Assembly (NCBI GenBank): GCA_004292855.1
Contig: RDXN01000049.1
Coordinates: forward strand, 21,760 to 85,759
Direction: 5' to 3'
Length of the DNA stretch: 64,000 nt
Source of the DNA: Cytophagales bacterium
Lineage (GTDB): Bacteria; Bacteroidota; Bacteroidia; Cytophagales; Spirosomataceae
The notes under the pieces are model-generated. The model saw only the letters and a list, made by a program, of their open reading frames with translations. It was not told where the DNA came from and searched no databases. Positions 1 through 64,000 of this stretch are shown here, piece after piece. Both the position numbers and the translations under genes were made by a program. Numbering within the stretch: the stretch's first letter is position 1; every line of letters starts with the position of its first letter.

Positions 1-1
1 G

Positions 2-454
2 GTGAAACGGCACTTTCTGGCCTTCCAACTCATCAACGCGATTATGATTGGAGCCGCGATTCTGATTGGTCTGAGTACGTGGTTGTTTCAACAGGGCGTG
101 ATGTCGGCGGGAACCTGGTTTACGCTGATGGGCGTCGGGTTGTACATGGCTTACGTGCCCTGCAATGGCCTGTATTTTGAACGGTTGGTGGCCTCGTTTC
201 GGTACGTCAGCACGGTCGGGTTTGTGGTCACCCTGGCCGACTGGTGGGGGTATCTGGGCAGTGTGGGTGTGTTGTTGTACAAAAACTTCGGCCAGCCCAC
301 GATCAGCTTTCTCGACTTTCTGGTGTACGGTGCCTACGGGTTATCGGTGCTCTATGCTCTACTGATTGCCATTTCTTACTGGTCGTTTGCCCGGCAATAT
401 TCCAGCAGCCAACAGCCCGATTTCGTCCCAATCACAACCTCTCTTACCCAGTAA
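2..454 (+). CDS. integral membrane protein, C-terminal part (gene starts left of window)
   Basis: ORF runs from window edge; several hydrophobic helices (IMIGAAILIGL, FVVTLADWWGYLGSVGVLL, GAYGLSVLYALLIAI); sits upstream of HAD/FAD-oxidoreductase pair. Confidence 0.5.
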   Translation: MKRHFLAFQLINAIMIGAAILIGLSTWLFQQGVMSAGTWFTLMGVGLYMAYVPCNGLYFERLVASFRYVSTVGFVVTLADWWGYLGSVGVLLYKNFGQPTISFLDFLVYGAYGLSVLYALLIAISYWSFARQYSSSQQPDFVPITTSLTQ

Positions 455-480
455 AACGTTAATCACACTCCTTTCCACTT

Positions 481-1209
481 ATGATGCCCCCCATTCAATT
501 GGTTATCTTCGACATGGCCGGTACAACCGTCGCCGACGAGCACGAGGTCGAAGCCTGTTTTATCGAAGCGGCTGCCCAAACCGGCCTGCGTGTGTCGCCC
601 GAGCGGATTTTGGCCATGCAGGGAATGGCCAAACGGTATGTGTTCGACCTGCTCTGGCGCGAACAACTCGACCACCCCACCGCCGACCCGAGCCGGTACG
701 TCGAGAAGTCGTACACGCGCTTCACGGAGGTTTTGGAAGCGCATTATCAAACCCAGCCCGTTCGCCCTACCGAAGGGTGCCTGGAGGCCTTCGCCTACCT
801 ACGCGAACGGCGCATTCCGGTTGCGCTCACCACAGGTTTTTATCGAAAAGTGACCGACATTATTTTAGGCCGGTTGGGGTGGCTCGATGGCCTTGACGAC
901 GCGCACATGGGCACGACCGACACCGTTATTCAGGCCAGTTTGGCCAGCGACGAAGTGCCCAACGGACGCCCGCACCCCGATTTGATTCGGGAAGCAATGC
1001 GCCGATTTGGAGTCGCGGACCCGAAAGCTGTAGTGAATCTGGGCGATACCCCCGCCGACCTCCAATCGGGCTTGGCGGCTCATGTGGGACACAATTTGGG
1101 CCTGACGAACGGCACCCACACCCGCGCTCAATTGACCCCGTTCCCACATCACCAACTGCTCGGTTCGTTGCTCGAACTACCCGACTATCTGACGTCTATC
1201 CGCGCATGA
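481..1209 (+). CDS. HAD-superfamily hydrolase, phosphonatase (PhnX)-like
   Basis: N-terminal DxDGT-type motif FDMAGTTV, HAD fold motifs (TTGF, NLGDTPADL); 4-nt overlap with downstream FAD oxidoreductase. Confidence 0.75.
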   Translation: MMPPIQLVIFDMAGTTVADEHEVEACFIEAAAQTGLRVSPERILAMQGMAKRYVFDLLWREQLDHPTADPSRYVEKSYTRFTEVLEAHYQTQPVRPTEGCLEAFAYLRERRIPVALTTGFYRKVTDIILGRLGWLDGLDDAHMGTTDTVIQASLASDEVPNGRPHPDLIREAMRRFGVADPKAVVNLGDTPADLQSGLAAHVGHNLGLTNGTHTRAQLTPFPHHQLLGSLLELPDYLTSIRA

Positions 1210-2354
1210 ACTACGACCTGATTATTGTTGGTGCTGGGGCGTTGGGCACGTTCCATGCCTACCACGCGGCCAAACGCGGACAGCGCGTGTTGCTGCTCGA
1301 AAAAGACAACCGACCTGTCGGCTCCACAGTGCGAAATTTTGGGCAGGTGGTGCCCTCCGGGTTGGCAGGCCGCTGGTTCGACTATGGTCGCCGGACGCTC
1401 GACATTTACCGCGAGATTCAGGCTAAAACCGACATCACCGTCCGGCAGAAAGGCTCCATTTACGTGGCCTCCGACGATGCTGAGTTGACGCTCATCAACG
1501 AACTCTTCGACCTTCGACAGGCCGACAGCTACCCGTGCGAGTTGCTCACGAAAGCCCAAACGCTCGCCCGCTACCCCAACCTCCGGCCCGACTACGTGCG
1601 CGGTGCCCTATGGTTCCCCGACGAACTAAGCGTGGAACCCGACCGGATGATTCACCGCCTGATTGGTTATTTGGTGGAACAATTGGGCGTCACCTATCGG
1701 CCCAACGCGACCGTTATCGACTGTCAGTCGGCGATGGGTCGGACGAGCGGCTCGCGGGCGGCTGTTACGCTCGCTGGCGACGATTATTACGAGGCCACGC
1801 AGGTGCTTATTTGCAGCGGGTATGAATTTCGGTTGTTGTATCCCGAAATTTTTGCCAACAGTGGTCTGGTCGTCAGCAAGTTGCAGATGATGCAGACGAT
1901 TCCGATGCCCCAGGTTCAGCTGCCCGGCAATATTCTTACCGGCCTGACGATCCGGCGGTACGAAGCCTTCGCCGAGTGCCCATCGTTTGCACTCCTAACT
2001 GCAAATACCCCCGACCATCTGGCCGAACTGAAACAGTGGGGCATTCACATTCTGTTCAAACAGGCTATAGATGGCTCTATCATCATCGGCGATTCACACG
2101 AGTACGCCCCTGCCAACCAACTAGATGATCTCGGTTTCGATACCAACGACTATATCAACGCGCTCATTCTGAACGAAGCCGCCCGAATTGTCGATTTGCC
2201 GGTCCAAAAAATAGCCCGCACGTGGGCGGGCTTCTATGCTCAGACGTCAGACGAAATTTTCGATCATCGCGTCGATGACCACATCCGAATCGTCACCGGC
2301 ATCGGCGGTAAAGGCATGAGTTCAGCGGCTGGGTACACTGAAGCGAGCTTTTGA
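1206..2354 (+). CDS. FAD-dependent oxidoreductase (DAO family; resembles the clade partnered with phosphonatase-like HAD proteins)
   Basis: Rossmann motif IIVGAGALGTFHAYHAAKRGQRVLLLEKD; DAO-like length; operon partner of HAD gene. Confidence 0.75.
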   Translation: MNYDLIIVGAGALGTFHAYHAAKRGQRVLLLEKDNRPVGSTVRNFGQVVPSGLAGRWFDYGRRTLDIYREIQAKTDITVRQKGSIYVASDDAELTLINELFDLRQADSYPCELLTKAQTLARYPNLRPDYVRGALWFPDELSVEPDRMIHRLIGYLVEQLGVTYRPNATVIDCQSAMGRTSGSRAAVTLAGDDYYEATQVLICSGYEFRLLYPEIFANSGLVVSKLQMMQTIPMPQVQLPGNILTGLTIRRYEAFAECPSFALLTANTPDHLAELKQWGIHILFKQAIDGSIIIGDSHEYAPANQLDDLGFDTNDYINALILNEAARIVDLPVQKIARTWAGFYAQTSDEIFDHRVDDHIRIVTGIGGKGMSSAAGYTEASF

Positions 2355-2369
2355 TTATTGGCGCAACGG

Positions 2370-2461
2370 TTTTTGTCATCCCGACGCAGGAGGGATCTAG
2401 CTCATCTACATCCAATTTGAGAATACCAAAAGTAGATCCCTCCTGCGTCGGGATGACAAAA
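2370..2461. repeat. REP/MITE-like palindromic element, copy 1
   Basis: TTTTTGTCATCCCGACGCAGGAGGGATCTAG ... AGTAGATCCCTCCTGCGTCGGGATGACAAAAG; perfect ~29-bp terminal inverted repeats. Confidence 0.9.
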
Positions 2462-2477
2462 GTCCGCGTACCAATCC

Positions 2478-3401
2478 TTATGCCAATCGCTCCAATAACG
2501 CTTTGGTTTTCTTGATGCCTTCGTATTCGTCGATTTTGCTGCCCTCGTACTCGATACCGGCGTAGCCCCGGAAACCGCTGTCTTTCACGATCTTCATCAT
2601 GCGGACGTAGTCGGTTTCGATGCAGTTTCCCTGCGCGTCGAAGTCGTACGTTTTAGCCGAAACGCCTTTGGCATAAGGCATTAGCTCCTGTGTGCCCTGA
2701 TAGCGGTCGTACGATTCCTCGCAGTCGAACGAGCCGGATTTGCGCTTGATGCAGAAGTTGCCGAAGTCGGGGAGGGTGCCCACGTTTTTCATGCCTACTT
2801 GCTTCATCACGCCCGATAGCCATTGCCCATTCGATGAATAGCCACCGTGGTTTTCGACAATAATGTTGATGCGAGTCTTTTTGGCAAACTCGCCAAGTGC
2901 GCCCAATCCTTCAACAGCAGCTTTAGCCACCTCGTCGGCGGTTCCGTTGCCGTAGGCGTTTACGCGGATGGTTTTGCAGCCAAGGTATTTGGCACACTCG
3001 ACCCACTTTTTGTGGTTATCGACTGCCTTGTTGCGCTTGTCGGCGTCGAGTTCGGCCAGGCCACCCTCCCCGTCGATCATGATGAGGTGGTTTTTTACGC
3101 CGTTGTCTTTGCAGCGGGCGAGCAGGTCGTTGAGGTAGGCGGTGTCCTGCGCTTTGTCTTTGAAAAACTGGTTCACGTACTCAACCGCGCTGATACCGAA
3201 CTCTTTTTTGGCGAGGGCCGGAAAGTCGAGGTTGGTGATTTTTTTGGCAAACAGGGCCTTGTGGAGCGACCATTCGGCCAGCGAAATTTCGAAAAATGGT
3301 TTCTTGGCTCCGGTTGCGAGGGCTTCGGGCAACAGGGCGACTGTTGCGGCAACGGTGGCGGCTTGTTTCAAGAACGAGCGACGATCTGTGGCGTTTGTCA
3401 T
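2478..3401 (-). CDS. sugar phosphate isomerase/epimerase (xylose-isomerase-like TIM barrel), Tat-signal secreted
   Basis: N-term [18 protein letters not shown] twin-arginine signal; TIM-barrel isomerase-like motifs ([14 protein letters not shown]). Confidence 0.7.
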
Positions 3402-3685
3402 GATTTTAAAAGCGGTATAGGAACGGGCTTACTCAAAACGACATAAAAAAAGCTGACCGTATAGCGGCCAGCCTTTCTGATAGTTGAATACAACCTGAAT
3501 TATAGCAATAACCAGAGAATTATTTGTATAAAATTGATTAATGTAATCCAGATTTCCAAATTTTTAATCGAAACTTATTGAACAACTACCGATAAGTTAG
3601 CCTGAAAAGGACGTACTTAATTGATAGTCAGTTTCTTTTACCGTGTAGAAAATATAATACAAACACGCAAACAAGCCTTGTATTA

Positions 3686-3784
3686 CACCCTGCCAGTGGT
3701 CGACAGACCCTGGCAGGGGTTTCTGACTAGCGAGCGAGTACCCACGGACACCCCTGCCAGGGTCTGTCGACCACTGGCAGGGTG
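3686..3784. repeat. perfect 35-bp inverted repeat, 29-nt spacer (CACCCTGCCAGTGGTCGACAGACCCTGGCAGGGGT / reverse complement)
   Basis: read directly; arm2 is the exact reverse complement of arm1; each arm is itself near-palindromic around GTCGAC. Confidence 0.9.
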
Positions 3785-3793
3785 TTGGGCAGG

Positions 3794-4807
3794 TCATGAG
3801 CCAATTGATTGCGGTTCCACCGCAACAAAATGTTTTTGGTTGAGGGGTAGATTTTCGGGCGTCCAAACCACGTCGCACACGAACGGGAATGCCCGCACGG
3901 GGCAGTCGGCCACGCGGCAATAGTGGCAACACTCCTTCAGACAAGGGTCGGTGTGGACGAAGATCTCAACCTCGCTGTTCGAGGCTTCCTTCAAGGCATC
4001 TTCAAACACGTGAACCTCATTATGCACCGTTTCCAGATCCCAATAATAGGGCAGCGTCAGGTGGCAGTCGATGTGCAGGTCGGCTCCGTATTTCTGGACG
4101 CGTAGGTTGTGAACGTCGATCCAGTTGCGGCTTTTGCGCACGTTTAGCACCGAAACAACCCGGTTCAGCGTGGGGCGGTCGGTTTCGTCCATGAGCCGCG
4201 CTACCGATTGACGGGTGATTACGAAGCCGTTGTATAAAATAACCCCGGCCAGAATGAGTGATAACAAACTGTCGAGCCAAACCAGCCCGGTGAGCCAAAC
4301 CAGCCCTACGCCCACCACCACAAAGGTGCTGCTGATACTGTCGGTGAGCAGGTGCCGCCCGTCGGCGATGAGGGCGAGTGAGTCGGTTCGGTTGCCCGTT
4401 TGCACGAGTCGCCAGCCCATGAATGCGTTTACAGCGGTCGTGAGGGCGATAATCGCTAAACCCCAGTCGAGGTTATCGAGCGAGCGCGGTTCCAGGAAAC
4501 TCAACACGGCCTCAACCAGAATAAACAAACCTGCCGAGATGATGAGGGCACCCTCGAAACCCGACGACAGGAACTCGATTTTGCCGTGTCCGTAAGGGTG
4601 ATTCTGATCGCGCGGCTGCCCTGATAAATAGATGCTGTACAGTGCAAACCCGCTTGCCACCACGTTCACGATAGACTCAAGCGCGTCGGTTAAAATAGCC
4701 GTTGAGTTGGTCAGGTAGTACGCGCCAATTTTGAGCAGAAGTAACAAAACACTCAGCCCGAGCGACACGCTCATCCAGCGATATTTAGTCGATTGATTCG
4801 ATTGCAT
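3794..4807 (-). CDS. cation diffusion facilitator (CDF) family metal efflux transporter with Cys-rich C-terminal tail
   Basis: CDF signature region (HPYGHGKIEFLSSGFEGALII), 6 TM helices; tail CLKECCHYCRVADC. Confidence 0.85.
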   Translation of the reverse strand: MQSNQSTKYRWMSVSLGLSVLLLLLKIGAYYLTNSTAILTDALESIVNVVASGFALYSIYLSGQPRDQNHPYGHGKIEFLSSGFEGALIISAGLFILVEAVLSFLEPRSLDNLDWGLAIIALTTAVNAFMGWRLVQTGNRTDSLALIADGRHLLTDSISSTFVVVGVGLVWLTGLVWLDSLLSLILAGVILYNGFVITRQSVARLMDETDRPTLNRVVSVLNVRKSRNWIDVHNLRVQKYGADLHIDCHLTLPYYWDLETVHNEVHVFEDALKEASNSEVEIFVHTDPCLKECCHYCRVADCPVRAFPFVCDVVWTPENLPLNQKHFVAVEPQSIGS

Positions 4808-4856
4808 TGCTCAAAATTAACCCTTAAAACCCGAAAAAGCTGTACTTTCGCCGGTA

Positions 4857-5404
4857 TGAATTCGACCGAAAATCCCTGGCAAACGCACACCTCAGCGGTT
4901 GCTTATGAGAATAACTGGCTCACCATCAGGCACGAAGAAGTAACAACGCCCGCCAACACCCCCGGTATTTACGGCGTGGTTAGTTTTAAAAACAAAGCCG
5001 TGGGTGTGGTGCCCATCGACGCCGATGGGAACACCTATCTGGTTGGTCAGTACCGGTATCCTCTAAACGAATATTCGTGGGAAATTCCCGAAGGCGGCTC
5101 CCCCCTCGGCACCGACCCCCTCGACTCGGCCAAGCGCGAGTTGAAAGAGGAAACCGGCCTCGAAGCCCGCAAGTGGACCAAAATCGCCCGCATCCATACC
5201 TCTAATTCTGCCACCGACGAGGAGGGTTTTATCTATGTGGCCGAAGACCTGATTCAGGGTGAACACGAGCCCGAAGAAACCGAGGATTTGCAACTCCTCA
5301 AACTCCCCCTCGCCGAGGCCGTTCAGATGGTAATGCGTAGCGAAATCACCGACGCCATCAGCATGACCGCCCTTCTCATGGTAGGTAGACTCTACAATGT
5401 ATGA
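4857..5404 (+). CDS. NUDIX hydrolase (ADP-ribose pyrophosphatase-like)
   Basis: Nudix box GGSPLGTDPLDSAKRELKEETGL; ORF start trimmed to ATG 4857 (MNSTENPW). Confidence 0.8.
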
Positions 5405-6039
5405 TCGAAGCTCTATTCTACGGTCTGCTGTCAGGGTTTTTGCTGTGCCTAACCTTCGGGACGGTGTTCTTTTCGCTCTTGCAGAATAGCGTCGATAATG
5501 GGTATAAATCGGGCATGAAAATCGCCCTGGGCGTGGTGGTCTGCGACGCCTTGTTCATTGCGTCGGCTCTTTTTGGCACCTCATTTATTCCTAAAATCGA
5601 CGGATTCGATCTGATTTTGACGCTCGTCGGTATCGTGTTTCTGGTGCTGATGGGCTTGGTAAACATCTTGAAAGGCACCCCGCGCATTGCCTATCCGACC
5701 ACTCGCTTTGGTAATTTTCTATACTACTTCTGGACGGGCTTTTTGCTCAATGGCCTCAACCCGATCAATTTTCTCACGTGGGCAACCTTAGCGGCCTCCC
5801 TTCGTAACTCGTTCCATTACGACTTAGGTGAGCAAATCGGTTTCATGACCATGAGCGTTGTAGGCATTTTCCTCACGCAATCGGGAATTGCTCTATCGGC
5901 GCATAAGCTCAAACGCTTTTTCACGCCCCGCATCGTTCTGAATTTCAATCGACTAACGGGGCTGGTATTTATCGGGATTGCCGCTGGTTTGGCCTACACG
6001 CGATTGTATGCGCCGTTGGCGAAACTGATGCACTGGTGA
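5401..6039 (+). CDS. LysE/RhtB family amino-acid exporter
   Basis: ~210 aa, 6 TM, LysE-type N-terminus; ATGA overlap with NUDIX stop. Confidence 0.75.
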   Translation: MIEALFYGLLSGFLLCLTFGTVFFSLLQNSVDNGYKSGMKIALGVVVCDALFIASALFGTSFIPKIDGFDLILTLVGIVFLVLMGLVNILKGTPRIAYPTTRFGNFLYYFWTGFLLNGLNPINFLTWATLAASLRNSFHYDLGEQIGFMTMSVVGIFLTQSGIALSAHKLKRFFTPRIVLNFNRLTGLVFIGIAAGLAYTRLYAPLAKLMHW

Positions 6040-6041
6040 TT

Positions 6042-6596
6042 TTACTTCACCTGATAAACCCCCCGTGTAAAAGGCGGTTGCCGTAGGAGTTGAAACGAGT
6101 TTTCATCACCGAGCATGACGGCCCGGCGGAGGTCGTTTTCGGCTTGCTGGATTTGCCGGAGTTGAATCCGGGCAAGGGCACGCCAACGGTAAGCGTCGGG
6201 TTGCTCGTCGCGGAGGTGCCAAACCGCCTTATCGAACTCGCGGAAGGCTTCGGGAAACTGGTGCGTTTTGTAGTAGGCAATGCCCCGGTCGAGGTAACAG
6301 TCGCCGAGAGTGTTGTCGCGGCTGAGGGCCTGGGTGAGGTCGTAAATGGCCGAATAGTAGTTGTCTTGCAGCAACTGGCATTTACCCCGGTAGGCATAGG
6401 CAATGGCCGATTTCGGATGCTGCTTCACGGCCTCATTGAAATACGTAAATGCAGGCTCAAGATCTCGATTTTTGAGTTGTTCAATGCCTGTCTCAAACCG
6501 GATACGATCTTTATCGGCGGGTGTGTCGTGGTCCGTAACGAAGTATTTGATGGCCAGATAAACGGCAAACAGCAAACCGATCAGCGAGACTTCCAT
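6042..6596 (-). CDS. TPR-repeat protein, N-terminal membrane anchor
   Basis: N-term TM helix; repeated AxxYxxRGxxxxxxxxYxxAIxDLxxAL TPR-like units. Confidence 0.65.
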   Translation of the reverse strand: MEVSLIGLLFAVYLAIKYFVTDHDTPADKDRIRFETGIEQLKNRDLEPAFTYFNEAVKQHPKSAIAYAYRGKCQLLQDNYYSAIYDLTQALSRDNTLGDCYLDRGIAYYKTHQFPEAFREFDKAVWHLRDEQPDAYRWRALARIQLRQIQQAENDLRRAVMLGDENSFQLLRQPPFTRGVYQVK

Positions 6597-6611
6597 AACT
6601 ATTTCGGATTG

Positions 6612-6706
6612 TTTTTTTTGTCATTCCGACGAAGGAGGAATCTTGTACTCCTCCAACGCTCTAGTTAGTCTGACTTTAAGATTCCTCCTTCGTCGGAATG
6701 ACAAAA
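6612..6706. repeat. REP/MITE-like element, variant copy 2 (GTCATTCCGACGAAGGAGGAATCTT stem)
   Basis: both arms carry matching substitutions relative to copy 1. Confidence 0.85.
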
Positions 6707-6711
6707 ACAGT

Positions 6712-7065
6712 TTACTCAAAAAATTGCGCTTGAGCCGCCTTCGATAAGCTTTTTCGAACCAAATCATAGGAGTGGTCGATCCACTCCTGCACCTGCGACC
6801 AACGGAGGGTCGGGTGCATGATCACGGTGTTCCAATGAGTCTTGTTCATGTGATAACCAGGCTGCACCGCCGAGAACTCATCCCGTAATTGCACAGCCCG
6901 CTCAGGGTCGCACTTGAGGTTGACGCTGACAGGCTGCGCATCGAGCGAAATCAGGGCAAACATTTTACCCCCCACTTTGAGCACAAGTGTCTCAGGGTCA
7001 AACGGCAGAGATTCGGTTGTGCCGGGTTTACTCAGACAGTAGTCGCGGAGGGCTTCAACATTCAT
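6712..7065 (-). CDS. MmcQ/YjbR family DNA-binding protein
   Basis: ~117 aa with YjbR-type sequence (LRDYCLSKPGTTESLPFD...LKVGGKMFALI). Confidence 0.65.
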   Translation of the reverse strand: MNVEALRDYCLSKPGTTESLPFDPETLVLKVGGKMFALISLDAQPVSVNLKCDPERAVQLRDEFSAVQPGYHMNKTHWNTVIMHPTLRWSQVQEWIDHSYDLVRKSLSKAAQAQFFE

Positions 7066-7250
7066 CGGTTGCAGGCACGAACAATCATGACGACTAAACA
7101 AAACAAAAACATCACAATCGAGATCCGATTGATGCCGTGCATCATACGGAGGTTAAAACTCGACGGATCGTTGGGGTTGGGCTTGCGAAACACCCGCAGG
7201 AAATAAGCAAACACCGGCCCAATTTTGAGATAATCAATGAAGCGATTCAT
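7062..7250 (-). CDS. small hypothetical membrane protein (62 aa)
   Basis: C-terminal TM helix; stop overlaps the MmcQ start codon (ATGA), suggesting translational coupling. Confidence 0.3.
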   Translation of the reverse strand: MNRFIDYLKIGPVFAYFLRVFRKPNPNDPSSFNLRMMHGINRISIVMFLFCLVVMIVRACNR

Positions 7251-7384
7251 AGCAGAGAACAGAGATCAGTGAGCAACGAACAACTGTCTTTGTGAAAGTT
7301 ACACAGCCTATAGAAACAATGTTTTGTTTGTTAAAAATGTTCAACTAGAAGCATCTAAAACTGATTTCTGTTGACTGTTCGCTG

Positions 7385-9373
7385 TCATCTGTTTTCTGCT
7401 TCCAGCCACCGCCCATCTTCCCGGATCAGTTCGATTAATTCGTCGACGGCGTTGGCGGCTGGCACCGATTTTTTGATCACCTGCTGACCCCGGTACAGCG
7501 CAATTTTGTCGCGACCAATGCCCACGTAGCCGTAGTCGGCATCAGCCATCTCGCCGGGGCCGTTCACAATGCACCCCATGATCCCAATCTTGACGCCCTT
7601 GAGGTGGTCGGTGCGCTGCCGGATGGTGGCCGTGGTTTCCTGCAAATCGAACAGAGTCCGGCCACACGAAGGGCAAGAGATGTATTCCGTTTTGGTGATA
7701 CGCGTGCGGGCAGCCTGCAAAATGCCGAAAGCCAGTTCGTTGGCTCGTTTGCGGTCGTCGGCTTCTACCGACAGCATCACGCCGTCGCCCAGGCCATCGA
7801 CCAGCAAACCGCCCATGTCGGTGGCGGCATAGAGCGGCAAATCGTTGGGCAAAACGGTCGGGTAGGAGCGGGCAATGACCACGGGGGCCGTGATGTTACG
7901 GTTCAGTAACTCTACAAACAGTCGACGCAGTTCGGGCATGGCGTGGGCGTTGGTGGTCTCGATTATGAGCACCAACGAGGGGTCGGTTTGTAGCGTCTCC
8001 GCCAGCGAGTCGGTCAGGTCGGCGAGGGATAGGCGCACGAGGTTGAGCCGGTTGCTGAGTCCCGTTTGGGCGGCATTCAGGTATTCATCGGGCGTAAGCA
8101 GGGGGAAGGTGTTGGCCGTGTCGCCCTTGGTCAGCCAGGCCGCGTAATTGAGGACTTCTTTCAGGCCGTTGGGCAACATAAAAGCCGCTGGAACTGAGCC
8201 GGTATAGATAAAATCGGCCCCCAGATCGTTCATGGCCCACTTGTCGGGTTCGGGCAGGTAAAAATGCCCGATAGCCTTTAGTTGGGCCATATCCGTGACG
8301 GGTGTCTGACTAAAATCGGCCAACACACGCGGCACGTTGCCCGCCCCAAAGTTAAACACCTCGCGGGTGCTCCGACGCTTGTAGCTGAACGGGTCGATGG
8401 GGTAGGAGGTTACGGGCGCGATGGGTTGCGACTCGGCGGACCGATGCGTATAACGGTCGATCAACGCTTTGGCAACGGGAGCCTCGCGCTCCGGGTCTTC
8501 GGTGAGCGACACCCGCACGGTATCACCCAGGCCGTCTTCGAGCAGCGTGCCGATACCCACCGCCGATTTGATCCGTCCATCTTCGGCTTCGCCCGCTTCG
8601 GTCACGCCCAGGTGCAACGGATACGGTTTTAAACCCTCCTGATCCATGCGTTGCACCAACAGCCGGTAGGCCTGCACCATCACCTGCGGGTTGCTGGACT
8701 TCATCGACAGCACAATGTTATAGTACTGCTCGTCCTCACAAATCCGCAAAAACTCCAGTGCCGACTCCACCATGCCCACGGGCGTGTCGCCGTAGCGACT
8801 CAAAATTCGGTCCGACAGCGAGCCGTGGTTCGTGCCGATCCGCATGGCCGTACCGTATTGCTTGCAGATCTGCACCAGCGGCAAAAACTTCTCGCGGATG
8901 CGTTCGAGTTCGGCAGCGTACGAGGCATCGGTATAGTCGATGTGCTCGAAGCGTTTGCGGTCGGCGTAGTTGCCGGGGTTTATGCGGACTTTCTCGACAA
9001 TCCGGGCGGCCAATTCGGCAGCGTTTGGTGTGAAGTGAATATCGGCCACGAGGGGCGTGTGGTAGCCCCGCAGGCGCAGTTCTTTGCGGATATTTTCGAG
9101 ATTTTGTGCCTCCTTTACGCTCGGTGCCGTGATACGAATGTACTCGCAACCGGCCTCGATCATCCGGATCGACTGCTCTACCGACCCCGCCGTGTCCATC
9201 GTGTCGATGGTGGTCATCGACTGCACCCGAATCGGGTAATCGGACCCCATCGGCACGTCGCCGATATTGACCGTTATGGTCTTGCGCCGGACGTATTGGG
9301 TGAGCGACGTAGTGTATAAACTTGGTTTATCAGGCGTAAGGATGGGGGCGGAGGTTGAAAGGGTATCGAGCAT
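7385..9373 (-). CDS. ispG: 4-hydroxy-3-methylbut-2-en-1-yl diphosphate synthase (flavodoxin), long A*B-domain form
   Basis: 662 aa; GcpE motifs (IRVQSMT, GTNHGSL, C-terminal CPSCGRT Fe-S cysteines) with the large insert domain typical of Bacteroidota/plant IspG. Confidence 0.95.
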   Translation of the reverse strand: MLDTLSTSAPILTPDKPSLYTTSLTQYVRRKTITVNIGDVPMGSDYPIRVQSMTTIDTMDTAGSVEQSIRMIEAGCEYIRITAPSVKEAQNLENIRKELRLRGYHTPLVADIHFTPNAAELAARIVEKVRINPGNYADRKRFEHIDYTDASYAAELERIREKFLPLVQICKQYGTAMRIGTNHGSLSDRILSRYGDTPVGMVESALEFLRICEDEQYYNIVLSMKSSNPQVMVQAYRLLVQRMDQEGLKPYPLHLGVTEAGEAEDGRIKSAVGIGTLLEDGLGDTVRVSLTEDPEREAPVAKALIDRYTHRSAESQPIAPVTSYPIDPFSYKRRSTREVFNFGAGNVPRVLADFSQTPVTDMAQLKAIGHFYLPEPDKWAMNDLGADFIYTGSVPAAFMLPNGLKEVLNYAAWLTKGDTANTFPLLTPDEYLNAAQTGLSNRLNLVRLSLADLTDSLAETLQTDPSLVLIIETTNAHAMPELRRLFVELLNRNITAPVVIARSYPTVLPNDLPLYAATDMGGLLVDGLGDGVMLSVEADDRKRANELAFGILQAARTRITKTEYISCPSCGRTLFDLQETTATIRQRTDHLKGVKIGIMGCIVNGPGEMADADYGYVGIGRDKIALYRGQQVIKKSVPAANAVDELIELIREDGRWLEAENR

Positions 9374-9471
9374 ACGATTGGTTCGTTGTGACGGAACGAC
9401 ATTCCGCTACAAAGGTAACACAATCTGAAAGAAGGAATAAACAGGGATAAAGTAACTAAAACCGTCTTCCC

Positions 9472-10446
9472 TTATTTGCTCCGCTCAATTGTGTACTGTA
9501 CTAGCTGCTCAAGCGAAGTCCGGTAGACCGACTCGGGGAAGGTGTGCAGGATGGTTTGGGCCTCGTCGACGTAGTGTTGCATGGCTTCGGTGGCATATTC
9601 GATGCCGCCCGACCCCTTCACAAAAGCAATGACCTCGGCCACTTTTTTGGGGTTCTGGCTCTCATTCTTGACAATGTTGATCATCCGACGTTTCTCGAAG
9701 AACTCGGCCCGGCGAAGGGCGTAGATGAGCGGGAGAGTCATTTTTTTCTCTTTAATGTCGATACCGAGCGGCTTGCCCACCTCGGCAGTGCCATAGTCGA
9801 AAAGGTCGTCTTTGATCTGAAAGGCGATGCCCACTTTCTCGCCAAATAGGCGGGCTTTTTCGACCGTTTCGGGAACGGCCCCGGCAGAGCGGGCACCTAC
9901 CGCGCAACAGGCAGCAATGAGCGAGGCCGTTTTCTGGCGGATAATCTCGTAATAAACGTCCTCGGTGATGTCGAGTCGGCGGGCTTTTTCAATTTGCAGT
10001 AGTTCGCCCTCGCTGATCTCGCGCACGGCCCGCGACACGAGTTGGAGCAGGTCGTAATCGCCATTGTCGACCGAGAGCAGCAACCCTCGCGAGAGGAGGT
10101 AGTCGCCCACCAAAACGGCGACTTTGTTTTTCCAGAGGGCGTTGATGGAGAAAAAGCCGCGCCGGTAGTTTGAGTCGTCTACCACGTCGTCGTGGACGAG
10201 GGTGGCCGTATGGAGAAGTTCAATCAGGGATGCTCCGCGATACGTGCCCTCGGTGATGCTGCCGCAAATGCCCGCCGACAGAAAGACGAACATGGGCCGG
10301 AGTTGCTTGCCTTTCCGCTTCACGATATAACTCATGATTTGGTCGAGCAGCATCACGTCGCTCTTCATCAGGTCCCGAAACTTGCGCTCGAACAACTGCA
10401 TTTCGTCGGCAATCGGGGCTTGTATGGCGGCAACGGATAGGGGCAT
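9472..10446 (-). CDS. polyprenyl diphosphate synthase (trans-IPPS, octaprenyl/solanesyl type)
   Basis: first DDxxD motif LVHDDVVDD and second KDDLFD; start trimmed to MPLSVAAIQ. Confidence 0.85.
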   Translation of the reverse strand: MPLSVAAIQAPIADEMQLFERKFRDLMKSDVMLLDQIMSYIVKRKGKQLRPMFVFLSAGICGSITEGTYRGASLIELLHTATLVHDDVVDDSNYRRGFFSINALWKNKVAVLVGDYLLSRGLLLSVDNGDYDLLQLVSRAVREISEGELLQIEKARRLDITEDVYYEIIRQKTASLIAACCAVGARSAGAVPETVEKARLFGEKVGIAFQIKDDLFDYGTAEVGKPLGIDIKEKKMTLPLIYALRRAEFFEKRRMINIVKNESQNPKKVAEVIAFVKGSGGIEYATEAMQHYVDEAQTILHTFPESVYRTSLEQLVQYTIERSK

Positions 10447-10526
10447 CAGAAAACTTTTTGGCAATATTACGGCGACAACTGTTCGCCCCAAAGCTACTGG
10501 CGAAAAAGTAGACCTGAAGGGGTAAA

Positions 10527-11663
10527 TTGCGATCCATTATGAAAAAATTAGCGTACATAGATGCCTTGCGCGGGCTGGCGATCCTGGGCGTAGTGATGGT
10601 CCACACCAATCAGTACGGTCATTTGAACTTACCGTGGGGCATTGAGAAAATCGTTTGGAAAGGAGGGCGTGGAGTTCAATTGTTCTTTCTGGCAAGTGCA
10701 TTTACCCTGTTTTTGTCGTACGGTAATCGGCTGGCGAAGGAGACAAGGCCGGTACGAAACTTCTTTATCCGACGCTATTTTCGCATTGCACCCATGTACT
10801 ATTTAGGGGTGCTTTACTACCTGTTCCAGGATGGGTTTGGCCCTCGCTATTGGCTGGGCGACGAACCAGGCATCACAGGGGTCAACGTTTTATCGAACTT
10901 CCTGTTTGTGAACGGTTTTAACCCGTATTGGTTTAGCAGCATTGTGCATGGAGGGTGGTCTATCGCGGTCGAGATGTTGTTTTACGCGCTGGTGCCGTTT
11001 CTGTTTTCGCGTATGAAGAACCCTCGGCAAGTGTTAGTATTTTTTGGACTATCGCTGGGGATTAGATTGGGGCTTCAACTGTTGTTTGAAACATACCCGC
11101 TCATTGCGCACGCCAAACTGTGGGAGGAATACCTGTCGCTGTATTTTCCGGCGCAACTCCCCGTATTCGCGCTGGGGATTCTGCTCTATTTCGTCGTTCG
11201 TGATGAACCGGCCCTACTCCGGCGCGTGTCGGGCAAATGGTTACTGCTGGCTAGTGTCGTTTTGTTAGCTCTGCTTGTCAACGGCGACCGGCTGGCGTTG
11301 CCCAATTTTGTGTCTCTTATTCTACCCGACCACGTTTTGTTCGGGGTCGCCTTTTTTCTGCTCGCCTTAGGCCTAAGTCGCTACCCGTGGCCGTTACTCG
11401 TGAACCCGGTCACGACGCATCTCGGCAAGATCAGTTTCAGCCTGTATCTGGTCCATTTTGGGGTCTTGTACTGGCTCGAACGATTCAACCTGACTGACTA
11501 TTTCTATAACGCTACCTTGGACTACGGCCTCCGACTCGTATTGGTGCTGTTGCTCGGTGGGTTGCTCTCCACGGCTTTCTATCACTTTGTCGAAGTACCT
11601 GGGCAAAGGTTAGGGAGCCGGTTGATTAAGCGGCTGGAGCGAAAAGAGGTAGTGGCAGTTTAG
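10527..11663 (+). CDS. acyltransferase family 3 (OatA-like) membrane protein
   Basis: N-term YIDALRGLAILGVVMVH signature, about 10 TM helices. Confidence 0.8.
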   Translation: MRSIMKKLAYIDALRGLAILGVVMVHTNQYGHLNLPWGIEKIVWKGGRGVQLFFLASAFTLFLSYGNRLAKETRPVRNFFIRRYFRIAPMYYLGVLYYLFQDGFGPRYWLGDEPGITGVNVLSNFLFVNGFNPYWFSSIVHGGWSIAVEMLFYALVPFLFSRMKNPRQVLVFFGLSLGIRLGLQLLFETYPLIAHAKLWEEYLSLYFPAQLPVFALGILLYFVVRDEPALLRRVSGKWLLLASVVLLALLVNGDRLALPNFVSLILPDHVLFGVAFFLLALGLSRYPWPLLVNPVTTHLGKISFSLYLVHFGVLYWLERFNLTDYFYNATLDYGLRLVLVLLLGGLLSTAFYHFVEVPGQRLGSRLIKRLERKEVVAV

Positions 11664-11827
11664 CCCCATCGGGGCGGCATGTTAATAGAAAACAAACGGT
11701 TTATTTGCAGTTAAAGCCCCATCGGGGCGGTATGTCCAGAGGTCGCACAATAACATATCGCCCCGATGGGGCTTTGGTGCGCGTTGTTGAGCCGTTTTCT
11801 ATTGACATGCCGCCCCGATGGGGCTAA
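11661..11827. repeat. nested palindromic repeat block (4 copies of GCCCCATCGGGGCG core), bidirectional terminator candidate
   Basis: outer arms 11661-11702 / 11790-11827 and inner arms 11713-11736 / 11752-11776 are reverse complements; block overlaps the stop codons of both convergent genes. Confidence 0.8.
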
Positions 11828-12774
11828 ACCGCGTGGCCAATGCGCTCTTTTAGTTCTTTCAGGCGGGTGCGTTGCATGACAAACTCGGTTTTGCCGTCGG
11901 TCAGGCGGACGATGTATTTGTCGTTTTCCCAGAACGAATAGTTTTTCAAATACGCCAAATTGAGCAGCACCGAACGGTTGATTCGATAGAATTGCGCGGG
12001 ATTGAGTTCGGCTTCGAGTTCGCTCAGGGTTTTGCGGAGTTGAACGGTACGGCCCGCCGTGTAGGCCAAATAGTTCTTGTTCTCTACTTCAATGTACCAA
12101 ATGTCCGTGACGGGCACGAGGGTTTCGCCTTCGTTGTCGGTAGCCTCTACGTGTGTTGGATACAGCGGGACAGGGCCGGACGGTGTTTCTGCTGAGGTTA
12201 CAGGTTTGCGGGCGTCGAGATTGTTTTTGAGGGCAGCTAGTTGGCGTTCCTGATAATCCTTGTAATCGAGAAAGAGGTTGACGTTCACGAATCCGTAGCC
12301 CACAATCAGGAACGGCAGGAAATAGTTGGCGAACATCGATCCTGTAAAGAAATATGAGGGAAAATACGAGTCCCACGAGTAGTTGGGGTAGAACACGGCG
12401 AGGTAGCGGAGGGTATTTGTGATGGGGCCAAACACCAGAATACACACGCAAAAAATGGGCAAAAACAGCAACTCGTATCGTACAACGGCCCCCAACGTTG
12501 GCTGGATCGAGCGGATATTCAGCACGCGCAAAAACCAGAGCGTGAGCTGCACAAAGATGAAGACGGAGAGCAGCTCGAACAGGTAGTAATACCCGAACAG
12601 CATTTTGAAATAATGCCACACGTTGCCCTGCAACAAGGGGGCGAAATCGCTGCCTTCGCTACGCTGGAGGGTCATGAGTTGGTAGAGGAAAATACCAACA
12701 AGCGTGAACAGAAGAAAGCGTTTCCACTGGCGTTTTGTGCGGAAGGTAAGCGGGATGGGCGGGGCCTCGGTCAT
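11824..12774 (-). CDS. membrane-anchored LytTR-family DNA-binding protein (one-component)
   Basis: N-terminal ~200 aa of TM helices, C-terminal LytTR domain (IWYIEVENKNYLAYTAGRTVQLRKTLSELEAEL...FYRINRSVLLNLAYL). Confidence 0.75.
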   Translation of the reverse strand: MTEAPPIPLTFRTKRQWKRFLLFTLVGIFLYQLMTLQRSEGSDFAPLLQGNVWHYFKMLFGYYYLFELLSVFIFVQLTLWFLRVLNIRSIQPTLGAVVRYELLFLPIFCVCILVFGPITNTLRYLAVFYPNYSWDSYFPSYFFTGSMFANYFLPFLIVGYGFVNVNLFLDYKDYQERQLAALKNNLDARKPVTSAETPSGPVPLYPTHVEATDNEGETLVPVTDIWYIEVENKNYLAYTAGRTVQLRKTLSELEAELNPAQFYRINRSVLLNLAYLKNYSFWENDKYIVRLTDGKTEFVMQRTRLKELKERIGHAV

Positions 12775-12983
12775 GCGGGGATTGGGCGTTGCGTATGCGA
12801 AGGTAAAACGGGGCCGTATTTCGGGCAAGTTTGAGGGCATTTCGCGCCCGAAAGTCGGCGAAACCCCCCTATTTCGGCGTGTAAAGGCCGTATTTGGGGC
12901 AACGGTTCTTGCACCGCCCAACACTCCCGACGTAGGTTTGCATCGTCGGAAACGAACAACGCCGACCCCAAACGAACAACGCC

Positions 12984-13895
12984 ATGAGCCTCGTCAAACT
13001 CGCCCTCCTCACGCTGATCGCCTACAGCCTGACCGTTTTTTTCGTCCACGCCCAAACCGCTCCCGTCGGTAGCGTCGGTTTGTTGACCGGGCGTATTCAG
13101 AGCACCGACAACCAACCGCTTGCCTACGTGAGCATCGGTATTCCCGGCACGCCTGTGGGTACAGTCTCGACCGAAGCAGGCACGTTCTCACTCACCCTCA
13201 AACCCGAAACCGCCCCCACAGACTCCGTACGGTTTAGTATACTTGGTTATGCACCACTAACGCTCACGGTAGCCAGTTTGCGTCAGCGGCTCGAAACAGG
13301 TCAGGCCCTTTCGCTGACCGAAACAGCCCGGCAACTGGCTGAGGTTCGGATCAAACCTGTGCCGGGCAAAACTATTGGCAACCAACGCGTAGCAACCAAC
13401 ATGAACACGAACCTGATGCTCAACAGTCAGCCCAGCCAAAATCTTGGTTCGGAGGTGGGTCGGCGGTTCAACTTGCCGGGCCGCACGGTTCGCCTGACTC
13501 AATACCGCGCTTATGTAGAGAGTAATTTCGAGGGAGTTACCCTACGCATTAACGTCTACGAGGCCCGGTCCATGAAACCCCTGCTAAACCGGAACGTGTA
13601 CGTGAAAATTACGGGTAAGCACAGCAATTGGATTGAAGTGGATCTGGAACCGCTCAATCTGGTAGCCGAGGGCGACGTGGTGGCGAGTGTACAATGGGTT
13701 GATAGTGAGGGCAAAGGATCGTATCTGGGTCTGCCCATTCAGATGCCCGCTTTTGCCACGCATATGTATAAATACGGTAGCCAAAACAAGTGGAAAACGT
13801 TCCGGGGTATGAGTACCGCCATGACGCTCGCCTTCTCACCCGTCGACAAGGACGACGTTAACGCTGGCCCTGAATCGCTGACGCTGGCTAAATAA
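12984..13895 (+). CDS. secreted CarboxypepD_reg-like domain protein
   Basis: signal peptide; carboxypeptidase-regulatory-like beta-sandwich motif (GRIQSTDNQPLAYVSIGIPGT..TEAGTFSL); divergent from LytTR gene. Confidence 0.55.
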   Translation: MSLVKLALLTLIAYSLTVFFVHAQTAPVGSVGLLTGRIQSTDNQPLAYVSIGIPGTPVGTVSTEAGTFSLTLKPETAPTDSVRFSILGYAPLTLTVASLRQRLETGQALSLTETARQLAEVRIKPVPGKTIGNQRVATNMNTNLMLNSQPSQNLGSEVGRRFNLPGRTVRLTQYRAYVESNFEGVTLRINVYEARSMKPLLNRNVYVKITGKHSNWIEVDLEPLNLVAEGDVVASVQWVDSEGKGSYLGLPIQMPAFATHMYKYGSQNKWKTFRGMSTAMTLAFSPVDKDDVNAGPESLTLAK

Positions 13896-13919
13896 GTTCA
13901 CGAAAAACACTCTCCTGTC

Positions 13920-14741
13920 ATGAAATCGCCCCTTCTCATCATCCTCGTTATCATTAGCACCACTGCCCTAGGTTATGCCGGTCGCCAACCGATCATGGCC
14001 GCCCTCGGCGTCGACACCACGACAACGTTCACGATCTGGCAATACACCGCCTACCGGGGGTTCTGGAATTTGTTGCTACCGGCTCTGGTGCTTGCCCTGC
14101 TCCACGGCCCGCGCCGGGTGTTCGACGAACTCGGCTGGAATGCCCCGGTACTGAAGGGATTGCTGGCGGGCTTCGTCATCACGTTGCCCATGCTGGTTGG
14201 GTTTGCGATTATGTTCGCGCCCGTTGATATGCCGTTGAACAAGATTTTGCTCAAATTTTACACCGGCTCGTTTTGGGCCGGACTAGCCGAAGAGACCTTC
14301 TACCGGGCGTTTTTGTTCGGGCAGTTGTACCGGCACGGGCGGGTTCCGTTCTGGTTGGCAGCCACCGCGCAGGGTCTTTTCTTTGGAATGGCTCACTTGT
14401 ATCAGGCGCAGGACATCCTACCCGCGCTCGGCATTTTTGCTATCACCTCAATGGGGGGCGTTTGGTTCGCATGGCTTTGGGTGAGCTGGCGCAATTTGTG
14501 GGTGCCGGTGGTAGTCCACATCCTGATGAACGCGTGGTGGGGCCTGTTCGCCGTCGACAATACGGCCCTGGGCGGATGGGTGGCCAACGGGTGCCGCGTG
14601 CTGACCATCGCGTTGTCGATCTGGCTCACGATCCGCGAACTTCGGAAGCAAGGCCGGACTGCGTGGGTGTGGCGCGAAGCAGTGCCTGCCAGCCCTCGTA
14701 TGCCCGATGCGCGGCTTCAGACTGCTCATCCGGTTCTATAA
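13920..14741 (+). CDS. CPBP family intramembrane metalloprotease (CAAX protease/Abi)
   Basis: EExxxR motif (GLAEETFYRAFLFG), FxxxH (FFGMAHLY), and second H (VVVHILMNAWWG). Confidence 0.75.
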   Translation: MKSPLLIILVIISTTALGYAGRQPIMAALGVDTTTTFTIWQYTAYRGFWNLLLPALVLALLHGPRRVFDELGWNAPVLKGLLAGFVITLPMLVGFAIMFAPVDMPLNKILLKFYTGSFWAGLAEETFYRAFLFGQLYRHGRVPFWLAATAQGLFFGMAHLYQAQDILPALGIFAITSMGGVWFAWLWVSWRNLWVPVVVHILMNAWWGLFAVDNTALGGWVANGCRVLTIALSIWLTIRELRKQGRTAWVWREAVPASPRMPDARLQTAHPVL

Positions 14742-16156
14742 TCCGCTCGTGATGAATGAGTCGGTGCAGGTGGGCTAGATCTGTAAAAAGGCCCGCCTGC
14801 AAACCAGCCAAGAACCCGGCTCCCTGCGCCGACACATCGGGGTTGCCCTGATTCACAACCCGTTTTCCCATCAAGTCGGCTAGAAATTGCAACACGAACC
14901 CGTTACTTGTGATGCCGCCATTCACCATTAGTTCGGACAGCGACACGCCCGTATCACCTTCCATTGCCACAATCACGTCCTTGATCTGGTACACAATCGA
15001 CTCCAAAGCCGCCCGCACAAGGTGGCTTTTGGTCGTTCCGAAGGTCAAGCCGTGTACCGATGCCCGGCGGTCCATTTGCCAATGGGGCGCACCCAATCCG
15101 CTGAAGGCTGGTACGAGATACACGCCCCCGTTGTCGGGCAGGGCGTGGGCTAGGGCTTCGGTTTCGTGGCTTTCGGCAAACAGGTCGAGCGCGTTTTTGA
15201 GCCATTCGACGGTGGCCCCGCACGAGACAATCACCCCTTCGAGGGCGTAATCAACCGAGGGGCGGTCCCGCCCGTCTTCCCGGCTCCAGCCAATCGTCGT
15301 CACCATGCCCCGCCCCCACTGGCTTTGGGCCGATGTTCATCAAAATAGAACAGCCCGTGCCGAGCGTAGCTTTGGCCGAACCGGGCGCAAAACAACCCTC
15401 GCCAATCAGGGCCGCGTGCGAGTCGCCGATCATGGCCCCGATAGGCAACGGGCGGTCGAGCAGTCCACCAAACGTTGTTTCACCAAAATAGGCCGACGAT
15501 GACTTGATTTCAGGCAGGTTCAGCCCCGTCAGGCCAAAGCGGTCGAGCAGGTCGGTGTCCCAGGAAAGCGTTTCGAGATTGAAAAACAGGGTTCGCGACG
15601 CGTTGGTGTGGTCGGTGGCGTAACTCGCGCCGTTTGTGAGTCGGTACAACAACCACGTGTCGACCGTACCAAAAAAAGCGTCACCCGCTCGAATGGTCTC
15701 ACCCACTGTCGGGACGTTTTCGGCCAACCAAATGAGTTTGGTTCCCGAAAAGTAAGGGTCGATAAACAGGCCGGTGCGCTGCCGTACAAGTGGCTCAAGG
15801 CCCTCGTTTTTAAGTCGTTCACAAATGGCAATGGAACGTTTGCACTGCCAGATAACGGCCCTGTGCAGGGGTTGGTCCGCCCGGTTCCAGACCACGAACG
15901 TTTCGCGCTGATTCGAGATACCCCCCACATGCAAGTCGGCCACATTGCCCCCACCCGCTCTGAACGCACTCAGGCATTCGCGCACCGAATCGACAACGGT
16001 CTGGTAAATGCCGTCGGGGTCTTGCTCCACGAAACCTTCACCAAAATAATGAGTCGTGAGCGGCACCGAGGCCCGGCAAACCACGTGCCCGTTTTTGTCC
16101 AGAATGAGCGTTTTGGTGCTGCTCGTACCCTGGTCGATGGAAAGGATATAATTCAT
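14626..16156 (-). pseudogene. glpK: glycerol-kinase-like FGGY carbohydrate kinase, frameshifted
   Basis: N-part (15251..16156) and C-part (14626..15306) are in different frames; GlpK motifs DQGTSSTK, NQRETFVVW, DPYFSGTK, GTVDTWLLYRLT, TDHTNASRT; junction in GCCCCGCCCCCAC run at 15307-15319. Confidence 0.8.
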
Positions 16157-16167
16157 TGGCTTTAAAA

Positions 16168-16279
16168 TAACCGTTGAAGCCAACGGCAATGGATAAAAAG
16201 TCCCTGCGGGACTGCGCTGATCTAGTTTTGCAGTCCCGCAGGGACTTTCCACATATTGCCGTTGACTTCAGTCAACGGT
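16168..16279. terminator. triple-hairpin element; central perfect 19-bp stem followed (minus-strand RNA) by UUUUUAU
   Basis: AAAGTCCCTGCGGGACTGC / GCAGTCCCGCAGGGACTTT at 16196-16247, flanked by CCGTTGAAGCCAACGG and CCGTTGACTTCAGTCAACGG hairpins. Confidence 0.6.
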
Positions 16280-17243
16280 TCCTAGAGCTAGCTTTGTCAA
16301 TAATCACGGCCAACAAAATCACCCCTCCTTTAACCACCTGTTGCCAGAATGGCGAGACATTGAGCAGAACCAGCCCGTTGTTCAGTACACCGATGATGAT
16401 GGCCCCTTGCACCGTACCCAACACACTCCCACGCCCGCCCGACAGCGAGGTGCCGCCGATAACGACAGCCGCGATGGAGTCGAGTTCGTAGCTCGTGCCC
16501 GCGTTCGGTTGGGCCGAGTCGAGCCGCGCCGTGACCAGCAGGCCCCCCACGGCCCCCCACGCCCCGGCAATGAGACCGTACGTTTCACCCCTTCCACGTT
16601 GACGCCGGACAACCGGGCCGCACTCTCACTGCCCCCAATGGCGTAGATGTAGCGACCCAGCCGGGTTTTATCGGTCAGGAAAACGGCACTGGCCACCACC
16701 ACCGACATCCAAACCGGCACCGGAATACCCAGCAGCCAGCCCGTGCCGAGGTAAGTGAACGAATCGCCGAGGCCCGTGATTGGAAAACCGCCTGTCCAGA
16801 GCATCGTCAGGCCTCGCGCGATGGTCAGCATGGCGAGCGTTGCCACAAACGGTGGCAGGTTGAACCGAGTGATGGCCCAGCCGTTGAACCAGCCTAGCGC
16901 AGAGCCGGTGAGCAGCCCCGCCAACATGGCCCCCAGCAGGGTGAAGCCGATGAACAAATCGGCGTTTTCGAGCGGGATGCCATTGCGGAACAGGCCCGCC
17001 GTGATGGCCCCCGCCAACGCCAGCACCGACCCCACCGATAGGTCAATGCCGGCAGTAAGCACCACGAGCGTCATGCCGGTCGAGATACAAACGTTGACCG
17101 AAATTTGTCGCAGGACGTTCCATAAGTTATTTACAGTCAGAAACTTATTTGACAACAGGCTAATGCCTAGGCAAAGCACAAACAACGCAATGAGCGACTG
17201 AAAGCGGGCCAGTGAGGGTTTAGGAGAGAGAGTTAGTTGCATA
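16272..17243 (-). pseudogene. rbsC: ribose-type ABC transporter permease (RbsC family), disrupted by frameshift/deletion
   Basis: N-part (to about 16590) and C-part (16272..16550) are in different frames; the conserved ...[11 protein letters not shown] and [51 protein letters not shown] segments overlap at the junction. Confidence 0.8.
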
Positions 17244-17250
17244 GTGATGT

Positions 17251-17357
17251 ATTGAGTGATTGAGCGAATGACGGTCCGCCGTCGCGGTGATTGAGTGAAC
17301 CATCCGGCAGACACTCAATCACCGCGACGGCGGACCGTCAATCGCTCAATCACTCAT
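17251..17357. repeat. 45-bp inverted repeat (one mismatch), 15-nt loop, between rbsA and rbsC
   Basis: TGAGTGATTGAGCGAATGACGGTCCGCCGTCGCGGTGATTGAGTG / CACTCAATCACCGCGACGGCGGACCGTCAATCGCTCAATCACTCA; right arm overlaps the last codons of rbsA. Confidence 0.9.
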
Positions 17358-18872
17358 TGATTTAGTTATGGCGGCCTTCAGTAATACCTCGTCGGTGGCT
17401 TGAGCGATGGGAATATTTGCAGTGAGTTGGCCTTCAGACAGGACCAGAATCCGGTCGGCGAGGGCGAGTAGTTCGGGAATCTCGGAGGAGGCCACGAGGA
17501 TGCTCATGCCCTGATCGGCTAATTGACGGATGAGCGCGTATAACTCGTTTTTGGCGTGTACGTCGATACCCCGCGTGGGTTCGTCGAGCAGCAGCAGACT
17601 GGGTTTTGTTGCCAACCATTTCGACAGCACGACTTTTTGTCCATTGCCCCCGCTCAGGTTGCGCACGGGGGTACGAACTGAGGGCGTTTTGATGTGCAAA
17701 TCCGTTACGTACTGCTCGGCGAGGGCCGTTTCTTTAGCCCGGTTCAACACCCCAGCCGTTTCGATAGAAGCCAGGGCGGTTAGGCTGATGTTGGTCTGCA
17801 CGTCGAGGTCGAGCAGCAGTCCATCGCGCTTGCGGTCTTCCGGCACGAGGGCCATGCCTGCCCGGATTGCCTGGGCGGGATTTTTGATCTGCACCACTTG
17901 TCCGTTCATGCGCACGGTCCCGTTCTTGGGTGTGGAGTGCAGCCCAAACAGGGTTTCCAGCAGTTCAGTACGGCCCGCGCCCATCAGCCCAAACAGGCCT
18001 ACAACCTCCCCTTTTTCAACCGTGAGAGAAAGGTTTTTCAGTACATTATCGCCCCGTCGTACCGGGTGGGATAGGCTCAGATTTTCCACGGCTAACATGG
18101 CCTCAACATCAGCGTCCTCCTTTTGGCTTTTGGGTTTTTCGCGCTGCCGAGCCACTAAATCGCGGCCCACCATTGCCCGAATCAGGTGGTCGTGGGTCAT
18201 GTTGGTCATTAGGCCCTCCTCCACTGATTTGCCGTCGCGCAGCACCACGTAGCGGTCGGCAATGGTGAAAAGTTCGTCGAGTTTGTGGGAGATATAAACG
18301 ACCGCTTTTCCCCGCTTGCGGAGGTCACGGATGATACCGAACAAGACCGCCACCTCGCTGTCGGAAATGGCCGAGGTGGGTTCGTCCATGATGAGTACGT
18401 CGGCATCGTTCAGTAACGCCTTCGCCATTTCGACCACCTGCTGTTGTCCCACTTTCAGGTCGCCCACGAGCGTGTTGGGGGCGAGGTTCAGGTGTAAATC
18501 GGCCAGCAGGTTGGCGGTTTGTTGGCGCATGGCCGGGCGGTCGAGCGTGCCCAGGCGGGTGGTCAGTTCGCGACCCAGAAATACGTTTTCGGTGATGCTC
18601 AGGTATGGAATCAGGTTCAATTCCTGATGAATAATGGCTATTCCGTGGGCCTAAGCCTCGCGCACCGATGCAAACCGAACGGGTTTTTCGTTCAGATTCA
18701 GTTGCCCCTCATAATCGGCAATGACGCCCGACAGGATTTTCATCAGGGTCGATTTGCCCGCGCCGTTCTCACCGATGACCGCCGTGACCTGCCCTTTTAA
18801 AAAGGACAAACTGACGTTGTCCAAGGCCGTGACTCCTGCGAATTTTTTGGTTATGTTGTTGGCTGTCAGCAT
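17346..18872 (-). pseudogene. rbsA: ribose-type ABC transporter ATPase (RbsA family), interrupted by in-frame TAG
   Basis: 73-aa N-fragment with Walker [10 protein letters not shown] ends at TAG (18651-18653); the same frame continues AHGIAIIHQELNLIPYL... through both ABC domains (LSGGNGQK signature). Confidence 0.8.
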
Positions 18873-18879
18873 AGTTTTA

Positions 18880-19002
18880 AACCACAGAGTTCGCGGAGTT
18901 TTTTGTCATCCCGACGCAGGAGGGATCTATTCTGTTTAGAGCCAAGTTTAGTGTAGGCAAGCTAGATCCCTCCTGCGTCGGATGACAAAAAACTCTGTGG
19001 TT
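18880..19002. repeat. REP/MITE-like element copy 3, extended form with AACCACAGAGTT flanks
   Basis: AACCACAGAGTT...TTTTGTCATCCCGACGCAGGAGGGATCTA ... TAGATCCCTCCTGCGTCGGATGACAAAAAACTCTGTGGTT. Confidence 0.9.
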
Positions 19003-19618
19003 AAAAAACTTGTATCGGAATCACACTCAACTCACCGACTCGCAAATGCGCCCGATTCAGTTCCACTGCCCCGACAAACCTGATTTTCCGACCGGGTTTG
19101 GCATCGCTCCGCAATCCCGGCACCACGCGCTTGCGGATGATGTCGTTCAACTCAGCAGCCACACTGTTGAGGTCGGCGGTGTTGGAGAATTCGGTGATCT
19201 GAATCAAGCCCGACGCATCGCGGGCGGCATTGCTGTAGATGTACTCGGTTGCCAGTCGGGCAGTTGCGCCAGTGGTTAGTTGCACGGTAACGTCGGTCTC
19301 GCCAACCGTCGATACCACGCCCTCGCCCTTCACCAGGAAGTATCGGATGTTACCAATGCCCAGCGCGTGGGCGTGAGCGTCGAACGCCTTATTTTTATCG
19401 GTTTTCAGTTGCGCCAATAAGCTCGACAACTCCACTGCCCGCTCTGCACCCGTTGGCAAAAGTTTATTGGTCCAGAACGTTTCGGCGTAGCGAGCCGGGT
19501 CGAATTTGCCCAATGCGCCAGCCGCCCGCACTTCGCTTAGAGGCCGCAAATACACCGAATTATAGCCAATCAACCCAACCAGAGCCAGCCCAATACCGTA
19601 CTTCATTCCTTTGTTCAT
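19001..19618 (-). CDS. DUF2291-like periplasmic lipoprotein (ABC-sugar-transporter-associated)
   Basis: start MNKGMKYGIGLALVGLIGYN; start codon overlaps the binding-protein stop (ATGA). Confidence 0.55.
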   Translation of the reverse strand: MNKGMKYGIGLALVGLIGYNSVYLRPLSEVRAAGALGKFDPARYAETFWTNKLLPTGAERAVELSSLLAQLKTDKNKAFDAHAHALGIGNIRYFLVKGEGVVSTVGETDVTVQLTTGATARLATEYIYSNAARDASGLIQITEFSNTADLNSVAAELNDIIRKRVVPGLRSDAKPGRKIRFVGAVELNRAHLRVGELSVIPIQVF

Positions 19619-20532
19619 GGCTTGTCGGGGGTTTCGTAATCGGCAATATTCGCTTGGGTAATCAACTCGACGGCAACCGGAATCCGTTGGGCGAAGTCGC
19701 GCTTGCCGTTGAGCCATTGATCGGCGAATTGGGCGGCTGTTTTGGCCATCGTTTGGGGCGATTGCAGGCCCGTTGCCCGAATCTTGCGGTCGCGGATGGA
19801 TGTCATCACATCGTCGGCCCCGTCGAAGCCAAACACCTTGACAATCTGCACTTTACCCGCCGACACGAGGGCCTGATACGCGCCCAACGCCATTGCATCG
19901 TTGCCGCAAAACACGGCGTCGATGTCGGGGTGGGCCTGCAAAATCGACTCCAGCACGTCCATTGCCTTGTTCCGGTCAAAATCGCCCGATTGTTGGGCCA
20001 CCATCTTCAGGCCGGGGTAGCGGTCCACCACGCTGTGAAATCCCTTCGAGCGGTTCCAAGTGTTGTTGTCGCCCACCATGCCCAAGATCTCGACGTAGCT
20101 GCCCCGGCGGTTCATCGTTTGCACGAAATACTCGCCAATGGCTACGCATCCCGAATAATTATCGGACAAAATCTGCGACGTCGCCACGTCCGACGCGTTC
20201 ACCTCGCGGTCCATGCAAAACACCGGCACGCCCGCTTCTTTGGCCTTCGCCACGTTCACAATCGACCCCTCCGAATCGGTCGGATTCAGCAAAATCGCCC
20301 CAAACCCCGACACGATGGCGTTCTCAAAATGGTCAGCTTCGAGAGCCGGGTTATTCTGCGAATCGAAGATTTTGGCCTCATAGCCCAGGCGTTTGGCCTC
20401 AGCCGCTGCCCCCTCGGCCAACACCACAAACCAGGGGTTATTGAGTGTCGAGACGATCACAGCCATCTTTTTGGGCTGATCCGTGTCTGTTTTGCCGGTG
20501 CAGGAGGCCAGAAGCAGGAGGAGCCATATCAC
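19615..20532 (-). CDS. sugar ABC transporter substrate-binding lipoprotein (RbsB/periplasmic-binding-protein type 1)
   Basis: lipobox LLLLLASC; RbsB-like fold motifs (VIVSTLNNPWFVVLAEGA, VFCGNDAMALGA, GFDGADD). Confidence 0.85.
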   Translation of the reverse strand: MIWLLLLLASCTGKTDTDQPKKMAVIVSTLNNPWFVVLAEGAAAEAKRLGYEAKIFDSQNNPALEADHFENAIVSGFGAILLNPTDSEGSIVNVAKAKEAGVPVFCMDREVNASDVATSQILSDNYSGCVAIGEYFVQTMNRRGSYVEILGMVGDNNTWNRSKGFHSVVDRYPGLKMVAQQSGDFDRNKAMDVLESILQAHPDIDAVFCGNDAMALGAYQALVSAGKVQIVKVFGFDGADDVMTSIRDRKIRATGLQSPQTMAKTAAQFADQWLNGKRDFAQRIPVAVELITQANIADYETPDKP

Positions 20533-20585
20533 CCGTTGGCTTTAGCCAACGGATAAGGGGAATGAGATCATTTCATTATTTTTAA

Positions 20586-21992
20586 TCAAGGCATCACCGT
20601 CAGAATCACCCGTTGATAGCGCGTCAGGGCGGGGGTTCCGTTGTCGGTTACGGCCAGAATAATGTGCATGGTTTCGGGAACGAGGGCTTTAGGAACCACC
20701 AGGGTTGCTACTTTTTGGTCTTTGTTTTTGATGATAGGCAGGCGGGCACTCTCAAACGTCCCGGCTTCGCGGTAGTAAATCCATTCGTATGTCAGGGCAT
20801 TACCGTCGGGGTCGGAGGAGCCGTCGGCACTGAGCGTGACGGTTTCGCCACTTTTGACCCGGATTTCGTTTGCATGCCCCAGTTTGGCAACCGGCGGGTG
20901 ATTGGCTTCGTTGTAGGGCTTAACCGTCCAGTCGATGCGGGCGGCAAAATCGTTTTGGTAATGCTGCCGCCAACGCCAGATCGTTGCCTTATTGCTGTCG
21001 TAATAATTTCCGTCCTTACCCTTTACCTGATCTTCGGCGTCGGACCAGATTGGACGGGTTTCGGGTTCCGAAAACCACTTGCGCGTGCGGGGCGTATACA
21101 GCTCGTACCGACCGCCCCACCCACCCCAGTCCGGCCGTTCGGGTACACTCAACCCGTTCACAATCAGGTTAAAAAAGCTGGGTGTGTCGCCCTCCATAAT
21201 ATAAACCGTGTGCGGATGCTCGGCCCCCAACGGCCCGTGGTTCTTACGAATATTGGCGTCTAGCCACGCATTGTTGACGATGCTAGAATCGGGACCAGCG
21301 AACCCCGGCGCAAACGGAAACACGTCGCCACTGATGCCCCGCCAGGTCGAATATTCGTAGGCTCCCCGGTCGTGGATGCCAGGGCTAACAATAAAAAACA
21401 GGTTCGGAAACGTTTTGCGGAGCCAGGGGCCGCTATCGTCCTGATCGGAGATCGTGTAGACCCGCAGTTTAGCCACAAACCGGTCCAGTTCGTCAGGCGT
21501 GCGGGTTTGGCGCACTTTCCAGAGAGCTTGCGCCAGGCAGTTGGCCCCGCCCCAAACCGGCACCCAAACCGGGCGCGGGTCGGCCTTGTCGACCACCGAA
21601 ATAATGTGTTCGGAGCCTTCCGAATCGTTGCCCGGCCCCACGGCGTTCATGCCATATTTGGCAACACTTGGTTTGATAATGCGTAACAGAGCCTCTGTTT
21701 CGGGATAGCCTTTTTCGTGCAGCAACAGGTTGTTCCGAACCTTGCCATAAGCCTCCACAATCCGCCGAATTCGCTCCGGTGCCACCCGATTCCGTTGATG
21801 CACCGAGGTTGTGGCAATCAGACCTTCTACGTCCCATTGGTTCACGTAGGTCAGAAACCGCACCATCGACTGCGCGTCGTCCGGCTCATTTTCGATATCG
21901 GTCAGCACCAGCACCCGCACTTTTTGAGGTGTTTGCTGCGCAGTGGCAAGAAGGGGGAGAAAGGTCAGGAGAAGCAGGAATACGTGTTTCAT
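20586..21992 (-). CDS. secreted DUF1593 protein (nucleoside-hydrolase-like N-domain + Ig-like C-domain)
   Basis: signal peptide; [32 protein letters not shown]-terminal beta-sandwich. Confidence 0.7.
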
Positions 21993-21997
21993 GGCTA

Positions 21998-23449
21998 TTA
22001 CGGCACGACCGTCACAATCACCCGTTTGTAGCGGGTGAGGGCGGGGGTGCCTTTGTCGGTTACTTTCAGGATAAAATGAAGCGTTTGCGAGGTGGTTACG
22101 GTCGGCGCAATGGGGCGGGCTTCGTAGATGTTCGAGACGAAGTTTTGGTAATTTATCGTCCCCGAATACGTCCCGGCTTCGGGGTAATGCATCCAGCGGA
22201 AACTCATCGAATCGCCATCGGGGTCGGTCGATTCGGAGGCTCGTAAATAGAACGTTTCGCCCGATTTAACCGTCAGATTTTCGGGGTGCGACAGGCGCGG
22301 AACGGGTGGGTGATTGGCCTCCTGGTACGATTTCGTACACCAGTCCATGCGGGCGGCAAAGTCGTTCTGAAACTCCGTGCGCCACCGCCAAATCGTTGCC
22401 CCAATGCTCTTGGGGGCTTTTTCCGTTTTCTCGGTCGATGGTCCCATAGCAAACCGAGGAGCTGCATAGATCGAATCAGCCGAATTGGTCCAGATAGGGC
22501 GGGTTTCGGGGTCGTCTTTGGGGGCACCTTGCGGGCGAAAGCGCGTTGTGGCTACGCTGGTGGGTTGTTGAAGCACATACCGACCACCCCACCCGCCCCA
22601 ATCCGGGTGTTCGGGGGCGTTCAACCCGTTCGGAATCAGGCCCAAAAACGAGGGAGTATCGCCCTCCATACCAAATGCCACGTCGGGGTATTGCGCCCCC
22701 AGTGGGCCATGCCCCTGCTGAATGTTCTGAGCCAGCCAGGCATTCGTGGCATACTCCGGTTGGGTTCCGGGTTCGCTCGTGTTAATGCCCCGCCAGGTCG
22801 CGTGTTCGTAGCCGTAACCGGGACTGACAACGAAAAAGACGGTCGGGAAATTCTTGCGAATCCAGGGACTGGTGTCGTCCTGATCCGAGATCGTGTAGAC
22901 GCGTAGTTTGCGGTAGAGTTGTTCGGCCTGTTGCGAGGTGCGCGTTTTTTGAATTTTCCAGAGGGCCTGCGCCAGCGTGTTCGGCCCGCCCCATACCGAC
23001 ACCCAGAGAGGTCGTCCGTCCAGCTTTTCGAGTTGGCGAATAATCCATTCCGAGCCTTCGGAGTCGTTGCCCTCGCCCACGCCCGTTAGGCCATATTTAG
23101 GCAAGCCTTTTTTGATTACGGCTTTCAGGGTTTGGGCAGTCGGGTAGCCGAGTTCGTGTTTGAGCAAATTAGGTTGGACAAGTCCGTAGGCGTCCACAAT
23201 CTTGTGGATGGTTTCGGGAGCTACCCGCGTTTGCAGGTGAATCGACGTGGTGGCAACGAGTCCTTCAATATCCAACTGATTGGCATAGGTCAGTAACCGC
23301 ACCAGCGACTGCGAATCGTCCGGCTCGTTCTCCATGTCGGTCAGCACCAACAACCGTGTTTTTTGGGCAGATGCCAAGAATGGGAAGAGGGTAAATGAGA
23401 GTAGGAGCAGTAGTTTCATAGTTTTAGATGGGAACATTGGGAACCGCAA
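21998..23449 (-). CDS. secreted DUF1593 protein, tandem paralog
   Basis: same architecture and motifs as 20586..21992 ([31 protein letters not shown]). Confidence 0.7.
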
Positions 23450-23476
23450 CGGCGGACCGTGCGGATGACGCGGACA

Positions 23477-23570
23477 TTTTTTGTCATCCCGACGCAGGAG
23501 GGATCTACTTCCTTGACGCTCAAATTGAATGTAGGCAAGCTAGATCCCTCCTGCGTCGGGATGACAAAAA
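23477..23570. repeat. REP/MITE-like element copy 4
   Basis: canonical arms; preceded by GGAACCGCAACGGCGGACCGTGCGGATG. Confidence 0.9.
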
Positions 23571-23571
23571 G

Positions 23572-24525
23572 TCATCCGCGATCTAATAATTCCAGTGCCA
23601 CCCGTTCAATGCCCGTTTCGGATAACCCGTAATGGGCGAAAATCTCCAGTTGCGAACCCGTAACGGTGTATTCGTCGGGGATGCCCATGATGCGGAAGCG
23701 GTTCCGAAAGCCATTTTGCAACAGAAACGACGCACACCCCTCCCCCAAGCCACCATACACGCTGTGTTCCTCGACCGTGACGATTGGGCATCCATCAGCG
23801 GCCACCATCGCCAGCAAATCATAGTCGAGCGGCTTGATCGTGTGCATACTCACCACCCTTGCCCGGATGCCCTGCTCGGTCTCCAACCGACGAGCCGCCT
23901 GCAAAGCCGGATAGACCGTTTCGCCGGTTGCAATGAGCGTCAGATCCTCGCCTTCGCGCACCACCCGACCTTTGCCAAACGCAAATTCGCGGTTAGTTTC
24001 GGAGAGCAACGGCATGGTTTTCTTGCCGAAGCGCAGGTATACGGGGGTGTTCATTTGAGCCGCCAGCCGAACGGCCTGCTCGGTCTCGAAATTGTCGGCG
24101 GGGGCCACGATAGTCAGGTTGTGAACGGCACGAAGAGCTGCCAAATCGTGCAGGCTGTGGTGGGTTGAACCCAACGCGCCGTAGCTGACGCCCGCGCTGA
24201 TACCCACGAGCCGGACCGGATTGTTGGAGTAACAGACATCGGTTTTGATCTGCTCGAACGAACGGGCCGTCAGGAAACACGCGGGCGATACCGCAAACAC
24301 GTTTTTCCCCGCCGACGCCAGGCCAGCCGCTACGCCCACCAGATTCTGTTCGGCAATACCGATTTCGACGATCTGCTTCGGAAATCGCTGCCCAAACGGG
24401 ACGAGTTTGCCCGACCCCCGCGAGTCGCTCGTGACAACGAGCAGGTTTCGGTCGGTTTCGGCCAGGGTTTGGAGCGTGGCCGAGAATATGTCGAGGTTAG
24501 CTTTTTCCATATGTTTTTCAACCAC
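23572..24525 (-). CDS. transketolase, C-terminal (pyrimidine-binding) subunit
   Basis: 317 aa; transketolase pyrimidine/C-terminal domain motifs (IGIAEQN, GSTHHS). Confidence 0.9.
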   Translation of the reverse strand: MVEKHMEKANLDIFSATLQTLAETDRNLLVVTSDSRGSGKLVPFGQRFPKQIVEIGIAEQNLVGVAAGLASAGKNVFAVSPACFLTARSFEQIKTDVCYSNNPVRLVGISAGVSYGALGSTHHSLHDLAALRAVHNLTIVAPADNFETEQAVRLAAQMNTPVYLRFGKKTMPLLSETNREFAFGKGRVVREGEDLTLIATGETVYPALQAARRLETEQGIRARVVSMHTIKPLDYDLLAMVAADGCPIVTVEEHSVYGGLGEGCASFLLQNGFRNRFRIMGIPDEYTVTGSQLEIFAHYGLSETGIERVALELLDRG

Positions 24526-24528
24526 AGT

Positions 24529-24622
24529 TTTTTTGTCATCCCGACGCAGGAGGGATCTACTCGGTTAGTGTTCAAGTCGGGGGTAAGCAAAGTAGATCCC
24601 TCCTGCGTCGGGATGACAAAAT
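24529..24622. repeat. REP/MITE-like element copy 5 (AACCACAG / CTCTGTGGTT flanks)
   Basis: canonical arms. Confidence 0.9.
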
Positions 24623-24631
24623 ACTCTGTGG

Positions 24632-25666
24632 TTAATCGTTTAACTCCAGTTTTGCAAAGAAATCGTTGAACATCAGGCCCGTATCCAACTGTGTGTATAC
24701 CCGAATCGGTCGCCCTTTGTGGTTGTGGGCGTACACCCCAGCCGCGTTGATGCGCGGGGCCTGCCGAACCACATACGTACTCGACGAAGGGTCGGCCTCG
24801 AACGACGATTGCAGGGCCGTGAGCAACACCAGCGGACTATCGCCCAAAATGTACGTTTCACCAATGTTCAAAAACGACTGAATCCGGGTCATCAGGCTCT
24901 CCAGCGTTCCGGCCAGATACGCCCCCGTTTTGCCACGCGGCTTCACCTTCGTGAGCAGTTGGGCATACGAAATCAGGCACTGCCGGTACGCGTTTCGGGG
25001 AATCTGCCACAACGCCACCGCCGACCGATTGAACACCGCCCGTGCAGCCGCCTGATCAATATTCAGGTTGTATTCGACCTCGGTATACCCCGGTGGGGGC
25101 GTGGCCAACTCAGTATATTCAGGACCGCCGATCCAGATAAGGGTCAGTTTATCAGCTATTTGCGGATTGGTCAATACCGCCGAAGCGATTTCGGTAAGTC
25201 CAGCCCCGCAGACCACATAAAGCGGTAGTTTGGTATCGGTCCGCAAAGCTTCCTGAATAATGAAGTTGACGGCCTCGTTTTTTACGGGCGTGCTGTCGTT
25301 CACCATTGCCGTGTTCGACCCGGCAAAAACCGGAATCGGTTTGGTCACGTTCATGATACTCAGCACCTCTCGCGCTTTTTTGGCAGCATTGTCGGCCTGC
25401 GTGGTGGAGCGGTCGAAGCCATCGCCGACGCGCAGGTGCGACCCGATTATGCCCCGCACCTCCACCGACGGCGACATCAGCAAATGCGCCAACTGAAACA
25501 GTCCGTCGGGGTCGCCACTGAAGTCGTTATCCACGATCACCCGCATCCGAGGTTGCACCATTGCCAGACCAGTGGGTTGGGCAACGGCCCCAAACGATGC
25601 CAACCAGATGATGGAACTTAGCCAAAAGACCAGTTTAGGAGCTTGTTCGATGGTCTGTTTTGTCAT
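24632..25666 (-). CDS. inosine-uridine-preferring nucleoside hydrolase family protein, probably secreted
   Basis: VIVDNDFSGDPDG aspartate cluster; N-terminal hydrophobic signal; start ATG lies inside the terminus of repeat copy 6 (ATGACAAAA = MTK). Alternative start at MRVIV is possible. Confidence 0.65.
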   Translation of the reverse strand: MTKQTIEQAPKLVFWLSSIIWLASFGAVAQPTGLAMVQPRMRVIVDNDFSGDPDGLFQLAHLLMSPSVEVRGIIGSHLRVGDGFDRSTTQADNAAKKAREVLSIMNVTKPIPVFAGSNTAMVNDSTPVKNEAVNFIIQEALRTDTKLPLYVVCGAGLTEIASAVLTNPQIADKLTLIWIGGPEYTELATPPPGYTEVEYNLNIDQAAARAVFNRSAVALWQIPRNAYRQCLISYAQLLTKVKPRGKTGAYLAGTLESLMTRIQSFLNIGETYILGDSPLVLLTALQSSFEADPSSSTYVVRQAPRINAAGVYAHNHKGRPIRVYTQLDTGLMFNDFFAKLELND

Positions 25667-25750
25667 CCCGAAGCATGAGGGATCTACTCCGCTAACGCTC
25701 AAGTTGAGAGTGGACAAGCTAGATCCCTCCTGCGTCGGGATGACAAAAAA
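25657..25750. repeat. REP/MITE-like element copy 6 (left arm degenerate: GAAGCATGAGGG)
   Basis: read directly. Confidence 0.85.
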
Positions 25751-25773
25751 TTGTGTTACAGTATTTCGCTCTT

Positions 25774-26598
25774 TCATTCTTTCGCTCTTTCACCCAACTC
25801 CTCCAACGCCTGTTGATACTGATCGTAACTAGGCACGCCGTGATGCCATTTCAGTTGATTTTCCATGAAACTCACGCCCTTGCCTTTCACCGTGTGGGCA
25901 ATCACCAAACTTGGCTTCCCTGTTGCAAACGGCAGCGCATCGAACGCTTCTTGCAGGGCCGTGAAGTCGTGTCCATCCACGTGCCGGACCGCCCAACCGA
26001 ACGCTTCAAACTTCTGGTCGAGCGGGTCGGTGCTGCATACGTCGGCGGTGGGGCCGGTAATTTGCAGGGTGTTCTTGTCGACAATGGCGCAAAGGTTGTC
26101 GAGCTTGTAGTGCGACGCCAAGAGGGCCGCTTCCCAGTTAGAACCTTCGGGTAGTTCGCCGTCGCCCATGAGCGTGAACACGCGGTAAGCGCGATCATCC
26201 AATTTAGCCGCGAGAGCCGTTCCCACGCTTAACGACAGCCAGTGCCCCAGCGAACCGGTGTTTTGCTCCACGCCATACACTTTGCGCGTGGGATGCCCAA
26301 TGTAGTGGGAGTTGTACCGGCAAAGTGTTTGCAAGTCAGTTTCCGGGAAAAAGCCCAGGTCGGCCAGTACCACATACAGGGCCTCGACCGTGTGGCCTTT
26401 GCTCTGAATATACCGGTCGCGGTCGGGCGAGGTAAAGGTGTCGGGACCAACGTTCAACACGGTATTATAGAGCACGTTCAGGATGTCGATGCACGACAGA
26501 CTACCGCCCGTATGCCCAGCCCCTGCCCCATAAATGTATTGGAGGATGTTCCGGCGGTATTGCGTCGATTTCTGGGCTAGTTCGCTAACGGTTAGCAT
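25774..26598 (-). CDS. transketolase, N-terminal (TPP-binding) subunit
   Basis: 274 aa; GHTGGSLS, GDGELPEGSNWEA TPP-binding motifs. Confidence 0.9.
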   Translation of the reverse strand: MLTVSELAQKSTQYRRNILQYIYGAGAGHTGGSLSCIDILNVLYNTVLNVGPDTFTSPDRDRYIQSKGHTVEALYVVLADLGFFPETDLQTLCRYNSHYIGHPTRKVYGVEQNTGSLGHWLSLSVGTALAAKLDDRAYRVFTLMGDGELPEGSNWEAALLASHYKLDNLCAIVDKNTLQITGPTADVCSTDPLDQKFEAFGWAVRHVDGHDFTALQEAFDALPFATGKPSLVIAHTVKGKGVSFMENQLKWHHGVPSYDQYQQALEELGERAKE

Positions 26599-27490
26599 GT
26601 TCTGTATGGGAGGGCTTTATGAAACCCTGTTGAGCCAGCCACTCGGCAAATCGCTCGATCCACCCATCCGAGGGCAAATTCTGTTTATTCATGCCGAACC
26701 CATGCCCCCCTTTTGCGTACAAATGGAGTTCCGTAGGTTTCTTAGCCGCAAGCCATGTGTTGTACAAGTCCACGCTGTGTGGAGCCAGATTCAGTTGATC
26801 GTCGGAGGCACAAACCAGGAACATCGGGGGCGCATCGGTTGGCAAGTTGCCCTGCATGGCTGCCGGGAAAAAAGCGTAAATGGGGGCCGCAAACGCTGGT
26901 TTATTGTCGGCATTGTAGCCAAAAACAGCCCCCGCTGTCACTGTCCCCCCCGCCGAAAAACCCATAATTCCGATTTTGTTTGGATCAACGCCATACGTAG
27001 CCGCGTGTTTGCGGACGTAGGCGATAGCCGCGCGACCATCGGCCATCGACAGGGGAATTGTGGCCTTGTTTTCGGCGTCCCACTCCTGTTTGCGCGGCCC
27101 GTCGATGCCCGCCATCATGTCGGCAAACGGGTCGTCGGTGTTGATGCGGGCCGTCCGGTATTTTAACACAAACGCCGTGACACCCTTTTTTGCCAGACAT
27201 TTCGCCACGTCATTACCCTCACTATCAATGGACAGAAAGTGAAACCCTCCGCCCGGACAAATCACCACCGACGTCCCCGTTGCCAGAGCCGGATCAGCCG
27301 GGAACACCGTCAGCGTTGGGTTGACGACGTTATAAACCGTCATCAGGTTAATGGCGTTTTTGTTGTTCTTTTTCTCGGTCCAGTTCCAGGTTTCCGAGCC
27401 GGGTGCGGCCCCGTCGTAGATTCGCACCTCGGTTTGTTGCGCCTGAGCCAGCCCAGCCAGCAATACGCCAAGTAGTAGTAGTCGTGTTTT
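26585..27490 (-). CDS. secreted alpha/beta-hydrolase esterase
   Basis: signal peptide; GFSAGG nucleophile elbow, HGFG C-terminal His. Confidence 0.7.
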   Translation of the reverse strand, partial: KTRLLLLGVLLAGLAQAQQTEVRIYDGAAPGSETWNWTEKKNNKNAINLMTVYNVVNPTLTVFPADPALATGTSVVICPGGGFHFLSIDSEGNDVAKCLAKKGVTAFVLKYRTARINTDDPFADMMAGIDGPRKQEWDAENKATIPLSMADGRAAIAYVRKHAATYGVDPNKIGIMGFSAGGTVTAGAVFGYNADNKPAFAAPIYAFFPAAMQGNLPTDAPPMFLVCASDDQLNLAPHSVDLYNTWLAAKKPTELHLYAKGGHGFGMNKQNLPSDGWIERFAEWLAQQGFIKPSHTEHANR

Positions 27491-27505
27491 CATATTGGTA
27501 TTCAT

Positions 27506-28918
27506 TTATGCCGTATGCTGATAGACGTCCCAACCCATATAATTCTCGAACGCTTCGCGCAAAACGCCCGCCGTTCGCGAAGCATTCATGACCACGTGAT
27601 GCTCAAACCCATTGCGGCACACGTACTGCATCAGGTTTTGTAGGTTGTCGATTTTGGCCACCGCCCGGTTGCCGAAGGTATTGAGCGGGTCGTCGGTGAG
27701 GACCCCCTCGCCAATGTACGCCTTCATGATGCCTTTGGGGTCGTCGGTGCTGATGCGCCCAAACGTGAGGGGCGACGCGGGCGTGCGACCGTCCAACGCG
27801 CCATAAGTGTTTTCTTCGCCCACCGTCGTGCCCAGAATCGGTGCCGTACTCATCTGTATATCAGGCAGAAATGACTTGGCCCAGTTGCCGCAATGAAACA
27901 GCACACACTTATTTTCGTCGTCGGCGTAGTTGTTGTTCCAATCGACCAACGCGCTTGGCGAACCAGACGCGAGTTGCATGGCGTACATGCTCAACGTACC
28001 CGTCACATCGACCTCACACGCGCTCGGCAGCATGTTCTCGCTCATGATGCTCATGTTGGTGCAGACGTTGCAGCCGTAATTCTGTTGCAACGAGGTCCAG
28101 CACTGAATAGCCTTGGCATCAAGCGCGTGTTCGGCCATGAACTCGGCCAGTACCACATCGAGCTTGGCAATCTGCACCAGTCGGTCGTCGGGGGTGCGGC
28201 CTGTGGGGGCGTAGGCCCGGATGGTTTCTAACTTATTTTTTACGGACTGATCGTTGATAGTCAGCTTGTTGGCGTTGCCCAGAATCTTCGACAGATCGAC
28301 CGTTACCACCGAAATTCCGTGCCGTTGCAGGATTTTCTCGCTGTAACGCACGGTGTTGAACGCCCCCGGTCGCGCCCCCACCGCCCCAATCCGCACCGTC
28401 CGCAGGCCGCGCACCACCCGGCAAACAGCTTTGAAATGCAACAGATCCTGGGCAAAACTGGGGTCCGACGGATGCACCACATGCTTGGTTGTGAGCGAGT
28501 ACTTGATACCAAACTGATACAGGTTGTTGCACACCGAAATCTTGCCACACCACGCATCGCGCCGACGCGCCACGTCCATCCGGTTCAGATCGTCGGGGTA
28601 CGCCTGAACAAGCACAGGTACGTCTAACCGAGCGAGTTTGAGGGTTTCGGCCACGCCTTTTTCATCGCCGAAGTTGGGCAAAACGACCACCACGCTCATG
28701 ATTTCGTCGGCATGACGCCGGAAGAGTTCGGCGCATTTTTGGGCCTCCTGAAACGTTTCGACGCCCCCCAGTTTGGTTGCCTGCTCGTCGAGCATGATCG
28801 GTTTCAGACCCGCTTTCTGAAAGGCGTCGAGCAAATCGGCGCGGCATTCGCCAACGAGTTTGTCAGGGAAAAAGTCACGGTTGCCGATGATTACACCGAC
28901 GGAAATGGGGTTGGTCAT
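27506..28918 (-). CDS. L-fucose/L-arabinose isomerase family protein (COG2407-like)
   Basis: 470 aa; fucose-isomerase C-domain-like region (FHCGNWAKSF, VDWNNNY). Confidence 0.55.
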   Translation of the reverse strand: MTNPISVGVIIGNRDFFPDKLVGECRADLLDAFQKAGLKPIMLDEQATKLGGVETFQEAQKCAELFRRHADEIMSVVVVLPNFGDEKGVAETLKLARLDVPVLVQAYPDDLNRMDVARRRDAWCGKISVCNNLYQFGIKYSLTTKHVVHPSDPSFAQDLLHFKAVCRVVRGLRTVRIGAVGARPGAFNTVRYSEKILQRHGISVVTVDLSKILGNANKLTINDQSVKNKLETIRAYAPTGRTPDDRLVQIAKLDVVLAEFMAEHALDAKAIQCWTSLQQNYGCNVCTNMSIMSENMLPSACEVDVTGTLSMYAMQLASGSPSALVDWNNNYADDENKCVLFHCGNWAKSFLPDIQMSTAPILGTTVGEENTYGALDGRTPASPLTFGRISTDDPKGIMKAYIGEGVLTDDPLNTFGNRAVAKIDNLQNLMQYVCRNGFEHHVVMNASRTAGVLREAFENYMGWDVYQHTA

Positions 28919-29194
28919 GGTTTAGGCTACGGTTCGGCAGAAGCTTGTGAAGCTCCGCCAACTCATAAAGCGAAAACCAGTTCGTTTATAGCTGTTTGGT
29001 TGGGAGGGGCTTTTATCGAACTGGCTGACACACAGCCCTTCGACAGGCTCAGGGTGACCGCTGCCTTGTGAGTGAATACCTACCCTGACTCAACTTTCCT
29101 GTCACCCTGAGCGGAGTCGAAGGGCGAGCCTAGCCGCTCAGCCAGTTTGCTACGCTACATAGCATTTTTCAAAACCTCAAAAACTAAGGCGAGT

Positions 29195-29232
29195 CCAATT
29201 GGCCTCACGGCCATGCCGGATACTATCCGGCA
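29195..29232. repeat. family-B repeat, single arm (TTGGCCTCACGGCCATGCCGGATACTATCCGGCATTAC)
   Basis: matches each arm of the 41731-41824 inverted pair; contains 10-bp-arm palindrome ATGCCGGATA/TATCCGGCAT. Confidence 0.8.
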
Positions 29233-29949
29233 TTACAGGTGCTTCCGTTTAATGCTTTTTAAATAGATGACGCCGTATTTCCAGACCAGTATAAGCCCGT
29301 ATTTTGTGCCCTTCCAGAACCCCAAATGTCGATATTTGATGCGGTTCGATTCGAGTAACGATTGCCACATGCCCGCGCTAATACCCTGTTCGGCGCAACG
29401 GCTCATGTCGAGGTCGATGATGCGGACCTGACTCCGGCGCAGGAACAGAATCAGGTTCAGTTCATAGTCCGACATGGCTCGGAGTTGGGTGTCGTAGCGG
29501 AAGTTCTCGAACACCCGCTGGTTGTAGAAAGCGGCTTGATGGTGGATGAGATTACTAACCAAAATGGCGTCGGAAAAGGTGCCGATGAAGCGTCCACTGC
29601 CCGTTTGCAGGCTGTGTCCGGCCAGCAAATCGAGGTCGTTGGTGAGCAGTGGGGCCACTTTTTCCAGGACGCCGGGTAGAATCACGTCGCCCGCGCAGAT
29701 GAACAGAATCCAGTTGCCTTTGGCGCGGTCCAGGCCCTTGTTCATGGCGTCGTAAATGCCGGAATCGGGTTCGCTGATCCAGCGCACGAGCGGGAAGTTC
29801 TGCTCTCGAAGCCAGTTGGCGGTTCCGTCGGTGCTGTTTCCGTCGATAATCAGATGCTCAACCGCCATACCCGTTTGGGCCTGCACACTCGCGATGGTTT
29901 CGGGCAGCAGGTGACGGGCGTTGTAGGTGACGGTGATGACGGAAATCAT
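29233..29949 (-). CDS. glycosyltransferase family 2
   Basis: VITVTYNARHLL, IIDGNSTDGT GT-A motifs. Confidence 0.8.
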   Translation of the reverse strand: MISVITVTYNARHLLPETIASVQAQTGMAVEHLIIDGNSTDGTANWLREQNFPLVRWISEPDSGIYDAMNKGLDRAKGNWILFICAGDVILPGVLEKVAPLLTNDLDLLAGHSLQTGSGRFIGTFSDAILVSNLIHHQAAFYNQRVFENFRYDTQLRAMSDYELNLILFLRRSQVRIIDLDMSRCAEQGISAGMWQSLLESNRIKYRHLGFWKGTKYGLILVWKYGVIYLKSIKRKHL

Positions 29950-30930
29950 TTACACTTTGTAGAACATTTTTTTGTTGAACACCGTCGGCCAGAAAAACCG
30001 CAAGACCACGCCTAGCTGCTGAGCAAACGCCCGTTGATTATCAAGCTCGTAGAATGGCGATTTGCCCTGCCGCAGGTTGACGAGCATTTTCCAGCCGAAG
30101 ATGATTGGCACCAGCGTCAGGTAGTGAAAAATGACTACCAGATAAGCTCCTACACCATATTGCTTCCGAAGCCAGAGCAAGTTCGAGACGTGCATCTGGG
30201 TGCGAAACCGGTTGATGTGCGAAAGGTCGGGTTGTTGGTAATCAGCCTGCGAACCGTATTCCAGGTGGACGATAAAGGCGTCGCGCAACATCAGCAACCG
30301 CCCGGCTTTTCCGAGCCGGTAGCTCCACTCCTGATCCTCGCCGTACATGAAAAAACTTTCGTCTAATGCCCCCACTTTAGCGATCACCTCCGGGCGGGTC
30401 ATGAGGCAGGCCCCCGACATCCATTCAACCTGATCGGGTTCCTGGAACACCGGTTCGGGCAGGAGCCGGTGCATGATTTTGAGCGTAAAGGGCGTGTGGG
30501 GGAAAATAAAAAGATGCCTCCGCAGATGCACAAAGGCCGTGTAGATGCTCCCGTGTACCTTGCCCTCACGGGTAATCTGACTCGGCGTTACGGCGGCAAC
30601 CTCCGGGCGGGCGTCCATCACCCCCACCAATTGCGTCAGCACATCGCTAACCAGCAGCGTATCCGAATTGAGTAAGATCACATACCGACCCCGCGCGTTT
30701 TCGATACCCCGGTTGCTCGCCCGACTGAAGCCCGCGTTGTAGCCCATCTGCATCCAGCGAACATCGGGGAAAGCCCGCAAAATTTGAGCCTCGCTGTCAT
30801 CGCCCGAATCGTTGTCGATCACGAGTACTTCAAACGTCACCCCTTTAGTAAATTCGTGCAGCGTCCGCAGGCAGTCACAAATCAGGCCGGGCGTTTTATA
30901 ATTGACTATAACTACTGATACGTCGATCAA
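29950..30930 (-). CDS. glycosyltransferase family 2, C-terminal TM segment
   Basis: VSVVIVNYKT, VIDNDSGD DxD motifs. Confidence 0.85.
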   Translation of the reverse strand: MIDVSVVIVNYKTPGLICDCLRTLHEFTKGVTFEVLVIDNDSGDDSEAQILRAFPDVRWMQMGYNAGFSRASNRGIENARGRYVILLNSDTLLVSDVLTQLVGVMDARPEVAAVTPSQITREGKVHGSIYTAFVHLRRHLFIFPHTPFTLKIMHRLLPEPVFQEPDQVEWMSGACLMTRPEVIAKVGALDESFFMYGEDQEWSYRLGKAGRLLMLRDAFIVHLEYGSQADYQQPDLSHINRFRTQMHVSNLLWLRKQYGVGAYLVVIFHYLTLVPIIFGWKMLVNLRQGKSPFYELDNQRAFAQQLGVVLRFFWPTVFNKKMFYKV

Positions 30931-31012
30931 AGCAGAACATTCATTTGAGGGGGCAAAAGTACGCGAAAAATGGCACCCAGAAGATACCGTATCCTCTGAA
31001 TGCCATTCGTTC

Positions 31013-32989
31013 TTACTTCCCTTCCTCTTTCGACTTTGCCGTGATTGGCACGCGCCGGGCCGTTGCGGGTTGGGCGTCAGGGGCGATTTCCTTGCGGGCG
31101 TCGGCGAGTTCGAGGAGTTTCAGGCCCATTAGTCCGCTCATCGACCCGTCGGTGGTGCCGTTGGGGCCACCGTTGATCATAATGTCGGGGATGATGCGGA
31201 TGTTGCCGCGACCGATCTCCTCCATGATTTTGTAGCGCGTAAAGTTCTCGTCGCCCATTGCCTTCACCTGCAACTCGTATGCCTCGGCAGTTGAGCGACC
31301 CACGGCCAGAATCTTTTCGGCTTCGGCGGCACCCGTTTTGGCAATCCGCTCGGCTTCGGCATCGGCGGTGAGCTTGGTGGCCTCGGCGTCGGCAGCAGCC
31401 TGACGGCGACGGGCTTCCGCGTTGGCTTCCGCCCGAATCTTGGTGGCTTCCGACTCGGCCCCCACCTGCAACTTCATGCTTCGGGCCTCACCTTCCGACT
31501 TTTTCACGGCGGCATCGGCAGTGCGTTGGGCAATCTCCACGCTCTGTTGGGCCTTCACCACCTCGCGCTGAATGTCGGCGAGGGCTGTTTCGCGCTCCAT
31601 ACCCTGCCGTTTTTCCTGCGCCATCCGCTGCGTTTCGTAGGTCTTCTCTTCTTCCTGCGCAATCTTGCGGTCGGTGAGGGTTTTCATCAGGCTGTCGGGC
31701 GGGGCAATGTCGCCAATGAGCGTGTCAACGGCATTCACGTTGTAGATTTCAAGCACCTGCTTGATGTGCTCGCGGGCGGCCTCCTGCCGTTCTTTTCGGG
31801 TGCTCAAGAACGCGATCACATCGGAATCCTGCGCCGAGTTGCGGAAGTAGTTGCCAATCGTCGGCTCCAGCACCTGCGACACCAGGTTGTTCATGCTCCC
31901 GAAGCGGGCAATCACCTTCGGAGCTTCGGCAGCCGGGATGTGGATGATCTGCGCCACGTCGAGGTTGAACGGGAAACCGTCTTTCGAGCGCACCGTGATG
32001 GTCGAGAGGTTCCGGTCCAGCTCGTGCGACTCCGAACGGGCGTTGGCCCAGTTGAGCACGAGGTTGGTGGTTGGCACGCCCTCCACTTTCATTGTGAACG
32101 TGTTGATGGGGTATTTGCCCGGCCCCAGCGGCTCCATCCAGACGCCCCGGTAGCCTTTGCGCACGATGTTGCCGTGTTTGAAGGTGTCGCCTGTGAGATC
32201 TTCGCCATCCTCGCCGATATACGAGATCACCACGCCTACCTGCCCAATAGGTACGGTTGTCATCGGGATTTGTTCGATCTGCACAGCCCAGGGGTTGATA
32301 TAATACGAACCCGCCAATACGACCTGCGGTTGCAGACCCCGATTACCGCCGTTTTGCAAAAAAGCGTCGATGTTCTGGAAGTTGTTGTGGCCCTCCACCT
32401 GCCGACCGGCAATCTGCCCCGACTGTAACGGCGCACCGTCGAGGGTCGTGATAACACCCACCATGTTCTCCTTAATATCGGTCATGGGCGAGATGCTCAC
32501 CGTGAACGCAAACGTATTGATCCGGTACGTTCCGGGCGTGAGCAGGCCGGTTTGCCGCCCCTTTTGCCCACTTGAAGACAGGAACCGCTCGGTGTCCTGA
32601 AAGTTGTCGCACTCCACGCGCCGGGCCAAAATGTTGCCCTGCGGCAGTTCGGCCCCGTCGTTCGCTAAAATCAGGCCGATTTTACCTTCGGGAATGACCG
32701 TAAACGGCTCCATCTGCACGCCGTATTGCCAGGGCCACATAAACCAGTACAGGCCCGGAGCGAGGGTTTGGGCCTGATAACCAGCTTCGCCTTTGGTGGC
32801 AATAATGCGCCCATCGGGCAGTTCGCGGTCAGGTCCCATCAGTACGTATTTTTTGGTCACGAGACCAATTCGGTCTTGTGGTACGATCACCATACCGAAC
32901 AGAAAACGGAGTACCCATTTGTAGAGCACCAGAGCAACCAGGAGCAAGGGCAACCAGCCCCAGCCCGAAAGCAGGGAAATAAGGTCCAT
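31013..32989 (-). CDS. flotillin/SPFH (band-7) family protein, long form
   Basis: N-terminal TM helix, SPFH core, long Ala/Glu-rich coiled-coil tail. Confidence 0.8.
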   Translation of the reverse strand: MDLISLLSGWGWLPLLLVALVLYKWVLRFLFGMVIVPQDRIGLVTKKYVLMGPDRELPDGRIIATKGEAGYQAQTLAPGLYWFMWPWQYGVQMEPFTVIPEGKIGLILANDGAELPQGNILARRVECDNFQDTERFLSSSGQKGRQTGLLTPGTYRINTFAFTVSISPMTDIKENMVGVITTLDGAPLQSGQIAGRQVEGHNNFQNIDAFLQNGGNRGLQPQVVLAGSYYINPWAVQIEQIPMTTVPIGQVGVVISYIGEDGEDLTGDTFKHGNIVRKGYRGVWMEPLGPGKYPINTFTMKVEGVPTTNLVLNWANARSESHELDRNLSTITVRSKDGFPFNLDVAQIIHIPAAEAPKVIARFGSMNNLVSQVLEPTIGNYFRNSAQDSDVIAFLSTRKERQEAAREHIKQVLEIYNVNAVDTLIGDIAPPDSLMKTLTDRKIAQEEEKTYETQRMAQEKRQGMERETALADIQREVVKAQQSVEIAQRTADAAVKKSEGEARSMKLQVGAESEATKIRAEANAEARRRQAAADAEATKLTADAEAERIAKTGAAEAEKILAVGRSTAEAYELQVKAMGDENFTRYKIMEEIGRGNIRIIPDIMINGGPNGTTDGSMSGLMGLKLLELADARKEIAPDAQPATARRVPITAKSKEEGK

Positions 32990-33236
32990 TGAGAATTGGG
33001 ATTATTGGTTAAGAAAAATACTGGAAAACAAGAAATGCGAGTGCATCGACGTGGGCTGATTGCCCTGTTTTGATGGCTCAAAGGTAGAGTGTTTCGTCAG
33101 ATATGATTCCTAAAATGTGACCATCGGTTACCTAATTGCTCAATTGGTTCTCGGTTAGGACGAAAGGTGAGCAAACCACAAAGGCCATTTGCTAAGTATC
33201 TTTTTGCCCGATAACCAAGCTCTTTACATTTACACT

Positions 33237-34370
33237 ATGGCTGCCACCCCTGCTCTTCGTACCATCCCGCAAATTGTCCCTTTCCTGACCGCCGATGAGT
33301 CGGCCTCTGTTTTACAAACACTGGAAGACGGCTGGATTACCGAAGGCCCCCGATCAGCGGCTTTTGTTGAGGCCCTCAAACAGACGATTCAGGTGCCCTA
33401 TGGCGTATTAGCTCCGAACGGAACACTAGCCCTCGCGCTTGGCCTGATGGCTCTTGGCATTGGACCAGGCGATGAAGTCATTATCCCCGATATTACGTTC
33501 ATTGGGTCGGCCAACGCCGTGTTGATGGTGGGTGCCACGCCTGTGTTGGTCGATGTTGAACCCGACACGTTCCAAATCGATCCAACCCAACTAGAGCATT
33601 GCCTGACGTACAAAACCCGCGCTATCATGCCCGTTCATTTGTATGGCACCGCCTGCGACATGGACCCCATTCTGGCGTTGGCACGTCGGCATGGGCTGCT
33701 CGTTATTGAAGATGCGGCTCAAGGGATTGGGGTCTGTTACAAGGGCAAACCCGTTGGCGGGTTGGGCGACGTGGGTTGCTTTTCATTCTTCGCCGATAAA
33801 ACAATCACGACTGGCGAAGGCGGTTTTGTGGCTTGCCGGGATGAGCACACCTACAGACAATTGTTGTTACTGCGCAATCAGGGCCGCCTGAATCGCGGCT
33901 CGTTTGTACACCCTGCTATTGGCTACAACTTCCGCATGACCGACATGCAGGCGGCTGTAGGTCTTGCCCAAATTAAAAAACTGGACTGGATCATACAACG
34001 TAAACAGGAGCTTTGGGCAACGTACGTCAGTGGTCTACAGGATGTACGTCAGGTCAGAATCTTGGGGGCAGCCAGCCACAGTACCCACGTGCCGTTTCGG
34101 TGTGTGCTGATGGCTCAGGAGGCCACTCAACTTCAAGCCCATCTCGAACAGGCGGGCGTTCAAATCCGGTCGTTCTTCTACCCACTTCATCGGCAACCGT
34201 GTTTTGGGGTATCAGCCTCAGAAATTTCTCCCGTTCGTTCGTTTGGCAACAACGCGTATCCCGTTGGTGACTCCGGGTTCTCGCAGGGCCTTTGTTTGCC
34301 CATCTACCCCACTCTCACCGACGACGATGTTCACTACATAGTCGATTTAATTGTGGCGTTTTATTCGTGA
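33237..34370 (+). CDS. DegT/DnrJ/EryC1/StrS PLP-dependent sugar aminotransferase
   Basis: family-typical motifs across length (GDEVIIPDITFIGSANAV, FSFFADKTITTGEGG with PLP lysine). Confidence 0.85.
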   Translation: MAATPALRTIPQIVPFLTADESASVLQTLEDGWITEGPRSAAFVEALKQTIQVPYGVLAPNGTLALALGLMALGIGPGDEVIIPDITFIGSANAVLMVGATPVLVDVEPDTFQIDPTQLEHCLTYKTRAIMPVHLYGTACDMDPILALARRHGLLVIEDAAQGIGVCYKGKPVGGLGDVGCFSFFADKTITTGEGGFVACRDEHTYRQLLLLRNQGRLNRGSFVHPAIGYNFRMTDMQAAVGLAQIKKLDWIIQRKQELWATYVSGLQDVRQVRILGAASHSTHVPFRCVLMAQEATQLQAHLEQAGVQIRSFFYPLHRQPCFGVSASEISPVRSFGNNAYPVGDSGFSQGLCLPIYPTLTDDDVHYIVDLIVAFYS

Positions 34371-34396
34371 CAAGATAATAAAGTGGTGCTGACGCT

Positions 34397-35143
34397 CTAG
34401 CTAGCAACGGGCAGGGTAGGTGTGAAATGTTTCCGCTTGATCCGTTTTAGATGGATAATCAGGTATTTCCAGGCAAGAATCGCCCCATATCTCGTACCCC
34501 CAACAAGCCCTAAACGCCTGAATTTGATTCGGTTCGACTCCACCAATGACCGCCAAAGTGGGCCACTGATGCCTTGGATGTCGTAGTAGGAGATGTCTTC
34601 GTCGATAATGCGTACGTTTCGTTTCTGGAGCCACATGAGCAAATTCAGCTCATAATCAGCCATAGCTTTGATCGACGTGTCGTACTGAAATTCGTCGAAG
34701 ATGCGTCGGTGGTAGAAAGCCGCCTGATGGTGAATAAGATTGCTAACCAGCATAGCCTCCGAAAACGTACTATAGAATCGCCCGCCCTCCGCTTTTTGCA
34801 CATGCCCAGCCAACACGTCGAGGCCATCGGTCAACATAGGGGCCATCTGCGACAGGATATTGGGCAGCAGTTCGTCGCCCGCGCAGAGAAAAAAGTACCA
34901 TTCGCCAGATGCCATGCTCATCCCTATATTCATGGCTTCGGAAATACCCCGATTGGTTTGACTCACCCAGCGCACCAGGGGGAAATTGTTTTCTCGAAGC
35001 CAATTGGCAGTTCCGTCGTGACCGTTGCCATCGACAATAATGTGTTCGACCGAAACGCCGGTTTGTTTTTGTACACTGGCAATTGTAGCAACCAACCGGT
35101 GCTTGTCGTTTAAGGTGCCAGTAATGATGGAGATCAGAGGCAT
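34397..35143 (-). CDS. glycosyltransferase family 2, paralog of 29233..29949
   Basis: colinear similarity to 29233..29949 (HIIVDGNGHDGTANWLRENNFPLVRW vs HLIIDGNSTDGTANWLREQNFPLVRW; shared LVSNLIHHQAAFY, ESNRIK, IKRKH). Confidence 0.8.
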   Translation of the reverse strand: MPLISIITGTLNDKHRLVATIASVQKQTGVSVEHIIVDGNGHDGTANWLRENNFPLVRWVSQTNRGISEAMNIGMSMASGEWYFFLCAGDELLPNILSQMAPMLTDGLDVLAGHVQKAEGGRFYSTFSEAMLVSNLIHHQAAFYHRRIFDEFQYDTSIKAMADYELNLLMWLQKRNVRIIDEDISYYDIQGISGPLWRSLVESNRIKFRRLGLVGGTRYGAILAWKYLIIHLKRIKRKHFTPTLPVAS

Positions 35144-35368
35144 ATAAAAGAGAATCAATAGCGGTATCAAAACTCCCCAAATAAGCTAAAAACCGCATTA
35201 AATTCCCAGATAGTCCAGAGAAATAAAAACGCACCGCCCCCCTGCAACGAACCACCCCTATGCTGCGTTATGTAATTACCAGTTCACAAATTCATTCGGG
35301 CGTTATTGTATGCAGCATTCTGTACAGACTTTGTTCGTGTTTTTCAACTCAAATTGTCTGTATCGACC

Positions 35369-36559
35369 ATGCCCCGAAGCCTATCTGCGGCCTGCTTTAA
35401 CGCAGCCCTGTTCCTGCTACCGCTCACTGCCTGCCAATCGGACGACGATGTCGACCTTGGCCCCGCTGCCGATTGCCTGGTAAAAGCCTCTGCCCGCAAC
35501 GGCGAAATTATTGAAGGTAGCTACATTGTCACGTATGCCCCAGACGTGGCATTGCCCAACGCACCCAACGCCCGCGTGGCAGCCCAAACACCCCTTGTTG
35601 CCGTTGAGCAGATGCTGCGACTCAACCGGGTTGAGGCCGAAGCCGTAACCGTATTGGGTACTGGCCCCGAAACCATGTTTTCGGCTACCCTTTCCCCCTC
35701 CGATTTGGCCCGGCTCCAGCAAGATCCCGCCGTGTTGTCGGTGGAGCAAGACCAGATTATGTCGATCTGCAACTGCGTTGATGTGGCTACAACGGCCACC
35801 TTGTCATGGAATATATCGGGAACTGGCTTCGGACGGGGCGACCGCCAAAATGGCAAAACCGTGTGGGTAATCGACACGGGAATCGATCTCGACCACCCCG
35901 ACCTGAACGTCGACCGGAACCGCTCAATCTCGTTTCTGACGGGTAAAACTGCCGACGACGAAAGTGGTCACGGCACCCACGTGGCGGGCATTATTGGTGC
36001 CCTCAACAATGGTTTTGGAGTCACGGGCATCGCGTCGGGGGCCACGTTGGTATCGCTCAGGGTGCTTGATGCCGAGGGTGACGGGAAGGTGTCGACTATT
36101 TTGCAGGCCATCAACCACGTGTTTCGCAACGGCCAACCCGGCGACGTGGTGAACATGAGCCTGGGTGGCGAGGGTGTATCGAGCAGCCTTGAACGGGCCA
36201 TCCGGCAAACCGCCGACAGGGGTATTTTCTTCACCATCGCGGCTGGCAACGAAAAAATGGCCGTTGCGGGTCTCAGTCCCGCCCGCGTCGATCACCGCAA
36301 CGTGTTTACAGTGTCGGCGATGGACCGCAACGAGCAGTACGCCAGTTTCTCGAACTACGGACCCGAAGTCGATATATGCGCGTATGGCGTCAGGATTCCG
36401 TCGACCTACAAAGATGGCCGGTATGCCACCTTGTCGGGCACGTCGATGGCGGCTCCGCACGTGGCTGGGTTGCTCTACATTCGTGGGGCAAGTCTGCCCA
36501 CACGCGGCTACGTTAAAAACGACCCCGACGGCAAAGCCGATGCCATTGCAAGGGAGTGA
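35369..36559 (+). CDS. subtilisin-like S8 serine peptidase lipoprotein
   Basis: lipobox LLPLTAC; catalytic motifs DTGID, HGTHVAGIIGA, GTSMAAPHVAG. Confidence 0.85.
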   Translation: MPRSLSAACFNAALFLLPLTACQSDDDVDLGPAADCLVKASARNGEIIEGSYIVTYAPDVALPNAPNARVAAQTPLVAVEQMLRLNRVEAEAVTVLGTGPETMFSATLSPSDLARLQQDPAVLSVEQDQIMSICNCVDVATTATLSWNISGTGFGRGDRQNGKTVWVIDTGIDLDHPDLNVDRNRSISFLTGKTADDESGHGTHVAGIIGALNNGFGVTGIASGATLVSLRVLDAEGDGKVSTILQAINHVFRNGQPGDVVNMSLGGEGVSSSLERAIRQTADRGIFFTIAAGNEKMAVAGLSPARVDHRNVFTVSAMDRNEQYASFSNYGPEVDICAYGVRIPSTYKDGRYATLSGTSMAAPHVAGLLYIRGASLPTRGYVKNDPDGKADAIARE

Positions 36560-36624
36560 TTAGGATTGCAATGGCATATCCTGCGGATTTAGCGGACGGG
36601 CCGATACTGGTCGGGGGGGAAGCT

Positions 36625-37749
36625 CTACTTCATTTTCAGCAGCTCACTGCCGGCCAGTAGATACGCGCCCGTCCCGAAGTTCTGCCAACTGTCTTTGTCG
36701 GCGGGTTTGGGGTCGAAACCGATGTTTTGCACCCAGCCAATTTTGCCCGTCTCCTGCTGACACTGAGTCAGCGCATCCCAGGCTTTCAGCACGGCGGGCT
36801 GGTAGGTTGCCTTGTCTAACAAGCCGTTGTTGATGCCCCAAGCCAGGCCGAACGTGAAGAAACCACTGCCGCTCACCTCGCCGTGCGGGAACGTTTCGGG
36901 AGCCAGCAAACTAGTGCGCCAGAGGCCGTCGGCGGGTTGCAGGTCTTTAATTCGGGCGGCCATATCCTTGAACAGTTTCTCGTAGAACGGGCGATTTTTG
37001 TAGTTCTTGGGCATGTCTTCCAGCAACAAAGCCAACCCGCCCAGCACCCAGCCGTTGCCCCGCGACCAGAAAATATGCTTGCCGTTGGCTTCTTTGCGGT
37101 CGCTATCCTTGCCCGCCCACAAGAACCGGACATCCCGCGCAAACAGTTTATCGTCCTTGTTGTAGAGTAGGTCGTAGGTCTGCATGTAGTATTTGTGCAT
37201 CTGATCGAGATAGACCGGGCCACTCCTGGCCGGGTCTCTTTTCTGTTTGGCGTAAACCGTCAGCACAGGCGGGGCCATGAAAAGCGCGTCGCACCACCAC
37301 CACAAAATGCGCTGATCTTTATCGGGAATGCCCACGCGCCATTCGTGGGGTTTGTAGAGGTGCTGGGCGATGATGCTGTCGGTTGGAACGGTATTGACCG
37401 TTTTCTCTTTGAGCGAGTTGAGGTACAGATACGAGTAGCAGATCGCCATATCGTCGGCGTGGTAGAACCGCTCGTAGGGTTGCCAGTTGTTGCGATTGGC
37501 CATGCCAGTGAGGGCATTCAAAAAAGCGTTGTTGCGAGTCGATTTGTGCGCCCGAACAACGCCCGTGTAGTAGGCTCCATTGGTCCAGTCGGTGGGGGCT
37601 TTGGCGAAAATGGGGTTGGCTTCCTGCCAGGCCAACGCCCGAAGCATCGACTGCTCAATGGCTTTTTTATCAGGCAAATTGCCCGGTTTCCACGACGACA
37701 GGCAAAGTATCAGGACGGCAAAAATTGGTAGTATTAGTCTGGTTTTCAT
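36625..37749 (-). CDS. GH88/GH105 unsaturated glucuronyl/rhamnogalacturonyl hydrolase
   Basis: signal peptide; YteR/UGL six-hairpin motifs ([19 protein letters not shown]). Confidence 0.7.
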
Positions 37750-37801
37750 GTAATTAATAAATGATTGGAGTTGCCTGAAATGTGAGTAATCGGACGATTT
37801 T

Positions 37802-37879
37802 GTTTTTGTCATTCCGAGGTACGAGGAATCTCACAATCAGGCAACTGTAAGATTCCTCGTACCTCGGAATGACAAAAAC
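37802..37879. repeat. REP/MITE-like element, short variant copy 7 (GTCATTCCGAGGTACGAGGAATCT)
   Basis: perfect 29-bp arms with matching substitutions. Confidence 0.85.
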
Positions 37880-37895
37880 AAAGCCGTCCAACTTA

Positions 37896-40490
37896 TTAAT
37901 TCGATTTATTGAAAATCACTCGCTTTCCCGACTCTACTGTAACGTCAACAGTATCGGCGGCTTTGACGGTTGGGGTATCGCTTTCCATTTGCAAGTAAGC
38001 GGCTGTGGGTTTGCCACTTACAGACTTCAGGGACAACTTTCCAAACGACCCTGATTGCCCATGTCCCAGATAGATCGAGTGCAGTTTGTTTGCGTCGGTT
38101 AGGGTAATAACGGCGTATCGACCCTTCACACGGATGCCGAGTTTGGAGTCGGCAAATTCGGCTTCGTCCGAGTCCTGCATAATCACGTACTGCGTGAGCA
38201 GCCCATTCGATGTATTGCTCTTGATAGTCACTCCCTTGAACGCATCGCCCTGCCGGATAGCCTCGACCGACTGAATGCTGCCGTTGCTGTTTGCGTCGGT
38301 TGGTTCGTAAACCACGGCAAACGGGTGTGTCCAGGCTTCGCCGGTTTGCCGAATCACGAGCGTCGGCGTGGGGCGATTCGCATACGCTTTGGGGCTGTCG
38401 GTCGTGGGTGGGGCCATCACGCTTGTGTATTCGCGGTTGGCATCGCCGGGGATAAACACGTTCATCTGCACGGGCTGCGGGCGGATGGCGTTGGCCTTGA
38501 AACTGACCCGAACATCGTTTGGATACATCCCCGACGTGTTGACCGATTTGAAAAAATGCCAGCCCGGATGCCGCGCCTTTTTGTTGTTTTGCCACGCTTT
38601 CTGTTCTGAAGCCGCGTATCGTTCCGGGTCGGGGCGGAGTTGAAACGCCGGGGTCGGTGCGGTGACCAGGAGCGTGTCGCCGATGTTGTGATACACGTAG
38701 TCGTGGTACTGCGTTGGCAGGGCCGATTTTGACCGGAACAGGTCCACGTAGTAGGCGGTCGTGGGCGAAGTGCGGATGAGAGCCAATGTGCGTTCCTGAG
38801 TGGCTTCGGCTCCGTCGCCCCGGTCGTCGAGGAAGCGCGAAACCGAAAACGAATGGTTGGCCGACACCCCCGACTGCCGATACCTCGGCTCAATCGCCAC
38901 CGGCTCAACCCGGTTCGTGCCGAGGTTGGCCCAGCCCCCGTTGCTTTCCGATGAGCCGTTGACAATCACCGTATTATGACCTGCAAAAAGCCGGTAATAA
39001 TTCTCGTGAATATCGGTCGTGTAGGCACTGCGTCCCGCTTTCACACCCATCACCATGCCCTTGCCGTAGAGTTCCATGTTCATACCCGATGCGTGACCAT
39101 GCACAAACGAGGCTCCACCCACAAAACCCATCAGATCGTCGGCGGGGTTGTTTGTGGGGCTAAAATTGCGCTGAATCTGAATCCCGGCGAAGGGTAATTC
39201 GTCGGTGATGGGCAGCGGATACGCCTTCGTTTGGCCCTCTATTTCAGGGCTAAACCACAGCAGTTCAACGGGTTCGTTATAAACTTCCGCGCCGTAATTG
39301 CGCTTGCCCACTGCGGGGCGACTATACTGTTTGGTGCTGATTCCGCTGGTTATCAACGCCCCAAATTCGCGTTTCAGGGTCGCCGAATTCTCCAACTGCC
39401 CCAGGTGGTAGGCCATCTCAAACGAATGATAGTCGAGGTGAAATGATCGGTGTCCGTCGCCAAACACCACCATGTCGCGCTTATTCGGGTAGGTCAGGTA
39501 GTAGGTGGTGGTGAGCGCGAAGGGGATCTGCGGGTATTGATTGCCCAAGTGCAATGACGGATCGAAGCGGGTCAGGAGCGTCATCAGGTAGGTGGTCAGA
39601 CCCGCAACCGCACCGGAATAGTTGGTACTTTCGGGCCAGTTGCCGCCGTGTTTCTGGTAAAACTGCCCCACCTTTTGGAGCGCGTCCTGATGGGGGGTGT
39701 TTTTAGTCAGATAATACGGCAGAAAGGAATCCCGTTCGGCAGGGTCGTTGAGAGCCAGCGTGTTACCCACCAAACTCGGCGATTCCAAAATTGGCCAGTT
39801 GCAGTTGATAATGCCCTGTTCCAGAGCCAGATTGATGTAGGTTCGGAAAACGGCTTGCGCGTGATCGTGCGAAAACGGGACTTTTTTCCCCGCCCCCAAA
39901 TCATAAACTGCGCTGTTCTGGGCGATGAACGGATACGCGAAATCATACAGAATCGGGATACCCGCGCCGATCTCGCGAGCCTCGCGCAGGTGGTCGTCGG
40001 GGTAGAGGTAGCCCCCGCCATTATGCCCGCCCGCACTGGGTTTCAGCGGCACAAGCCCTTCGACAAGGGTGTGCAGGATGTCGGCACTGCATTGGCCATA
40101 TTTCGGGTCGTTGGTCAGGTAGTAGAGAATGCCACAGTCGATGCCCGTTTGCAAATAGTGAATCACGATTTTCCGCAATTCGGCATCACTCGTCACGCCC
40201 TTGATCGGCGCGAACGGCGGAATTTTCCCGGCCTCCTGCTTCGCCCAATCGAGGGGCATTTTGCTTAAATAAGCTTTGGCATCGGCCTGATGGCTGCTTA
40301 CATCGTCGGCCACGCGCTTCACAAAAGCGTCGTAGTATGTTTTGGCCCAGGGTGTCGTCCTGATTTTTTGCAGGATAGCTGCCTTGTCCGCCGGTTTCAC
40401 CCAGATCATCGGCCTGACAACCTCCTGAGCCAGCGCGACGGAGTGCCAGAAAAATAGATTGATTACTAAGCAGTTGAGTAATTTTTTCAT
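37896..40490 (-). CDS. heparinase II/III-like polysaccharide lyase family protein (putative)
   Basis: 864 aa, signal peptide, size and architecture fit alpha/alpha-toroid + beta-sandwich lyases; assignment is by resemblance only. Confidence 0.45.
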   Translation of the reverse strand: MKKLLNCLVINLFFWHSVALAQEVVRPMIWVKPADKAAILQKIRTTPWAKTYYDAFVKRVADDVSSHQADAKAYLSKMPLDWAKQEAGKIPPFAPIKGVTSDAELRKIVIHYLQTGIDCGILYYLTNDPKYGQCSADILHTLVEGLVPLKPSAGGHNGGGYLYPDDHLREAREIGAGIPILYDFAYPFIAQNSAVYDLGAGKKVPFSHDHAQAVFRTYINLALEQGIINCNWPILESPSLVGNTLALNDPAERDSFLPYYLTKNTPHQDALQKVGQFYQKHGGNWPESTNYSGAVAGLTTYLMTLLTRFDPSLHLGNQYPQIPFALTTTYYLTYPNKRDMVVFGDGHRSFHLDYHSFEMAYHLGQLENSATLKREFGALITSGISTKQYSRPAVGKRNYGAEVYNEPVELLWFSPEIEGQTKAYPLPITDELPFAGIQIQRNFSPTNNPADDLMGFVGGASFVHGHASGMNMELYGKGMVMGVKAGRSAYTTDIHENYYRLFAGHNTVIVNGSSESNGGWANLGTNRVEPVAIEPRYRQSGVSANHSFSVSRFLDDRGDGAEATQERTLALIRTSPTTAYYVDLFRSKSALPTQYHDYVYHNIGDTLLVTAPTPAFQLRPDPERYAASEQKAWQNNKKARHPGWHFFKSVNTSGMYPNDVRVSFKANAIRPQPVQMNVFIPGDANREYTSVMAPPTTDSPKAYANRPTPTLVIRQTGEAWTHPFAVVYEPTDANSNGSIQSVEAIRQGDAFKGVTIKSNTSNGLLTQYVIMQDSDEAEFADSKLGIRVKGRYAVITLTDANKLHSIYLGHGQSGSFGKLSLKSVSGKPTAAYLQMESDTPTVKAADTVDVTVESGKRVIFNKSN

Positions 40491-40498
40491 AGATAAAC

Positions 40499-41623
40499 TC
40501 AGTTCATTTGTACTACCAGCGGACTTGCCAACGCTTCTTTAAACGCCTGAAGATAAGCGAACCACGCGGGCGCATCGGTGATGACCCCGGCTTTGTTCCA
40601 GCAGGCTCCGGTGTAATAGATAAACGGCTCGTTTTGCACCGATGTGGATTGTGCCAGCAGTTGCTCGCCCGTGATTTTCATGGCCGTGACGGGCGTAAGC
40701 AGCACCGAACCCACGCCCGTGATGCCGTCCGGTCCGTGTTGCGGCTCCCAATAGGCCATGATCCCGCGTTGCTCATCGAGCAGCATTTGCCCCAGCTCCG
40801 GGCGTTTGATGATCCCGACCACAACCGGCAGTTTCGATGCCCCACTGTAGCGGTAGGTAGCCTCAACCCGGTTCATCTGCGTACCGGCATCCAGAGTGAT
40901 TTTTTTGGTGGCCGTCACCTTCAGGCCGTTCACATCCCACTCGTCGTATTCGAGCACAAACGTGGTTCGGATGGGGCCGTTGTCCAGCACTTTCCAGCGG
41001 TGGTAGTTTTTGGAATAATAGACCGAATCCTTCACGTAGGGCATCACGTTGCCCGCGCCGAGGGTGTGGCCAACGTGGTAATAATCCATACCGTCGCCAA
41101 TGTCTTCGTGGTATTTGCCGCGTTTGTACCGAGCGTCGAGAACGAGTTTGTCGGTGCGTTTCACCCACACGTCCAGCCCGTAAGCATCGCCTTTGGTGCC
41201 TTCCAAAGCCTTGCCATAAGCGCGAAACGCCACTTTGTCGTTTTCCCACGCAAAATCGTCGAGCCGTTCGGGAACGTACCGGGCAAAGGTTTTGGCTGCA
41301 ACGGGAGCTGGTTTACCTTTCTGAACAGACACCTGAACGCTGCTCTTGGCCGGAACTGATACCTGCATCAACAGGTTCTGCACCGACGCTTCGCCCTGCC
41401 GCTCCAACTGATAAGGAATCTCGGCTTTTGTCCGACTGTCGATCAACCGAAAATTGGCCGAATCGAGGGTTGAGTAGCGGGCTTTCAGAGCCTTCCACGA
41501 AACACCGACAACGGCTTCGTTCCGGGCAACGGTAGCCTCGTTTTGAACGGTAATCGTACCCTGCCCCAATACCGGAAGGGTAAAGCCAGAAAGCAGAAGA
41601 ATGAAATAGTGGTGTTTTTGCAT
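40499..41623 (-). CDS. DUF4861-like secreted protein (PUL accessory, often with GH105)
   Basis: signal peptide; neighbourhood and length; weak recognition. Confidence 0.5.
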   Translation of the reverse strand: MQKHHYFILLLSGFTLPVLGQGTITVQNEATVARNEAVVGVSWKALKARYSTLDSANFRLIDSRTKAEIPYQLERQGEASVQNLLMQVSVPAKSSVQVSVQKGKPAPVAAKTFARYVPERLDDFAWENDKVAFRAYGKALEGTKGDAYGLDVWVKRTDKLVLDARYKRGKYHEDIGDGMDYYHVGHTLGAGNVMPYVKDSVYYSKNYHRWKVLDNGPIRTTFVLEYDEWDVNGLKVTATKKITLDAGTQMNRVEATYRYSGASKLPVVVGIIKRPELGQMLLDEQRGIMAYWEPQHGPDGITGVGSVLLTPVTAMKITGEQLLAQSTSVQNEPFIYYTGACWNKAGVITDAPAWFAYLQAFKEALASPLVVQMN

Positions 41624-41730
41624 TTTCAGGGTAATGTAGTATTGAAAAATCTTGTCGTATGTACTTAGCGTTGGGTGCATTTCACTCTTGTGTTTTGCTC
41701 AACCGTCGCCACTTAAAGCAACCTATATTG

Positions 41731-41824
41731 GCCTTACGGCCATGCCGGAAAGTATCCGGCACTACAAAAGTCGCCCCTTCACGTAATGCCGGATATTTTC
41801 CGGCATGGCCGTAAGGCCAACAAC
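41731..41824. repeat. family-B inverted repeat pair (about 38-bp arms, 17-nt loop)
   Basis: ATTGGCCTTACGGCCATGCCGGAAAGTATCCGGCACTAC / GTAATGCCGGATATTTTCCGGCATGGCCGTAAGGCCAAC. Confidence 0.85.
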
Positions 41825-41846
41825 ACACAAGATCGAAATGCACCCC

Positions 41847-42965
41847 TTAGCGTTTGCCAGTCTCGCTGTCAGGTTTTACGCCGGTTATCTCGCTTACTTT
41901 TTGGAAGAAACCCCGCTTCCGGTCAGAGTTAATACCCCAATCGACTGGGACACTCTGAAAACCTTCTTTGTAGTCGGTCTCGCCCTTAAAACGAAAATCG
42001 AAGTAGCCCCACGACACGTAATTTTTTACGGAAACGGTGAAGTTATTGATCTCCTTGTCGAAGTCGAAATGGTCGTCTTCGTTGTTCATAACGGGCATTT
42101 CCCGATAACCTTCTACCTGCCGGGTGGCATCAATGAGTGTTTGGATCTGTTGGGGTTGTTTGGCTCCGTTCCCGTGAATCAAGATCAAATCTGAGACTTT
42201 CACCACGTTGGATGTCGGCACCTGCCGGCCCCCGTAACTCGTTCCTACCAGAAACCGATAGCCGTTTTTCTTCTTCCCTTTCACCCGCTCAATCAGCTCA
42301 TGAATCCGGTCGGGCCACAGGATTTTGTGGTCGTAGTTGCCGGTCGTGTTGGTTTCGTTGGCAATTTCGATGATGACGTTCCGGTATTTTTTGTCAAACA
42401 GCCAGTTCGTCAGGTTGTCGGTTGCGTTTACAATGGCCCGCTCGTCGGTCAGGTTCTGATCCTGACCAAAGTAAAAAATGCCCAGAATCACGACCATGTT
42501 CAGGTCATCGGCCTTTTTCAGAATCCGATCCAGCCGCTTCATGTACGGCTCCATCAGCGAACCATCGGGGTTGAAGCCCGGATTCAGGCATTTTTTGTTG
42601 CCGTAGCCGTAGGGACTGCCGCCCTGCATATTGAGCGTGAAGGCATTCATGCCGTAGCTCTTCCAGAGTGGCATAGCCGCCACAAACTCGTTGGTGTTGC
42701 GGTCGGCATCCCATTTTTTGGTGTCGGAATAGGCAAACTCGGCTACCGTTTCGGGATTCAGATCATCGAAAATACCCTGAACCAACCGGGCGTTCATGAG
42801 CAACCCTTCGATTTTATTACCCTGCCAGGTTCGGCCCGGATAGGTAGGCTTTCCGTTGATATAGAACTGATTACCCTTGATTTCGACCCGCGTTTTTTGC
42901 GCGAACGAATGATTTTCCAAGACGAGAATCAGGGCGAAAAAGGCTAAAATTCGACGAGTGGTCAT
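41847..42965 (-). CDS. cellulase-like TIM-barrel glycoside hydrolase (putative)
   Basis: signal peptide; IIEIANE acid/base-like motif; family uncertain; start overlaps the sulfatase stop (ATGA). Confidence 0.4.
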   Translation of the reverse strand: MTTRRILAFFALILVLENHSFAQKTRVEIKGNQFYINGKPTYPGRTWQGNKIEGLLMNARLVQGIFDDLNPETVAEFAYSDTKKWDADRNTNEFVAAMPLWKSYGMNAFTLNMQGGSPYGYGNKKCLNPGFNPDGSLMEPYMKRLDRILKKADDLNMVVILGIFYFGQDQNLTDERAIVNATDNLTNWLFDKKYRNVIIEIANETNTTGNYDHKILWPDRIHELIERVKGKKKNGYRFLVGTSYGGRQVPTSNVVKVSDLILIHGNGAKQPQQIQTLIDATRQVEGYREMPVMNNEDDHFDFDKEINNFTVSVKNYVSWGYFDFRFKGETDYKEGFQSVPVDWGINSDRKRGFFQKVSEITGVKPDSETGKR

Positions 42966-44404
42966 GGTTTCGTTTTTCGTTTGTCTTCCCAAAAATCGGC
43001 TCCTCTGTTTTTCCGCATCAGGTCAGATAGCTCCGTGACGACCCCCGCATGTTCGGGTTGTTCGGCCAAATTTTTCAGCTCCAACGGGTCCGTTTTGTGG
43101 TCGAATAACATCCGTGCGGTACGGTTATCTTTATCATCAACCCATTCGGTGTAGAAATACTGGTCCTTAATGACGGTCAGCGCATCGCCCCACCGCGAGA
43201 TGGCAAACGTCTTGGTTCGTTTCCGGTTTTCGATCAACGGAACCACACTCTCGCCCACAGCCGTATTGGGCTTGGGCAACTGGGTTAATTCTGCCAGAGT
43301 TGGGAAAATATCAATAAACTCCACGATGTCTCTGATGCGCTGCCCCGATGTTTTTTGCGGAATTCGGATCAGCAAGGGCGTTGTCAGCGACGACGAAAAA
43401 TTGCAGTGTTTATTCCACAGTTGATGGTCACCGAGGTTCCAGCCGTGATCACCGATCAGTACCACAATTGTGTTTTTGTCTAACTCTAAGCGGGCAAGCT
43501 CGTCCATGATGATGCCTAACTGAGCATCCACATAACTCACACTCGCGTAATAGCCATGTATCAATTTCTTGGCTAAATCTTTAGAAACGAGACCTTTATC
43601 GGGAATGCCGTAATAATTGCGCAGCTCGCCCGAATTATGAAACGCCACTTTTGGAGTACTGGCCGGTTGGCTGTAGTTGGCGGGTAGCCGGATTTTGGTA
43701 CTATCATACAGATCCCAGTATTTTTTGGGCGCATTAAACGGCAAATGAGGCTTGTGAAAACCAACCGTCAGGAAAAACGGCTTCCCGCTTTGCTTGAACT
43801 TTTGTAAATCCTTCTTGATTTTCAGGGCCATTTTGCCATCCCGGTAATCGGTATCGTTGAGGGCTACGTCTTCGTAAGCATAACCCCGATTGTTGTCTTT
43901 TCGGACAGGTTCGTTTTTCACCAGATCCACATTGACCGGATTGATATAGTCTAATTCGCCGTTGCCTTTAGCTTGCCAAATTTCGTCCCAGGCATCTTTC
44001 TCGTCCTGTTTTTGATGGAAAATTTTACCGTTCGAGATGGTTGTGTAGCCGTTTTCGTGAAAAATACGAGGCATCGATTTGGCTCCTGGGTAATGCTCAT
44101 TTAGGAAATCGCCATGATTAATAAAGCGATACCGAGCCGGTCTTGCACCCGACATCAGGCTCGCCCGCGATGCTCCACAAACGGGTATGTTGCAATAGGC
44201 CCGCTCAAAAATGGCACTCCCTGCAGCCAGTTTATCGATATTGGGCGATTTGATGTGCGTGGCCCCAAAACTGCCCAATTCAGGACGCAGATCATCGGCA
44301 ACAATGAACAGGACGTTCATTTTGCCCTGCTCAACGGGTTGTTTTTTAAACCCGACCAGTAAACCGAGTATCAAAACAAGGGAAAGGGGTACGGCTATTT
44401 TCAT
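42962..44404 (-). CDS. sulfatase (formylglycine-dependent, S1 family)
   Basis: CGASRASLMSG Cys-x-A-x-R FGly motif, VADDLRPELG N-terminal metal site. Confidence 0.85.
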   Translation of the reverse strand: MKIAVPLSLVLILGLLVGFKKQPVEQGKMNVLFIVADDLRPELGSFGATHIKSPNIDKLAAGSAIFERAYCNIPVCGASRASLMSGARPARYRFINHGDFLNEHYPGAKSMPRIFHENGYTTISNGKIFHQKQDEKDAWDEIWQAKGNGELDYINPVNVDLVKNEPVRKDNNRGYAYEDVALNDTDYRDGKMALKIKKDLQKFKQSGKPFFLTVGFHKPHLPFNAPKKYWDLYDSTKIRLPANYSQPASTPKVAFHNSGELRNYYGIPDKGLVSKDLAKKLIHGYYASVSYVDAQLGIIMDELARLELDKNTIVVLIGDHGWNLGDHQLWNKHCNFSSSLTTPLLIRIPQKTSGQRIRDIVEFIDIFPTLAELTQLPKPNTAVGESVVPLIENRKRTKTFAISRWGDALTVIKDQYFYTEWVDDKDNRTARMLFDHKTDPLELKNLAEQPEHAGVVTELSDLMRKNRGADFWEDKRKTKP

Positions 44405-44454
44405 AATCTAGTATTGAATTTGATCAAATCTCTGTTTAGGCGCATTTTTTGTCA

Positions 44455-44567
44455 TCCCGAAGTTTTTTTGTCATTCCGAGGAACGAGGAATCTACTTCGT
44501 TAACCCTCGATTGTGTATTAACGAAGTAGATTCCTCGTTCCTCGGAATGACAAAAACTCACTTTCCA
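44455..44567. repeat. REP/MITE-like element copy 8, with an extra upstream half-copy (TTTTTGTCATCCCGAAG)
   Basis: GTCATTCCGAGGAACGAGGAATCTACTTCGTTA / TAACGAAGTAGATTCCTCGTTCCTCGGAATGAC. Confidence 0.85.
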
Positions 44568-44571
44568 GCGT

Positions 44572-47500
44572 CTAATACGTATTGATAATCAGCTCAATCC
44601 GGTTCATTCCGGGCGACAGACGGATGGTATTGAACATCGTGTTGACTTTGTTGCCGTTGAGCAGAACGGTGTCCTCCGACGAGTACGTCAGGCTCAGTTC
44701 TGCCGAGACATTGGCGGGCAACTCGATCTGATACGCCTGATCGGTTTTGCTTTTGCGCTGGTACGTGGCCCGGACCGTTCCCTTCATGGTGGGTACGTCT
44801 ATCTGGCTTTTAGTCAGCTTGCCCATCTGTGGCCGGATGGACAGAATGGCCCCGCCCGGCGTTTGGGGCTGGATTCCCCAGAGATTCCGGGCGACAATGT
44901 TGGCGGGGGCCGCGCCCCAGGCGTGGTTCCAGTCGAGGTTGGGTTTATATTTGGTGTCCCAGGCTTCCCAGGTCATTGTGGAGCCGGACCGAATCATGTT
45001 GTACCAGCTTCGGTCGTGGGTGGCCGTCATCAGCGACAGAGCATAGTCGGGTTCGTTGGCTTTGTAGAGGGCTTCCAATAGATATTGAGCACCGTAAACA
45101 CTACAGGCCATACCGCGTGTTTTGATGAAAGCGGCCACCGATTTTTTGCGCGATTCGGGCACCACATCAAACGCCAGAGCCATCATGTTGGCGTGCAACG
45201 ACGAGTGGTTCGTGCCTTCGCCATCCACATACGCCCCCGTTTTGGAGTCGAACAGTTTTTCATTGATTGCTTCCCTGACCTTCAGGGCCATCGTGCGGAA
45301 TCGCTGTTCATCGTCGGGCTTGTTCAGTATCCGGGCAAACTCGCTCATGATGACCATGTTCTGGTAAAAGAAACTGTTTACTACCGTGTTGATGGGCGTA
45401 AACACGTATCCGTCGCGTTCCCCCTCGGCGGTGGCTAATTTCCAGCCGGTGTCTTTCTGAGCGGGGGGCCAATCAACAATATCTTTAAGTTTCACAGCGG
45501 GGTCGGTGAACCCCAGCTTCTGCATGAACGCGGGCGTGTTTTTGGGTGAGCCAGAGCTAATCAATCCGTCTTCGCGGGCCAGTTCAAGCAGCGTTTTGTG
45601 AATCAGTGGTTCATAATAGCGGCTGATTAGCCCCGTGTTGCCCGTATACATGTAGTCCTGGTGAAGCATCAGGACTACATGTAGCTGCCACTCGGTGGGC
45701 CAGGTGGGGTGGGCCATAAAATACTCAATGGTCCGGCGGGCAATACCATATTCGCGGTCGGTGGTGTAATGACTCAGTTGATTCAGATAAGCATCAGCCT
45801 CGTAGGGAATCCGCTCCCGGTCGCCGTCCAGATACAATCCCGAAAACGAACTGCCTTTCATCGTGTATTTGCACAAAGCCCACACCTGATTCAAAATAGT
45901 ATCGGAACTGGAAAAGCGACTCTGATTTTCGTCGAAATAGCTGAAATAAGCCACCTGCTTTACGGCATCGGCGGTTAGTGAACTGTTGGCCGCCCCGTCA
46001 ATCTCGGCATACCGGAAAGGCAACAGCACCGGAAACGAGTCGGGCAGGACTACCGCACCGGGTTTGGTGTTTCTCTCGTCGGGTTTGATGGCCAGCCGGT
46101 AGGTACGTTGCCCGGGCTGAACAGCCAGCTTCACTTCCTGATAGCGAATGTGTCCGTCTGGTTTGCGGTTGATTTGCTCACCCGCCAGTTGTTCACCCAA
46201 CCGAATCCGCAGCGTGTCGTTGTTTCGTGCGCTGTTGTAGGTCAGTTCGAGCGTAGCGAAGGCGGCTTTGCCAAAGTCCGCGAAATACGTACCGTCCGCT
46301 TTTTTCCGAAAGGCCGTTGGAACAATACGTTCTATCTGGAAACCACTCGGCGAACTCAGGTACGTGCCCGGTTTTCCTACCCGAAACGGTTGCCCCGCCG
46401 AATAGTCGCTCGTTCGGTTGTCAGCATCCCAGACTCTGACTTTCCAGTAATAGGGCGCACCAATTTTCAGCGTCGCCCCTCGATAAGGAACCTCCGTCGA
46501 TTGGCCGCTACGTACTTGTCGGCTATCCCACACATCGCCCACGTTATTGTCGAGCATGGCTTTCGACGAAGCCACCAAAAGCTGATACGCCGACTGGAAA
46601 ACGGCTTCTTTCGGAACAATCCACGAAAAGTTGGGGCTGCTGTCGGCCAGCAACACCCGGTCCGGTTTCCGCACCAAATCGACCATTAAGCCGGTCGGCA
46701 CGCCCGAATACGGGTCTTGGTAGCGAGTAATGAGTTGATCGGTTTTCTGCCGAAGTTTGGTCAGCACAACCCGGTGGGTTTCGTCTTTGGCGAGGTTGGT
46801 GGCTTCGGTTGGGTCGTTTTTTACGTGGTAGAGTTCCTCCAGCGATTTGTCGTTCACGTACCGAAAATACTTCCAGTCGTTTGTTCGCACGCCTTCGCTC
46901 GGCGGAATAGACTCAAACGCCCAAAGATGCTCAATCAATACGGTGTCGCGGCTACTGCGATTACCCCCGCCCGATACCATTGTTCGCAGGCTTTTACCCT
47001 GATAAAGAGCCGGTTGCTTCACGCCTGCTAGGTCGAGAATGGTCGAGGGAACGTCGATGTTTCGGGCGATGGCTTCCACGTCCTGATGTTGGTTGGCTCG
47101 TGGGTCATATACTATGAGCGGCACCCGGATTGAGGCATCATACATGAGCCATTTGTCGGCCAACTGCCGTTCGCCGAGGAAATAGCCATTATCGCCCATC
47201 ACGATGATGACGGTGTTTTTGTCAAGGCCACGTTGTTTGAGTTGCGCCCGAATTCGGGTCACTTCGAGGTCAACGCCAGCAATCATGCGGTAGTAGCCCT
47301 TCACCATGCGTTGGTATTTTTCGGGCGTATCGAACCGCCACTTCCACCGCACCCGGCTGAATCCGGCTTTTACAGCTTCGGGTTGTTGGTTAAAGTCAGC
47401 ATTGGTACTTAGGGGTGGGGGCGGAATTGTCTCGTTTTCAAGCCAGTTTGCCGTTTGCTCATCCCAGAAATACTGGTCCGGGGCAGAGTCGTGGGCGTGG

Positions 47501-48084
47501 GGTGCCGAGAAACTGAGCGACAGGCAGAACGGCTGTTTTGTAGGAGCATTCTGAATAAAATCAATCGCTTTCTGACCCGTGTAGCGGGTCAGGTGAACGG
47601 TGTCTTTGCCAATCGTTTTGTAAAAATAGCCGCGCCGGTCGGGAAATCTGGTGTTCCGGTCATAGTCCTCCATCACGTCGAACAGCGCGTCGGTCTGGTT
47701 ATATTTCACGCCCAGTTTTCCGTAGAAACCCGTGTAATAACCCGCTTCTTTCAGGAGTTTGGGGTAGGCCATTTGCATGTACTCCGACCGGATCGTACCC
47801 GCCTGAAACGTGTACTTGTGTGTTCGCTCGTGCATCCCGCTCAGGATGGTGGCCCGGCTCGCGGTGCAGATGGGCGTGGTAACAACGGCGTTTTTGAAGT
47901 ACGTCCCTGTCCGGGCCAGTTTGTCCAGTTCGGGCGTGTGCGCGAACCGATTTCCCACATACCCCAACGCATCCGCCCGATGATCGTCGGTCAGGATAAA
48001 AATGATATTCGGTCGGGACGCTGATTGCCCGTTTGCAATCAGGGTGGACAAACAGACCAGGAGCAGCGTAATCCCAATTTTCAT
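44572..48084 (-). CDS. bimodular S1 sulfatase - GH78 alpha-L-rhamnosidase fusion (1170 aa)
   Basis: N-terminal ILTDDHRADALG / CTASRATILSGMH sulfatase motifs; C-terminal Bac_rhamnosid N-domain-like region and six-hairpin GH78 region (LMLHQDYMYTGN, NHAWGAAP). Confidence 0.75.
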   Translation of the reverse strand: MKIGITLLLVCLSTLIANGQSASRPNIIFILTDDHRADALGYVGNRFAHTPELDKLARTGTYFKNAVVTTPICTASRATILSGMHERTHKYTFQAGTIRSEYMQMAYPKLLKEAGYYTGFYGKLGVKYNQTDALFDVMEDYDRNTRFPDRRGYFYKTIGKDTVHLTRYTGQKAIDFIQNAPTKQPFCLSLSFSAPHAHDSAPDQYFWDEQTANWLENETIPPPPLSTNADFNQQPEAVKAGFSRVRWKWRFDTPEKYQRMVKGYYRMIAGVDLEVTRIRAQLKQRGLDKNTVIIVMGDNGYFLGERQLADKWLMYDASIRVPLIVYDPRANQHQDVEAIARNIDVPSTILDLAGVKQPALYQGKSLRTMVSGGGNRSSRDTVLIEHLWAFESIPPSEGVRTNDWKYFRYVNDKSLEELYHVKNDPTEATNLAKDETHRVVLTKLRQKTDQLITRYQDPYSGVPTGLMVDLVRKPDRVLLADSSPNFSWIVPKEAVFQSAYQLLVASSKAMLDNNVGDVWDSRQVRSGQSTEVPYRGATLKIGAPYYWKVRVWDADNRTSDYSAGQPFRVGKPGTYLSSPSGFQIERIVPTAFRKKADGTYFADFGKAAFATLELTYNSARNNDTLRIRLGEQLAGEQINRKPDGHIRYQEVKLAVQPGQRTYRLAIKPDERNTKPGAVVLPDSFPVLLPFRYAEIDGAANSSLTADAVKQVAYFSYFDENQSRFSSSDTILNQVWALCKYTMKGSSFSGLYLDGDRERIPYEADAYLNQLSHYTTDREYGIARRTIEYFMAHPTWPTEWQLHVVLMLHQDYMYTGNTGLISRYYEPLIHKTLLELAREDGLISSGSPKNTPAFMQKLGFTDPAVKLKDIVDWPPAQKDTGWKLATAEGERDGYVFTPINTVVNSFFYQNMVIMSEFARILNKPDDEQRFRTMALKVREAINEKLFDSKTGAYVDGEGTNHSSLHANMMALAFDVVPESRKKSVAAFIKTRGMACSVYGAQYLLEALYKANEPDYALSLMTATHDRSWYNMIRSGSTMTWEAWDTKYKPNLDWNHAWGAAPANIVARNLWGIQPQTPGGAILSIRPQMGKLTKSQIDVPTMKGTVRATYQRKSKTDQAYQIELPANVSAELSLTYSSEDTVLLNGNKVNTMFNTIRLSPGMNRIELIINTY

Positions 48085-48093
48085 AAATCAGAT

Positions 48094-48750
48094 TCAAAAA
48101 GCGACGTTGCGCGTGTAATCATTCAGGACGTGGGCGATTCCGTTGGCATACCGCAGATTGTGCGTGCGGACGGTGGTGCCGCGCCGGGTAGCGGTGAGCG
48201 GGAAAACCGTTGCCGGATTCACCGAAACCGTGTATCGCTCATCGCGCCGGAGCAGGATTTTTCCGTTGTCGCCCTCGTTGAGCGTCTGGAAAAAATAATC
48301 GCTCCCATACGCTTTCAAGGGGTCAATCTGCGTGATATACTCCTTGTCGATGATGTGGTATTTCAGCAGGTTTGCCAGCCGGACTTTATCGGCGGCCCGA
48401 ACCGGCCCCGTGACCTTGCCCGTCAGCGTTTGCAGAATCTTGTTGGCATCATCGAAGGCGTTGTTGTTCAGCAACAGAAATGTTCGCCGGTCGCTCTTCC
48501 GGTTGAACTCCTCCACCAAACCCGTGTACTCGATGGCATCAATCAGGAAGTCAAATTTATATTGATCGACCGCCGTGAGGCTGCTCGGCGATTTCTGGGT
48601 TTGGAGCCATTCCCAAACGGTCTGGTTCTCGTAGGTGGCGATGTCGTTGGTTTCAGGAACAAATTCAAATGGTTTCTGCACCTCCAGATCGCAACCGATC
48701 AGGGGCAGAAACAACACAAGGATGAAGAAATATTTCAGATGAGAAAACAT
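48094..48750 (-). CDS. fasciclin (FAS1) domain lipoprotein
   Basis: lipobox LPLIGC; FAS1 motifs (TFLLLNNNAFD, NGIAHVLNDY). Confidence 0.7.
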   Translation of the reverse strand: MFSHLKYFFILVLFLPLIGCDLEVQKPFEFVPETNDIATYENQTVWEWLQTQKSPSSLTAVDQYKFDFLIDAIEYTGLVEEFNRKSDRRTFLLLNNNAFDDANKILQTLTGKVTGPVRAADKVRLANLLKYHIIDKEYITQIDPLKAYGSDYFFQTLNEGDNGKILLRRDERYTVSVNPATVFPLTATRRGTTVRTHNLRYANGIAHVLNDYTRNVAF

Positions 48751-48795
48751 ATGGAAGTCGGTTTGGGAGGCAACGATTAGTTATTTGACCTTTTA

Positions 48796-48870
48796 CCCCC
48801 CGCCCTAAAGGGTGCCTTGCTTGCGCCAGAGTGGGCTTACGCGCCAGCAGGCCCCCTTTAGGGCGGGGGG
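48796..48870. terminator. GC-rich 17-bp-stem hairpin (CCCCCCGCCCTAAAGGG / CCCTTTAGGGCGGGGGG) downstream of susD
   Basis: read directly. Confidence 0.5.
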
Positions 48871-48877
48871 TGACATT

Positions 48878-50338
48878 TTAATACCCCTCCGTTTGCGTCA
48901 GTAAGGGATTGTCGAACAAGTGCCGGTCGAAAATGGGGAACAGCAGCCTTTGTTCGGTTTGCTTGTTTATTGGGCCCATTACCGTTACGGCCTTACCTGT
49001 CCGGCGCAGATCCCACCAACGGACTCCTTCGGCCAGGAACTCCATTTGCCGTTCGTCGAGAATAAAGTTTTCGAGTTGCTCTTTGGTCGTGAAATCAGCC
49101 GCCCGAACGGTGGGCAATTGCCGGGCCGTGCGGAGTTGGTTCATCAGCGTAACGGCGGCATCCTTGTTGCCGAGTTGGTTTTCGGCTTCGGCTAACAGGG
49201 TTAGCGTGTTGGCATACCGATACACAATGATGTCGGTATCGTCGAAGGTGGGGCTAATGTTGGTCTTGGTATATTTGGCCACCCGCGCCAACCCAAAATC
49301 GCGCGCGGCCTCGCGGCTTTCAATGTACCGCCAATCGCCAAAGAGCGTTTTTCCGGCTGCGTCTTTAGATTTGGGCGAAAAGGTAGGATACAGCGTGGTC
49401 CAGGCGACTGAGTCTGTCGGGAATTTGGCAACCCATTTCCGTTCCAGAACTGGATTGATGTAATACGTGGGTAGCCCGGCAAAGAACACCGCATAAATAC
49501 CACTCCGGTCGCTGTCTTCGGTCAGGCTATAACGGATGTTGAAAATAAATTCGGGGCTGGTCTGAAACTTGCCACCCTGTCCCGGATCATTCAGAAACTG
49601 CTTTAACCAGGCATCGCGCGTTGTTACCAGCGAGAAGGTATTAAGCTTGGTAATATTCGTGAGAGCAACTTTGGCTTTGGCAAAATCTTTTAGAAACAGA
49701 TAGACCTCGGCCTGCAACGACCAAATGCCCGCTTTCGAGAACCTGTACGTGTTGGTGTTCTGAGTCAGCAACGATTCGGCCTTGAGCATATCCGGGATAA
49801 TCAACTGATTCATGATCTCGGCGGCCTTCGATTTCGGTTTTTTGATCTCCTGATCCAGGCCCGTTACGGGTTCGGTGTAGAGCGGCACGTCGCCCCAAAC
49901 CCGAACTGCGTGGAAATAAGCGTAGGCGCGTATGGCATGGGCCTCACCCAGAAGCTGCCGGTCATAATTTGGGATTTTGGGAATATTCGCGATGGCGATG
50001 TTCGCCCGGGCAATCATCAGATAGAACGTATTCCAGCGCAGTGCCCCGGCATTCGTGGACGTGAGGGCGTTATTGAGCAATTCCAGACCCTCTGCCGTGG
50101 GCGTAGCCGACCGCACAAAGTTGTCGGCCCGGAACTCGCCCCAACTGTAGTACTTCGTATTGTAGGTTTTCTGCATGGCATCGTAAATGGCCGTCACGCC
50201 CGACGTGGCATCGGCATTGCTGCGCCAAAACTGCTCTTCCGACAGTTGGCTGTAGGGTTTTTGTTCGAGAATACCCTCGCACGAACTGACCAATAAACTG
50301 GCAACCGACAAAATGAGAAATGTATAGAATGTATTCAT
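48878..50338 (-). CDS. SusD/RagB family nutrient-binding outer-membrane lipoprotein
   Basis: lipobox SLLVSSC; SusD-like TPR scaffold; follows susC. Confidence 0.9.
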   Translation of the reverse strand: MNTFYTFLILSVASLLVSSCEGILEQKPYSQLSEEQFWRSNADATSGVTAIYDAMQKTYNTKYYSWGEFRADNFVRSATPTAEGLELLNNALTSTNAGALRWNTFYLMIARANIAIANIPKIPNYDRQLLGEAHAIRAYAYFHAVRVWGDVPLYTEPVTGLDQEIKKPKSKAAEIMNQLIIPDMLKAESLLTQNTNTYRFSKAGIWSLQAEVYLFLKDFAKAKVALTNITKLNTFSLVTTRDAWLKQFLNDPGQGGKFQTSPEFIFNIRYSLTEDSDRSGIYAVFFAGLPTYYINPVLERKWVAKFPTDSVAWTTLYPTFSPKSKDAAGKTLFGDWRYIESREAARDFGLARVAKYTKTNISPTFDDTDIIVYRYANTLTLLAEAENQLGNKDAAVTLMNQLRTARQLPTVRAADFTTKEQLENFILDERQMEFLAEGVRWWDLRRTGKAVTVMGPINKQTEQRLLFPIFDRHLFDNPLLTQTEGY

Positions 50339-50354
50339 AGTGAGGCTATTAAAT

Positions 50355-53300
50355 TTAAAACCCTGCTTTGATCCCGATAATAAAATCCCGCTTGTTCGGA
50401 TACCTCAGGTCGTCCTGACCCGGTTGCAGCACATTGCCGCGCGTGCCGAGTTCGGGGTTGTAGCCGGGGTAGTTGGTGAACGTGATCAGGTTGTTGACCG
50501 AAAAATTGACTGACGCATTTTTCAGCCAGGGCGTTTTTTTCAGCATCGTTGCCGGTAGGCGATACGAAAACCGAACGTTGCGGAACTTGATATACTCGCC
50601 CGGACTGATGTACTGGGAGTTTGGCCCCAGCCGGTTTTGAGTGCGATTGCGGTCGAGGCTCGCATATTCGGACACGTCGCCTGCTTTCACCCACGCCCGG
50701 TCGATCCGTTCGGGGGCGGGGGTTTCGTTGGCTGAGTTCAGGTCGTTGCGCTGCTGATCGTAGTTACGGAAGATCTGGTTGCCAAACGTGTAATCGAACA
50801 AAAACGACAGCGAGGCCGCTCCATATTTGAACTCGTTGAAAAACCCGCCGAAGTACTTCGGCAATCCATTCCCGATTACTTGCCGGTCGAAGCCGTCAAT
50901 CGAAAAATTATTGTCGAGGTCCTGCCAGAAAATATCGCCCCCACGTAGCACCGTTGCGCCAATTCGCTGGCGATTAACGGTTCCCGTATAGTCGGCCCCG
51001 TTTTGCTGGTATTTAACGAAGGCTCCGTTCTCAAAAACAGGAGTCAACTGCGTGCCGCTTGCATCGAAAGCGTTGTGCTGATCGGTTGGGAAAATGCCGA
51101 GATTCCGATACCCGTAGAAATTACCAATCGATTCACCCTGCTGAATAAAGAAATTCCCCGCCGTAAAGCCATCTTCGTCAGCCAGTTCGAGCACTTTGTT
51201 TTTCTGGAACGTGATGTTGAAATTGCTAAACCACTCGAACGGACCCTTACGATAAGGCGTCCCGCTCAGGTTAATATCGACTCCACGGTTGCTCACCGCC
51301 CCAATGTTTTGCCGCGATACGGAGAACCCCGTTTCTTCGGGAATCGGTACGTTGTAGAGCAGGTTCCGGGTAGTTTTTTGCCAGAAATCAACCTCCACGT
51401 TCAACCGCGACTTAAACAAGGTGGCGTTCAGGCCGTAGTTGACCGATGCTGTACTTTCCCAGCCTAAGTTGGGATTAGCCAACTGAAAACTGGCTACGCC
51501 GTTGATGCCGTTGTAATAGAAACCCGGACGATACAGCAGCAGCGATTCGTAGTTGCCCACGCGCTCGTTGCCGGTGGCCCCGAAACTCGCTTTCAGCAGC
51601 AGATTGTTGACCTGCGGAATACCCTTGAAGAATTTTTCATTGCTGAGTCGCCAACCTACCGAACCCGACGGGAAAAGGCCATACCGTCGGTTGGCCCCAA
51701 ACCGCGACGAACCATCGCGCCGGAGCGTCGCTTTAACCAAATATTTGCCACCGTAATCATACGAAACATCTCCGAAAAGGCCCGTCAGGGCGTGCCGGAA
51801 CTTGTCGGTGCGGGTGTTGCCGAGGTTAAACTCAGCGACGTTATTAAAGGTGCGGATATTGTCGGAAACAAACGAAATGGCCACCAGATCAGACGATTCC
51901 TCTTCCCATAGTTGGCTCGAATAGCCCGCCAAAGCTCCCAGCGAGTGCTTGTTGAACCGCTTTTTGAACCGGAAATAATTTTCCTGGAGCAGGTCATAAC
52001 TCAGCCCGTAGCCTTCGCTGCCCGTTGCGGGCCGGCCAATGGTCTGCACAATAATCGGGTCGAAATTATTTTGCTTGTTTAGCCTGAAATTGACCCCCAG
52101 CGTGGTTTTGAACGTAAGCCAGGGGGCCAGTTCCAGTTCGAGAAAGCTAAACGATTGGGCGCGATAATTCCGGTTGTCGCGGGTGGTGAACAGGGCTTCG
52201 GCCACCGGATTCTGCCGACCCGCAATCTCCGGGGTGTAGCTTCCGTCGGGTTCAAAAATGGGGAAGTAGGCAATCCGCTCGGCAATTTGCTGAAACACCG
52301 CGCCTTCATTCAAACCCTTTGTTAGCTCATACGACAGGTTGAGGGCCGTGCCGCCATTCATCCGCTTATTGATTTCGAGGTCTAATTTCAACTTCGACGT
52401 TATGCGGCTGTACGAACTGTTGAGCACAATTCCGTTCTCGTTGAGGTAGCCAGTGTTCCAGTAAAACCGGGTCCGGTTGGTGCCGCTACTCAACGATACG
52501 TTCACCTGATCGCGAACACCCGTGCGGGTAACCAGGCTGTTCAGGTCGTTGGAAATCTGGTATAACAAGCTGGTTGAGTCGGCAGATTGATTTTCCGGGG
52601 CCAAACCCGCCCGCACGTTCTCGTAATAAAACCGCTGCCGGGTGTTGGCAATCGGAATCGCGCTTGCCACCTGACTATACACCCGCCCGTAGTCAACGTC
52701 GAGCCGAAAATCGTTGGTCTTCCCCGATTTGGTGGTGATGATAATCACACCGTTGGCCGACTTCGACCCGTAGATAGCCGCCGAAGCCCCATCTTTCAGC
52801 ACTTCTATCGAGGCAATGTCGTTTGGGTTCAGGTTGTCGATGTCTTCCAACTGCTGCCCATCCACTACATACAATGGATTCACGCCCGCCGAAAACGTCG
52901 ACGTACCTCGAATGCGAATATCCGACCCCGATCCCGGCCCGCCGTTCGACGAAATCTGCACCCCGGCAATCCGTCCCTGCACCGCATCGAACGCGTTAAT
53001 AGGCGTTGTCTGCTCAATATCCTTTTCTTTAATGGAGCTAATCGAACCCAGAATATCCTTACGGCTCGTGGTCGAATAGCCCGTTACCACCACTTCGTCA
53101 AGTGACTGACTGTCAGGCAACAGAGCCACGTTGATGGTGGAGTTGTTGGCGACCAGAACTTCTTTTTTGGTAAACCCCACAAACGAAAAAACCAGGATTG
53201 CCTTGTTGTTCGGCACCGAGATCTGGTAGTTGCCGCTGGGGTCGGTCACGGTTCCGTTGAACGTACCTTTCAGCAACACCGACACGCCCACCAACGCGGC

Positions 53301-53747
53301 CCCTTCCGAGTCGGTCACGGTTCCTTTTATCAGTTTCGCCACGACCGCCTGCCCCTCCGTTGGGGGCATATTCGTCATGCCCACGTCTTTTTTGAACAGG
53401 AGAATCTGCCTGTTTCCTGCCGGTTCATACGTGATTTTCAGGGGTTTGAAAATCTGATCGAGCACCTGCCGTAGCTGTTCGTTGGTGGCCTTGAAATTAA
53501 TTTTCTGGCCTACTTTCAACTCTTTCGGGTTGAAAACGAAACGCACACGCGATGCCTTTTCGAGCTTGCTGAGGGTAGATCGCAAGTCTTCGTTGACGAG
53601 TTCGACGCTAACGGTTTGGTCGAGAAGCTCCTGCCCCGCCGAGTCGTGCGCGAAGGCAAAACCGGCGAACAGGGCGACAAGTACTAGCTGAATGAAGGTG
53701 AGCTTTGCCAGGTGATCGATGTACCGGACGAGTAATTGTTTATCCAT
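50355..53747 (-). CDS. SusC/RagA TonB-dependent outer-membrane transporter with N-terminal STN signalling domain
   Basis: 1130 aa; STN domain, carboxypeptidase-regulatory-like domain, plug and beta-barrel; C-terminal F. Confidence 0.9.
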   Translation of the reverse strand: MDKQLLVRYIDHLAKLTFIQLVLVALFAGFAFAHDSAGQELLDQTVSVELVNEDLRSTLSKLEKASRVRFVFNPKELKVGQKINFKATNEQLRQVLDQIFKPLKITYEPAGNRQILLFKKDVGMTNMPPTEGQAVVAKLIKGTVTDSEGAALVGVSVLLKGTFNGTVTDPSGNYQISVPNNKAILVFSFVGFTKKEVLVANNSTINVALLPDSQSLDEVVVTGYSTTSRKDILGSISSIKEKDIEQTTPINAFDAVQGRIAGVQISSNGGPGSGSDIRIRGTSTFSAGVNPLYVVDGQQLEDIDNLNPNDIASIEVLKDGASAAIYGSKSANGVIIITTKSGKTNDFRLDVDYGRVYSQVASAIPIANTRQRFYYENVRAGLAPENQSADSTSLLYQISNDLNSLVTRTGVRDQVNVSLSSGTNRTRFYWNTGYLNENGIVLNSSYSRITSKLKLDLEINKRMNGGTALNLSYELTKGLNEGAVFQQIAERIAYFPIFEPDGSYTPEIAGRQNPVAEALFTTRDNRNYRAQSFSFLELELAPWLTFKTTLGVNFRLNKQNNFDPIIVQTIGRPATGSEGYGLSYDLLQENYFRFKKRFNKHSLGALAGYSSQLWEEESSDLVAISFVSDNIRTFNNVAEFNLGNTRTDKFRHALTGLFGDVSYDYGGKYLVKATLRRDGSSRFGANRRYGLFPSGSVGWRLSNEKFFKGIPQVNNLLLKASFGATGNERVGNYESLLLYRPGFYYNGINGVASFQLANPNLGWESTASVNYGLNATLFKSRLNVEVDFWQKTTRNLLYNVPIPEETGFSVSRQNIGAVSNRGVDINLSGTPYRKGPFEWFSNFNITFQKNKVLELADEDGFTAGNFFIQQGESIGNFYGYRNLGIFPTDQHNAFDASGTQLTPVFENGAFVKYQQNGADYTGTVNRQRIGATVLRGGDIFWQDLDNNFSIDGFDRQVIGNGLPKYFGGFFNEFKYGAASLSFLFDYTFGNQIFRNYDQQRNDLNSANETPAPERIDRAWVKAGDVSEYASLDRNRTQNRLGPNSQYISPGEYIKFRNVRFSYRLPATMLKKTPWLKNASVNFSVNNLITFTNYPGYNPELGTRGNVLQPGQDDLRYPNKRDFIIGIKAGF

Positions 53748-53840
53748 CTACAGTGAAGGGTCTTCTTTCTTAGCAGATGGCGGTCGGGAAAGTCAGATAC
53801 TGTGTAAGTTTAAAAAAAAGTAGAAAATAATCCTACTCAC

Positions 53841-54926
53841 TTAATTACACCCTTCGCTTCGAATAAAAATCTGTGCATCAACCACTTCGTAGGTCGAGTG
53901 CGTGATTCGGCAGATCAGATCGAGTTTTTCAAATAACGATTCTTCGGTCAGGTTGGCCGTCAGGTAGCAATTCTCAATCGTGCGCTCGTCGTAAGTAAAC
54001 GAAATACCGTAGGCACTGCTCAAGTTTTGCAGCACCGTTTTGAGGGGCGTTTCGTCAAACACAAATTGCTCGTTGGCAGGCGTAGCCACAAGTTCCGGCT
54101 GTTGTACAATAGATTTCACCAATCGCTCCTCTTTGGGCGCAACCGTAGCCTGCTGATTGGTTGTTAGCACCACGCCCGTCAGCCGACTGTTGCCGCGTTC
54201 GCTGACAGCCCGTAAATCTTTGTACAAATAGACCGACACCTTGCCCGACCGTACCTGTACGCTCGCATCGGCATTTTTCGCGAACGAATTTACCATAAAA
54301 CTCGTCCCCAGCACCTGCGTAGATAGTTTGTCGCTATGCACCCAGAACGGTTTTTTGGGATTTCGGCTAATCTCGAAAAAGGCTTTTCCGTTCAGAAAAA
54401 CCACTCGTTTCGTCGGTTCAAACGGGTTTGGGTATTTAATGCTACTGTTAGGGTAAAGCGTAATCACGCTGTTCTCCGATAGTAAAATCCGAACGGGTTT
54501 GTCGGTATCGTTGGTGTTTTCGATGTATTTGCCAGTGGTCGGTTGGCCGTTGGCGACAGTCGATTGGGTCGGTTTCAGAATAAGTTGCCGGTATAAAAAG
54601 CCCCCAATACCTAACACCAACAGGATTGAGGCCGCGATTCGCATGGCCGGACTGCGCCAGAAAAAGATCACTTTGGGGCGATTCTCAGCCACCGTGTCGG
54701 CCACAAAATCATCTATCTCTTCGTCGGAAATAGTAACGGGGGTCTCCTGCAAATTCAGTAAAATGGCTTTGGCAACGTGTACCTTCCGGGCATTTTCGGG
54801 CTTGACGGCCATCCAGTTCGTCCAGGATGCCTCTCCTTCCGAATCGTTGTTCAGCACCCATTCCCGAAACGGCTCCTGCCGAAGCAAGTCCTGAATCGTA
54901 TACTCCGTGTGTTCGTTCGGTATCAT
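53841..54926 (-). CDS. FecR-family anti-sigma factor
   Basis: single TM, FecR + DUF4974-type C-domain. Confidence 0.85.
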   Translation of the reverse strand: MIPNEHTEYTIQDLLRQEPFREWVLNNDSEGEASWTNWMAVKPENARKVHVAKAILLNLQETPVTISDEEIDDFVADTVAENRPKVIFFWRSPAMRIAASILLVLGIGGFLYRQLILKPTQSTVANGQPTTGKYIENTNDTDKPVRILLSENSVITLYPNSSIKYPNPFEPTKRVVFLNGKAFFEISRNPKKPFWVHSDKLSTQVLGTSFMVNSFAKNADASVQVRSGKVSVYLYKDLRAVSERGNSRLTGVVLTTNQQATVAPKEERLVKSIVQQPELVATPANEQFVFDETPLKTVLQNLSSAYGISFTYDERTIENCYLTANLTEESLFEKLDLICRITHSTYEVVDAQIFIRSEGCN

Positions 54927-55052
54927 GTGGAGCTTGATTTCTTATTAGATGGCGTTACGAATGAACCCATACCCTACCAATTGGAAAATTTTGACAGCGT
55001 ACCATGAAAGTTGACCAAAATCAACCGCATACGTTGTCTGTTGAAATTCAAA

Positions 55053-55147
55053 TTTTTTGTCATTCCGAGGAACGAGGAATCTCAAATTATCCTTGCTATC
55101 TAGTTGGTAACCAGTAAGATTCCTCGTTCCTCGGAATGACAAAAAAA
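55053..55147. repeat. REP/MITE-like element copy 9 (GTCATTCCGAGGAACGAGGAATCT variant)
   Basis: read directly. Confidence 0.85.
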
Positions 55148-55156
55148 CGTACTTTA

Positions 55157-55741
55157 CTATGTGCTCAAACCATTCCAGCGTGTTCTGATAAACTTGAACG
55201 CAGCCTGTAGCAGGTTAGAAACCGACTGCGGATTGATGCCCATTGTCTCGGCAATTTCGTCGCGGCTCATGTTCTGGAAATACTGCAAATAAACTACCTC
55301 CCGTTGCCGACGGGGGAGTTCGTCCAGCACGGCGTTCACTTTAGCCTGAATCTGTTGCTCCTGCTCGTCGTTAATCCAGGCCCACTCAAATGGTTCTTCG
55401 CTTAGGGAGGCATCGTTGGCAAGATCCAACTCAAAATCGGCCGCGTCGAACTTTTGCCGGGAGCTTTCGCGATACAGTTTCCGCCGAACCGAACTAAGCA
55501 GATACGCCTTTACGCTATCAGGAACGCTGATTCGCTCGCGCCGTTTCCAGATTTCGATGAATACTTCCTGCACGCAATCGTTGATAAACTCTTCGTCGCG
55601 CACAAACCGAAAACCGTAGTTGGCCAATGGCCGAAAATACAGTTTCACGATTTTGGAGAACGCGAGTTCGCTGCCGGCCTTCATCTGAAGCCATAATTGT
55701 TGGTCGGTTTGCCCCGCATTGGAAGAACCCGGCTTACTCAC
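55157..55741 (-). CDS. ECF (sigma-70 group IV) RNA polymerase sigma factor
   Basis: region 2 and region 4 motifs (FIEIWKRRE, LPRRQREVVYL). Confidence 0.9.
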   Translation of the reverse strand: MSKPGSSNAGQTDQQLWLQMKAGSELAFSKIVKLYFRPLANYGFRFVRDEEFINDCVQEVFIEIWKRRERISVPDSVKAYLLSSVRRKLYRESSRQKFDAADFELDLANDASLSEEPFEWAWINDEQEQQIQAKVNAVLDELPRRQREVVYLQYFQNMSRDEIAETMGINPQSVSNLLQAAFKFIRTRWNGLST

Positions 55742-56978
55742 ACGGTCTGGTTAGGCGGCTTACATTAGTTGGGTTCCGCACGGTCGACGCAAAAGCGCAG
55801 TAGTCTGGTTTGTTCATCATACTGCCCGCATCCACGAATAATCGGCGCAGTTTATCAAGTTCTGAATCAAGGTCGCCCAGTTGCTCGCGGGTCCAGGTGG
55901 CTTTGCCCTCAGCGTAGGGTTGCAGAAACTCGTAGGCTTTTTGAATACTGCCACCTTTGGGGTTCTTGTAATTCCACAAATCAACGTTGAGCAATTTGCC
56001 GAAATAGGCCAGATGCGTGAAGGCGTTGAGATTCATGATGCTGTAGGACAGCGACTTGGTACGAGCCAACTCTTCGGGTTGCGAACCGTCGGCATCGAGT
56101 TGATGGTCGATTCGTTTTTTGGTCGTGGATTCGAGAACGGCTTTGGCCTCGGCATCGCGTTTCAGAAACAAGAGAATCGCCACCACCTGCGCGTCGTACC
56201 AGGTGCCGTGATTGTTCATTGTTGCTTTTTCTTCTAACGCTAACTTACCTGTTTGCAGCCAGTTGACGTACTCCGTGAGCCAGGCCACCAGCCCGGCATC
56301 CGTTTTCTGGTCAAGCGCGTTGCCTTCCCGGAGCATTTCGATGGTCGTGGTCAGGTCGATTACGCCCGTAAACTCGATAATACCAAAGCCCCGGCCCGTG
56401 CTCACGCCCGGCACGCCCTGACCAAAATTCAGGTTGGGATTCATTTTGGTTTCGGGGTTCAAGAACCACGTTTGCAACACCTCGATGGCTCGTTGGGCAT
56501 ACTTCCGGTCGTCCGAAAAGTAGTAAGCCATAGCCAATGCCTCGGCACGTTTGAACATCGCATCTTTGGCAGGCTGATCCACGTTTTCGCCCCGCGTGAG
56601 GGGGTTCACCTGCCCATCTTTCCGAATCCAGGGCAGGCCGTCGGGTTTGGCTGGATCAGGCCACCAATAGGGGGCAAGGCTGAGATAATCGTGTTTGTCG
56701 CCACTCGGCGGGGTCTGCGTTTTTGTTACCACCGACGTTAGTTTACCCATCAGTTGCTTGTCGGCAGATTTCAGTACAGTCTGATAATAAGGCGCATACG
56801 TTGTCTCTTTCTTTTTCAGACTGGCCTTTACGGCGGCAATCTTGCGGTCGTCCAGAACCGTGAACGTTCTGGACGCTGCAATGCCTGTGGTGTCGTCGAT
56901 GGGGGTAGTTGGGATTGAGTTACCAACCAAAAGGAGGCAGGAGGCAAGGGTGGTAAACGGGTTTAGGAATAGTTTCAT
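55734..56978 (-). CDS. alginate-lyase-family (alpha/alpha toroid) secreted protein
   Basis: signal peptide; DYLSLAPYWWPDP motif typical of the Alginate_lyase/heparinase N-domain; 8-nt overlap with sigma-factor gene. Confidence 0.5.
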   Translation of the reverse strand: MKLFLNPFTTLASCLLLVGNSIPTTPIDDTTGIAASRTFTVLDDRKIAAVKASLKKKETTYAPYYQTVLKSADKQLMGKLTSVVTKTQTPPSGDKHDYLSLAPYWWPDPAKPDGLPWIRKDGQVNPLTRGENVDQPAKDAMFKRAEALAMAYYFSDDRKYAQRAIEVLQTWFLNPETKMNPNLNFGQGVPGVSTGRGFGIIEFTGVIDLTTTIEMLREGNALDQKTDAGLVAWLTEYVNWLQTGKLALEEKATMNNHGTWYDAQVVAILLFLKRDAEAKAVLESTTKKRIDHQLDADGSQPEELARTKSLSYSIMNLNAFTHLAYFGKLLNVDLWNYKNPKGGSIQKAYEFLQPYAEGKATWTREQLGDLDSELDKLRRLFVDAGSMMNKPDYCAFASTVRNPTNVSRLTRPCE

Positions 56979-57143
56979 CAGTTCGCTTAACGAAATGGTT
57001 TAGAAGCTGTTTGAGTTATTACCTATAGATGGCGTTCGGCTGTGGAAGATACTTGTTTCTGACACAACATAAGTCTATACCCCGGATGACAAAAATCTGC
57101 CTTACTCGTTCAAGCCGCGTTCCAATCTAGTATATTAGCAGCT

Positions 57144-57671
57144 ATGCTGCCTGATCTGACAACCCTCGTACTAGAAACTGACCGGCTTGTACTCAAGCCC
57201 ATCTCACCCGACTACACCGACGCGATCTTTTCGGAGTTCACGCCCGACGTAGCCACGTATATGTACCCGCGCCCCGCCGAACAACGGATGGAGACGGAGG
57301 CTTTTGTGCAGTCGGCGATGGCCGACAACGAAGATGAGACCAGCCTGACGATGGTTATTACCCTGCGCGAAACCGGCGAGTTTTTGGGGTGCGTGGGCCT
57401 CCACAAATTAGCCGACCCACGCCCGGAGTTCGGAATTTGGGTGAAACAATCGGCGCACATGCACGGTTACGGACGCGAGGCCATCCGGGTACTCAAACGC
57501 TGGGCCGACCAGTATCTGAACTACGAGTACCTGATGTATCCCGTCGACTCGCGCAACATCGCAAGCCGCAAAATCCCGGAGTCCCTGGGGGCAGCCATTG
57601 TGGGTCAGTTCGAGGGAACAGGGGGAATGGGGCAAGATTTGACCTTGATCAACTATCGAATAGAGCGGTAA
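57144..57671 (+). CDS. GNAT family N-acetyltransferase (RimJ/RimL-like)
   Basis: acetyl-CoA-binding region GCVGLHKL...GYGREA. Confidence 0.8.
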   Translation: MLPDLTTLVLETDRLVLKPISPDYTDAIFSEFTPDVATYMYPRPAEQRMETEAFVQSAMADNEDETSLTMVITLRETGEFLGCVGLHKLADPRPEFGIWVKQSAHMHGYGREAIRVLKRWADQYLNYEYLMYPVDSRNIASRKIPESLGAAIVGQFEGTGGMGQDLTLINYRIER

Positions 57672-57678
57672 GCAGGGT

Positions 57679-58440
57679 TTATGTTCTCCCCTTCATAAAC
57701 TCCCCGGCTGCCGACTTAAGCAGGCCCGCAAAGGAATTCAAACAGAACAGTACACCTCTGTCTACCAAGGCTTTAGCCTGGTCTCCACTCGCGGCTGTGG
57801 TACCTACGATCAGCCCGGCGGCTTTGATCTTTTCGACCACTGCGCCAATAGCTTTTTTCACCTCGTCGTGGCCAGGGCCGTCGTAGTAGCCCATACTCAT
57901 GGCCAAATCGCGGGGGCCAATCACAAAGCCATCCACCCCATCAATCTGCAACATTTCATCGAGGTTGGCAATGGCGTCTTTATCTTCGATCATGGGCAGA
58001 ACCAGCGTGTGCTCATTGGCGAAGGCAACGTATTCGCCCTGGGTCATATTGCCTTGCAGGTAATCGGCGGAGCGGACGGGGCCGAGTCCTCGGTCGCCCA
58101 TTGGGGGGTATTTCATGGCCCGTACAAAGGCCTGCACGTCGGCAGCGGTTTTGATACCGGGCATCATGATGCCTGCTACTCCCGCATCCAGAAATTGCAA
58201 AATAAGCTTGGGGTCGTTGGAACGGACGCGGGCAAGGGGCGTAATGTTGCTCACCTCACAGGCCCGCACAATGTCCTGCACCTGGGCCGTAGTAACGGGG
58301 CTGTGTTCCCCGTCGATCATGTAAAAATCCAGCCCCGAAAAGCCGCACAATTCGGCAACGGTGGGGTCGGGACTGTTGGAGATAACGCCCAACACGGGCT
58401 GGCCATTTTTAAGGCGGGTCTTAACGTTATTTTCTCTCAT
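57679..58440 (-). CDS. HpcH/HpaI aldolase family (2-keto-3-deoxy-sugar acid aldolase, RhmA-like)
   Basis: 253 aa class-II aldolase-type TIM barrel with family motifs. Confidence 0.75.
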   Translation of the reverse strand: MRENNVKTRLKNGQPVLGVISNSPDPTVAELCGFSGLDFYMIDGEHSPVTTAQVQDIVRACEVSNITPLARVRSNDPKLILQFLDAGVAGIMMPGIKTAADVQAFVRAMKYPPMGDRGLGPVRSADYLQGNMTQGEYVAFANEHTLVLPMIEDKDAIANLDEMLQIDGVDGFVIGPRDLAMSMGYYDGPGHDEVKKAIGAVVEKIKAAGLIVGTTAASGDQAKALVDRGVLFCLNSFAGLLKSAAGEFMKGRT

Positions 58441-58449
58441 TCGCTGATT

Positions 58450-58695
58450 TTAGGGTTCGTTGCGTTCAATGGTTTCAGCCCAGTTGTGGGCCATTTCTGT
58501 AAATCGTTGGGCAACCTGTTCGGTAAACCGTTCGTCCAGCAAAGTTGGCAAATCGTCGGGGTTTATCACGTCGGTTTGGTCGATTTTGTAGGTCTGTTCG
58601 TAGATTCCGGCCTCAATTTTAAGGATATACCGGTTGTTCCAGGAATACAGGCCCACTTTGAACTGTGGATTGGGAATGTCGTGGAGGTAGCGCAT
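58450..58695 (-). CDS. hypothetical protein (81 aa), tightly packed in operon
   Basis: 10- and 13-bp spacers to flanking genes; no family recognised. Confidence 0.45.
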   Translation of the reverse strand: MRYLHDIPNPQFKVGLYSWNNRYILKIEAGIYEQTYKIDQTDVINPDDLPTLLDERFTEQVAQRFTEMAHNWAETIERNEP

Positions 58696-58708
58696 AGGGC
58701 AAGTTGGT

Positions 58709-59599
58709 TCACGAACGATTCAGACCGAGCATCCGAATGGCGTTCTCCTTCAAAATTAAGGGTTTTACCTCGTCGCGGAACCCGGCAGTCTCAAAATCTT
58801 TCATCCAGCGGTCGGGCGTGATGAGCGGAAAATCCGTTCCAAACAGCATCCGGCTTTTGAGTTGGGTGTTGGCATATTGCACCAATTGGGGCGGAAAATA
58901 CTTCGGCGACCACCCGCTGAGGTCGATATACACGTTGGGTTTGTGCATGGCTACCGACAGGGCTTCGTCCTGCCACGGCCACGAGGGGTGGGCAATGATG
59001 ATCGGCGAGTCGGGGAAGGCAATGGCCACATCGTCGAGGTGCATGGGGTTGGAGTATTCGAGCCGGAGACCGCCCCCACCCCGCACCCCCGACCCAAAGC
59101 CCGAGTGCCCTGAATGGAACAACATGGGCAGTTTGTGCTCGGCAATGGCCTCGTAAACGTGCCACGCCATGCGGTCGTTGGGGTAAAAACCCTGCACCGT
59201 CGGGTGAAATTTGAAGCCCTTTATACCAAACTCTTCGATCAGTCGGCGGGCTTCGCGGGCACCCATCCGGCCCTTGTGGGGGTCGATACTGCCGAACGGG
59301 ATCATCACGTCGGGGTTGTTGGCGGCCCCCTCGGCTACTTCCTCGTTCGGAATCCGCCGACGCCCTAACTCGTATTCGGCGTCAATCGTGAACATCACGA
59401 AGGCCATGTTCCGCTCGCGGTAATAATCGGCGGTTTCCTGAATCGTAGGGCGTTTGTCGGACTTAAAATACCTGGCAAACGCCACGTCGAATTCGGGCCG
59501 GTAATCGTCGTGCGGCTGGCAACACGACACCTCGGCATGGGTATGGACGTCGATAGCGACGATGGTTTCGATGTTTATCATAGTTGGGGATAGGAACAC
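58709..59599 (-). CDS. amidohydrolase-2 family protein (candidate sugar-acid lactonase)
   Basis: metal-binding HxH (AIDVHTH) and downstream His/Asp motifs of the amidohydrolase_2 fold. Confidence 0.7.
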   Translation of the reverse strand: MFLSPTMINIETIVAIDVHTHAEVSCCQPHDDYRPEFDVAFARYFKSDKRPTIQETADYYRERNMAFVMFTIDAEYELGRRRIPNEEVAEGAANNPDVMIPFGSIDPHKGRMGAREARRLIEEFGIKGFKFHPTVQGFYPNDRMAWHVYEAIAEHKLPMLFHSGHSGFGSGVRGGGGLRLEYSNPMHLDDVAIAFPDSPIIIAHPSWPWQDEALSVAMHKPNVYIDLSGWSPKYFPPQLVQYANTQLKSRMLFGTDFPLITPDRWMKDFETAGFRDEVKPLILKENAIRMLGLNRS

Positions 59600-59697
59600 G
59601 GATTGAACAGATTGAACGGATGAAAACGGATTTTATAATCGTGAACAATGATAAAATCCGTTTTCATCTGTTCGATCCGTTCAATCCGTGTTCCTAT
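59590..59697. repeat. 47-bp imperfect inverted repeat, 14-nt loop, with GATTGAAC tandem units
   Basis: ATAGGAACACGGATTGAACAGATTGAACGGATGAAAACGGATTTTAT / ATAAAATCCGTTTTCATCTGTTCGATCCGTTCAATCCGTGTTCCTAT. Confidence 0.85.
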
Positions 59698-59702
59698 CAT
59701 TT

Positions 59703-60821
59703 TTATTCCACAAATCCCGCTCTAGCTTTAATGCCCGTTTTGACCCAGTTGCGGAGTTGGTCGAACGCCTGGCCCGTTTGCGCGGGGGTAAAATTGCAGT
59801 GGCCCTGTCCGTTGGTGTATTTGACGGTAAAGTACGCATCACGGCCTTGTGCGTGAACCATGTTCTCGAAATTCACGATGGCGTAGGTGGCCGGAATCAA
59901 CTGATCGTAGATCGTATGCACGGCCACGGTTGGCTTGTCGATTCGGCCCGTGCGGTCGTACGTCCCGAATAGCTTGCCGGGGTCGACGGTGGCGGGCAAT
60001 CGCTCGGCCTTTTGGTTCACGAGCAGGTTGTCGGGGAAGCCGCTGTAGAGCGTGTTCGTATTGTCGAAGGGGTTGCCACCGGCTTTCTGGGCGATGTCGC
60101 GCAGGACGTTTTCGTTGAAAAAGAGTGAGAACGGCAGGTCATCTGGTTTCAGATCGAACCGATGGGCGAAGGCCACCGCCAACGCGGAGTCTTTGGTCAT
60201 GATGGCCTTGCGAATTTCCCGTGCTCGTTCGCGCAGGTTGCGGGCGTTCTGTGCCTGATACGGTTTCGACAGATCGAATATGGTTGCCAACGGTGTGGCA
60301 ATGCCCGGAAACAAACCGTTGAAGGTCGCGTACAAGTCAAACTCCTTCCGGCATTGCAAATAGGGTCGGCTCGACAGCGGGCACATCGGTAGTCCCCCGG
60401 TATAGTGTTGCCCCAAATTTTCGAGGGTAGCCAGCGTGATGCCGCCCCCCATCGAATGCCCCACCATGTAGGTTGTGTCGGGTTGGCCGTAGGTTTTCAC
60501 CACGTATTGCCGCAGGGCTTCGGTATCGTCTACGCCCTGCGCCAGCGCAAAACCCTGAACGGCATAGTCGGAAGCTGCCACGGCGTAACCCCGAGCCAGA
60601 AACGGCTGCATCCGCGCCAAAAAATCGGGGTTTTGGCTCTGCCGGGGCACCGACCCCATAAACTCGTAGCCGTGGGCATACATGACGAGTTTTTTCTGCC
60701 AGTTGGCCGGAAACAGAACCCTGTAGCGGGTGCCGTTGATAGCCCCGGAGTCGATACGAGTAATGGGTTGCTGCGCTAGTGCCGACGTTGCAACCAGGAG
60801 AAGTAAAAGGGTTTGTTTCAT
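59703..60821 (-). CDS. secreted alpha/beta hydrolase
   Basis: signal peptide; GHSMGG nucleophile elbow. Confidence 0.7.
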   Translation of the reverse strand: MKQTLLLLLVATSALAQQPITRIDSGAINGTRYRVLFPANWQKKLVMYAHGYEFMGSVPRQSQNPDFLARMQPFLARGYAVAASDYAVQGFALAQGVDDTEALRQYVVKTYGQPDTTYMVGHSMGGGITLATLENLGQHYTGGLPMCPLSSRPYLQCRKEFDLYATFNGLFPGIATPLATIFDLSKPYQAQNARNLRERAREIRKAIMTKDSALAVAFAHRFDLKPDDLPFSLFFNENVLRDIAQKAGGNPFDNTNTLYSGFPDNLLVNQKAERLPATVDPGKLFGTYDRTGRIDKPTVAVHTIYDQLIPATYAIVNFENMVHAQGRDAYFTVKYTNGQGHCNFTPAQTGQAFDQLRNWVKTGIKARAGFVE

Positions 60822-60838
60822 GCTTGTATCATTAACGT

Positions 60839-60935
60839 TTTTTTGTCATCCCGACGAAGGAGGGATCTACTTTGCTTACTCATACCTTGTGCATGCCAGA
60901 GCTAGATCCCTCCTTCGTCGGGATGACAAAAAACT
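60839..60935. repeat. REP/MITE-like element copy 10 (GAAGG/CCTTC stem variant)
   Basis: read directly. Confidence 0.9.
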
Positions 60936-60944
60936 ACGTGCCCA

Positions 60945-62738
60945 CTAACTGATATACATACGTTCCACTAATTTAACTCTGTGCTTCAGAACAGCCCGCT
61001 GATTGAGCGAGCCTTTGTCGGTGATTTCGCCGAGGTCAATCGAGGGCGGGTCGAGGGCAATCACGGCCCGCGCAATGCGGTTGGCACTGCCCGTTGCGGT
61101 TTCGCCTAGCCGGACAAGAAGGTCATCAACATAATTCTTAATCATCGGGTGCTCAAAAACAATCTCAGCAGGGCACCCTGCATCCAAATTGGCCCATTTT
61201 CGGCAGGCGTCGGGGTTCAGAAACAGGATCGCGCTCACATATTCGCGGTCGAGGCCGACAATCACTACATCCTGCACGACGGGCGCACCGGCCGCTAAAA
61301 CGCTCGCTTTCAATACGCCTACGTTCACCCACGTGCCGGTCGAGAGTTTAAAATCTTCGGCAATGCGTCCGTCGAAAAGGAGGCCCCGGCTAGGGTCGAC
61401 TTCATCCAGAAATCGCACGGCGTCGCCGGTTTTGTAGAACCCCTCCTCATCGAACGCGTTGGCCGTGGCTTCGGGGTTGCGCCAGTAGCCGGGCGTCACG
61501 TTGGGGCCACGGTAGCGGGCTTCGAGCTTGTCGCCATCGGGCACGAGCTTCACCGTCAGGCCTGCCACCGGCACGCCCAACAAACCCGAAAAGCTGCCCG
61601 GCCAGTTGGCAAACATCGCCGACGGCCCCGACTCGGTGCAGCCCAGCCCCGTAATGATCGGCACAGGTTGGCCGGTCATTTGGGTAGCCAGTTCGTCCAG
61701 TTTATTCCAGATCGGTTGGCCCAAACTGGCTCCGGCGTAGAAAAAGAAATGAACGTTACGGAAAAACGTTGCCCGCAGGTCGGGGTCGTTTTCGAGATAC
61801 GGCAACAGCATCTCGAAGCCCTTTGGCACGTTGAAATAGGCCGTGGGCGAAATCTCGCGCAGATTTTGCACCGTGGCTTCGATGCCCTGCTGAGTGGGTT
61901 TGCCTTCGTCGATGTAGAGTGTCCCGCCGTTGTAGAGCGTCAGACCCACATTATGATTCCCGCCGAACGTGTGATTCCACGGGAGCCAGTCGACAAACAC
62001 GGGTGGCTCGACGTTAAAAATAGGGAACACTTGCGTGATCTGTTGCAGGTTGGCGCACCACATCCGGTGGGTATTTATGACGCCCTTCGGCAAGCCCGTT
62101 GACCCCGACGTAAAGAGTATTTTGGCAACCGTGTCGGGGCCAACGCACTCGTGTGCCTGAGCAACGGCCTCGGTTGGTTGGGTTGTCAGGGCGTGGGGTA
62201 GGTCGTCGGCGGTGAGGATGAGTGCATCGGGGAAAAGCTCACGGGTAATCGCCAAAGCTGGGCCATAGACAGACTTGTTCTGGGCAAAAATTAGCCTGGG
62301 AGCCATCGCCAACAAGCAGTGTTTCAGCTTCCCGAAGTCCTTAGAAACAAGCGAATACGCGGGCGAAATAGACGCGTATGGAACCCCGATATGCACAGCC
62401 GCCAAGGCCAGCAGGGCGTGTTCGAGGGTATTATCGGAGAGGATGACAAGGGTATCTTCTCCCGTGAAATTCTGGTTCAGTAAGTATTGAGAAAGGCTTT
62501 CAATATGCCGAAGCGTTTGGGCGTAACTTACTCTCTTCCAGTTGTTTGCTTCATCTTGCTGAGCCAGAAAGGTATTGTCGGGGATGGATTTGGCCCAGTG
62601 CTGAAGTTTTTGAGTAAGCGTATCGGGGAATGGGGCCAATGATTGCTCGGCCTGAAGCAGAATGCTGCCATCTGGTCGAATGGTTTTGTGCGTTTGTGTT
62701 GGCCCGAAAATATTGCTCATGATTGATTGGAACCGCAA
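60945..62738 (-). CDS. AMP-dependent synthetase/ligase (acyl-CoA synthetase)
   Basis: AMP-binding motif TSGSTGLPKGV, adenylate-forming enzyme length. Confidence 0.85.
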   Translation of the reverse strand: MRFQSIMSNIFGPTQTHKTIRPDGSILLQAEQSLAPFPDTLTQKLQHWAKSIPDNTFLAQQDEANNWKRVSYAQTLRHIESLSQYLLNQNFTGEDTLVILSDNTLEHALLALAAVHIGVPYASISPAYSLVSKDFGKLKHCLLAMAPRLIFAQNKSVYGPALAITRELFPDALILTADDLPHALTTQPTEAVAQAHECVGPDTVAKILFTSGSTGLPKGVINTHRMWCANLQQITQVFPIFNVEPPVFVDWLPWNHTFGGNHNVGLTLYNGGTLYIDEGKPTQQGIEATVQNLREISPTAYFNVPKGFEMLLPYLENDPDLRATFFRNVHFFFYAGASLGQPIWNKLDELATQMTGQPVPIITGLGCTESGPSAMFANWPGSFSGLLGVPVAGLTVKLVPDGDKLEARYRGPNVTPGYWRNPEATANAFDEEGFYKTGDAVRFLDEVDPSRGLLFDGRIAEDFKLSTGTWVNVGVLKASVLAAGAPVVQDVVIVGLDREYVSAILFLNPDACRKWANLDAGCPAEIVFEHPMIKNYVDDLLVRLGETATGSANRIARAVIALDPPSIDLGEITDKGSLNQRAVLKHRVKLVERMYIS

Positions 62739-62756
62739 CGGCGGACCGTGCGGATG

Positions 62757-62850
62757 GTTTTGTCATCCCGACGAAGGAGGGATCTAGCTAGCTGATAGTC
62801 AACCTGATTGCAAATGGAGTAGATCCCTCCTTCGTCGGGATGACAAAAAA
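62757..62850. repeat. REP/MITE-like element copy 11 (preceded by GGAACCGCAACGGCGGACCGTGCGGATG)
   Basis: read directly. Confidence 0.9.
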
Positions 62851-62860
62851 ACCGCATTCA

Positions 62861-63643
62861 TCATTCATCATTACGCATTACCTTCTTCCCTCGTCCCTCC
62901 AAAAACTCCCGCAACTGCTCTTGTGCCTCCGGCGAACTCGACGAGATGGTGGCCATCAGCGACTCCATCATCAACCCCTCCGCCTGCCCCGAATCGGCGA
63001 TGCGCGGCAACACGTGCATAACCCCGTAAGTGGTCATTTCGCCAACCTGCGCGATGCGTTTGGCCAGTTCAAGCCCCTTCGCCAATCCCTCTCCCGCCCC
63101 AACAACATACTGCGACAAACCGGCGGCTAACCCCTCGTCGGCAGAGAGCACCCGGCCTGTGAGCATCATGTCGGTCATGCGGGCCACGCCAATTAGTTTG
63201 GGCAACCGCACGGAGGCACCACCCCCTACAAAAATGCCCCGTTTGCCCTCGGGCAGGGCGTAGAACGTGCTTTGTTCGGCCACCCGGATATGGCAGGCTG
63301 CAGCAATTTCCAGCCCCCCGCCCACACAAGCCCCATGCAATACGGCCACCACCGGCACCCGCCCAAACTGAATTTTGTCGAGCGCACGGTGCCACATGCG
63401 CGAGTGATGCAGCCCCTCCACGAGGTTCCGTTCACGCAGTTGCGACAGGTCCAGGCCCGCGCTGAAATGCCCGCCCTCGCCGTAAATCAGGGCGCAGCGA
63501 ACACCATCGGGGATGGCCGAGAACACCGCTTCGAGACCCAGAATGAGTTCGTCGTTGATGGCATTGCGCTTTTCGGGCCGGTTCAGTTTGAGCAGCAAAA
63601 CGTCGTCTTGCTGCTCAATGTGTAAGGAAGTCGGGGAGGTCAT
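62861..63643 (-). CDS. enoyl-CoA hydratase/isomerase (crotonase) family protein
   Basis: crotonase fold motifs (GEGGHFSAGLDL, ACVGGGLE); start trimmed to MTSPTSL. Confidence 0.8.
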   Translation of the reverse strand: MTSPTSLHIEQQDDVLLLKLNRPEKRNAINDELILGLEAVFSAIPDGVRCALIYGEGGHFSAGLDLSQLRERNLVEGLHHSRMWHRALDKIQFGRVPVVAVLHGACVGGGLEIAAACHIRVAEQSTFYALPEGKRGIFVGGGASVRLPKLIGVARMTDMMLTGRVLSADEGLAAGLSQYVVGAGEGLAKGLELAKRIAQVGEMTTYGVMHVLPRIADSGQAEGLMMESLMATISSSSPEAQEQLREFLEGRGKKVMRNDE

Positions 63644-64000
63644 GCTGGTTGAAGAACTGACTGTTTTTCGGCCACGGCCAGGCGGTAGGGCTTGAGCGAT
63701 AAATAGCTCAGAACGAGACCAACCCCGCCCCCCAGGGCAAACAATAGCACGAGCGAGTACCGAATCATGTTCTCGTCGTGGAAAATGTAGTCCGTAAACA
63801 GGGCCACAATGGTCGGCCCCAGCCCGATACCGATCAGGTTCAGAATAAACAGGAAAATAGACGAGGCCAACGCCCGCACCTGATTCGGCATCAGCTCCTG
63901 AATAGCCGCCGTTGCCGCACCAAACGGAGCCGCCAACCCGAAAATAGGCAGCGAAAGGGTCAGCAATGCCCACTCAGCGCGGGGCATCAGGGGGGCGATA
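63640..64000 (-). CDS. MFS-type transporter, C-terminal part (gene continues right of window)
   Basis: three hydrophobic helices; start of crotonase overlaps its stop (ATGA). Confidence 0.5.
   Translation of the reverse strand, partial: IAPLMPRAEWALLTLSLPIFGLAAPFGAATAAIQELMPNQVRALASSIFLFILNLIGIGLGPTIVALFTDYIFHDENMIRYSLVLLFALGGGVGLVLSYLSLKPYRLAVAEKQSVLQPA

Follow-up and report, generated by a model that had tools for sequence, protein, structure and literature searches.

Within the 64,000-nucleotide stretch of DNA analysed here (the window), a SusC/SusD-type polysaccharide utilization locus (PUL) was identified at 36625–56978 that, judged from its sequence, probably targets ulvan or a chemically ulvan-like glycan. 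The host is an uncultured Cytophagales bacterium represented by a metagenome-assembled genome (MAG). Ulvan, the principal polysaccharide in the walls of bloom-forming green seaweeds and a biorefining target, contains a GlcA/IdoA-(1,4)-Rha3S repeat together with Xyl(2S)-Rha3S units. The preliminary description of this DNA had proposed an ulvan-type substrate and named family calls as the way to check it. The best solved-structure relatives of four of the enzymes are characterised ulvan enzymes (PL40, GH105, P36_S1_25, and P18_S1_7), which sharpens the predicted target to ulvan, and the family-level evidence points clearly to this polysaccharide. The type of system is known; its build and regulation differ from those of the marine ulvan loci studied so far.

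Organization of the locus

The locus covers about 20 kb and comprises 12 genes, all co-directional on the minus strand, as seen from the open reading frame (ORF) coordinates and the Pfam and NCBIfam profile matches. Its boundaries were correctly drawn at the outset: it is flanked by a GNAT gene in divergent orientation at 57144 and by a convergent gene for an S8 peptidase, which ends at 36559. The domains first listed for the locus were all recovered in the 12 ORFs, and the gene content stands as described, with a correction to the order, which reads GH105, lyase, DUF4861. Three gene starts were also revised. The GH105 gene (36625–37749) probably starts at 37749, not at the end of the longest ORF (37812), because a palindromic element occupies 37808–37873. 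The DUF4861 gene (40499–41623; ORF as first given 40499–41680) most likely starts at 41623, the call made by NCBI, yielding a protein of 374 aa with a signal peptide. The start of the GH5-like gene (41847–42965; ORF as first given 41847–42992) is most likely 42965, which yields 372 aa and a 4-nt overlap with the adjacent sulfatase gene.

Several intergenic regions contain palindromic elements. The element at 55053–55146, between the sigma and anti-sigma factor genes, has perfect 30-nt arms and is one member of a repeat family represented by four inverted pairs in the window, including those at 37808–37873 and 44470–44551. At the positions of the latter two, the sister strain has gaps of 28 nt and just 20 nt, respectively. 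Sister strain L041 lacks the element at 55053–55146, and its ECF protein has a longer C-terminal tail. A nested inverted-repeat element (41673–41845) separates the GH5-like and DUF4861 genes, and its core 20-mer recurs at 29201–29220. In sister strains, this element is missing and the two genes are joined into one.

Outside the locus, an HpcH aldolase (57679–58440) and an Amidohydro_2 protein (58709–59599) were considered as rhamnose catabolism genes of the PUL, and this assignment was not supported. The aldolase falls below every equivalog cut-off (HpaI, 177 bits vs 369; RhmA, 145 bits vs 441), and its neighbours encode an acyl-CoA synthetase and an enoyl-CoA hydratase.

Core enzymes with characterised ulvan relatives

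The heparinase-II/III-like protein (37896–40490) is a PL40 lyase by alignment. Its best PDB match is the PL40 ulvan lyase Uly1040 (9vtk, E 2.8e-205), with 41% identity over 816 aligned positions in a full-length alignment (residues 7–824). All eight catalytic or binding residues identified in Uly1040 by mutagenesis are conserved: N231, W232, E287, Y291, D345, H464, H466, and Y490 correspond to N245, W246, E301, Y305, D358, H485, H487, and Y511 of Uly1040. PL40 lyases consist of two domains, an (alpha/alpha)6 toroid and a beta-sheet domain. The residues of the PL40 tetrad (His-Asp-His-Mn) and the tyrosine acid are aligned at H464, D345, H466, and Y291, and the precomputed Pfam matches include Ulvan_lyase_2nd and Ulvan_lyaseC. 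Among the ulvan lyase families PL24, PL25, PL28, and PL40, the locus encodes this PL40 protein with its catalytic residues intact, and no PL24, PL25, or PL28 lyase was found in it.

The GH88-type protein (36625–37749; PF07470, Glyco_hydro_88, 228 bits) is predicted to be a GH105 unsaturated (3S-rhamno)glucuronyl hydrolase acting on delta-Rha3S. Its best PDB match is the Nonlabens “unsaturated 3S-rhamnoglycuronyl hydrolase” (4ce7, E 9e-151). The stand-alone sulfatase (42962–44404) carries the FGly motif CGASR at C76 and is most similar to Formosa P18_S1_7 (6hhm, E 8e-84), an ulvan endo-xylose-2-sulfatase. Family S1_7 also includes iduronate-2-sulfatases. The fourth enzyme of this group is a fusion (44572–48084) in which residues 22–459 match Formosa P36_S1_25 (6hr5, E 7e-195), with the FGly motif CTASR at C73, followed by GH78 domains at residues 477–1139. 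The domain order is that of P36, whose two domains act one after the other on ulvan oligosaccharides. The fusion would supply both the S1_25-type Rha3S sulfatase and the alpha-L-rhamnosidase (GH78/GH106) expected of an ulvan PUL.

Glycosaminoglycans (heparin/heparan sulfate or chondroitin/hyaluronan) were weighed as an alternative target, which is suggested by the Pfam labels of the lyase (Hepar_II_III_C) and the hydrolase, and by human iduronate-2-sulfatase as the second-best PDB match of the stand-alone sulfatase (E 4e-56). Two further proteins of the locus, described below, belong to or resemble families with members linked to these polymers: BT3233 (DUF4861) is required for growth of Bacteroides thetaiotaomicron on chondroitin sulfate, hyaluronan, and heparin, and one PL38 member degrades hyaluronan and chondroitin sulfate. 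[quoted passage not shown] The hydrolase matches the ulvan GH105 much better (506 bits) than it does GH88 structures (182 bits), the breakdown of glycosaminoglycans offers no role for a Rha3S sulfatase joined to a GH78 rhamnosidase, and neither a hexosaminidase nor a GlcNAc/GalNAc sulfatase is present in the locus. We consider this target very unlikely.

The combination of a lyase, an unsaturated uronyl hydrolase, and a rhamnosidase also follows the logic of rhamnogalacturonan I (RG-I) and gellan degradation, and GH105 is best known from RG-I. Pectic RG-I or a sulfated variant, or a sphingan/gellan-type Rha-GlcA polysaccharide, might therefore fit the overall scheme. Against this, the Pfam matches revealed no PL4, PL9, PL11, PL26, GH28, or esterase in the locus, such a target would not explain the two FGly-type sulfatases, whose best matches are ulvan-specific, and the GH105 protein is nearest to a 3S-rhamnoglycuronyl-specific enzyme. 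Such a substrate appears extremely improbable, and the sulfated rhamnogalacturonan that had been put forward beside ulvan is not supported.

Uptake and regulation

The locus also contains uptake genes and a complete regulatory triad of ECF sigma factor, FecR, and STN-SusC. The SusC/RagA TonB-dependent transporter (50355–53747; TIGR04056, 761 bits) contains Plug and CarbopepD_reg_2 domains and an N-terminal STN signalling domain (32.3 bits, cut-off 28.4). The SusD-family lipoprotein (48878–50338) matches SusD_RagB and SusD-like_3 and has an N-terminal lipobox (SSC). Next to it, a fasciclin-domain lipoprotein (48094–48750; PF02469), with the lipobox LIGC followed by acidic residues, is a candidate surface glycan-binding protein; in the related PL40 locus L037, a fasciclin gene occupies the same position after SusD.

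The ECF-type sigma factor (55157–55741) contains Sigma70_r2 and r4_2 and scores above the cut-off of TIGR02937 (84 bits) and under that of TIGR02985 (Bacteroidetes ECF, 106 bits). The anti-sigma factor (53841–54926) combines FecR and FecR_C with a single hydrophobic segment at about residues 94–113. An adjacent ECF sigma factor with regions 2 and 4, a FecR protein with one transmembrane segment, and an STN-containing SusC are the components of trans-envelope regulation, and the control by this trio suggested earlier is thus borne out at the domain level. Scans for the sigma-70 promoter consensus and intrinsic terminators gave counts at chance level, and our literature search found no ulvan PUL regulated by an ECF/anti-sigma pair.

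The lyase gene at the start of the cluster (55734–56978) had been described as overlapping the sigma factor gene by 8 nt. This overlap holds with the GTG start at 55741 but not with the in-frame ATG at 55684, the start called in the sister strain, which leaves a gap of 49 nt. Over the 57 nt between the two candidates, the sister strain differs by a single substitution, synonymous when read in the GTG frame; this weakly favours the GTG start. As the two genes point the same way and are spaced by −8 or +49 nt, the lyase gene may plausibly be co-transcribed with its regulator.

Additional conserved proteins

The first gene of the cluster encodes a PL38-like lyase (Pfam Alginate_lyase, PF05426, 284 bits). 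Its closest PDB match is the uncharacterised 3nfv (E 4e-80), and BoPL38 (8bdq) matches at E 1e-52. Y104, H257, and Y312 align with Y91, H243, and Y298 of BoPL38, preserving the catalytic Tyr/His and a supporting Tyr, and H297 of BoPL38 is replaced by Ser. The known PL38 lyases (BoPL38, Aly38A, CUL-I, TpPL38A, and RiPL38) share the Pfam family and fold class of this protein. Known PL38 activities include that on beta-1,4-glucuronan, a component of green-algal walls, and consecutive GlcA residues occur in ulvan. No PL38 member is known from an ulvan locus or to be active on ulvan, and we found no literature on PL38 in ulvan loci. An ortholog with 62% identity is encoded within L037, and other Alginate_lyase-family genes are found in the PL40 loci L035 and L038.

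The GH5-like protein (41847–42965) matches PF00150 (Cellulase) marginally (25.8 bits, cut-off 23.5), with half of the model covered; it has no PDB sequence match at E 0.1 and no NCBIfam match. More than 7,000 homologues with 65–88% identity were retrieved, in which the N203-E204 motif and E296 are invariant. Its AF2 model (pLDDT 85) gives only remote GH5/GH140 fold matches in Foldseek (TM ~0.5, 10–15% identity), and a distinct family of clan GH-A describes the protein better than GH5 does. Relatives carry this highly conserved glycosidase as a fusion with either DUF4861 or a PL24/25-type domain.

The DUF4861/BT3233-family protein (40499–41623; PF16153, 269 bits; NF058564, 357 bits, cut-off 320) is modelled (AF2, pLDDT 86) with a galactose-mutarotase-like beta-supersandwich fold. 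A DUF4861 protein is also encoded on the ulvan plasmid of Alteromonas sp. 76-1, beside rhaM. Assignment of the locus protein (~42 kDa) as a PL37 dehydratase was rejected on size, CDF79930.1 being 69.31 kDa, and because it lacks the R-x-x-K-x-x-Y spacing that the mutated residues of P29 imply. A PL37 oligosaccharide dehydratase (P29_PDnc, ~69 kDa) was not found in the locus, which encodes no large lyase-like protein other than PL40.

Proposed pathway

By analogy with Uly1040, the PL40 lyase would cut Rha3S-(1,4)-GlcA/IdoA bonds endolytically by His/Tyr beta-elimination, giving mainly the unsaturated disaccharide delta-Rha3S and larger oligosaccharides. The oligosaccharides may be bound by the fasciclin lipoprotein and SusD and imported by SusC. 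Following the standard trans-envelope model, to which the observed domains correspond, passage of the ligand through SusC would signal via the STN domain to the FecR anti-sigma factor, releasing the ECF sigma factor and inducing the locus. In the periplasm, as for the Nonlabens and Formosa orthologues, GH105 would take off the unsaturated uronate, the S1_25 domain would desulfate non-reducing Rha3S before the fused GH78 removes rhamnose, and the S1_7 sulfatase would remove xylose-2-sulfate.

Pfam searches revealed none of the Formosa-type exo-glycosidases for xylose or saturated uronates (GH3/GH43/GH39/GH2) in the locus, the GH-A protein being the only candidate. Without these and the PL24/25/28 lyases, known enzymes do not account for complete ulvan degradation. 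The steps that lack a canonical enzyme are the removal of beta-xylose or saturated GlcA/IdoA and the cleavage of GlcA-GlcA stretches or wall glucuronan. Speculatively, the likeliest proteins to carry them out would be the conserved GH-A glycosidase and the PL38-like lyase, the DUF4861 protein serving as an accessory.

Related loci and their habitats

Syntenic loci were located through PL40 homologues, not through the fusion protein, whose closest match among GTDB representatives (79% identity, L001) lies in a different gene context. The genes recurring around PL40 in other genomes encode GH105, S1_25|GH78, S1_7-like, GH5-like, DUF4861, Alginate_lyase, fasciclin, and BNR_4 (PL24/25 Pfam family) proteins and rhaM. 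The PL38-like lyase, the GH-A glycosidase, and DUF4861 all recur in other PL40 loci of Cytophagales and their relatives. PL40 homologues (46–58% identity), as well as entire PL40/GH105/sulfatase/BNR_4/rhaM loci, were observed in Lacibacter sediminis, Spirosomataceae MAGs, Flavobacterium fluviatile, Pedobacter, and Pelobium. Emticicia and a MAG with the label nzgw, taken here to denote groundwater, carry homologues of the fusion, and the nearest relatives of the DUF4861 and GH5-like proteins are from Flavobacterium, Spirosoma, and Pedobacter. The marine genera Maribacter, Lewinella, Echinicola, and Wenyingzhuangia carry homologues too.

Lacibacter, Flavobacterium fluviatile, Emticicia, Spirosoma, and Pedobacter are known as freshwater or soil taxa. 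Because such taxa carry close homologues of the PL40, fusion, DUF4861, and GH5-like proteins, the natural substrate may not be marine Ulva ulvan. Enzymes of ulvan-type chemistry could then serve another ecological substrate, such as a sulfated exopolysaccharide or wall polymer of rhamnose and glucuronic acid made by cyanobacteria or by green algae living in fresh water or on land. This seems rather unlikely: the characterised relatives all act on ulvan from Ulva, an alga that itself extends into brackish and fresh water, homologues extend to marine genera, and no other polymer of such exact chemistry is known to have been tied to these genes.

Comparison with known systems and implications

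Ulvan pathways are known from a small number of marine Flavobacteriia and Alteromonas, where many enzymes are required. The ulvan PUL H of Formosa agariphila KMM 3901 was reportedly described by Reisky et al. in 2019. It serves as our comparison system (Baumgen et al. 2021, PMC8511951) and shares with the present locus PL40, GH105, the S1_25|GH78 hybrid (P36), S1_7 (P18), and a SusC/SusD pair. The reactions are also inferred to follow the same order (lyase, GH105, Rha3S desulfation, rhamnosidase). In contrast to PUL H, the Cytophagales locus has ~12 genes instead of the ~40 of its flavobacterial counterpart and lacks PL28, the PL37 dehydratase (P29), GH2/GH3/GH39/GH43, and S1_8, whereas the PL38-like lyase, the GH-A glycosidase, DUF4861, the fasciclin lipoprotein, and the ECF sigma/anti-sigma control are additional.

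Alteromonas ulvan loci are carried on plasmids, the UUL of A. macleodii HT-3 with Uly1040 (PMC12915356) and pAlt76 of Alteromonas sp. 76-1. They resemble the locus in a PL40 with an identical catalytic constellation, GH88/105, rhamnosidases, sulfatases, and, on pAlt76, DUF4861. These gammaproteobacterial loci differ in having plain TonB-dependent receptors without SusD, PL24/PL25 lyases, no ECF/FecR pair, and, in the stretch examined, separate GH78 and sulfatase genes. Control by ECF sigma, anti-sigma factor, and STN-SusC is known from Bacteroides PULs, for example for host glycans. Those PULs show the same three-component architecture immediately upstream of susC/susD; unlike them, the present locus is predicted to target an algal sulfated uronan, its sigma factor gene is preceded, and possibly overlapped, by a lyase gene, and a palindromic element lies between the sigma and anti-sigma factor genes.

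The 12-gene locus, with its PL40/GH105/S1_25|GH78/S1_7 core, may define a minimal ulvan toolkit. It nominates three recurrent, uncharacterised partners for biochemistry, the PL38-like lyase, the GH-A family, and DUF4861/BT3233, the last of which is already tied genetically to uronate-glycan use in gut Bacteroides. The occurrence of such loci in freshwater and soil genera raises the question of which ulvan-like polymers exist outside the sea. Tentatively, a distinct minimal ulvan-type pathway could extend across Cytophagales and Chitinophagales, non-marine members included, with the three partners replacing the accessory enzymes of Formosa. If so, new specificities would be expected, for instance a PL38 enzyme that cleaves segments of ulvan or glucuronan and a previously undescribed GH family acting on Xyl-Rha3S or GlcA-Rha3S, and there would be a substantial inland source of ulvan-like sulfated rhamno-glucuronans.

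Gene content and boundaries of the locus

The PUL lies on the minus strand (36625-56978) and comprises 12 ORFs in the same direction, represented in NCBI by proteins TAE29031-TAE29042 on a 99-kb MAG contig. Pfam and NCBIfam matches returned the same domain content as the preliminary description: a Glyco_hydro_88 protein and an 864-aa protein containing Hepar_II_III_C (both Pfam), a DUF4861 protein (assigned to the BT3233 family of NCBIfam at 357 bits; cut-off 320), a protein with a marginal Cellulase match, a 480-aa sulfatase, a 1170-aa sulfatase-GH78 fusion, a fasciclin protein, SusD, SusC (STN, CarbopepD_reg, Plug and barrel domains), a FecR protein (FecR and FecR_C), an ECF sigma factor, and an Alginate_lyase-family protein (55734-56978). 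With refined starts, the intergenic distances from the Alginate_lyase gene to the GH105 gene are -8, 230, 93, 16, 127, 9, 167, -4, 223, 8, and 146 nt. One flank begins with a divergent GNAT gene, beyond which lies a cluster of aldolase, amidohydrolase, acyl-CoA synthetase, and enoyl-CoA hydratase genes; the other carries a convergent S8 peptidase. The boundaries first proposed are therefore correct, as the genes on both flanks are unrelated to the PUL.

Ulvan-related enzymes

Comparison of the PUL enzymes with the sequences of solved structures (PDB) gave an unusually coherent set of matches, which at the sequence level point to ulvan. The sole match of the 864-aa lyase was Uly1040 (9vtk; E 2.8e-205, residues 7-824, 41% identity), a PL40 ulvan lyase of Alteromonas macleodii that is strictly ulvan-specific, acts endolytically, and releases the unsaturated disaccharide delta-Rha3S as its main product (PMC12915356). 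Mutants of Uly1040 at N245, W246, E301, Y305, D358, H485, H487, and Y511 lost activity or retained little of it (PMC12915356), and all eight residues are kept in the 864-aa lyase as N231, W232, E287, Y291, D345, H464, H466, and Y490. The GH88-Pfam protein matched the Nonlabens “unsaturated 3S-rhamnoglycuronyl hydrolase” (4ce7) with an E value of 9e-151, against 2e-52 for the nearest GH88 structure.

The N-terminal half of the sulfatase-GH78 fusion matched 6hr5 (Formosa P36_S1_25; E 7e-195). The Formosa protein P36 is an S1_25|GH78 hybrid conserved among marine ulvan PULs, in which both domains act one after the other on Rha3S-X-Rha3S oligosaccharides. For the stand-alone sulfatase, the top match was 6hhm (E 8e-84), the Formosa endo-xylose-2-sulfatase of ulvan P18_S1_7, followed by human iduronate-2-sulfatase. 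Both PUL sulfatases contain the C-x-A-x-R formylglycine motif.

Degradation of glycosaminoglycans by this locus is poorly supported, given that Uly1040 showed no activity towards HS, CS, or alginate (PMC12915356) and that a fusion of Rha3S sulfatase and rhamnosidase has no role in GAG breakdown. A locus directed at RG-I or gellan is likewise poorly supported, since pectin-specific families are absent. The ulvan-type substrate originally suggested is supported, as the best structure matches of the PL40, GH105, S1_25|GH78, and S1_7 proteins are all ulvan enzymes. An ulvan-type PUL is the best-supported reading, and we consider it highly probable.

PL38-like, GH5-like and DUF4861 proteins

The Alginate_lyase-family protein matched an uncharacterised structure, 3nfv (4e-80), and the characterised PL38 structure BoPL38 (8bdq; 1e-52). 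The catalytic residues Y298 and H243 of BoPL38, with the supporting Y91, are kept in this PL38-like protein as Y312, H257, and Y104. Characterised PL38 substrates are alginate, beta-1,4-glucuronan, or HA/CS; polyglucuronic acid has been described as a component of green-algal walls, and consecutive GlcA residues occur within ulvan. From these observations we reasonably infer that the PL38-like protein may act on GlcA-rich stretches.

The “cellulase-like” (GH5-like) protein gave no sequence match in the PDB or NCBIfam. Its family is very large and highly conserved, with more than 7,000 matches, the top ones at 65-88% identity and found in Spirosoma, Pedobacter, and Paludibacter, among others. 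An N-E motif of the kind seen in clan GH-A is invariant across the family. The AlphaFold model (pLDDT 85) showed only remote matches to GH5/GH140 TIM barrels. The DUF4861 model (pLDDT 86) folds as a beta-supersandwich of the galactose-mutarotase-like type and gave no diagnostic match; growth of B. thetaiotaomicron on chondroitin sulfate, hyaluronan, or heparin depends on the BT3233 family. Assignment of DUF4861 as the PL37 dehydratase (Formosa P29) was tested and rejected on size.

Related PL40 loci and gene fusions

Following PL40 homologues to their contigs identified overlapping gene sets in four loci. L035 encodes S1_25|GH78, GH106, a 3-keto-disaccharide-hydrolase-like protein, an S1_7 sulfatase (85% identity), a GH5-like::BNR_4 fusion, PL40 (64%), GH105 (79%), Alginate_lyase, and another sulfatase. 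L038 combines a hybrid two-component regulator, SusC, SusD, Alginate_lyase, S1_25|GH78 (72%), PL40, DUF4861 (67%), GH105, and two sulfatases. L037, from a Spirosomataceae MAG, contains FecR, SusC, SusD, fasciclin, BNR_4, GH5-like (63%), PL40, a sulfatase, GH105, Alginate_lyase (62%), ThuA, and an MFS transporter, while L036 (Lacibacter sediminis) includes GH106, SusC/D, PL40, GH88/105, a sulfatase, GntR, BNR_4, and rhaM. At least one PL25 ulvan lyase belongs to the Pfam family BNR_4: WP_129740764.1 is listed as PL25 in a review and as a BNR-4 protein in the annotation of pAlt76, the ulvan plasmid of Alteromonas sp. 76-1. Judging from these overlapping gene sets, the PL38-like, GH5-like, DUF4861, and fasciclin genes are recurring members of this PL40 locus type, not chance neighbours.

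Gene fusions reinforce the link among the locus proteins. In sister strains (~92-97% identity), the GH5-like and DUF4861 proteins are fused; contigs L039 and L040 encode this fusion as a 733-aa protein and lack the segment 41570-41867, which runs from the end of the GH5-like gene across a repeat element to the signal peptide of DUF4861. An 817-aa protein of L035 (7520-9973) joins the GH5-like domain with one of BNR_4 (PL24/25) type. DUF4861 matches also occur under genes annotated GH88 on Asticcacaulis and Catenovulum plasmids (H16, H17, H19, H20), and DUF4861 adjoins rhaM on pAlt76.

Locus content differs even between strains ~92% identical: directly upstream of the PL38-like gene, the sister-strain contig L041 has an extra 501-aa sulfatase gene (6802-8307), where the window has the divergent GNAT acetyltransferase (57144-57671).

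Predicted regulation and transport

The ECF sigma factor (regions 2 and 4 present), the FecR protein with its single hydrophobic segment (~residues 94-113), and SusC with its N-terminal STN domain have the domain architecture of the standard triad for signalling across the envelope. Lipoprotein signals are present on SusD and the fasciclin protein. In L037, too, SusD is followed by a fasciclin gene, an arrangement in keeping with a role of the fasciclin protein in binding glycans at the surface.

The 8-nt overlap described between the lyase and sigma genes holds only with a GTG start at 55741 and gives way to a 49-nt gap with the in-frame ATG at 55684, where the gene of a sister strain is annotated to begin. 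The strains differ at a single site within the disputed 57 nt, and this substitution, being synonymous when read from the GTG, weakly favours the longer form. Co-transcription of the two genes, asserted earlier from the overlap, is plausible because they are close and co-directional with either start. A scan for consensus promoters and terminators was uninformative on this point, and a literature search found no report of ECF/anti-sigma control of ulvan loci.

Repeat elements

A palindromic repeat family (arms ~23-30 nt, core GTCATTCCGAGGAACGAGGAATC) forms four inverted pairs in the window, with none expected by chance. One lies outside the PUL (6620-6702), and three occupy intergenic gaps of the PUL (37808-37873, 44470-44551, and 55053-55146). 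The last of these, between the sigma and anti-sigma genes, also takes the place of the final ~17 codons that the ECF gene has in the sister strain. Because all three PUL copies are absent from sister strains (~90% nucleotide identity), where the gaps measure 20-50 nt, the elements look like recently mobile MITE/REP-like insertions. The GH5-like and DUF4861 genes are separated by a second element (41673-41845), a nested inverted repeat whose arm pairs measure 38 and 25 nt; its core 20-mer recurs at 29201-29220.

Neighbouring regions

A separate sugar-catabolic cluster (14600-29000) encodes an FGGY kinase, a sugar transporter of the ABC type (ABC_tran, DUF2291, Peripla_BP_4), two nucleoside-hydrolase-like proteins of the Sde182 family, an IU_nuc_hydro protein, an esterase, and a Fucose_iso_C-like isomerase, together with a transketolase whose N and pyr/C halves are encoded by different genes; the cluster may resemble the apiose/apulose transketolase pathway. 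Between this cluster and the PUL (29950-35170), GT2 glycosyltransferases (one rhamnosyltransferase-like), a DegT/DnrJ aminotransferase, and a Band_7 protein look like part of a surface-polysaccharide biosynthesis region. Downstream of the PUL, 57679-63973 encodes an HpcH/HpaI-family aldolase (below every equivalog cut-off), an Amidohydro_2 protein, an alpha/beta hydrolase, a PRK12582-like acyl-CoA synthetase, and an enoyl-CoA hydratase, probably an aromatic or organic-acid catabolic cluster outside the PUL. The NCBI name of the aldolase, “host specificity protein”, looks like a mis-annotation.

Natural substrate and relation to known systems

Many close homologues belong to genera of fresh water or soil, so the natural substrate may be an ulvan-like polymer of non-marine producers. 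No feature of the locus overturns current understanding. The kind of system is already known, but this variant has four new features: its compactness; the absence of PL24/25/28, PL37, and GH2/3/39/43; a predicted ECF/anti-sigma pair in control; and three recurring uncharacterised proteins.

Follow-up and report, generated by a model that had tools for sequence, protein, structure and literature searches.

An S1_25 sulfatase/GH78 alpha-L-rhamnosidase fusion of predicted P36 type in a Cytophagales PUL

A window of 64 kb (the whole stretch of DNA analysed) from a Cytophagales bacterium encodes an S1 sulfatase and a GH78 alpha-L-rhamnosidase in one polypeptide of 1170 aa, with the catalytic residues of both modules intact and with a PL40 lyase homologue and a GH88 enzyme co-encoded. 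These features are those of the bimodular enzyme P36, and we consider it probable that the fusion belongs to the P36 type, acting in the periplasm as an exo-enzyme that performs two steps on an ulvan-type sulfated glucurono/xylo-rhamnan. P36 (FA22250) of Formosa agariphila KMM 3901 is an S1_25/GH78 enzyme of the ulvan PUL H (Reisky et al. 2019; PMC8511951), and it was demonstrated biochemically to desulfate rhamnose-3-sulfate at the non-reducing end and then to remove the rhamnose (PMC8511951). The same desulfate-then-cleave sequence, proposed in the initial annotation, would carry over to the present protein by analogy. Both the architecture and the mechanism have already been published, and what we describe is a known architecture, not a new one.

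Domains, active sites and predicted fold

The fusion was read as a single ORF with an ATG start and, in the ORF list, no internal stops. This bears out the single polypeptide of the initial annotation, which gave no strand. Its features are as follows.

44572..48084, minus strand: S1_25 sulfatase/GH78 alpha-L-rhamnosidase bimodular ORF, 1170 aa, orthologue type F. agariphila P36/FA22250
48022..48084, minus strand: N-terminal signal peptide, aa 1 to about 21, MKIGITLLLVCLSTLIANGQS, from direct sequence reading (helix 2-17 in the model)
46708..48021, minus strand: S1 sulfatase module, aa 22-459, Pfam Sulfatase and SGSH_C, 63% identity to 6HR5 (P36_S1_25)
47854..47868, minus strand: formylglycine motif C73-T-A-S-R77, with Ala replacing the usual Pro as in C-A-A-S-R of 6HR5
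46375..46656, minus strand: Rha78A-like N-terminal Ig domain, aa 477-570, Ig_Rha78A_N PF25788 (E 6e-22), aligning with the N-domains of 6I60 and 3W5M
45958..46305, minus strand: beta-sandwich domain, aa 594-709, matching the concanavalin-like Pfam family Bac_rhamnosid weakly (E 0.007, below cut-off); the model shows only beta structure here, with strands 582-715
44884..45924, minus strand: GH78 (alpha/alpha)6 catalytic domain, aa 721-1067, PF17389 Bac_rhamnosid6H (E 1.4e-47), helical at 729-1068 in the model
45793..45828, minus strand: acidic cluster D753-G-D-R-E757-R-I-P-Y-E-A-D764 from the alignment, with candidate general acid E757
44959..44973, minus strand: T-W-E1040-A-W, with candidate general base E1040
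44668..44877, minus strand: GH78 C-terminal beta-sandwich, aa 1070-1139, PF17390 Bac_rhamnosid_C (E 1e-7), strands 1071-1166 in the model

The sulfatase module matched Pfam Sulfatase at aa 25-355 (E 1e-47) and SGSH_C at aa 304-451 (E 2e-28), and the GH78 part is complete at aa ~464-1166, its PF17389 match spanning positions 3-338 of a 339-position profile. With the exception of Bac_rhamnosid at 594-709, the Pfam domains of both modules exceeded the curated cut-offs. A canonical lipobox was not found on reading the N-terminus of the fusion, suggesting that the protein is soluble and periplasmic.

The formylglycine sulfatase motif quoted earlier, CTASRATILSGMH, is present, and C73-T-A-S-R77 conforms to the S1 pattern C/S-x-P/A-x-R. 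Against 6HR5, an S1_25 structure and the closest solved relative, the module scored E 7e-195 with 63% identity over 438 aa, and the next-best PDB sulfatases, 5G2V among them, scored E 2e-46 or weaker. Taking the closest PDB relative as a proxy for the SulfAtlas HMMs, we assign the module to S1_25. Across 60 aligned homologues of 61-93% identity, C73, R77, D33, D34, K123, H196, H198, D298, N299 and K311 were invariant, and the last eight of these were also identical in the alignment with 6HR5; metal- and sulfate-binding roles of the individual residues would follow by homology.

In the GH78 module, D753, E757 and D764 were invariant in the same 60 homologues. D753 aligned with D567 of RhaB, and the segment DG-DRERIPYEAD aligned with the BT1001 motif DGIKRDRWVWSGD. 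E757 may correspond to E572 of RhaB and E636 of SaRha78A, an equivalence drawn from motif spacing and RhaB numbering (D567/E572/D579) and not from an aligned position, which makes it a candidate general acid. E1040, likewise invariant, aligned with E895 of SaRha78A (3W5M) and E841 of RhaB (2OKX), as counted from alignment row numbering. Since E895 is the catalytic base of SaRha78A (PMC7263609), E1040 is the candidate general base.

The AF2 model of the fusion reached a pLDDT of 80.8 and a pTM of 0.80, but its confidence fell below a pLDDT of 50 precisely where the active-site loops lie (aa 70-78, 300-313, 757-765 and 1039-1055). A Foldseek search of the PDB with this model returned 6HR5 at the top (target TM 0.84), as expected for a sulfatase of alkaline-phosphatase-like fold, followed by the GH78 structures 6I60, 3CIH, 3W5N and 6GSZ, and also 8HMM and 8IWF; all PDB matches listed were sulfatases or rhamnosidases. 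Pfam, the conserved catalytic acidic residues and the predicted fold together support GH78 for the C-terminal part, in agreement with the rhamnosidase N-domain and six-hairpin regions that had been recognized there at the outset.

Homologues and comparison with known enzymes

More than 120 protein clusters, drawn from many Bacteroidota and including isolate genomes, contain the same full-length fusion at 1155-1202 aa and 60-93% identity. The closest named homologues are from Spirosoma, Emticicia and Lacihabitans, and a fusion from the marine flavobacterium Wenyingzhuangia showed 57% identity over aa 7-1170. An identical protein is present on an assembly of the source run SRR7244341 in another database; its NCBI record is TAE29034.1, titled 'MAG: ... 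[Cytophagales bacterium]'. That record upholds the lineage in the earlier description of the genome as high-GC and Cytophagales-like, but the 'high-GC' part was overstated and is only moderately true at 54%.

These data bear on whether the fusion could be an assembly or frameshift artefact, a refuter named in the initial annotation, or whether one module has decayed to a non-catalytic binding domain. Sulfatase-only short forms of about 580 aa (S1_25 plus Ig, lacking the GH78 catalytic domain) do exist in Arenibacter and Emticicia, and Jejuia pallidilutea has the gene in two pieces of 592 and 556 aa, likely an artefact because that draft has many other split genes. However, the breadth of the fusion (>120 clusters), the second assembly, the residues invariant in both modules and the uniform G+C across the junction (53.8% and 54.7% in the two halves; 54.4% in the window) led us to reject a frameshift or chimeric origin. 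No loss-of-function substitution was found in either active site, and we regard artefact and decay together as barely credible.

The fusion shares with P36 its module pair and the C-x-A-S-R motif, and the likeness of 63% was measured on the sulfatase module alone. The sulfatase is probably N-terminal in P36 as well, since the 6HR5 construct starts just past its tag and covers the equivalent of aa 22-459. For both enzymes, the PUL also encodes a PL40 lyase, an unsaturated uronyl hydrolase and a sulfatase of S1_7 type, and their consecutive reactions are presumed to be shared. By contrast, the host here is a Cytophagales MAG, whereas that of P36 is a marine flavobacterium. The present PUL is also far smaller than PUL H, and the window lacks the PL28, GH105, GH3, GH39, GH43, GH2 and PL37-type (P29) enzymes of the latter (PMC8511951), carrying instead a fasciclin lipoprotein and BT3233-family, GH5-like and PF05426 lyase-like proteins.

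Short-form S1_25 plus Ig_Rha78A_N proteins (about 575-590 aa) of marine Flavobacteriia such as Arenibacter and Zobellia belong to the same subfamily (65-83% identical to 6HR5) and carry the Ig domain directly after the sulfatase, as in the fusion, but have no GH78 catalytic domain. Such proteins can only desulfate, and no GH78 gene follows in the Arenibacter short-form locus. The stand-alone GH78 enzymes BT1001 (3CIH), DtRha (6I60), SaRha78A (3W5M/3W5N) and RhaB (2OKX) have in common with the fusion the Ig domain, the beta-sandwich, the (alpha/alpha)6 barrel and the beta-sandwich at the C-terminus, at 12-16% identity in structural alignments and with the catalytic Glu pair probably conserved, whereas none has a sulfatase module. 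Finally, S1_25 also includes the fucose-3-sulfatase SWF4, which by its description resembles the module here in acting on the 3-O-sulfate of a 6-deoxy-L-hexose, but which is a single-module enzyme for fucoidan oligosaccharides (PMC9096561). Membership of the subfamily therefore does not fix the sugar.

The surrounding PUL

The fusion lies in a minus-strand gene cluster of the following make-up.

55734..56978, minus strand: PF05426 'alginate lyase'-family protein, overlapping the start of the sigma-factor gene by 8 nt, with 3NFV and 8BDQ (Bacteroides ovatus) as its nearest structures
55157..55741, minus strand: ECF sigma factor
53841..54926, minus strand: FecR-type anti-sigma factor
50355..53747, minus strand: SusC-like TonB-dependent transporter with STN domain (trans-envelope signalling type)
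48878..50338, minus strand: SusD-like lipoprotein, N-terminus ...LLVSSC
48094..48750, minus strand: fasciclin-domain lipoprotein, lipobox LIGC, 9 nt upstream of the fusion, a candidate surface glycan-binding protein
42962..44404, minus strand: second S1 sulfatase, S1_7-like; best PDB match 6HHM (ulvan sulfatase P18_S1_7), E 8e-84, 38% identity
41847..42992, minus strand: GH5-like protein, clan GH-A, (beta/alpha)8, start probably M9 at nt 42968
40499..41680, minus strand: DUF4861/BT3233-family polysaccharide utilization protein
37896..40490, minus strand: PL40 ulvan lyase homologue, 864 aa, E 3e-205 to Uly1040
36625..37812, minus strand: GH88 unsaturated glucuronyl hydrolase, final gene of the cluster

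The GH5-like protein was modelled at pLDDT 92, and its only structural matches were remote members of clan GH-A (TM about 0.5, 9-15% identity), leaving it without an assignable function; a PDB sequence search returned no match for it or for the DUF4861 protein. Scans of the PUL for sigma-70 promoters and intrinsic terminators gave counts not above those of shuffled sequence, so that the limits of the operon rest on gene spacing only.

The cluster recurs. In relatives the order is sigma/anti-sigma factors, SusC, SusD, fasciclin, S1_25/GH78, in some cases GH106, GH5-like, GH88, BT3233-family, PL40 and PF05426. The SusD-fasciclin-fusion synteny is kept in loci L035, L036, L040 and L041, the PUL core is repeated in L036, L040 and L041, the PF05426 protein is also found in L040 and L041, and the pair of fusion and PL40 occurs in L002 and L006. 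Some close homologues, in Spirosoma spitsbergense and in one MAG (L034), have no adjacent PL40.

Several neighbours could be read as those of a PUL for a glycosaminoglycan of the heparin or chondroitin type, with the GH78 module incidental or serving another glycan: our Pfam search labelled the lyase only as a weak Hepar_II_III_C, the next PDB match of the S1_7-like sulfatase after 6HHM is human iduronate-2-sulfatase, and GH88 is typical of such PULs. For the lyase, however, the match to the PL40 ulvan lyase Uly1040 reaches E 3e-205, and precomputed annotation assigns it Ulvan_lyase Pfam domains; rhamnose is absent from glycosaminoglycans, and the fusion keeps its synteny with SusC, SusD and fasciclin genes. 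We judge a glycosaminoglycan PUL highly improbable.

The window encodes neither an FGE nor an anSME maturase. Genes for rhamnose catabolism were not found in it either, nor was a GH3 or PL37-type enzyme that would deal with the GlcA-Rha3S remainder. Beyond the PUL, at 57-64 kb, lie genes for an HpcH-family aldolase, which falls below all NCBIfam cut-offs, and for an amidohydrolase, an acyl-CoA synthetase and an enoyl-CoA hydratase; we considered a rhamnose-catabolic role for this set and did not accept it.

Substrate and proposed pathway

The initial annotation had suggested ulvan-like or other rhamnan-sulfate use from the fusion alone. Neighbours that it did not mention, the PL40 homologue, GH88 and the S1_7-like sulfatase, strengthen the ulvan-like reading, with an ulvan-type glycan as the putative substrate. 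In particular, N231, W232, E287, Y291, D345, H464, H466 and Y490 of the PL40 homologue correspond in alignment to the catalytic and substrate-binding residues of Uly1040.

The host and the relatives of the fusion raise a different substrate for the same two-step chemistry, namely a non-ulvan sulfated glycan of rhamnose or another 6-deoxyhexose with uronate from outside the sea, such as cyanobacterial or freshwater green-algal EPS. Homologues of the fusion occur in Spirosoma, Emticicia and Lacihabitans and those of the PL40 lyase in Lacibacter, Pedobacter and Flavobacterium fluviatile, all of soil or fresh water; together with the Cytophagales MAG host, this raises the possibility of a natural substrate other than marine ulvan. 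The fucose-3-sulfatase within S1_25 points the same way, as do the GH106 rhamnosidase added in relatives, which is absent from the ulvan-PUL enzymes listed in PMC8511951, and the sulfated, rhamnose-containing EPS (synechan) that freshwater cyanobacteria produce (PMC8205485). Against it stand the 63% identity of the sulfatase to an ulvan enzyme, the retention in the PL40 homologue of every residue that serves catalysis or substrate binding in a proven ulvan lyase, and the combination of PL40, GH88, S1_7 and S1_25/GH78, which is the ulvan enzyme set. We regard a non-ulvan substrate as possible but rather unlikely.

On the preferred, ulvan-type reading, the PL40 lyase would cut the polymer beside uronic acids, and SusC/SusD would provide the entry route for the oligosaccharides. 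GH88 would then remove the unsaturated uronate, exposing L-rhamnose-3-sulfate at the non-reducing end. There the S1_25 module, with formylglycine formed from C73 and a divalent-metal site, would hydrolyse the 3-O-sulfate, and the inverting GH78 module (acid E757, base E1040) would free the desulfated alpha-L-rhamnose, leaving the remaining residues to the S1_7-like sulfatase and other PUL enzymes. Both reactions and their order are taken from the literature on P36; the periplasmic location, the order of steps in this host and the substrate are presumed.

More broadly, the window may exemplify a compact PUL type of Cytophagales and related non-marine Bacteroidota that degrades a sulfated glucuronorhamnan other than marine ulvan, for example cyanobacterial or freshwater algal EPS, a view we put forward only tentatively. 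If it is true, ulvan-type catabolism, now described as marine, would be matched in fresh water or soil by a counterpart that has accessory proteins of its own; a literature search on freshwater ulvan or PL40 PULs returned marine studies only. If the host is non-marine, the locus would offer a compact, testable model of sulfated rhamnose polysaccharide turnover in fresh water or soil, and would also supply a minimal set of enzymes for ulvan saccharification.

Outside the marine Flavobacteriia, too, the predicted P36-type desulfate-then-cleave enzyme is widespread together with a PL40 lyase. Our analysis also corrects poor public annotation: at NCBI the fusion is entered as a 'DUF4976 domain-containing protein', and its PL40 neighbour as 'hypothetical'.

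Fusion enzyme and its characterised relative

ORF calling placed a single 1170-aa frame with an ATG start at 44572..48084 on the minus strand, a strand that the initial annotation had not given, and its Pfam domains confirmed the proposal of one polypeptide carrying both a sulfatase and a rhamnosidase.

Pfam domains of the fusion (44572..48084, minus strand)
aa 25-355: Sulfatase domain
aa 304-451: SGSH_C domain
aa 477-570: Rha78A N-terminal Ig domain
aa 594-709: concanavalin-like rhamnosidase domain (weak)
aa 721-1067: GH78 six-hairpin catalytic domain (E 1.4e-47, nearly whole profile)
aa 1070-1139: GH78 C-terminal domain

C73 is the first residue of the motif CTASRATILSGMH. Because the arylsulfatase and rhamnosidase equivalogs of NCBIfam matched below threshold only, no equivalog name applies to the fusion. 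G+C is equal on either side of the junction (53.8% vs 54.7%); describing the DNA as high-GC was generous at 54%. The signal peptide is free of a canonical lipobox, which suggests, from sequence, a soluble periplasmic enzyme.

Searched against the PDB, the sulfatase half matched 6HR5 at E 7e-195, with the runner-up sulfatase structure at E 2e-46. The 6HR5 record is described as 'the S1_25 family sulfatase module of the rhamnosidase FA22250 from Formosa agariphila', and FA22250 is P36 of the ulvan PUL. Its database chain is a His-tagged construct with its first residues at the position expected for the mature N-terminus; we therefore infer that the P36 sulfatase module is also N-terminal. Like P36, the fusion has the unusual C-x-A-S-R motif, and the two sulfatase modules are 63% identical over 438 residues (BLASTP). 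On Rha3S-X-Rha3S trisaccharides, P36 acts in two steps: its sulfatase strips the sulfate from the rhamnose at the non-reducing end, and its GH78 domain next takes off that rhamnose (PMC8511951). Given these published reactions, the initial annotation was right both in its desulfate-then-cleave idea and in pointing to marine flavobacterial precedents. The fusion belongs to this known, biochemically characterised S1_25|GH78 kind.

In phmmer alignments of the GH78 module with solved rhamnosidases, E1040 (T-W-E-A-W) aligned with SaRha78A E895 and RhaB E841, D753 with RhaB D567, and DG-DRERIPYEAD with BT1001 DGIKRDRWVWSGD. In SaRha78A, E895 is the GH78 base and E636 the acid (PMC7263609); motif spacing points to E757 as the candidate general acid of the fusion.

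In the full-length AlphaFold2 model (pLDDT 80.8, pTM 0.80), a long helix (435-454) closes the alpha/beta sulfatase domain; a short linker leads into two beta-sandwiches, beyond which come a helical barrel (729-1068) and a last beta-sandwich. Foldseek against the PDB returned 6HR5 at the top and then the GH78 structures 6I60, 3CIH, 3W5N and 6GSZ, every match among those listed being a sulfatase or a rhamnosidase. In this model (mba593e1b529f), which is confident overall, pLDDT falls below 50 precisely at aa 70-78, 300-313, 757-765 and 1039-1055; in either module, these loops bear the catalytic residues, despite their invariant alignment columns. The model is therefore uninformative on active-site geometry and inter-site channelling.

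Spread of the fused and unfused forms

A search of a 5.8-billion-protein collection matched the fusion to over 120 protein clusters with lengths of 1155-1202 aa, at 60-93% identity and 98-100% query coverage and with both domain sets in all, including proteins of Spirosoma spitsbergense, Emticicia, Lacihabitans, Algoriphagus, Cyclobacterium, Catalinimonas, Mariniphaga and Saprospiraceae. Among species-representative genomes, a scan likewise revealed the fusion at full length in members of Cytophagales, Bacteroidales, Marinilabiliales-type groups and Flavobacteriaceae. An identical protein lies on an assembly of run SRR7244341 from a separate source. In a 60-homologue alignment, every candidate catalytic residue proved invariant: D33, D34, C73, R77, K123, H196, H198, D298, N299 and K311 in the sulfatase and D753, E757, D764 and E1040 in GH78. 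The widespread full-length clusters, the same protein in a separate assembly and the invariant residues rule out an artefact, so that the frameshift objection raised in the initial annotation came out in favour of a genuine fusion.

Searching with the 6HR5 sequence also yielded abundant short forms of ~575-590 aa (database proteins P0242-P0360), mostly from marine Flavobacteriia, that consist of S1_25 and the Ig domain only. Examples lie at 8001-9740 in the Arenibacter locus L038, where no GH78 gene was found downstream, and at 5390-7096 in locus L010; in Emticicia MAGs the short form adjoins a separate, distant GH78. Since the short forms keep the Ig domain without GH78, this domain travels with the sulfatase: either it is functionally part of the sulfatase, or the short forms are truncation products of the fusion. 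A Jejuia pallidilutea draft carries the gene in two pieces (592 + 556 aa), probably because of sequencing errors, and many more split genes lie on the same contig. In nature, the fused and the unfused state both occur.

The surrounding PUL

All PUL genes lie on the minus strand, with intergenic gaps of -31 to 230 nt.

Genes of the PUL, in order (all minus strand)
55734-56978: PF05426 lyase-like gene; 8-nt overlap of its stop with the start of the ECF sigma gene
next: ECF sigma factor
next: FecR anti-sigma factor
next: SusC with STN domain
next: SusD
48094-48750: fasciclin-domain lipoprotein, preceding the fusion by 9 nt
44572-48084: fusion
next: second sulfatase
41847-42992: GH5-like protein
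next: DUF4861 protein (above the NCBIfam cut-off for BT3233-family polysaccharide utilization proteins)
37896-40490: 864-aa 'heparinase-like' protein
last: GH88

The 864-aa protein matched PDB 9VTK (Uly1040) nearly full length at E 2.8e-205. Uly1040 is a PL40 ulvan lyase with catalytic/binding residues N245, W246, E301, Y305, D358, H485, H487 and Y511 (PMC12915356), all conserved here as N231, W232, E287, Y291, D345, H464, H466 and Y490; Ulvan_lyase_2nd and Ulvan_lyaseC appear in the precomputed Pfam annotation of an identical database protein. For the second sulfatase, the best solved relative was the ulvan xylose-2-sulfatase P18_S1_7 (6HHM; E 8e-84, 38% identity) and the next-best human iduronate-2-sulfatase. 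The closest structures to the PF05426 protein are 3NFV and 8BDQ, two 'alginate lyase family' entries from Bacteroides ovatus that are probably PL38; the protein may cleave glucuronan-like stretches of the substrate.

Public annotations are uninformative for both the PL40 homologue ('hypothetical protein EAZ91_13510') and the fusion (TAE29034.1, 'MAG: DUF4976 domain-containing protein [Cytophagales bacterium]', 99-kb contig).

The gene context is conserved in part among relatives. A 93% relative (L036) has fasciclin, fusion and S1_7-like sulfatase. Locus L040 (76% relative) reads sigma, FecR, SusC, SusD, fasciclin, fusion, GH106, GH5-like (15193-16293), GH88, DUF4861, PL40 and PF05426, and L041 (73% relative) reads SusC/D, KduI, PF05426, SusC, SusD, fasciclin, fusion, GH106, sulfatase, GH5-like (19354-20451) fused to BNR_4, and PL40. 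In two Bacteroidales (Tangfeifania) loci, L002 and L006, the fusion adjoins a 46%-identical PL40. Elsewhere the arrangement departs from this: the fusion is followed by another sulfatase and nothing more in Spirosoma spitsbergense, and by two SusC/D pairs in the closest genome-collection match (Cytophagales MAG, 79%).

The fasciclin lipoprotein, which has the lipobox LIGC followed by acidic residues, lies between SusD and the fusion in every syntenic locus and is possibly a surface glycan-binding protein of a type seldom listed for PULs. The GH5-like family has 1862 representative homologues, often within larger multidomain proteins. Its single sequence had no match in the PDB, and with a profile of its homologues the GH5 cellulase 1TVN (E 4e-4) was the one match. 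AF2 predicts a (beta/alpha)8 barrel (pLDDT 92) with no more than distant likeness to GH5 mannanases and GH140 (TM about 0.5). The family is uncharacterised and clan GH-A-like, and may account for a step missing from the pathway.

Substrate, proposed route and neighbouring genes

Because it combines a PL40 homologue, GH88, the fusion and an S1_7-like sulfatase, the PUL is predicted by homology to encode the central enzymes of the ulvan pathway as published, namely a lyase, an unsaturated uronyl hydrolase, an Rha3S sulfatase, a rhamnosidase and an S1_7 sulfatase. The PL40 homologue, GH88 and S1_7-like sulfatase beside the fusion support the earlier suggestion of ulvan-like or rhamnan-sulfate use. 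Several genera with close homologues are soil or freshwater bacteria. The recent study of PL40 considers its distribution in marine settings only (PMC12915356), freshwater cyanobacteria make sulfated, rhamnose-containing exopolysaccharides (PMC8205485), and S1_25 also holds a fucose-3-sulfatase (PMC9096561). For these reasons, 'ulvan-type sulfated glucuronorhamnan' is a safer name for the substrate than 'ulvan'. The wider interest lies in a possible non-marine substrate and in the conserved, uncharacterised fasciclin lipoprotein, BT3233-family and GH5-like proteins.

In the proposed route, the PL40 lyase would depolymerise the polymer, SusC/D would take in the fragments and GH88 would remove the unsaturated uronate, whereupon the S1_25 module would remove the 3-O-sulfate of the exposed rhamnose and the GH78 module would set this rhamnose free; the remainder would be handled by the S1_7-like sulfatase and uncharacterised proteins. 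The 64-kb window contains no FGE or anSME, no known enzyme (a GH3 or a dehydratase of PL37 type) that would process the GlcA-Rha3S remainder and no rhamnose or KDG catabolic genes; these functions must either be encoded elsewhere in the genome or be met by a different pathway.

Just upstream of the PUL region, 29233-30930 (minus strand) and 33189-35170 encode two GT2 proteins, a DegT/DnrJ-type aminotransferase and another GT2, a small cell-surface glycan biosynthesis group that appears to have no link to the PUL. We also observed a sugar-catabolic cluster reminiscent of transketolase-dependent rare-pentose (apiose-type) pathways. Its FGGY-family sugar kinase occupies two overlapping ORFs through a frameshift, a pseudogene or an assembly error.

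Sugar-catabolic cluster (14600-28918, minus strand)
14626-16252: FGGY kinase (FGGY_C 14626-15306, FGGY_N 15251-16252)
within the cluster: ABC permease and ATPase, DUF2291, periplasmic sugar-binding protein
20586-21992 and 21998-23449: tandem Sde182 nucleoside-hydrolase-like paralogues
23572-24525 and 25774-26598: transketolase C-terminal and N-terminal halves, with an IU_nuc_hydro-like gene between
within the cluster: esterase
27506-28918: L-fucose-isomerase-like protein
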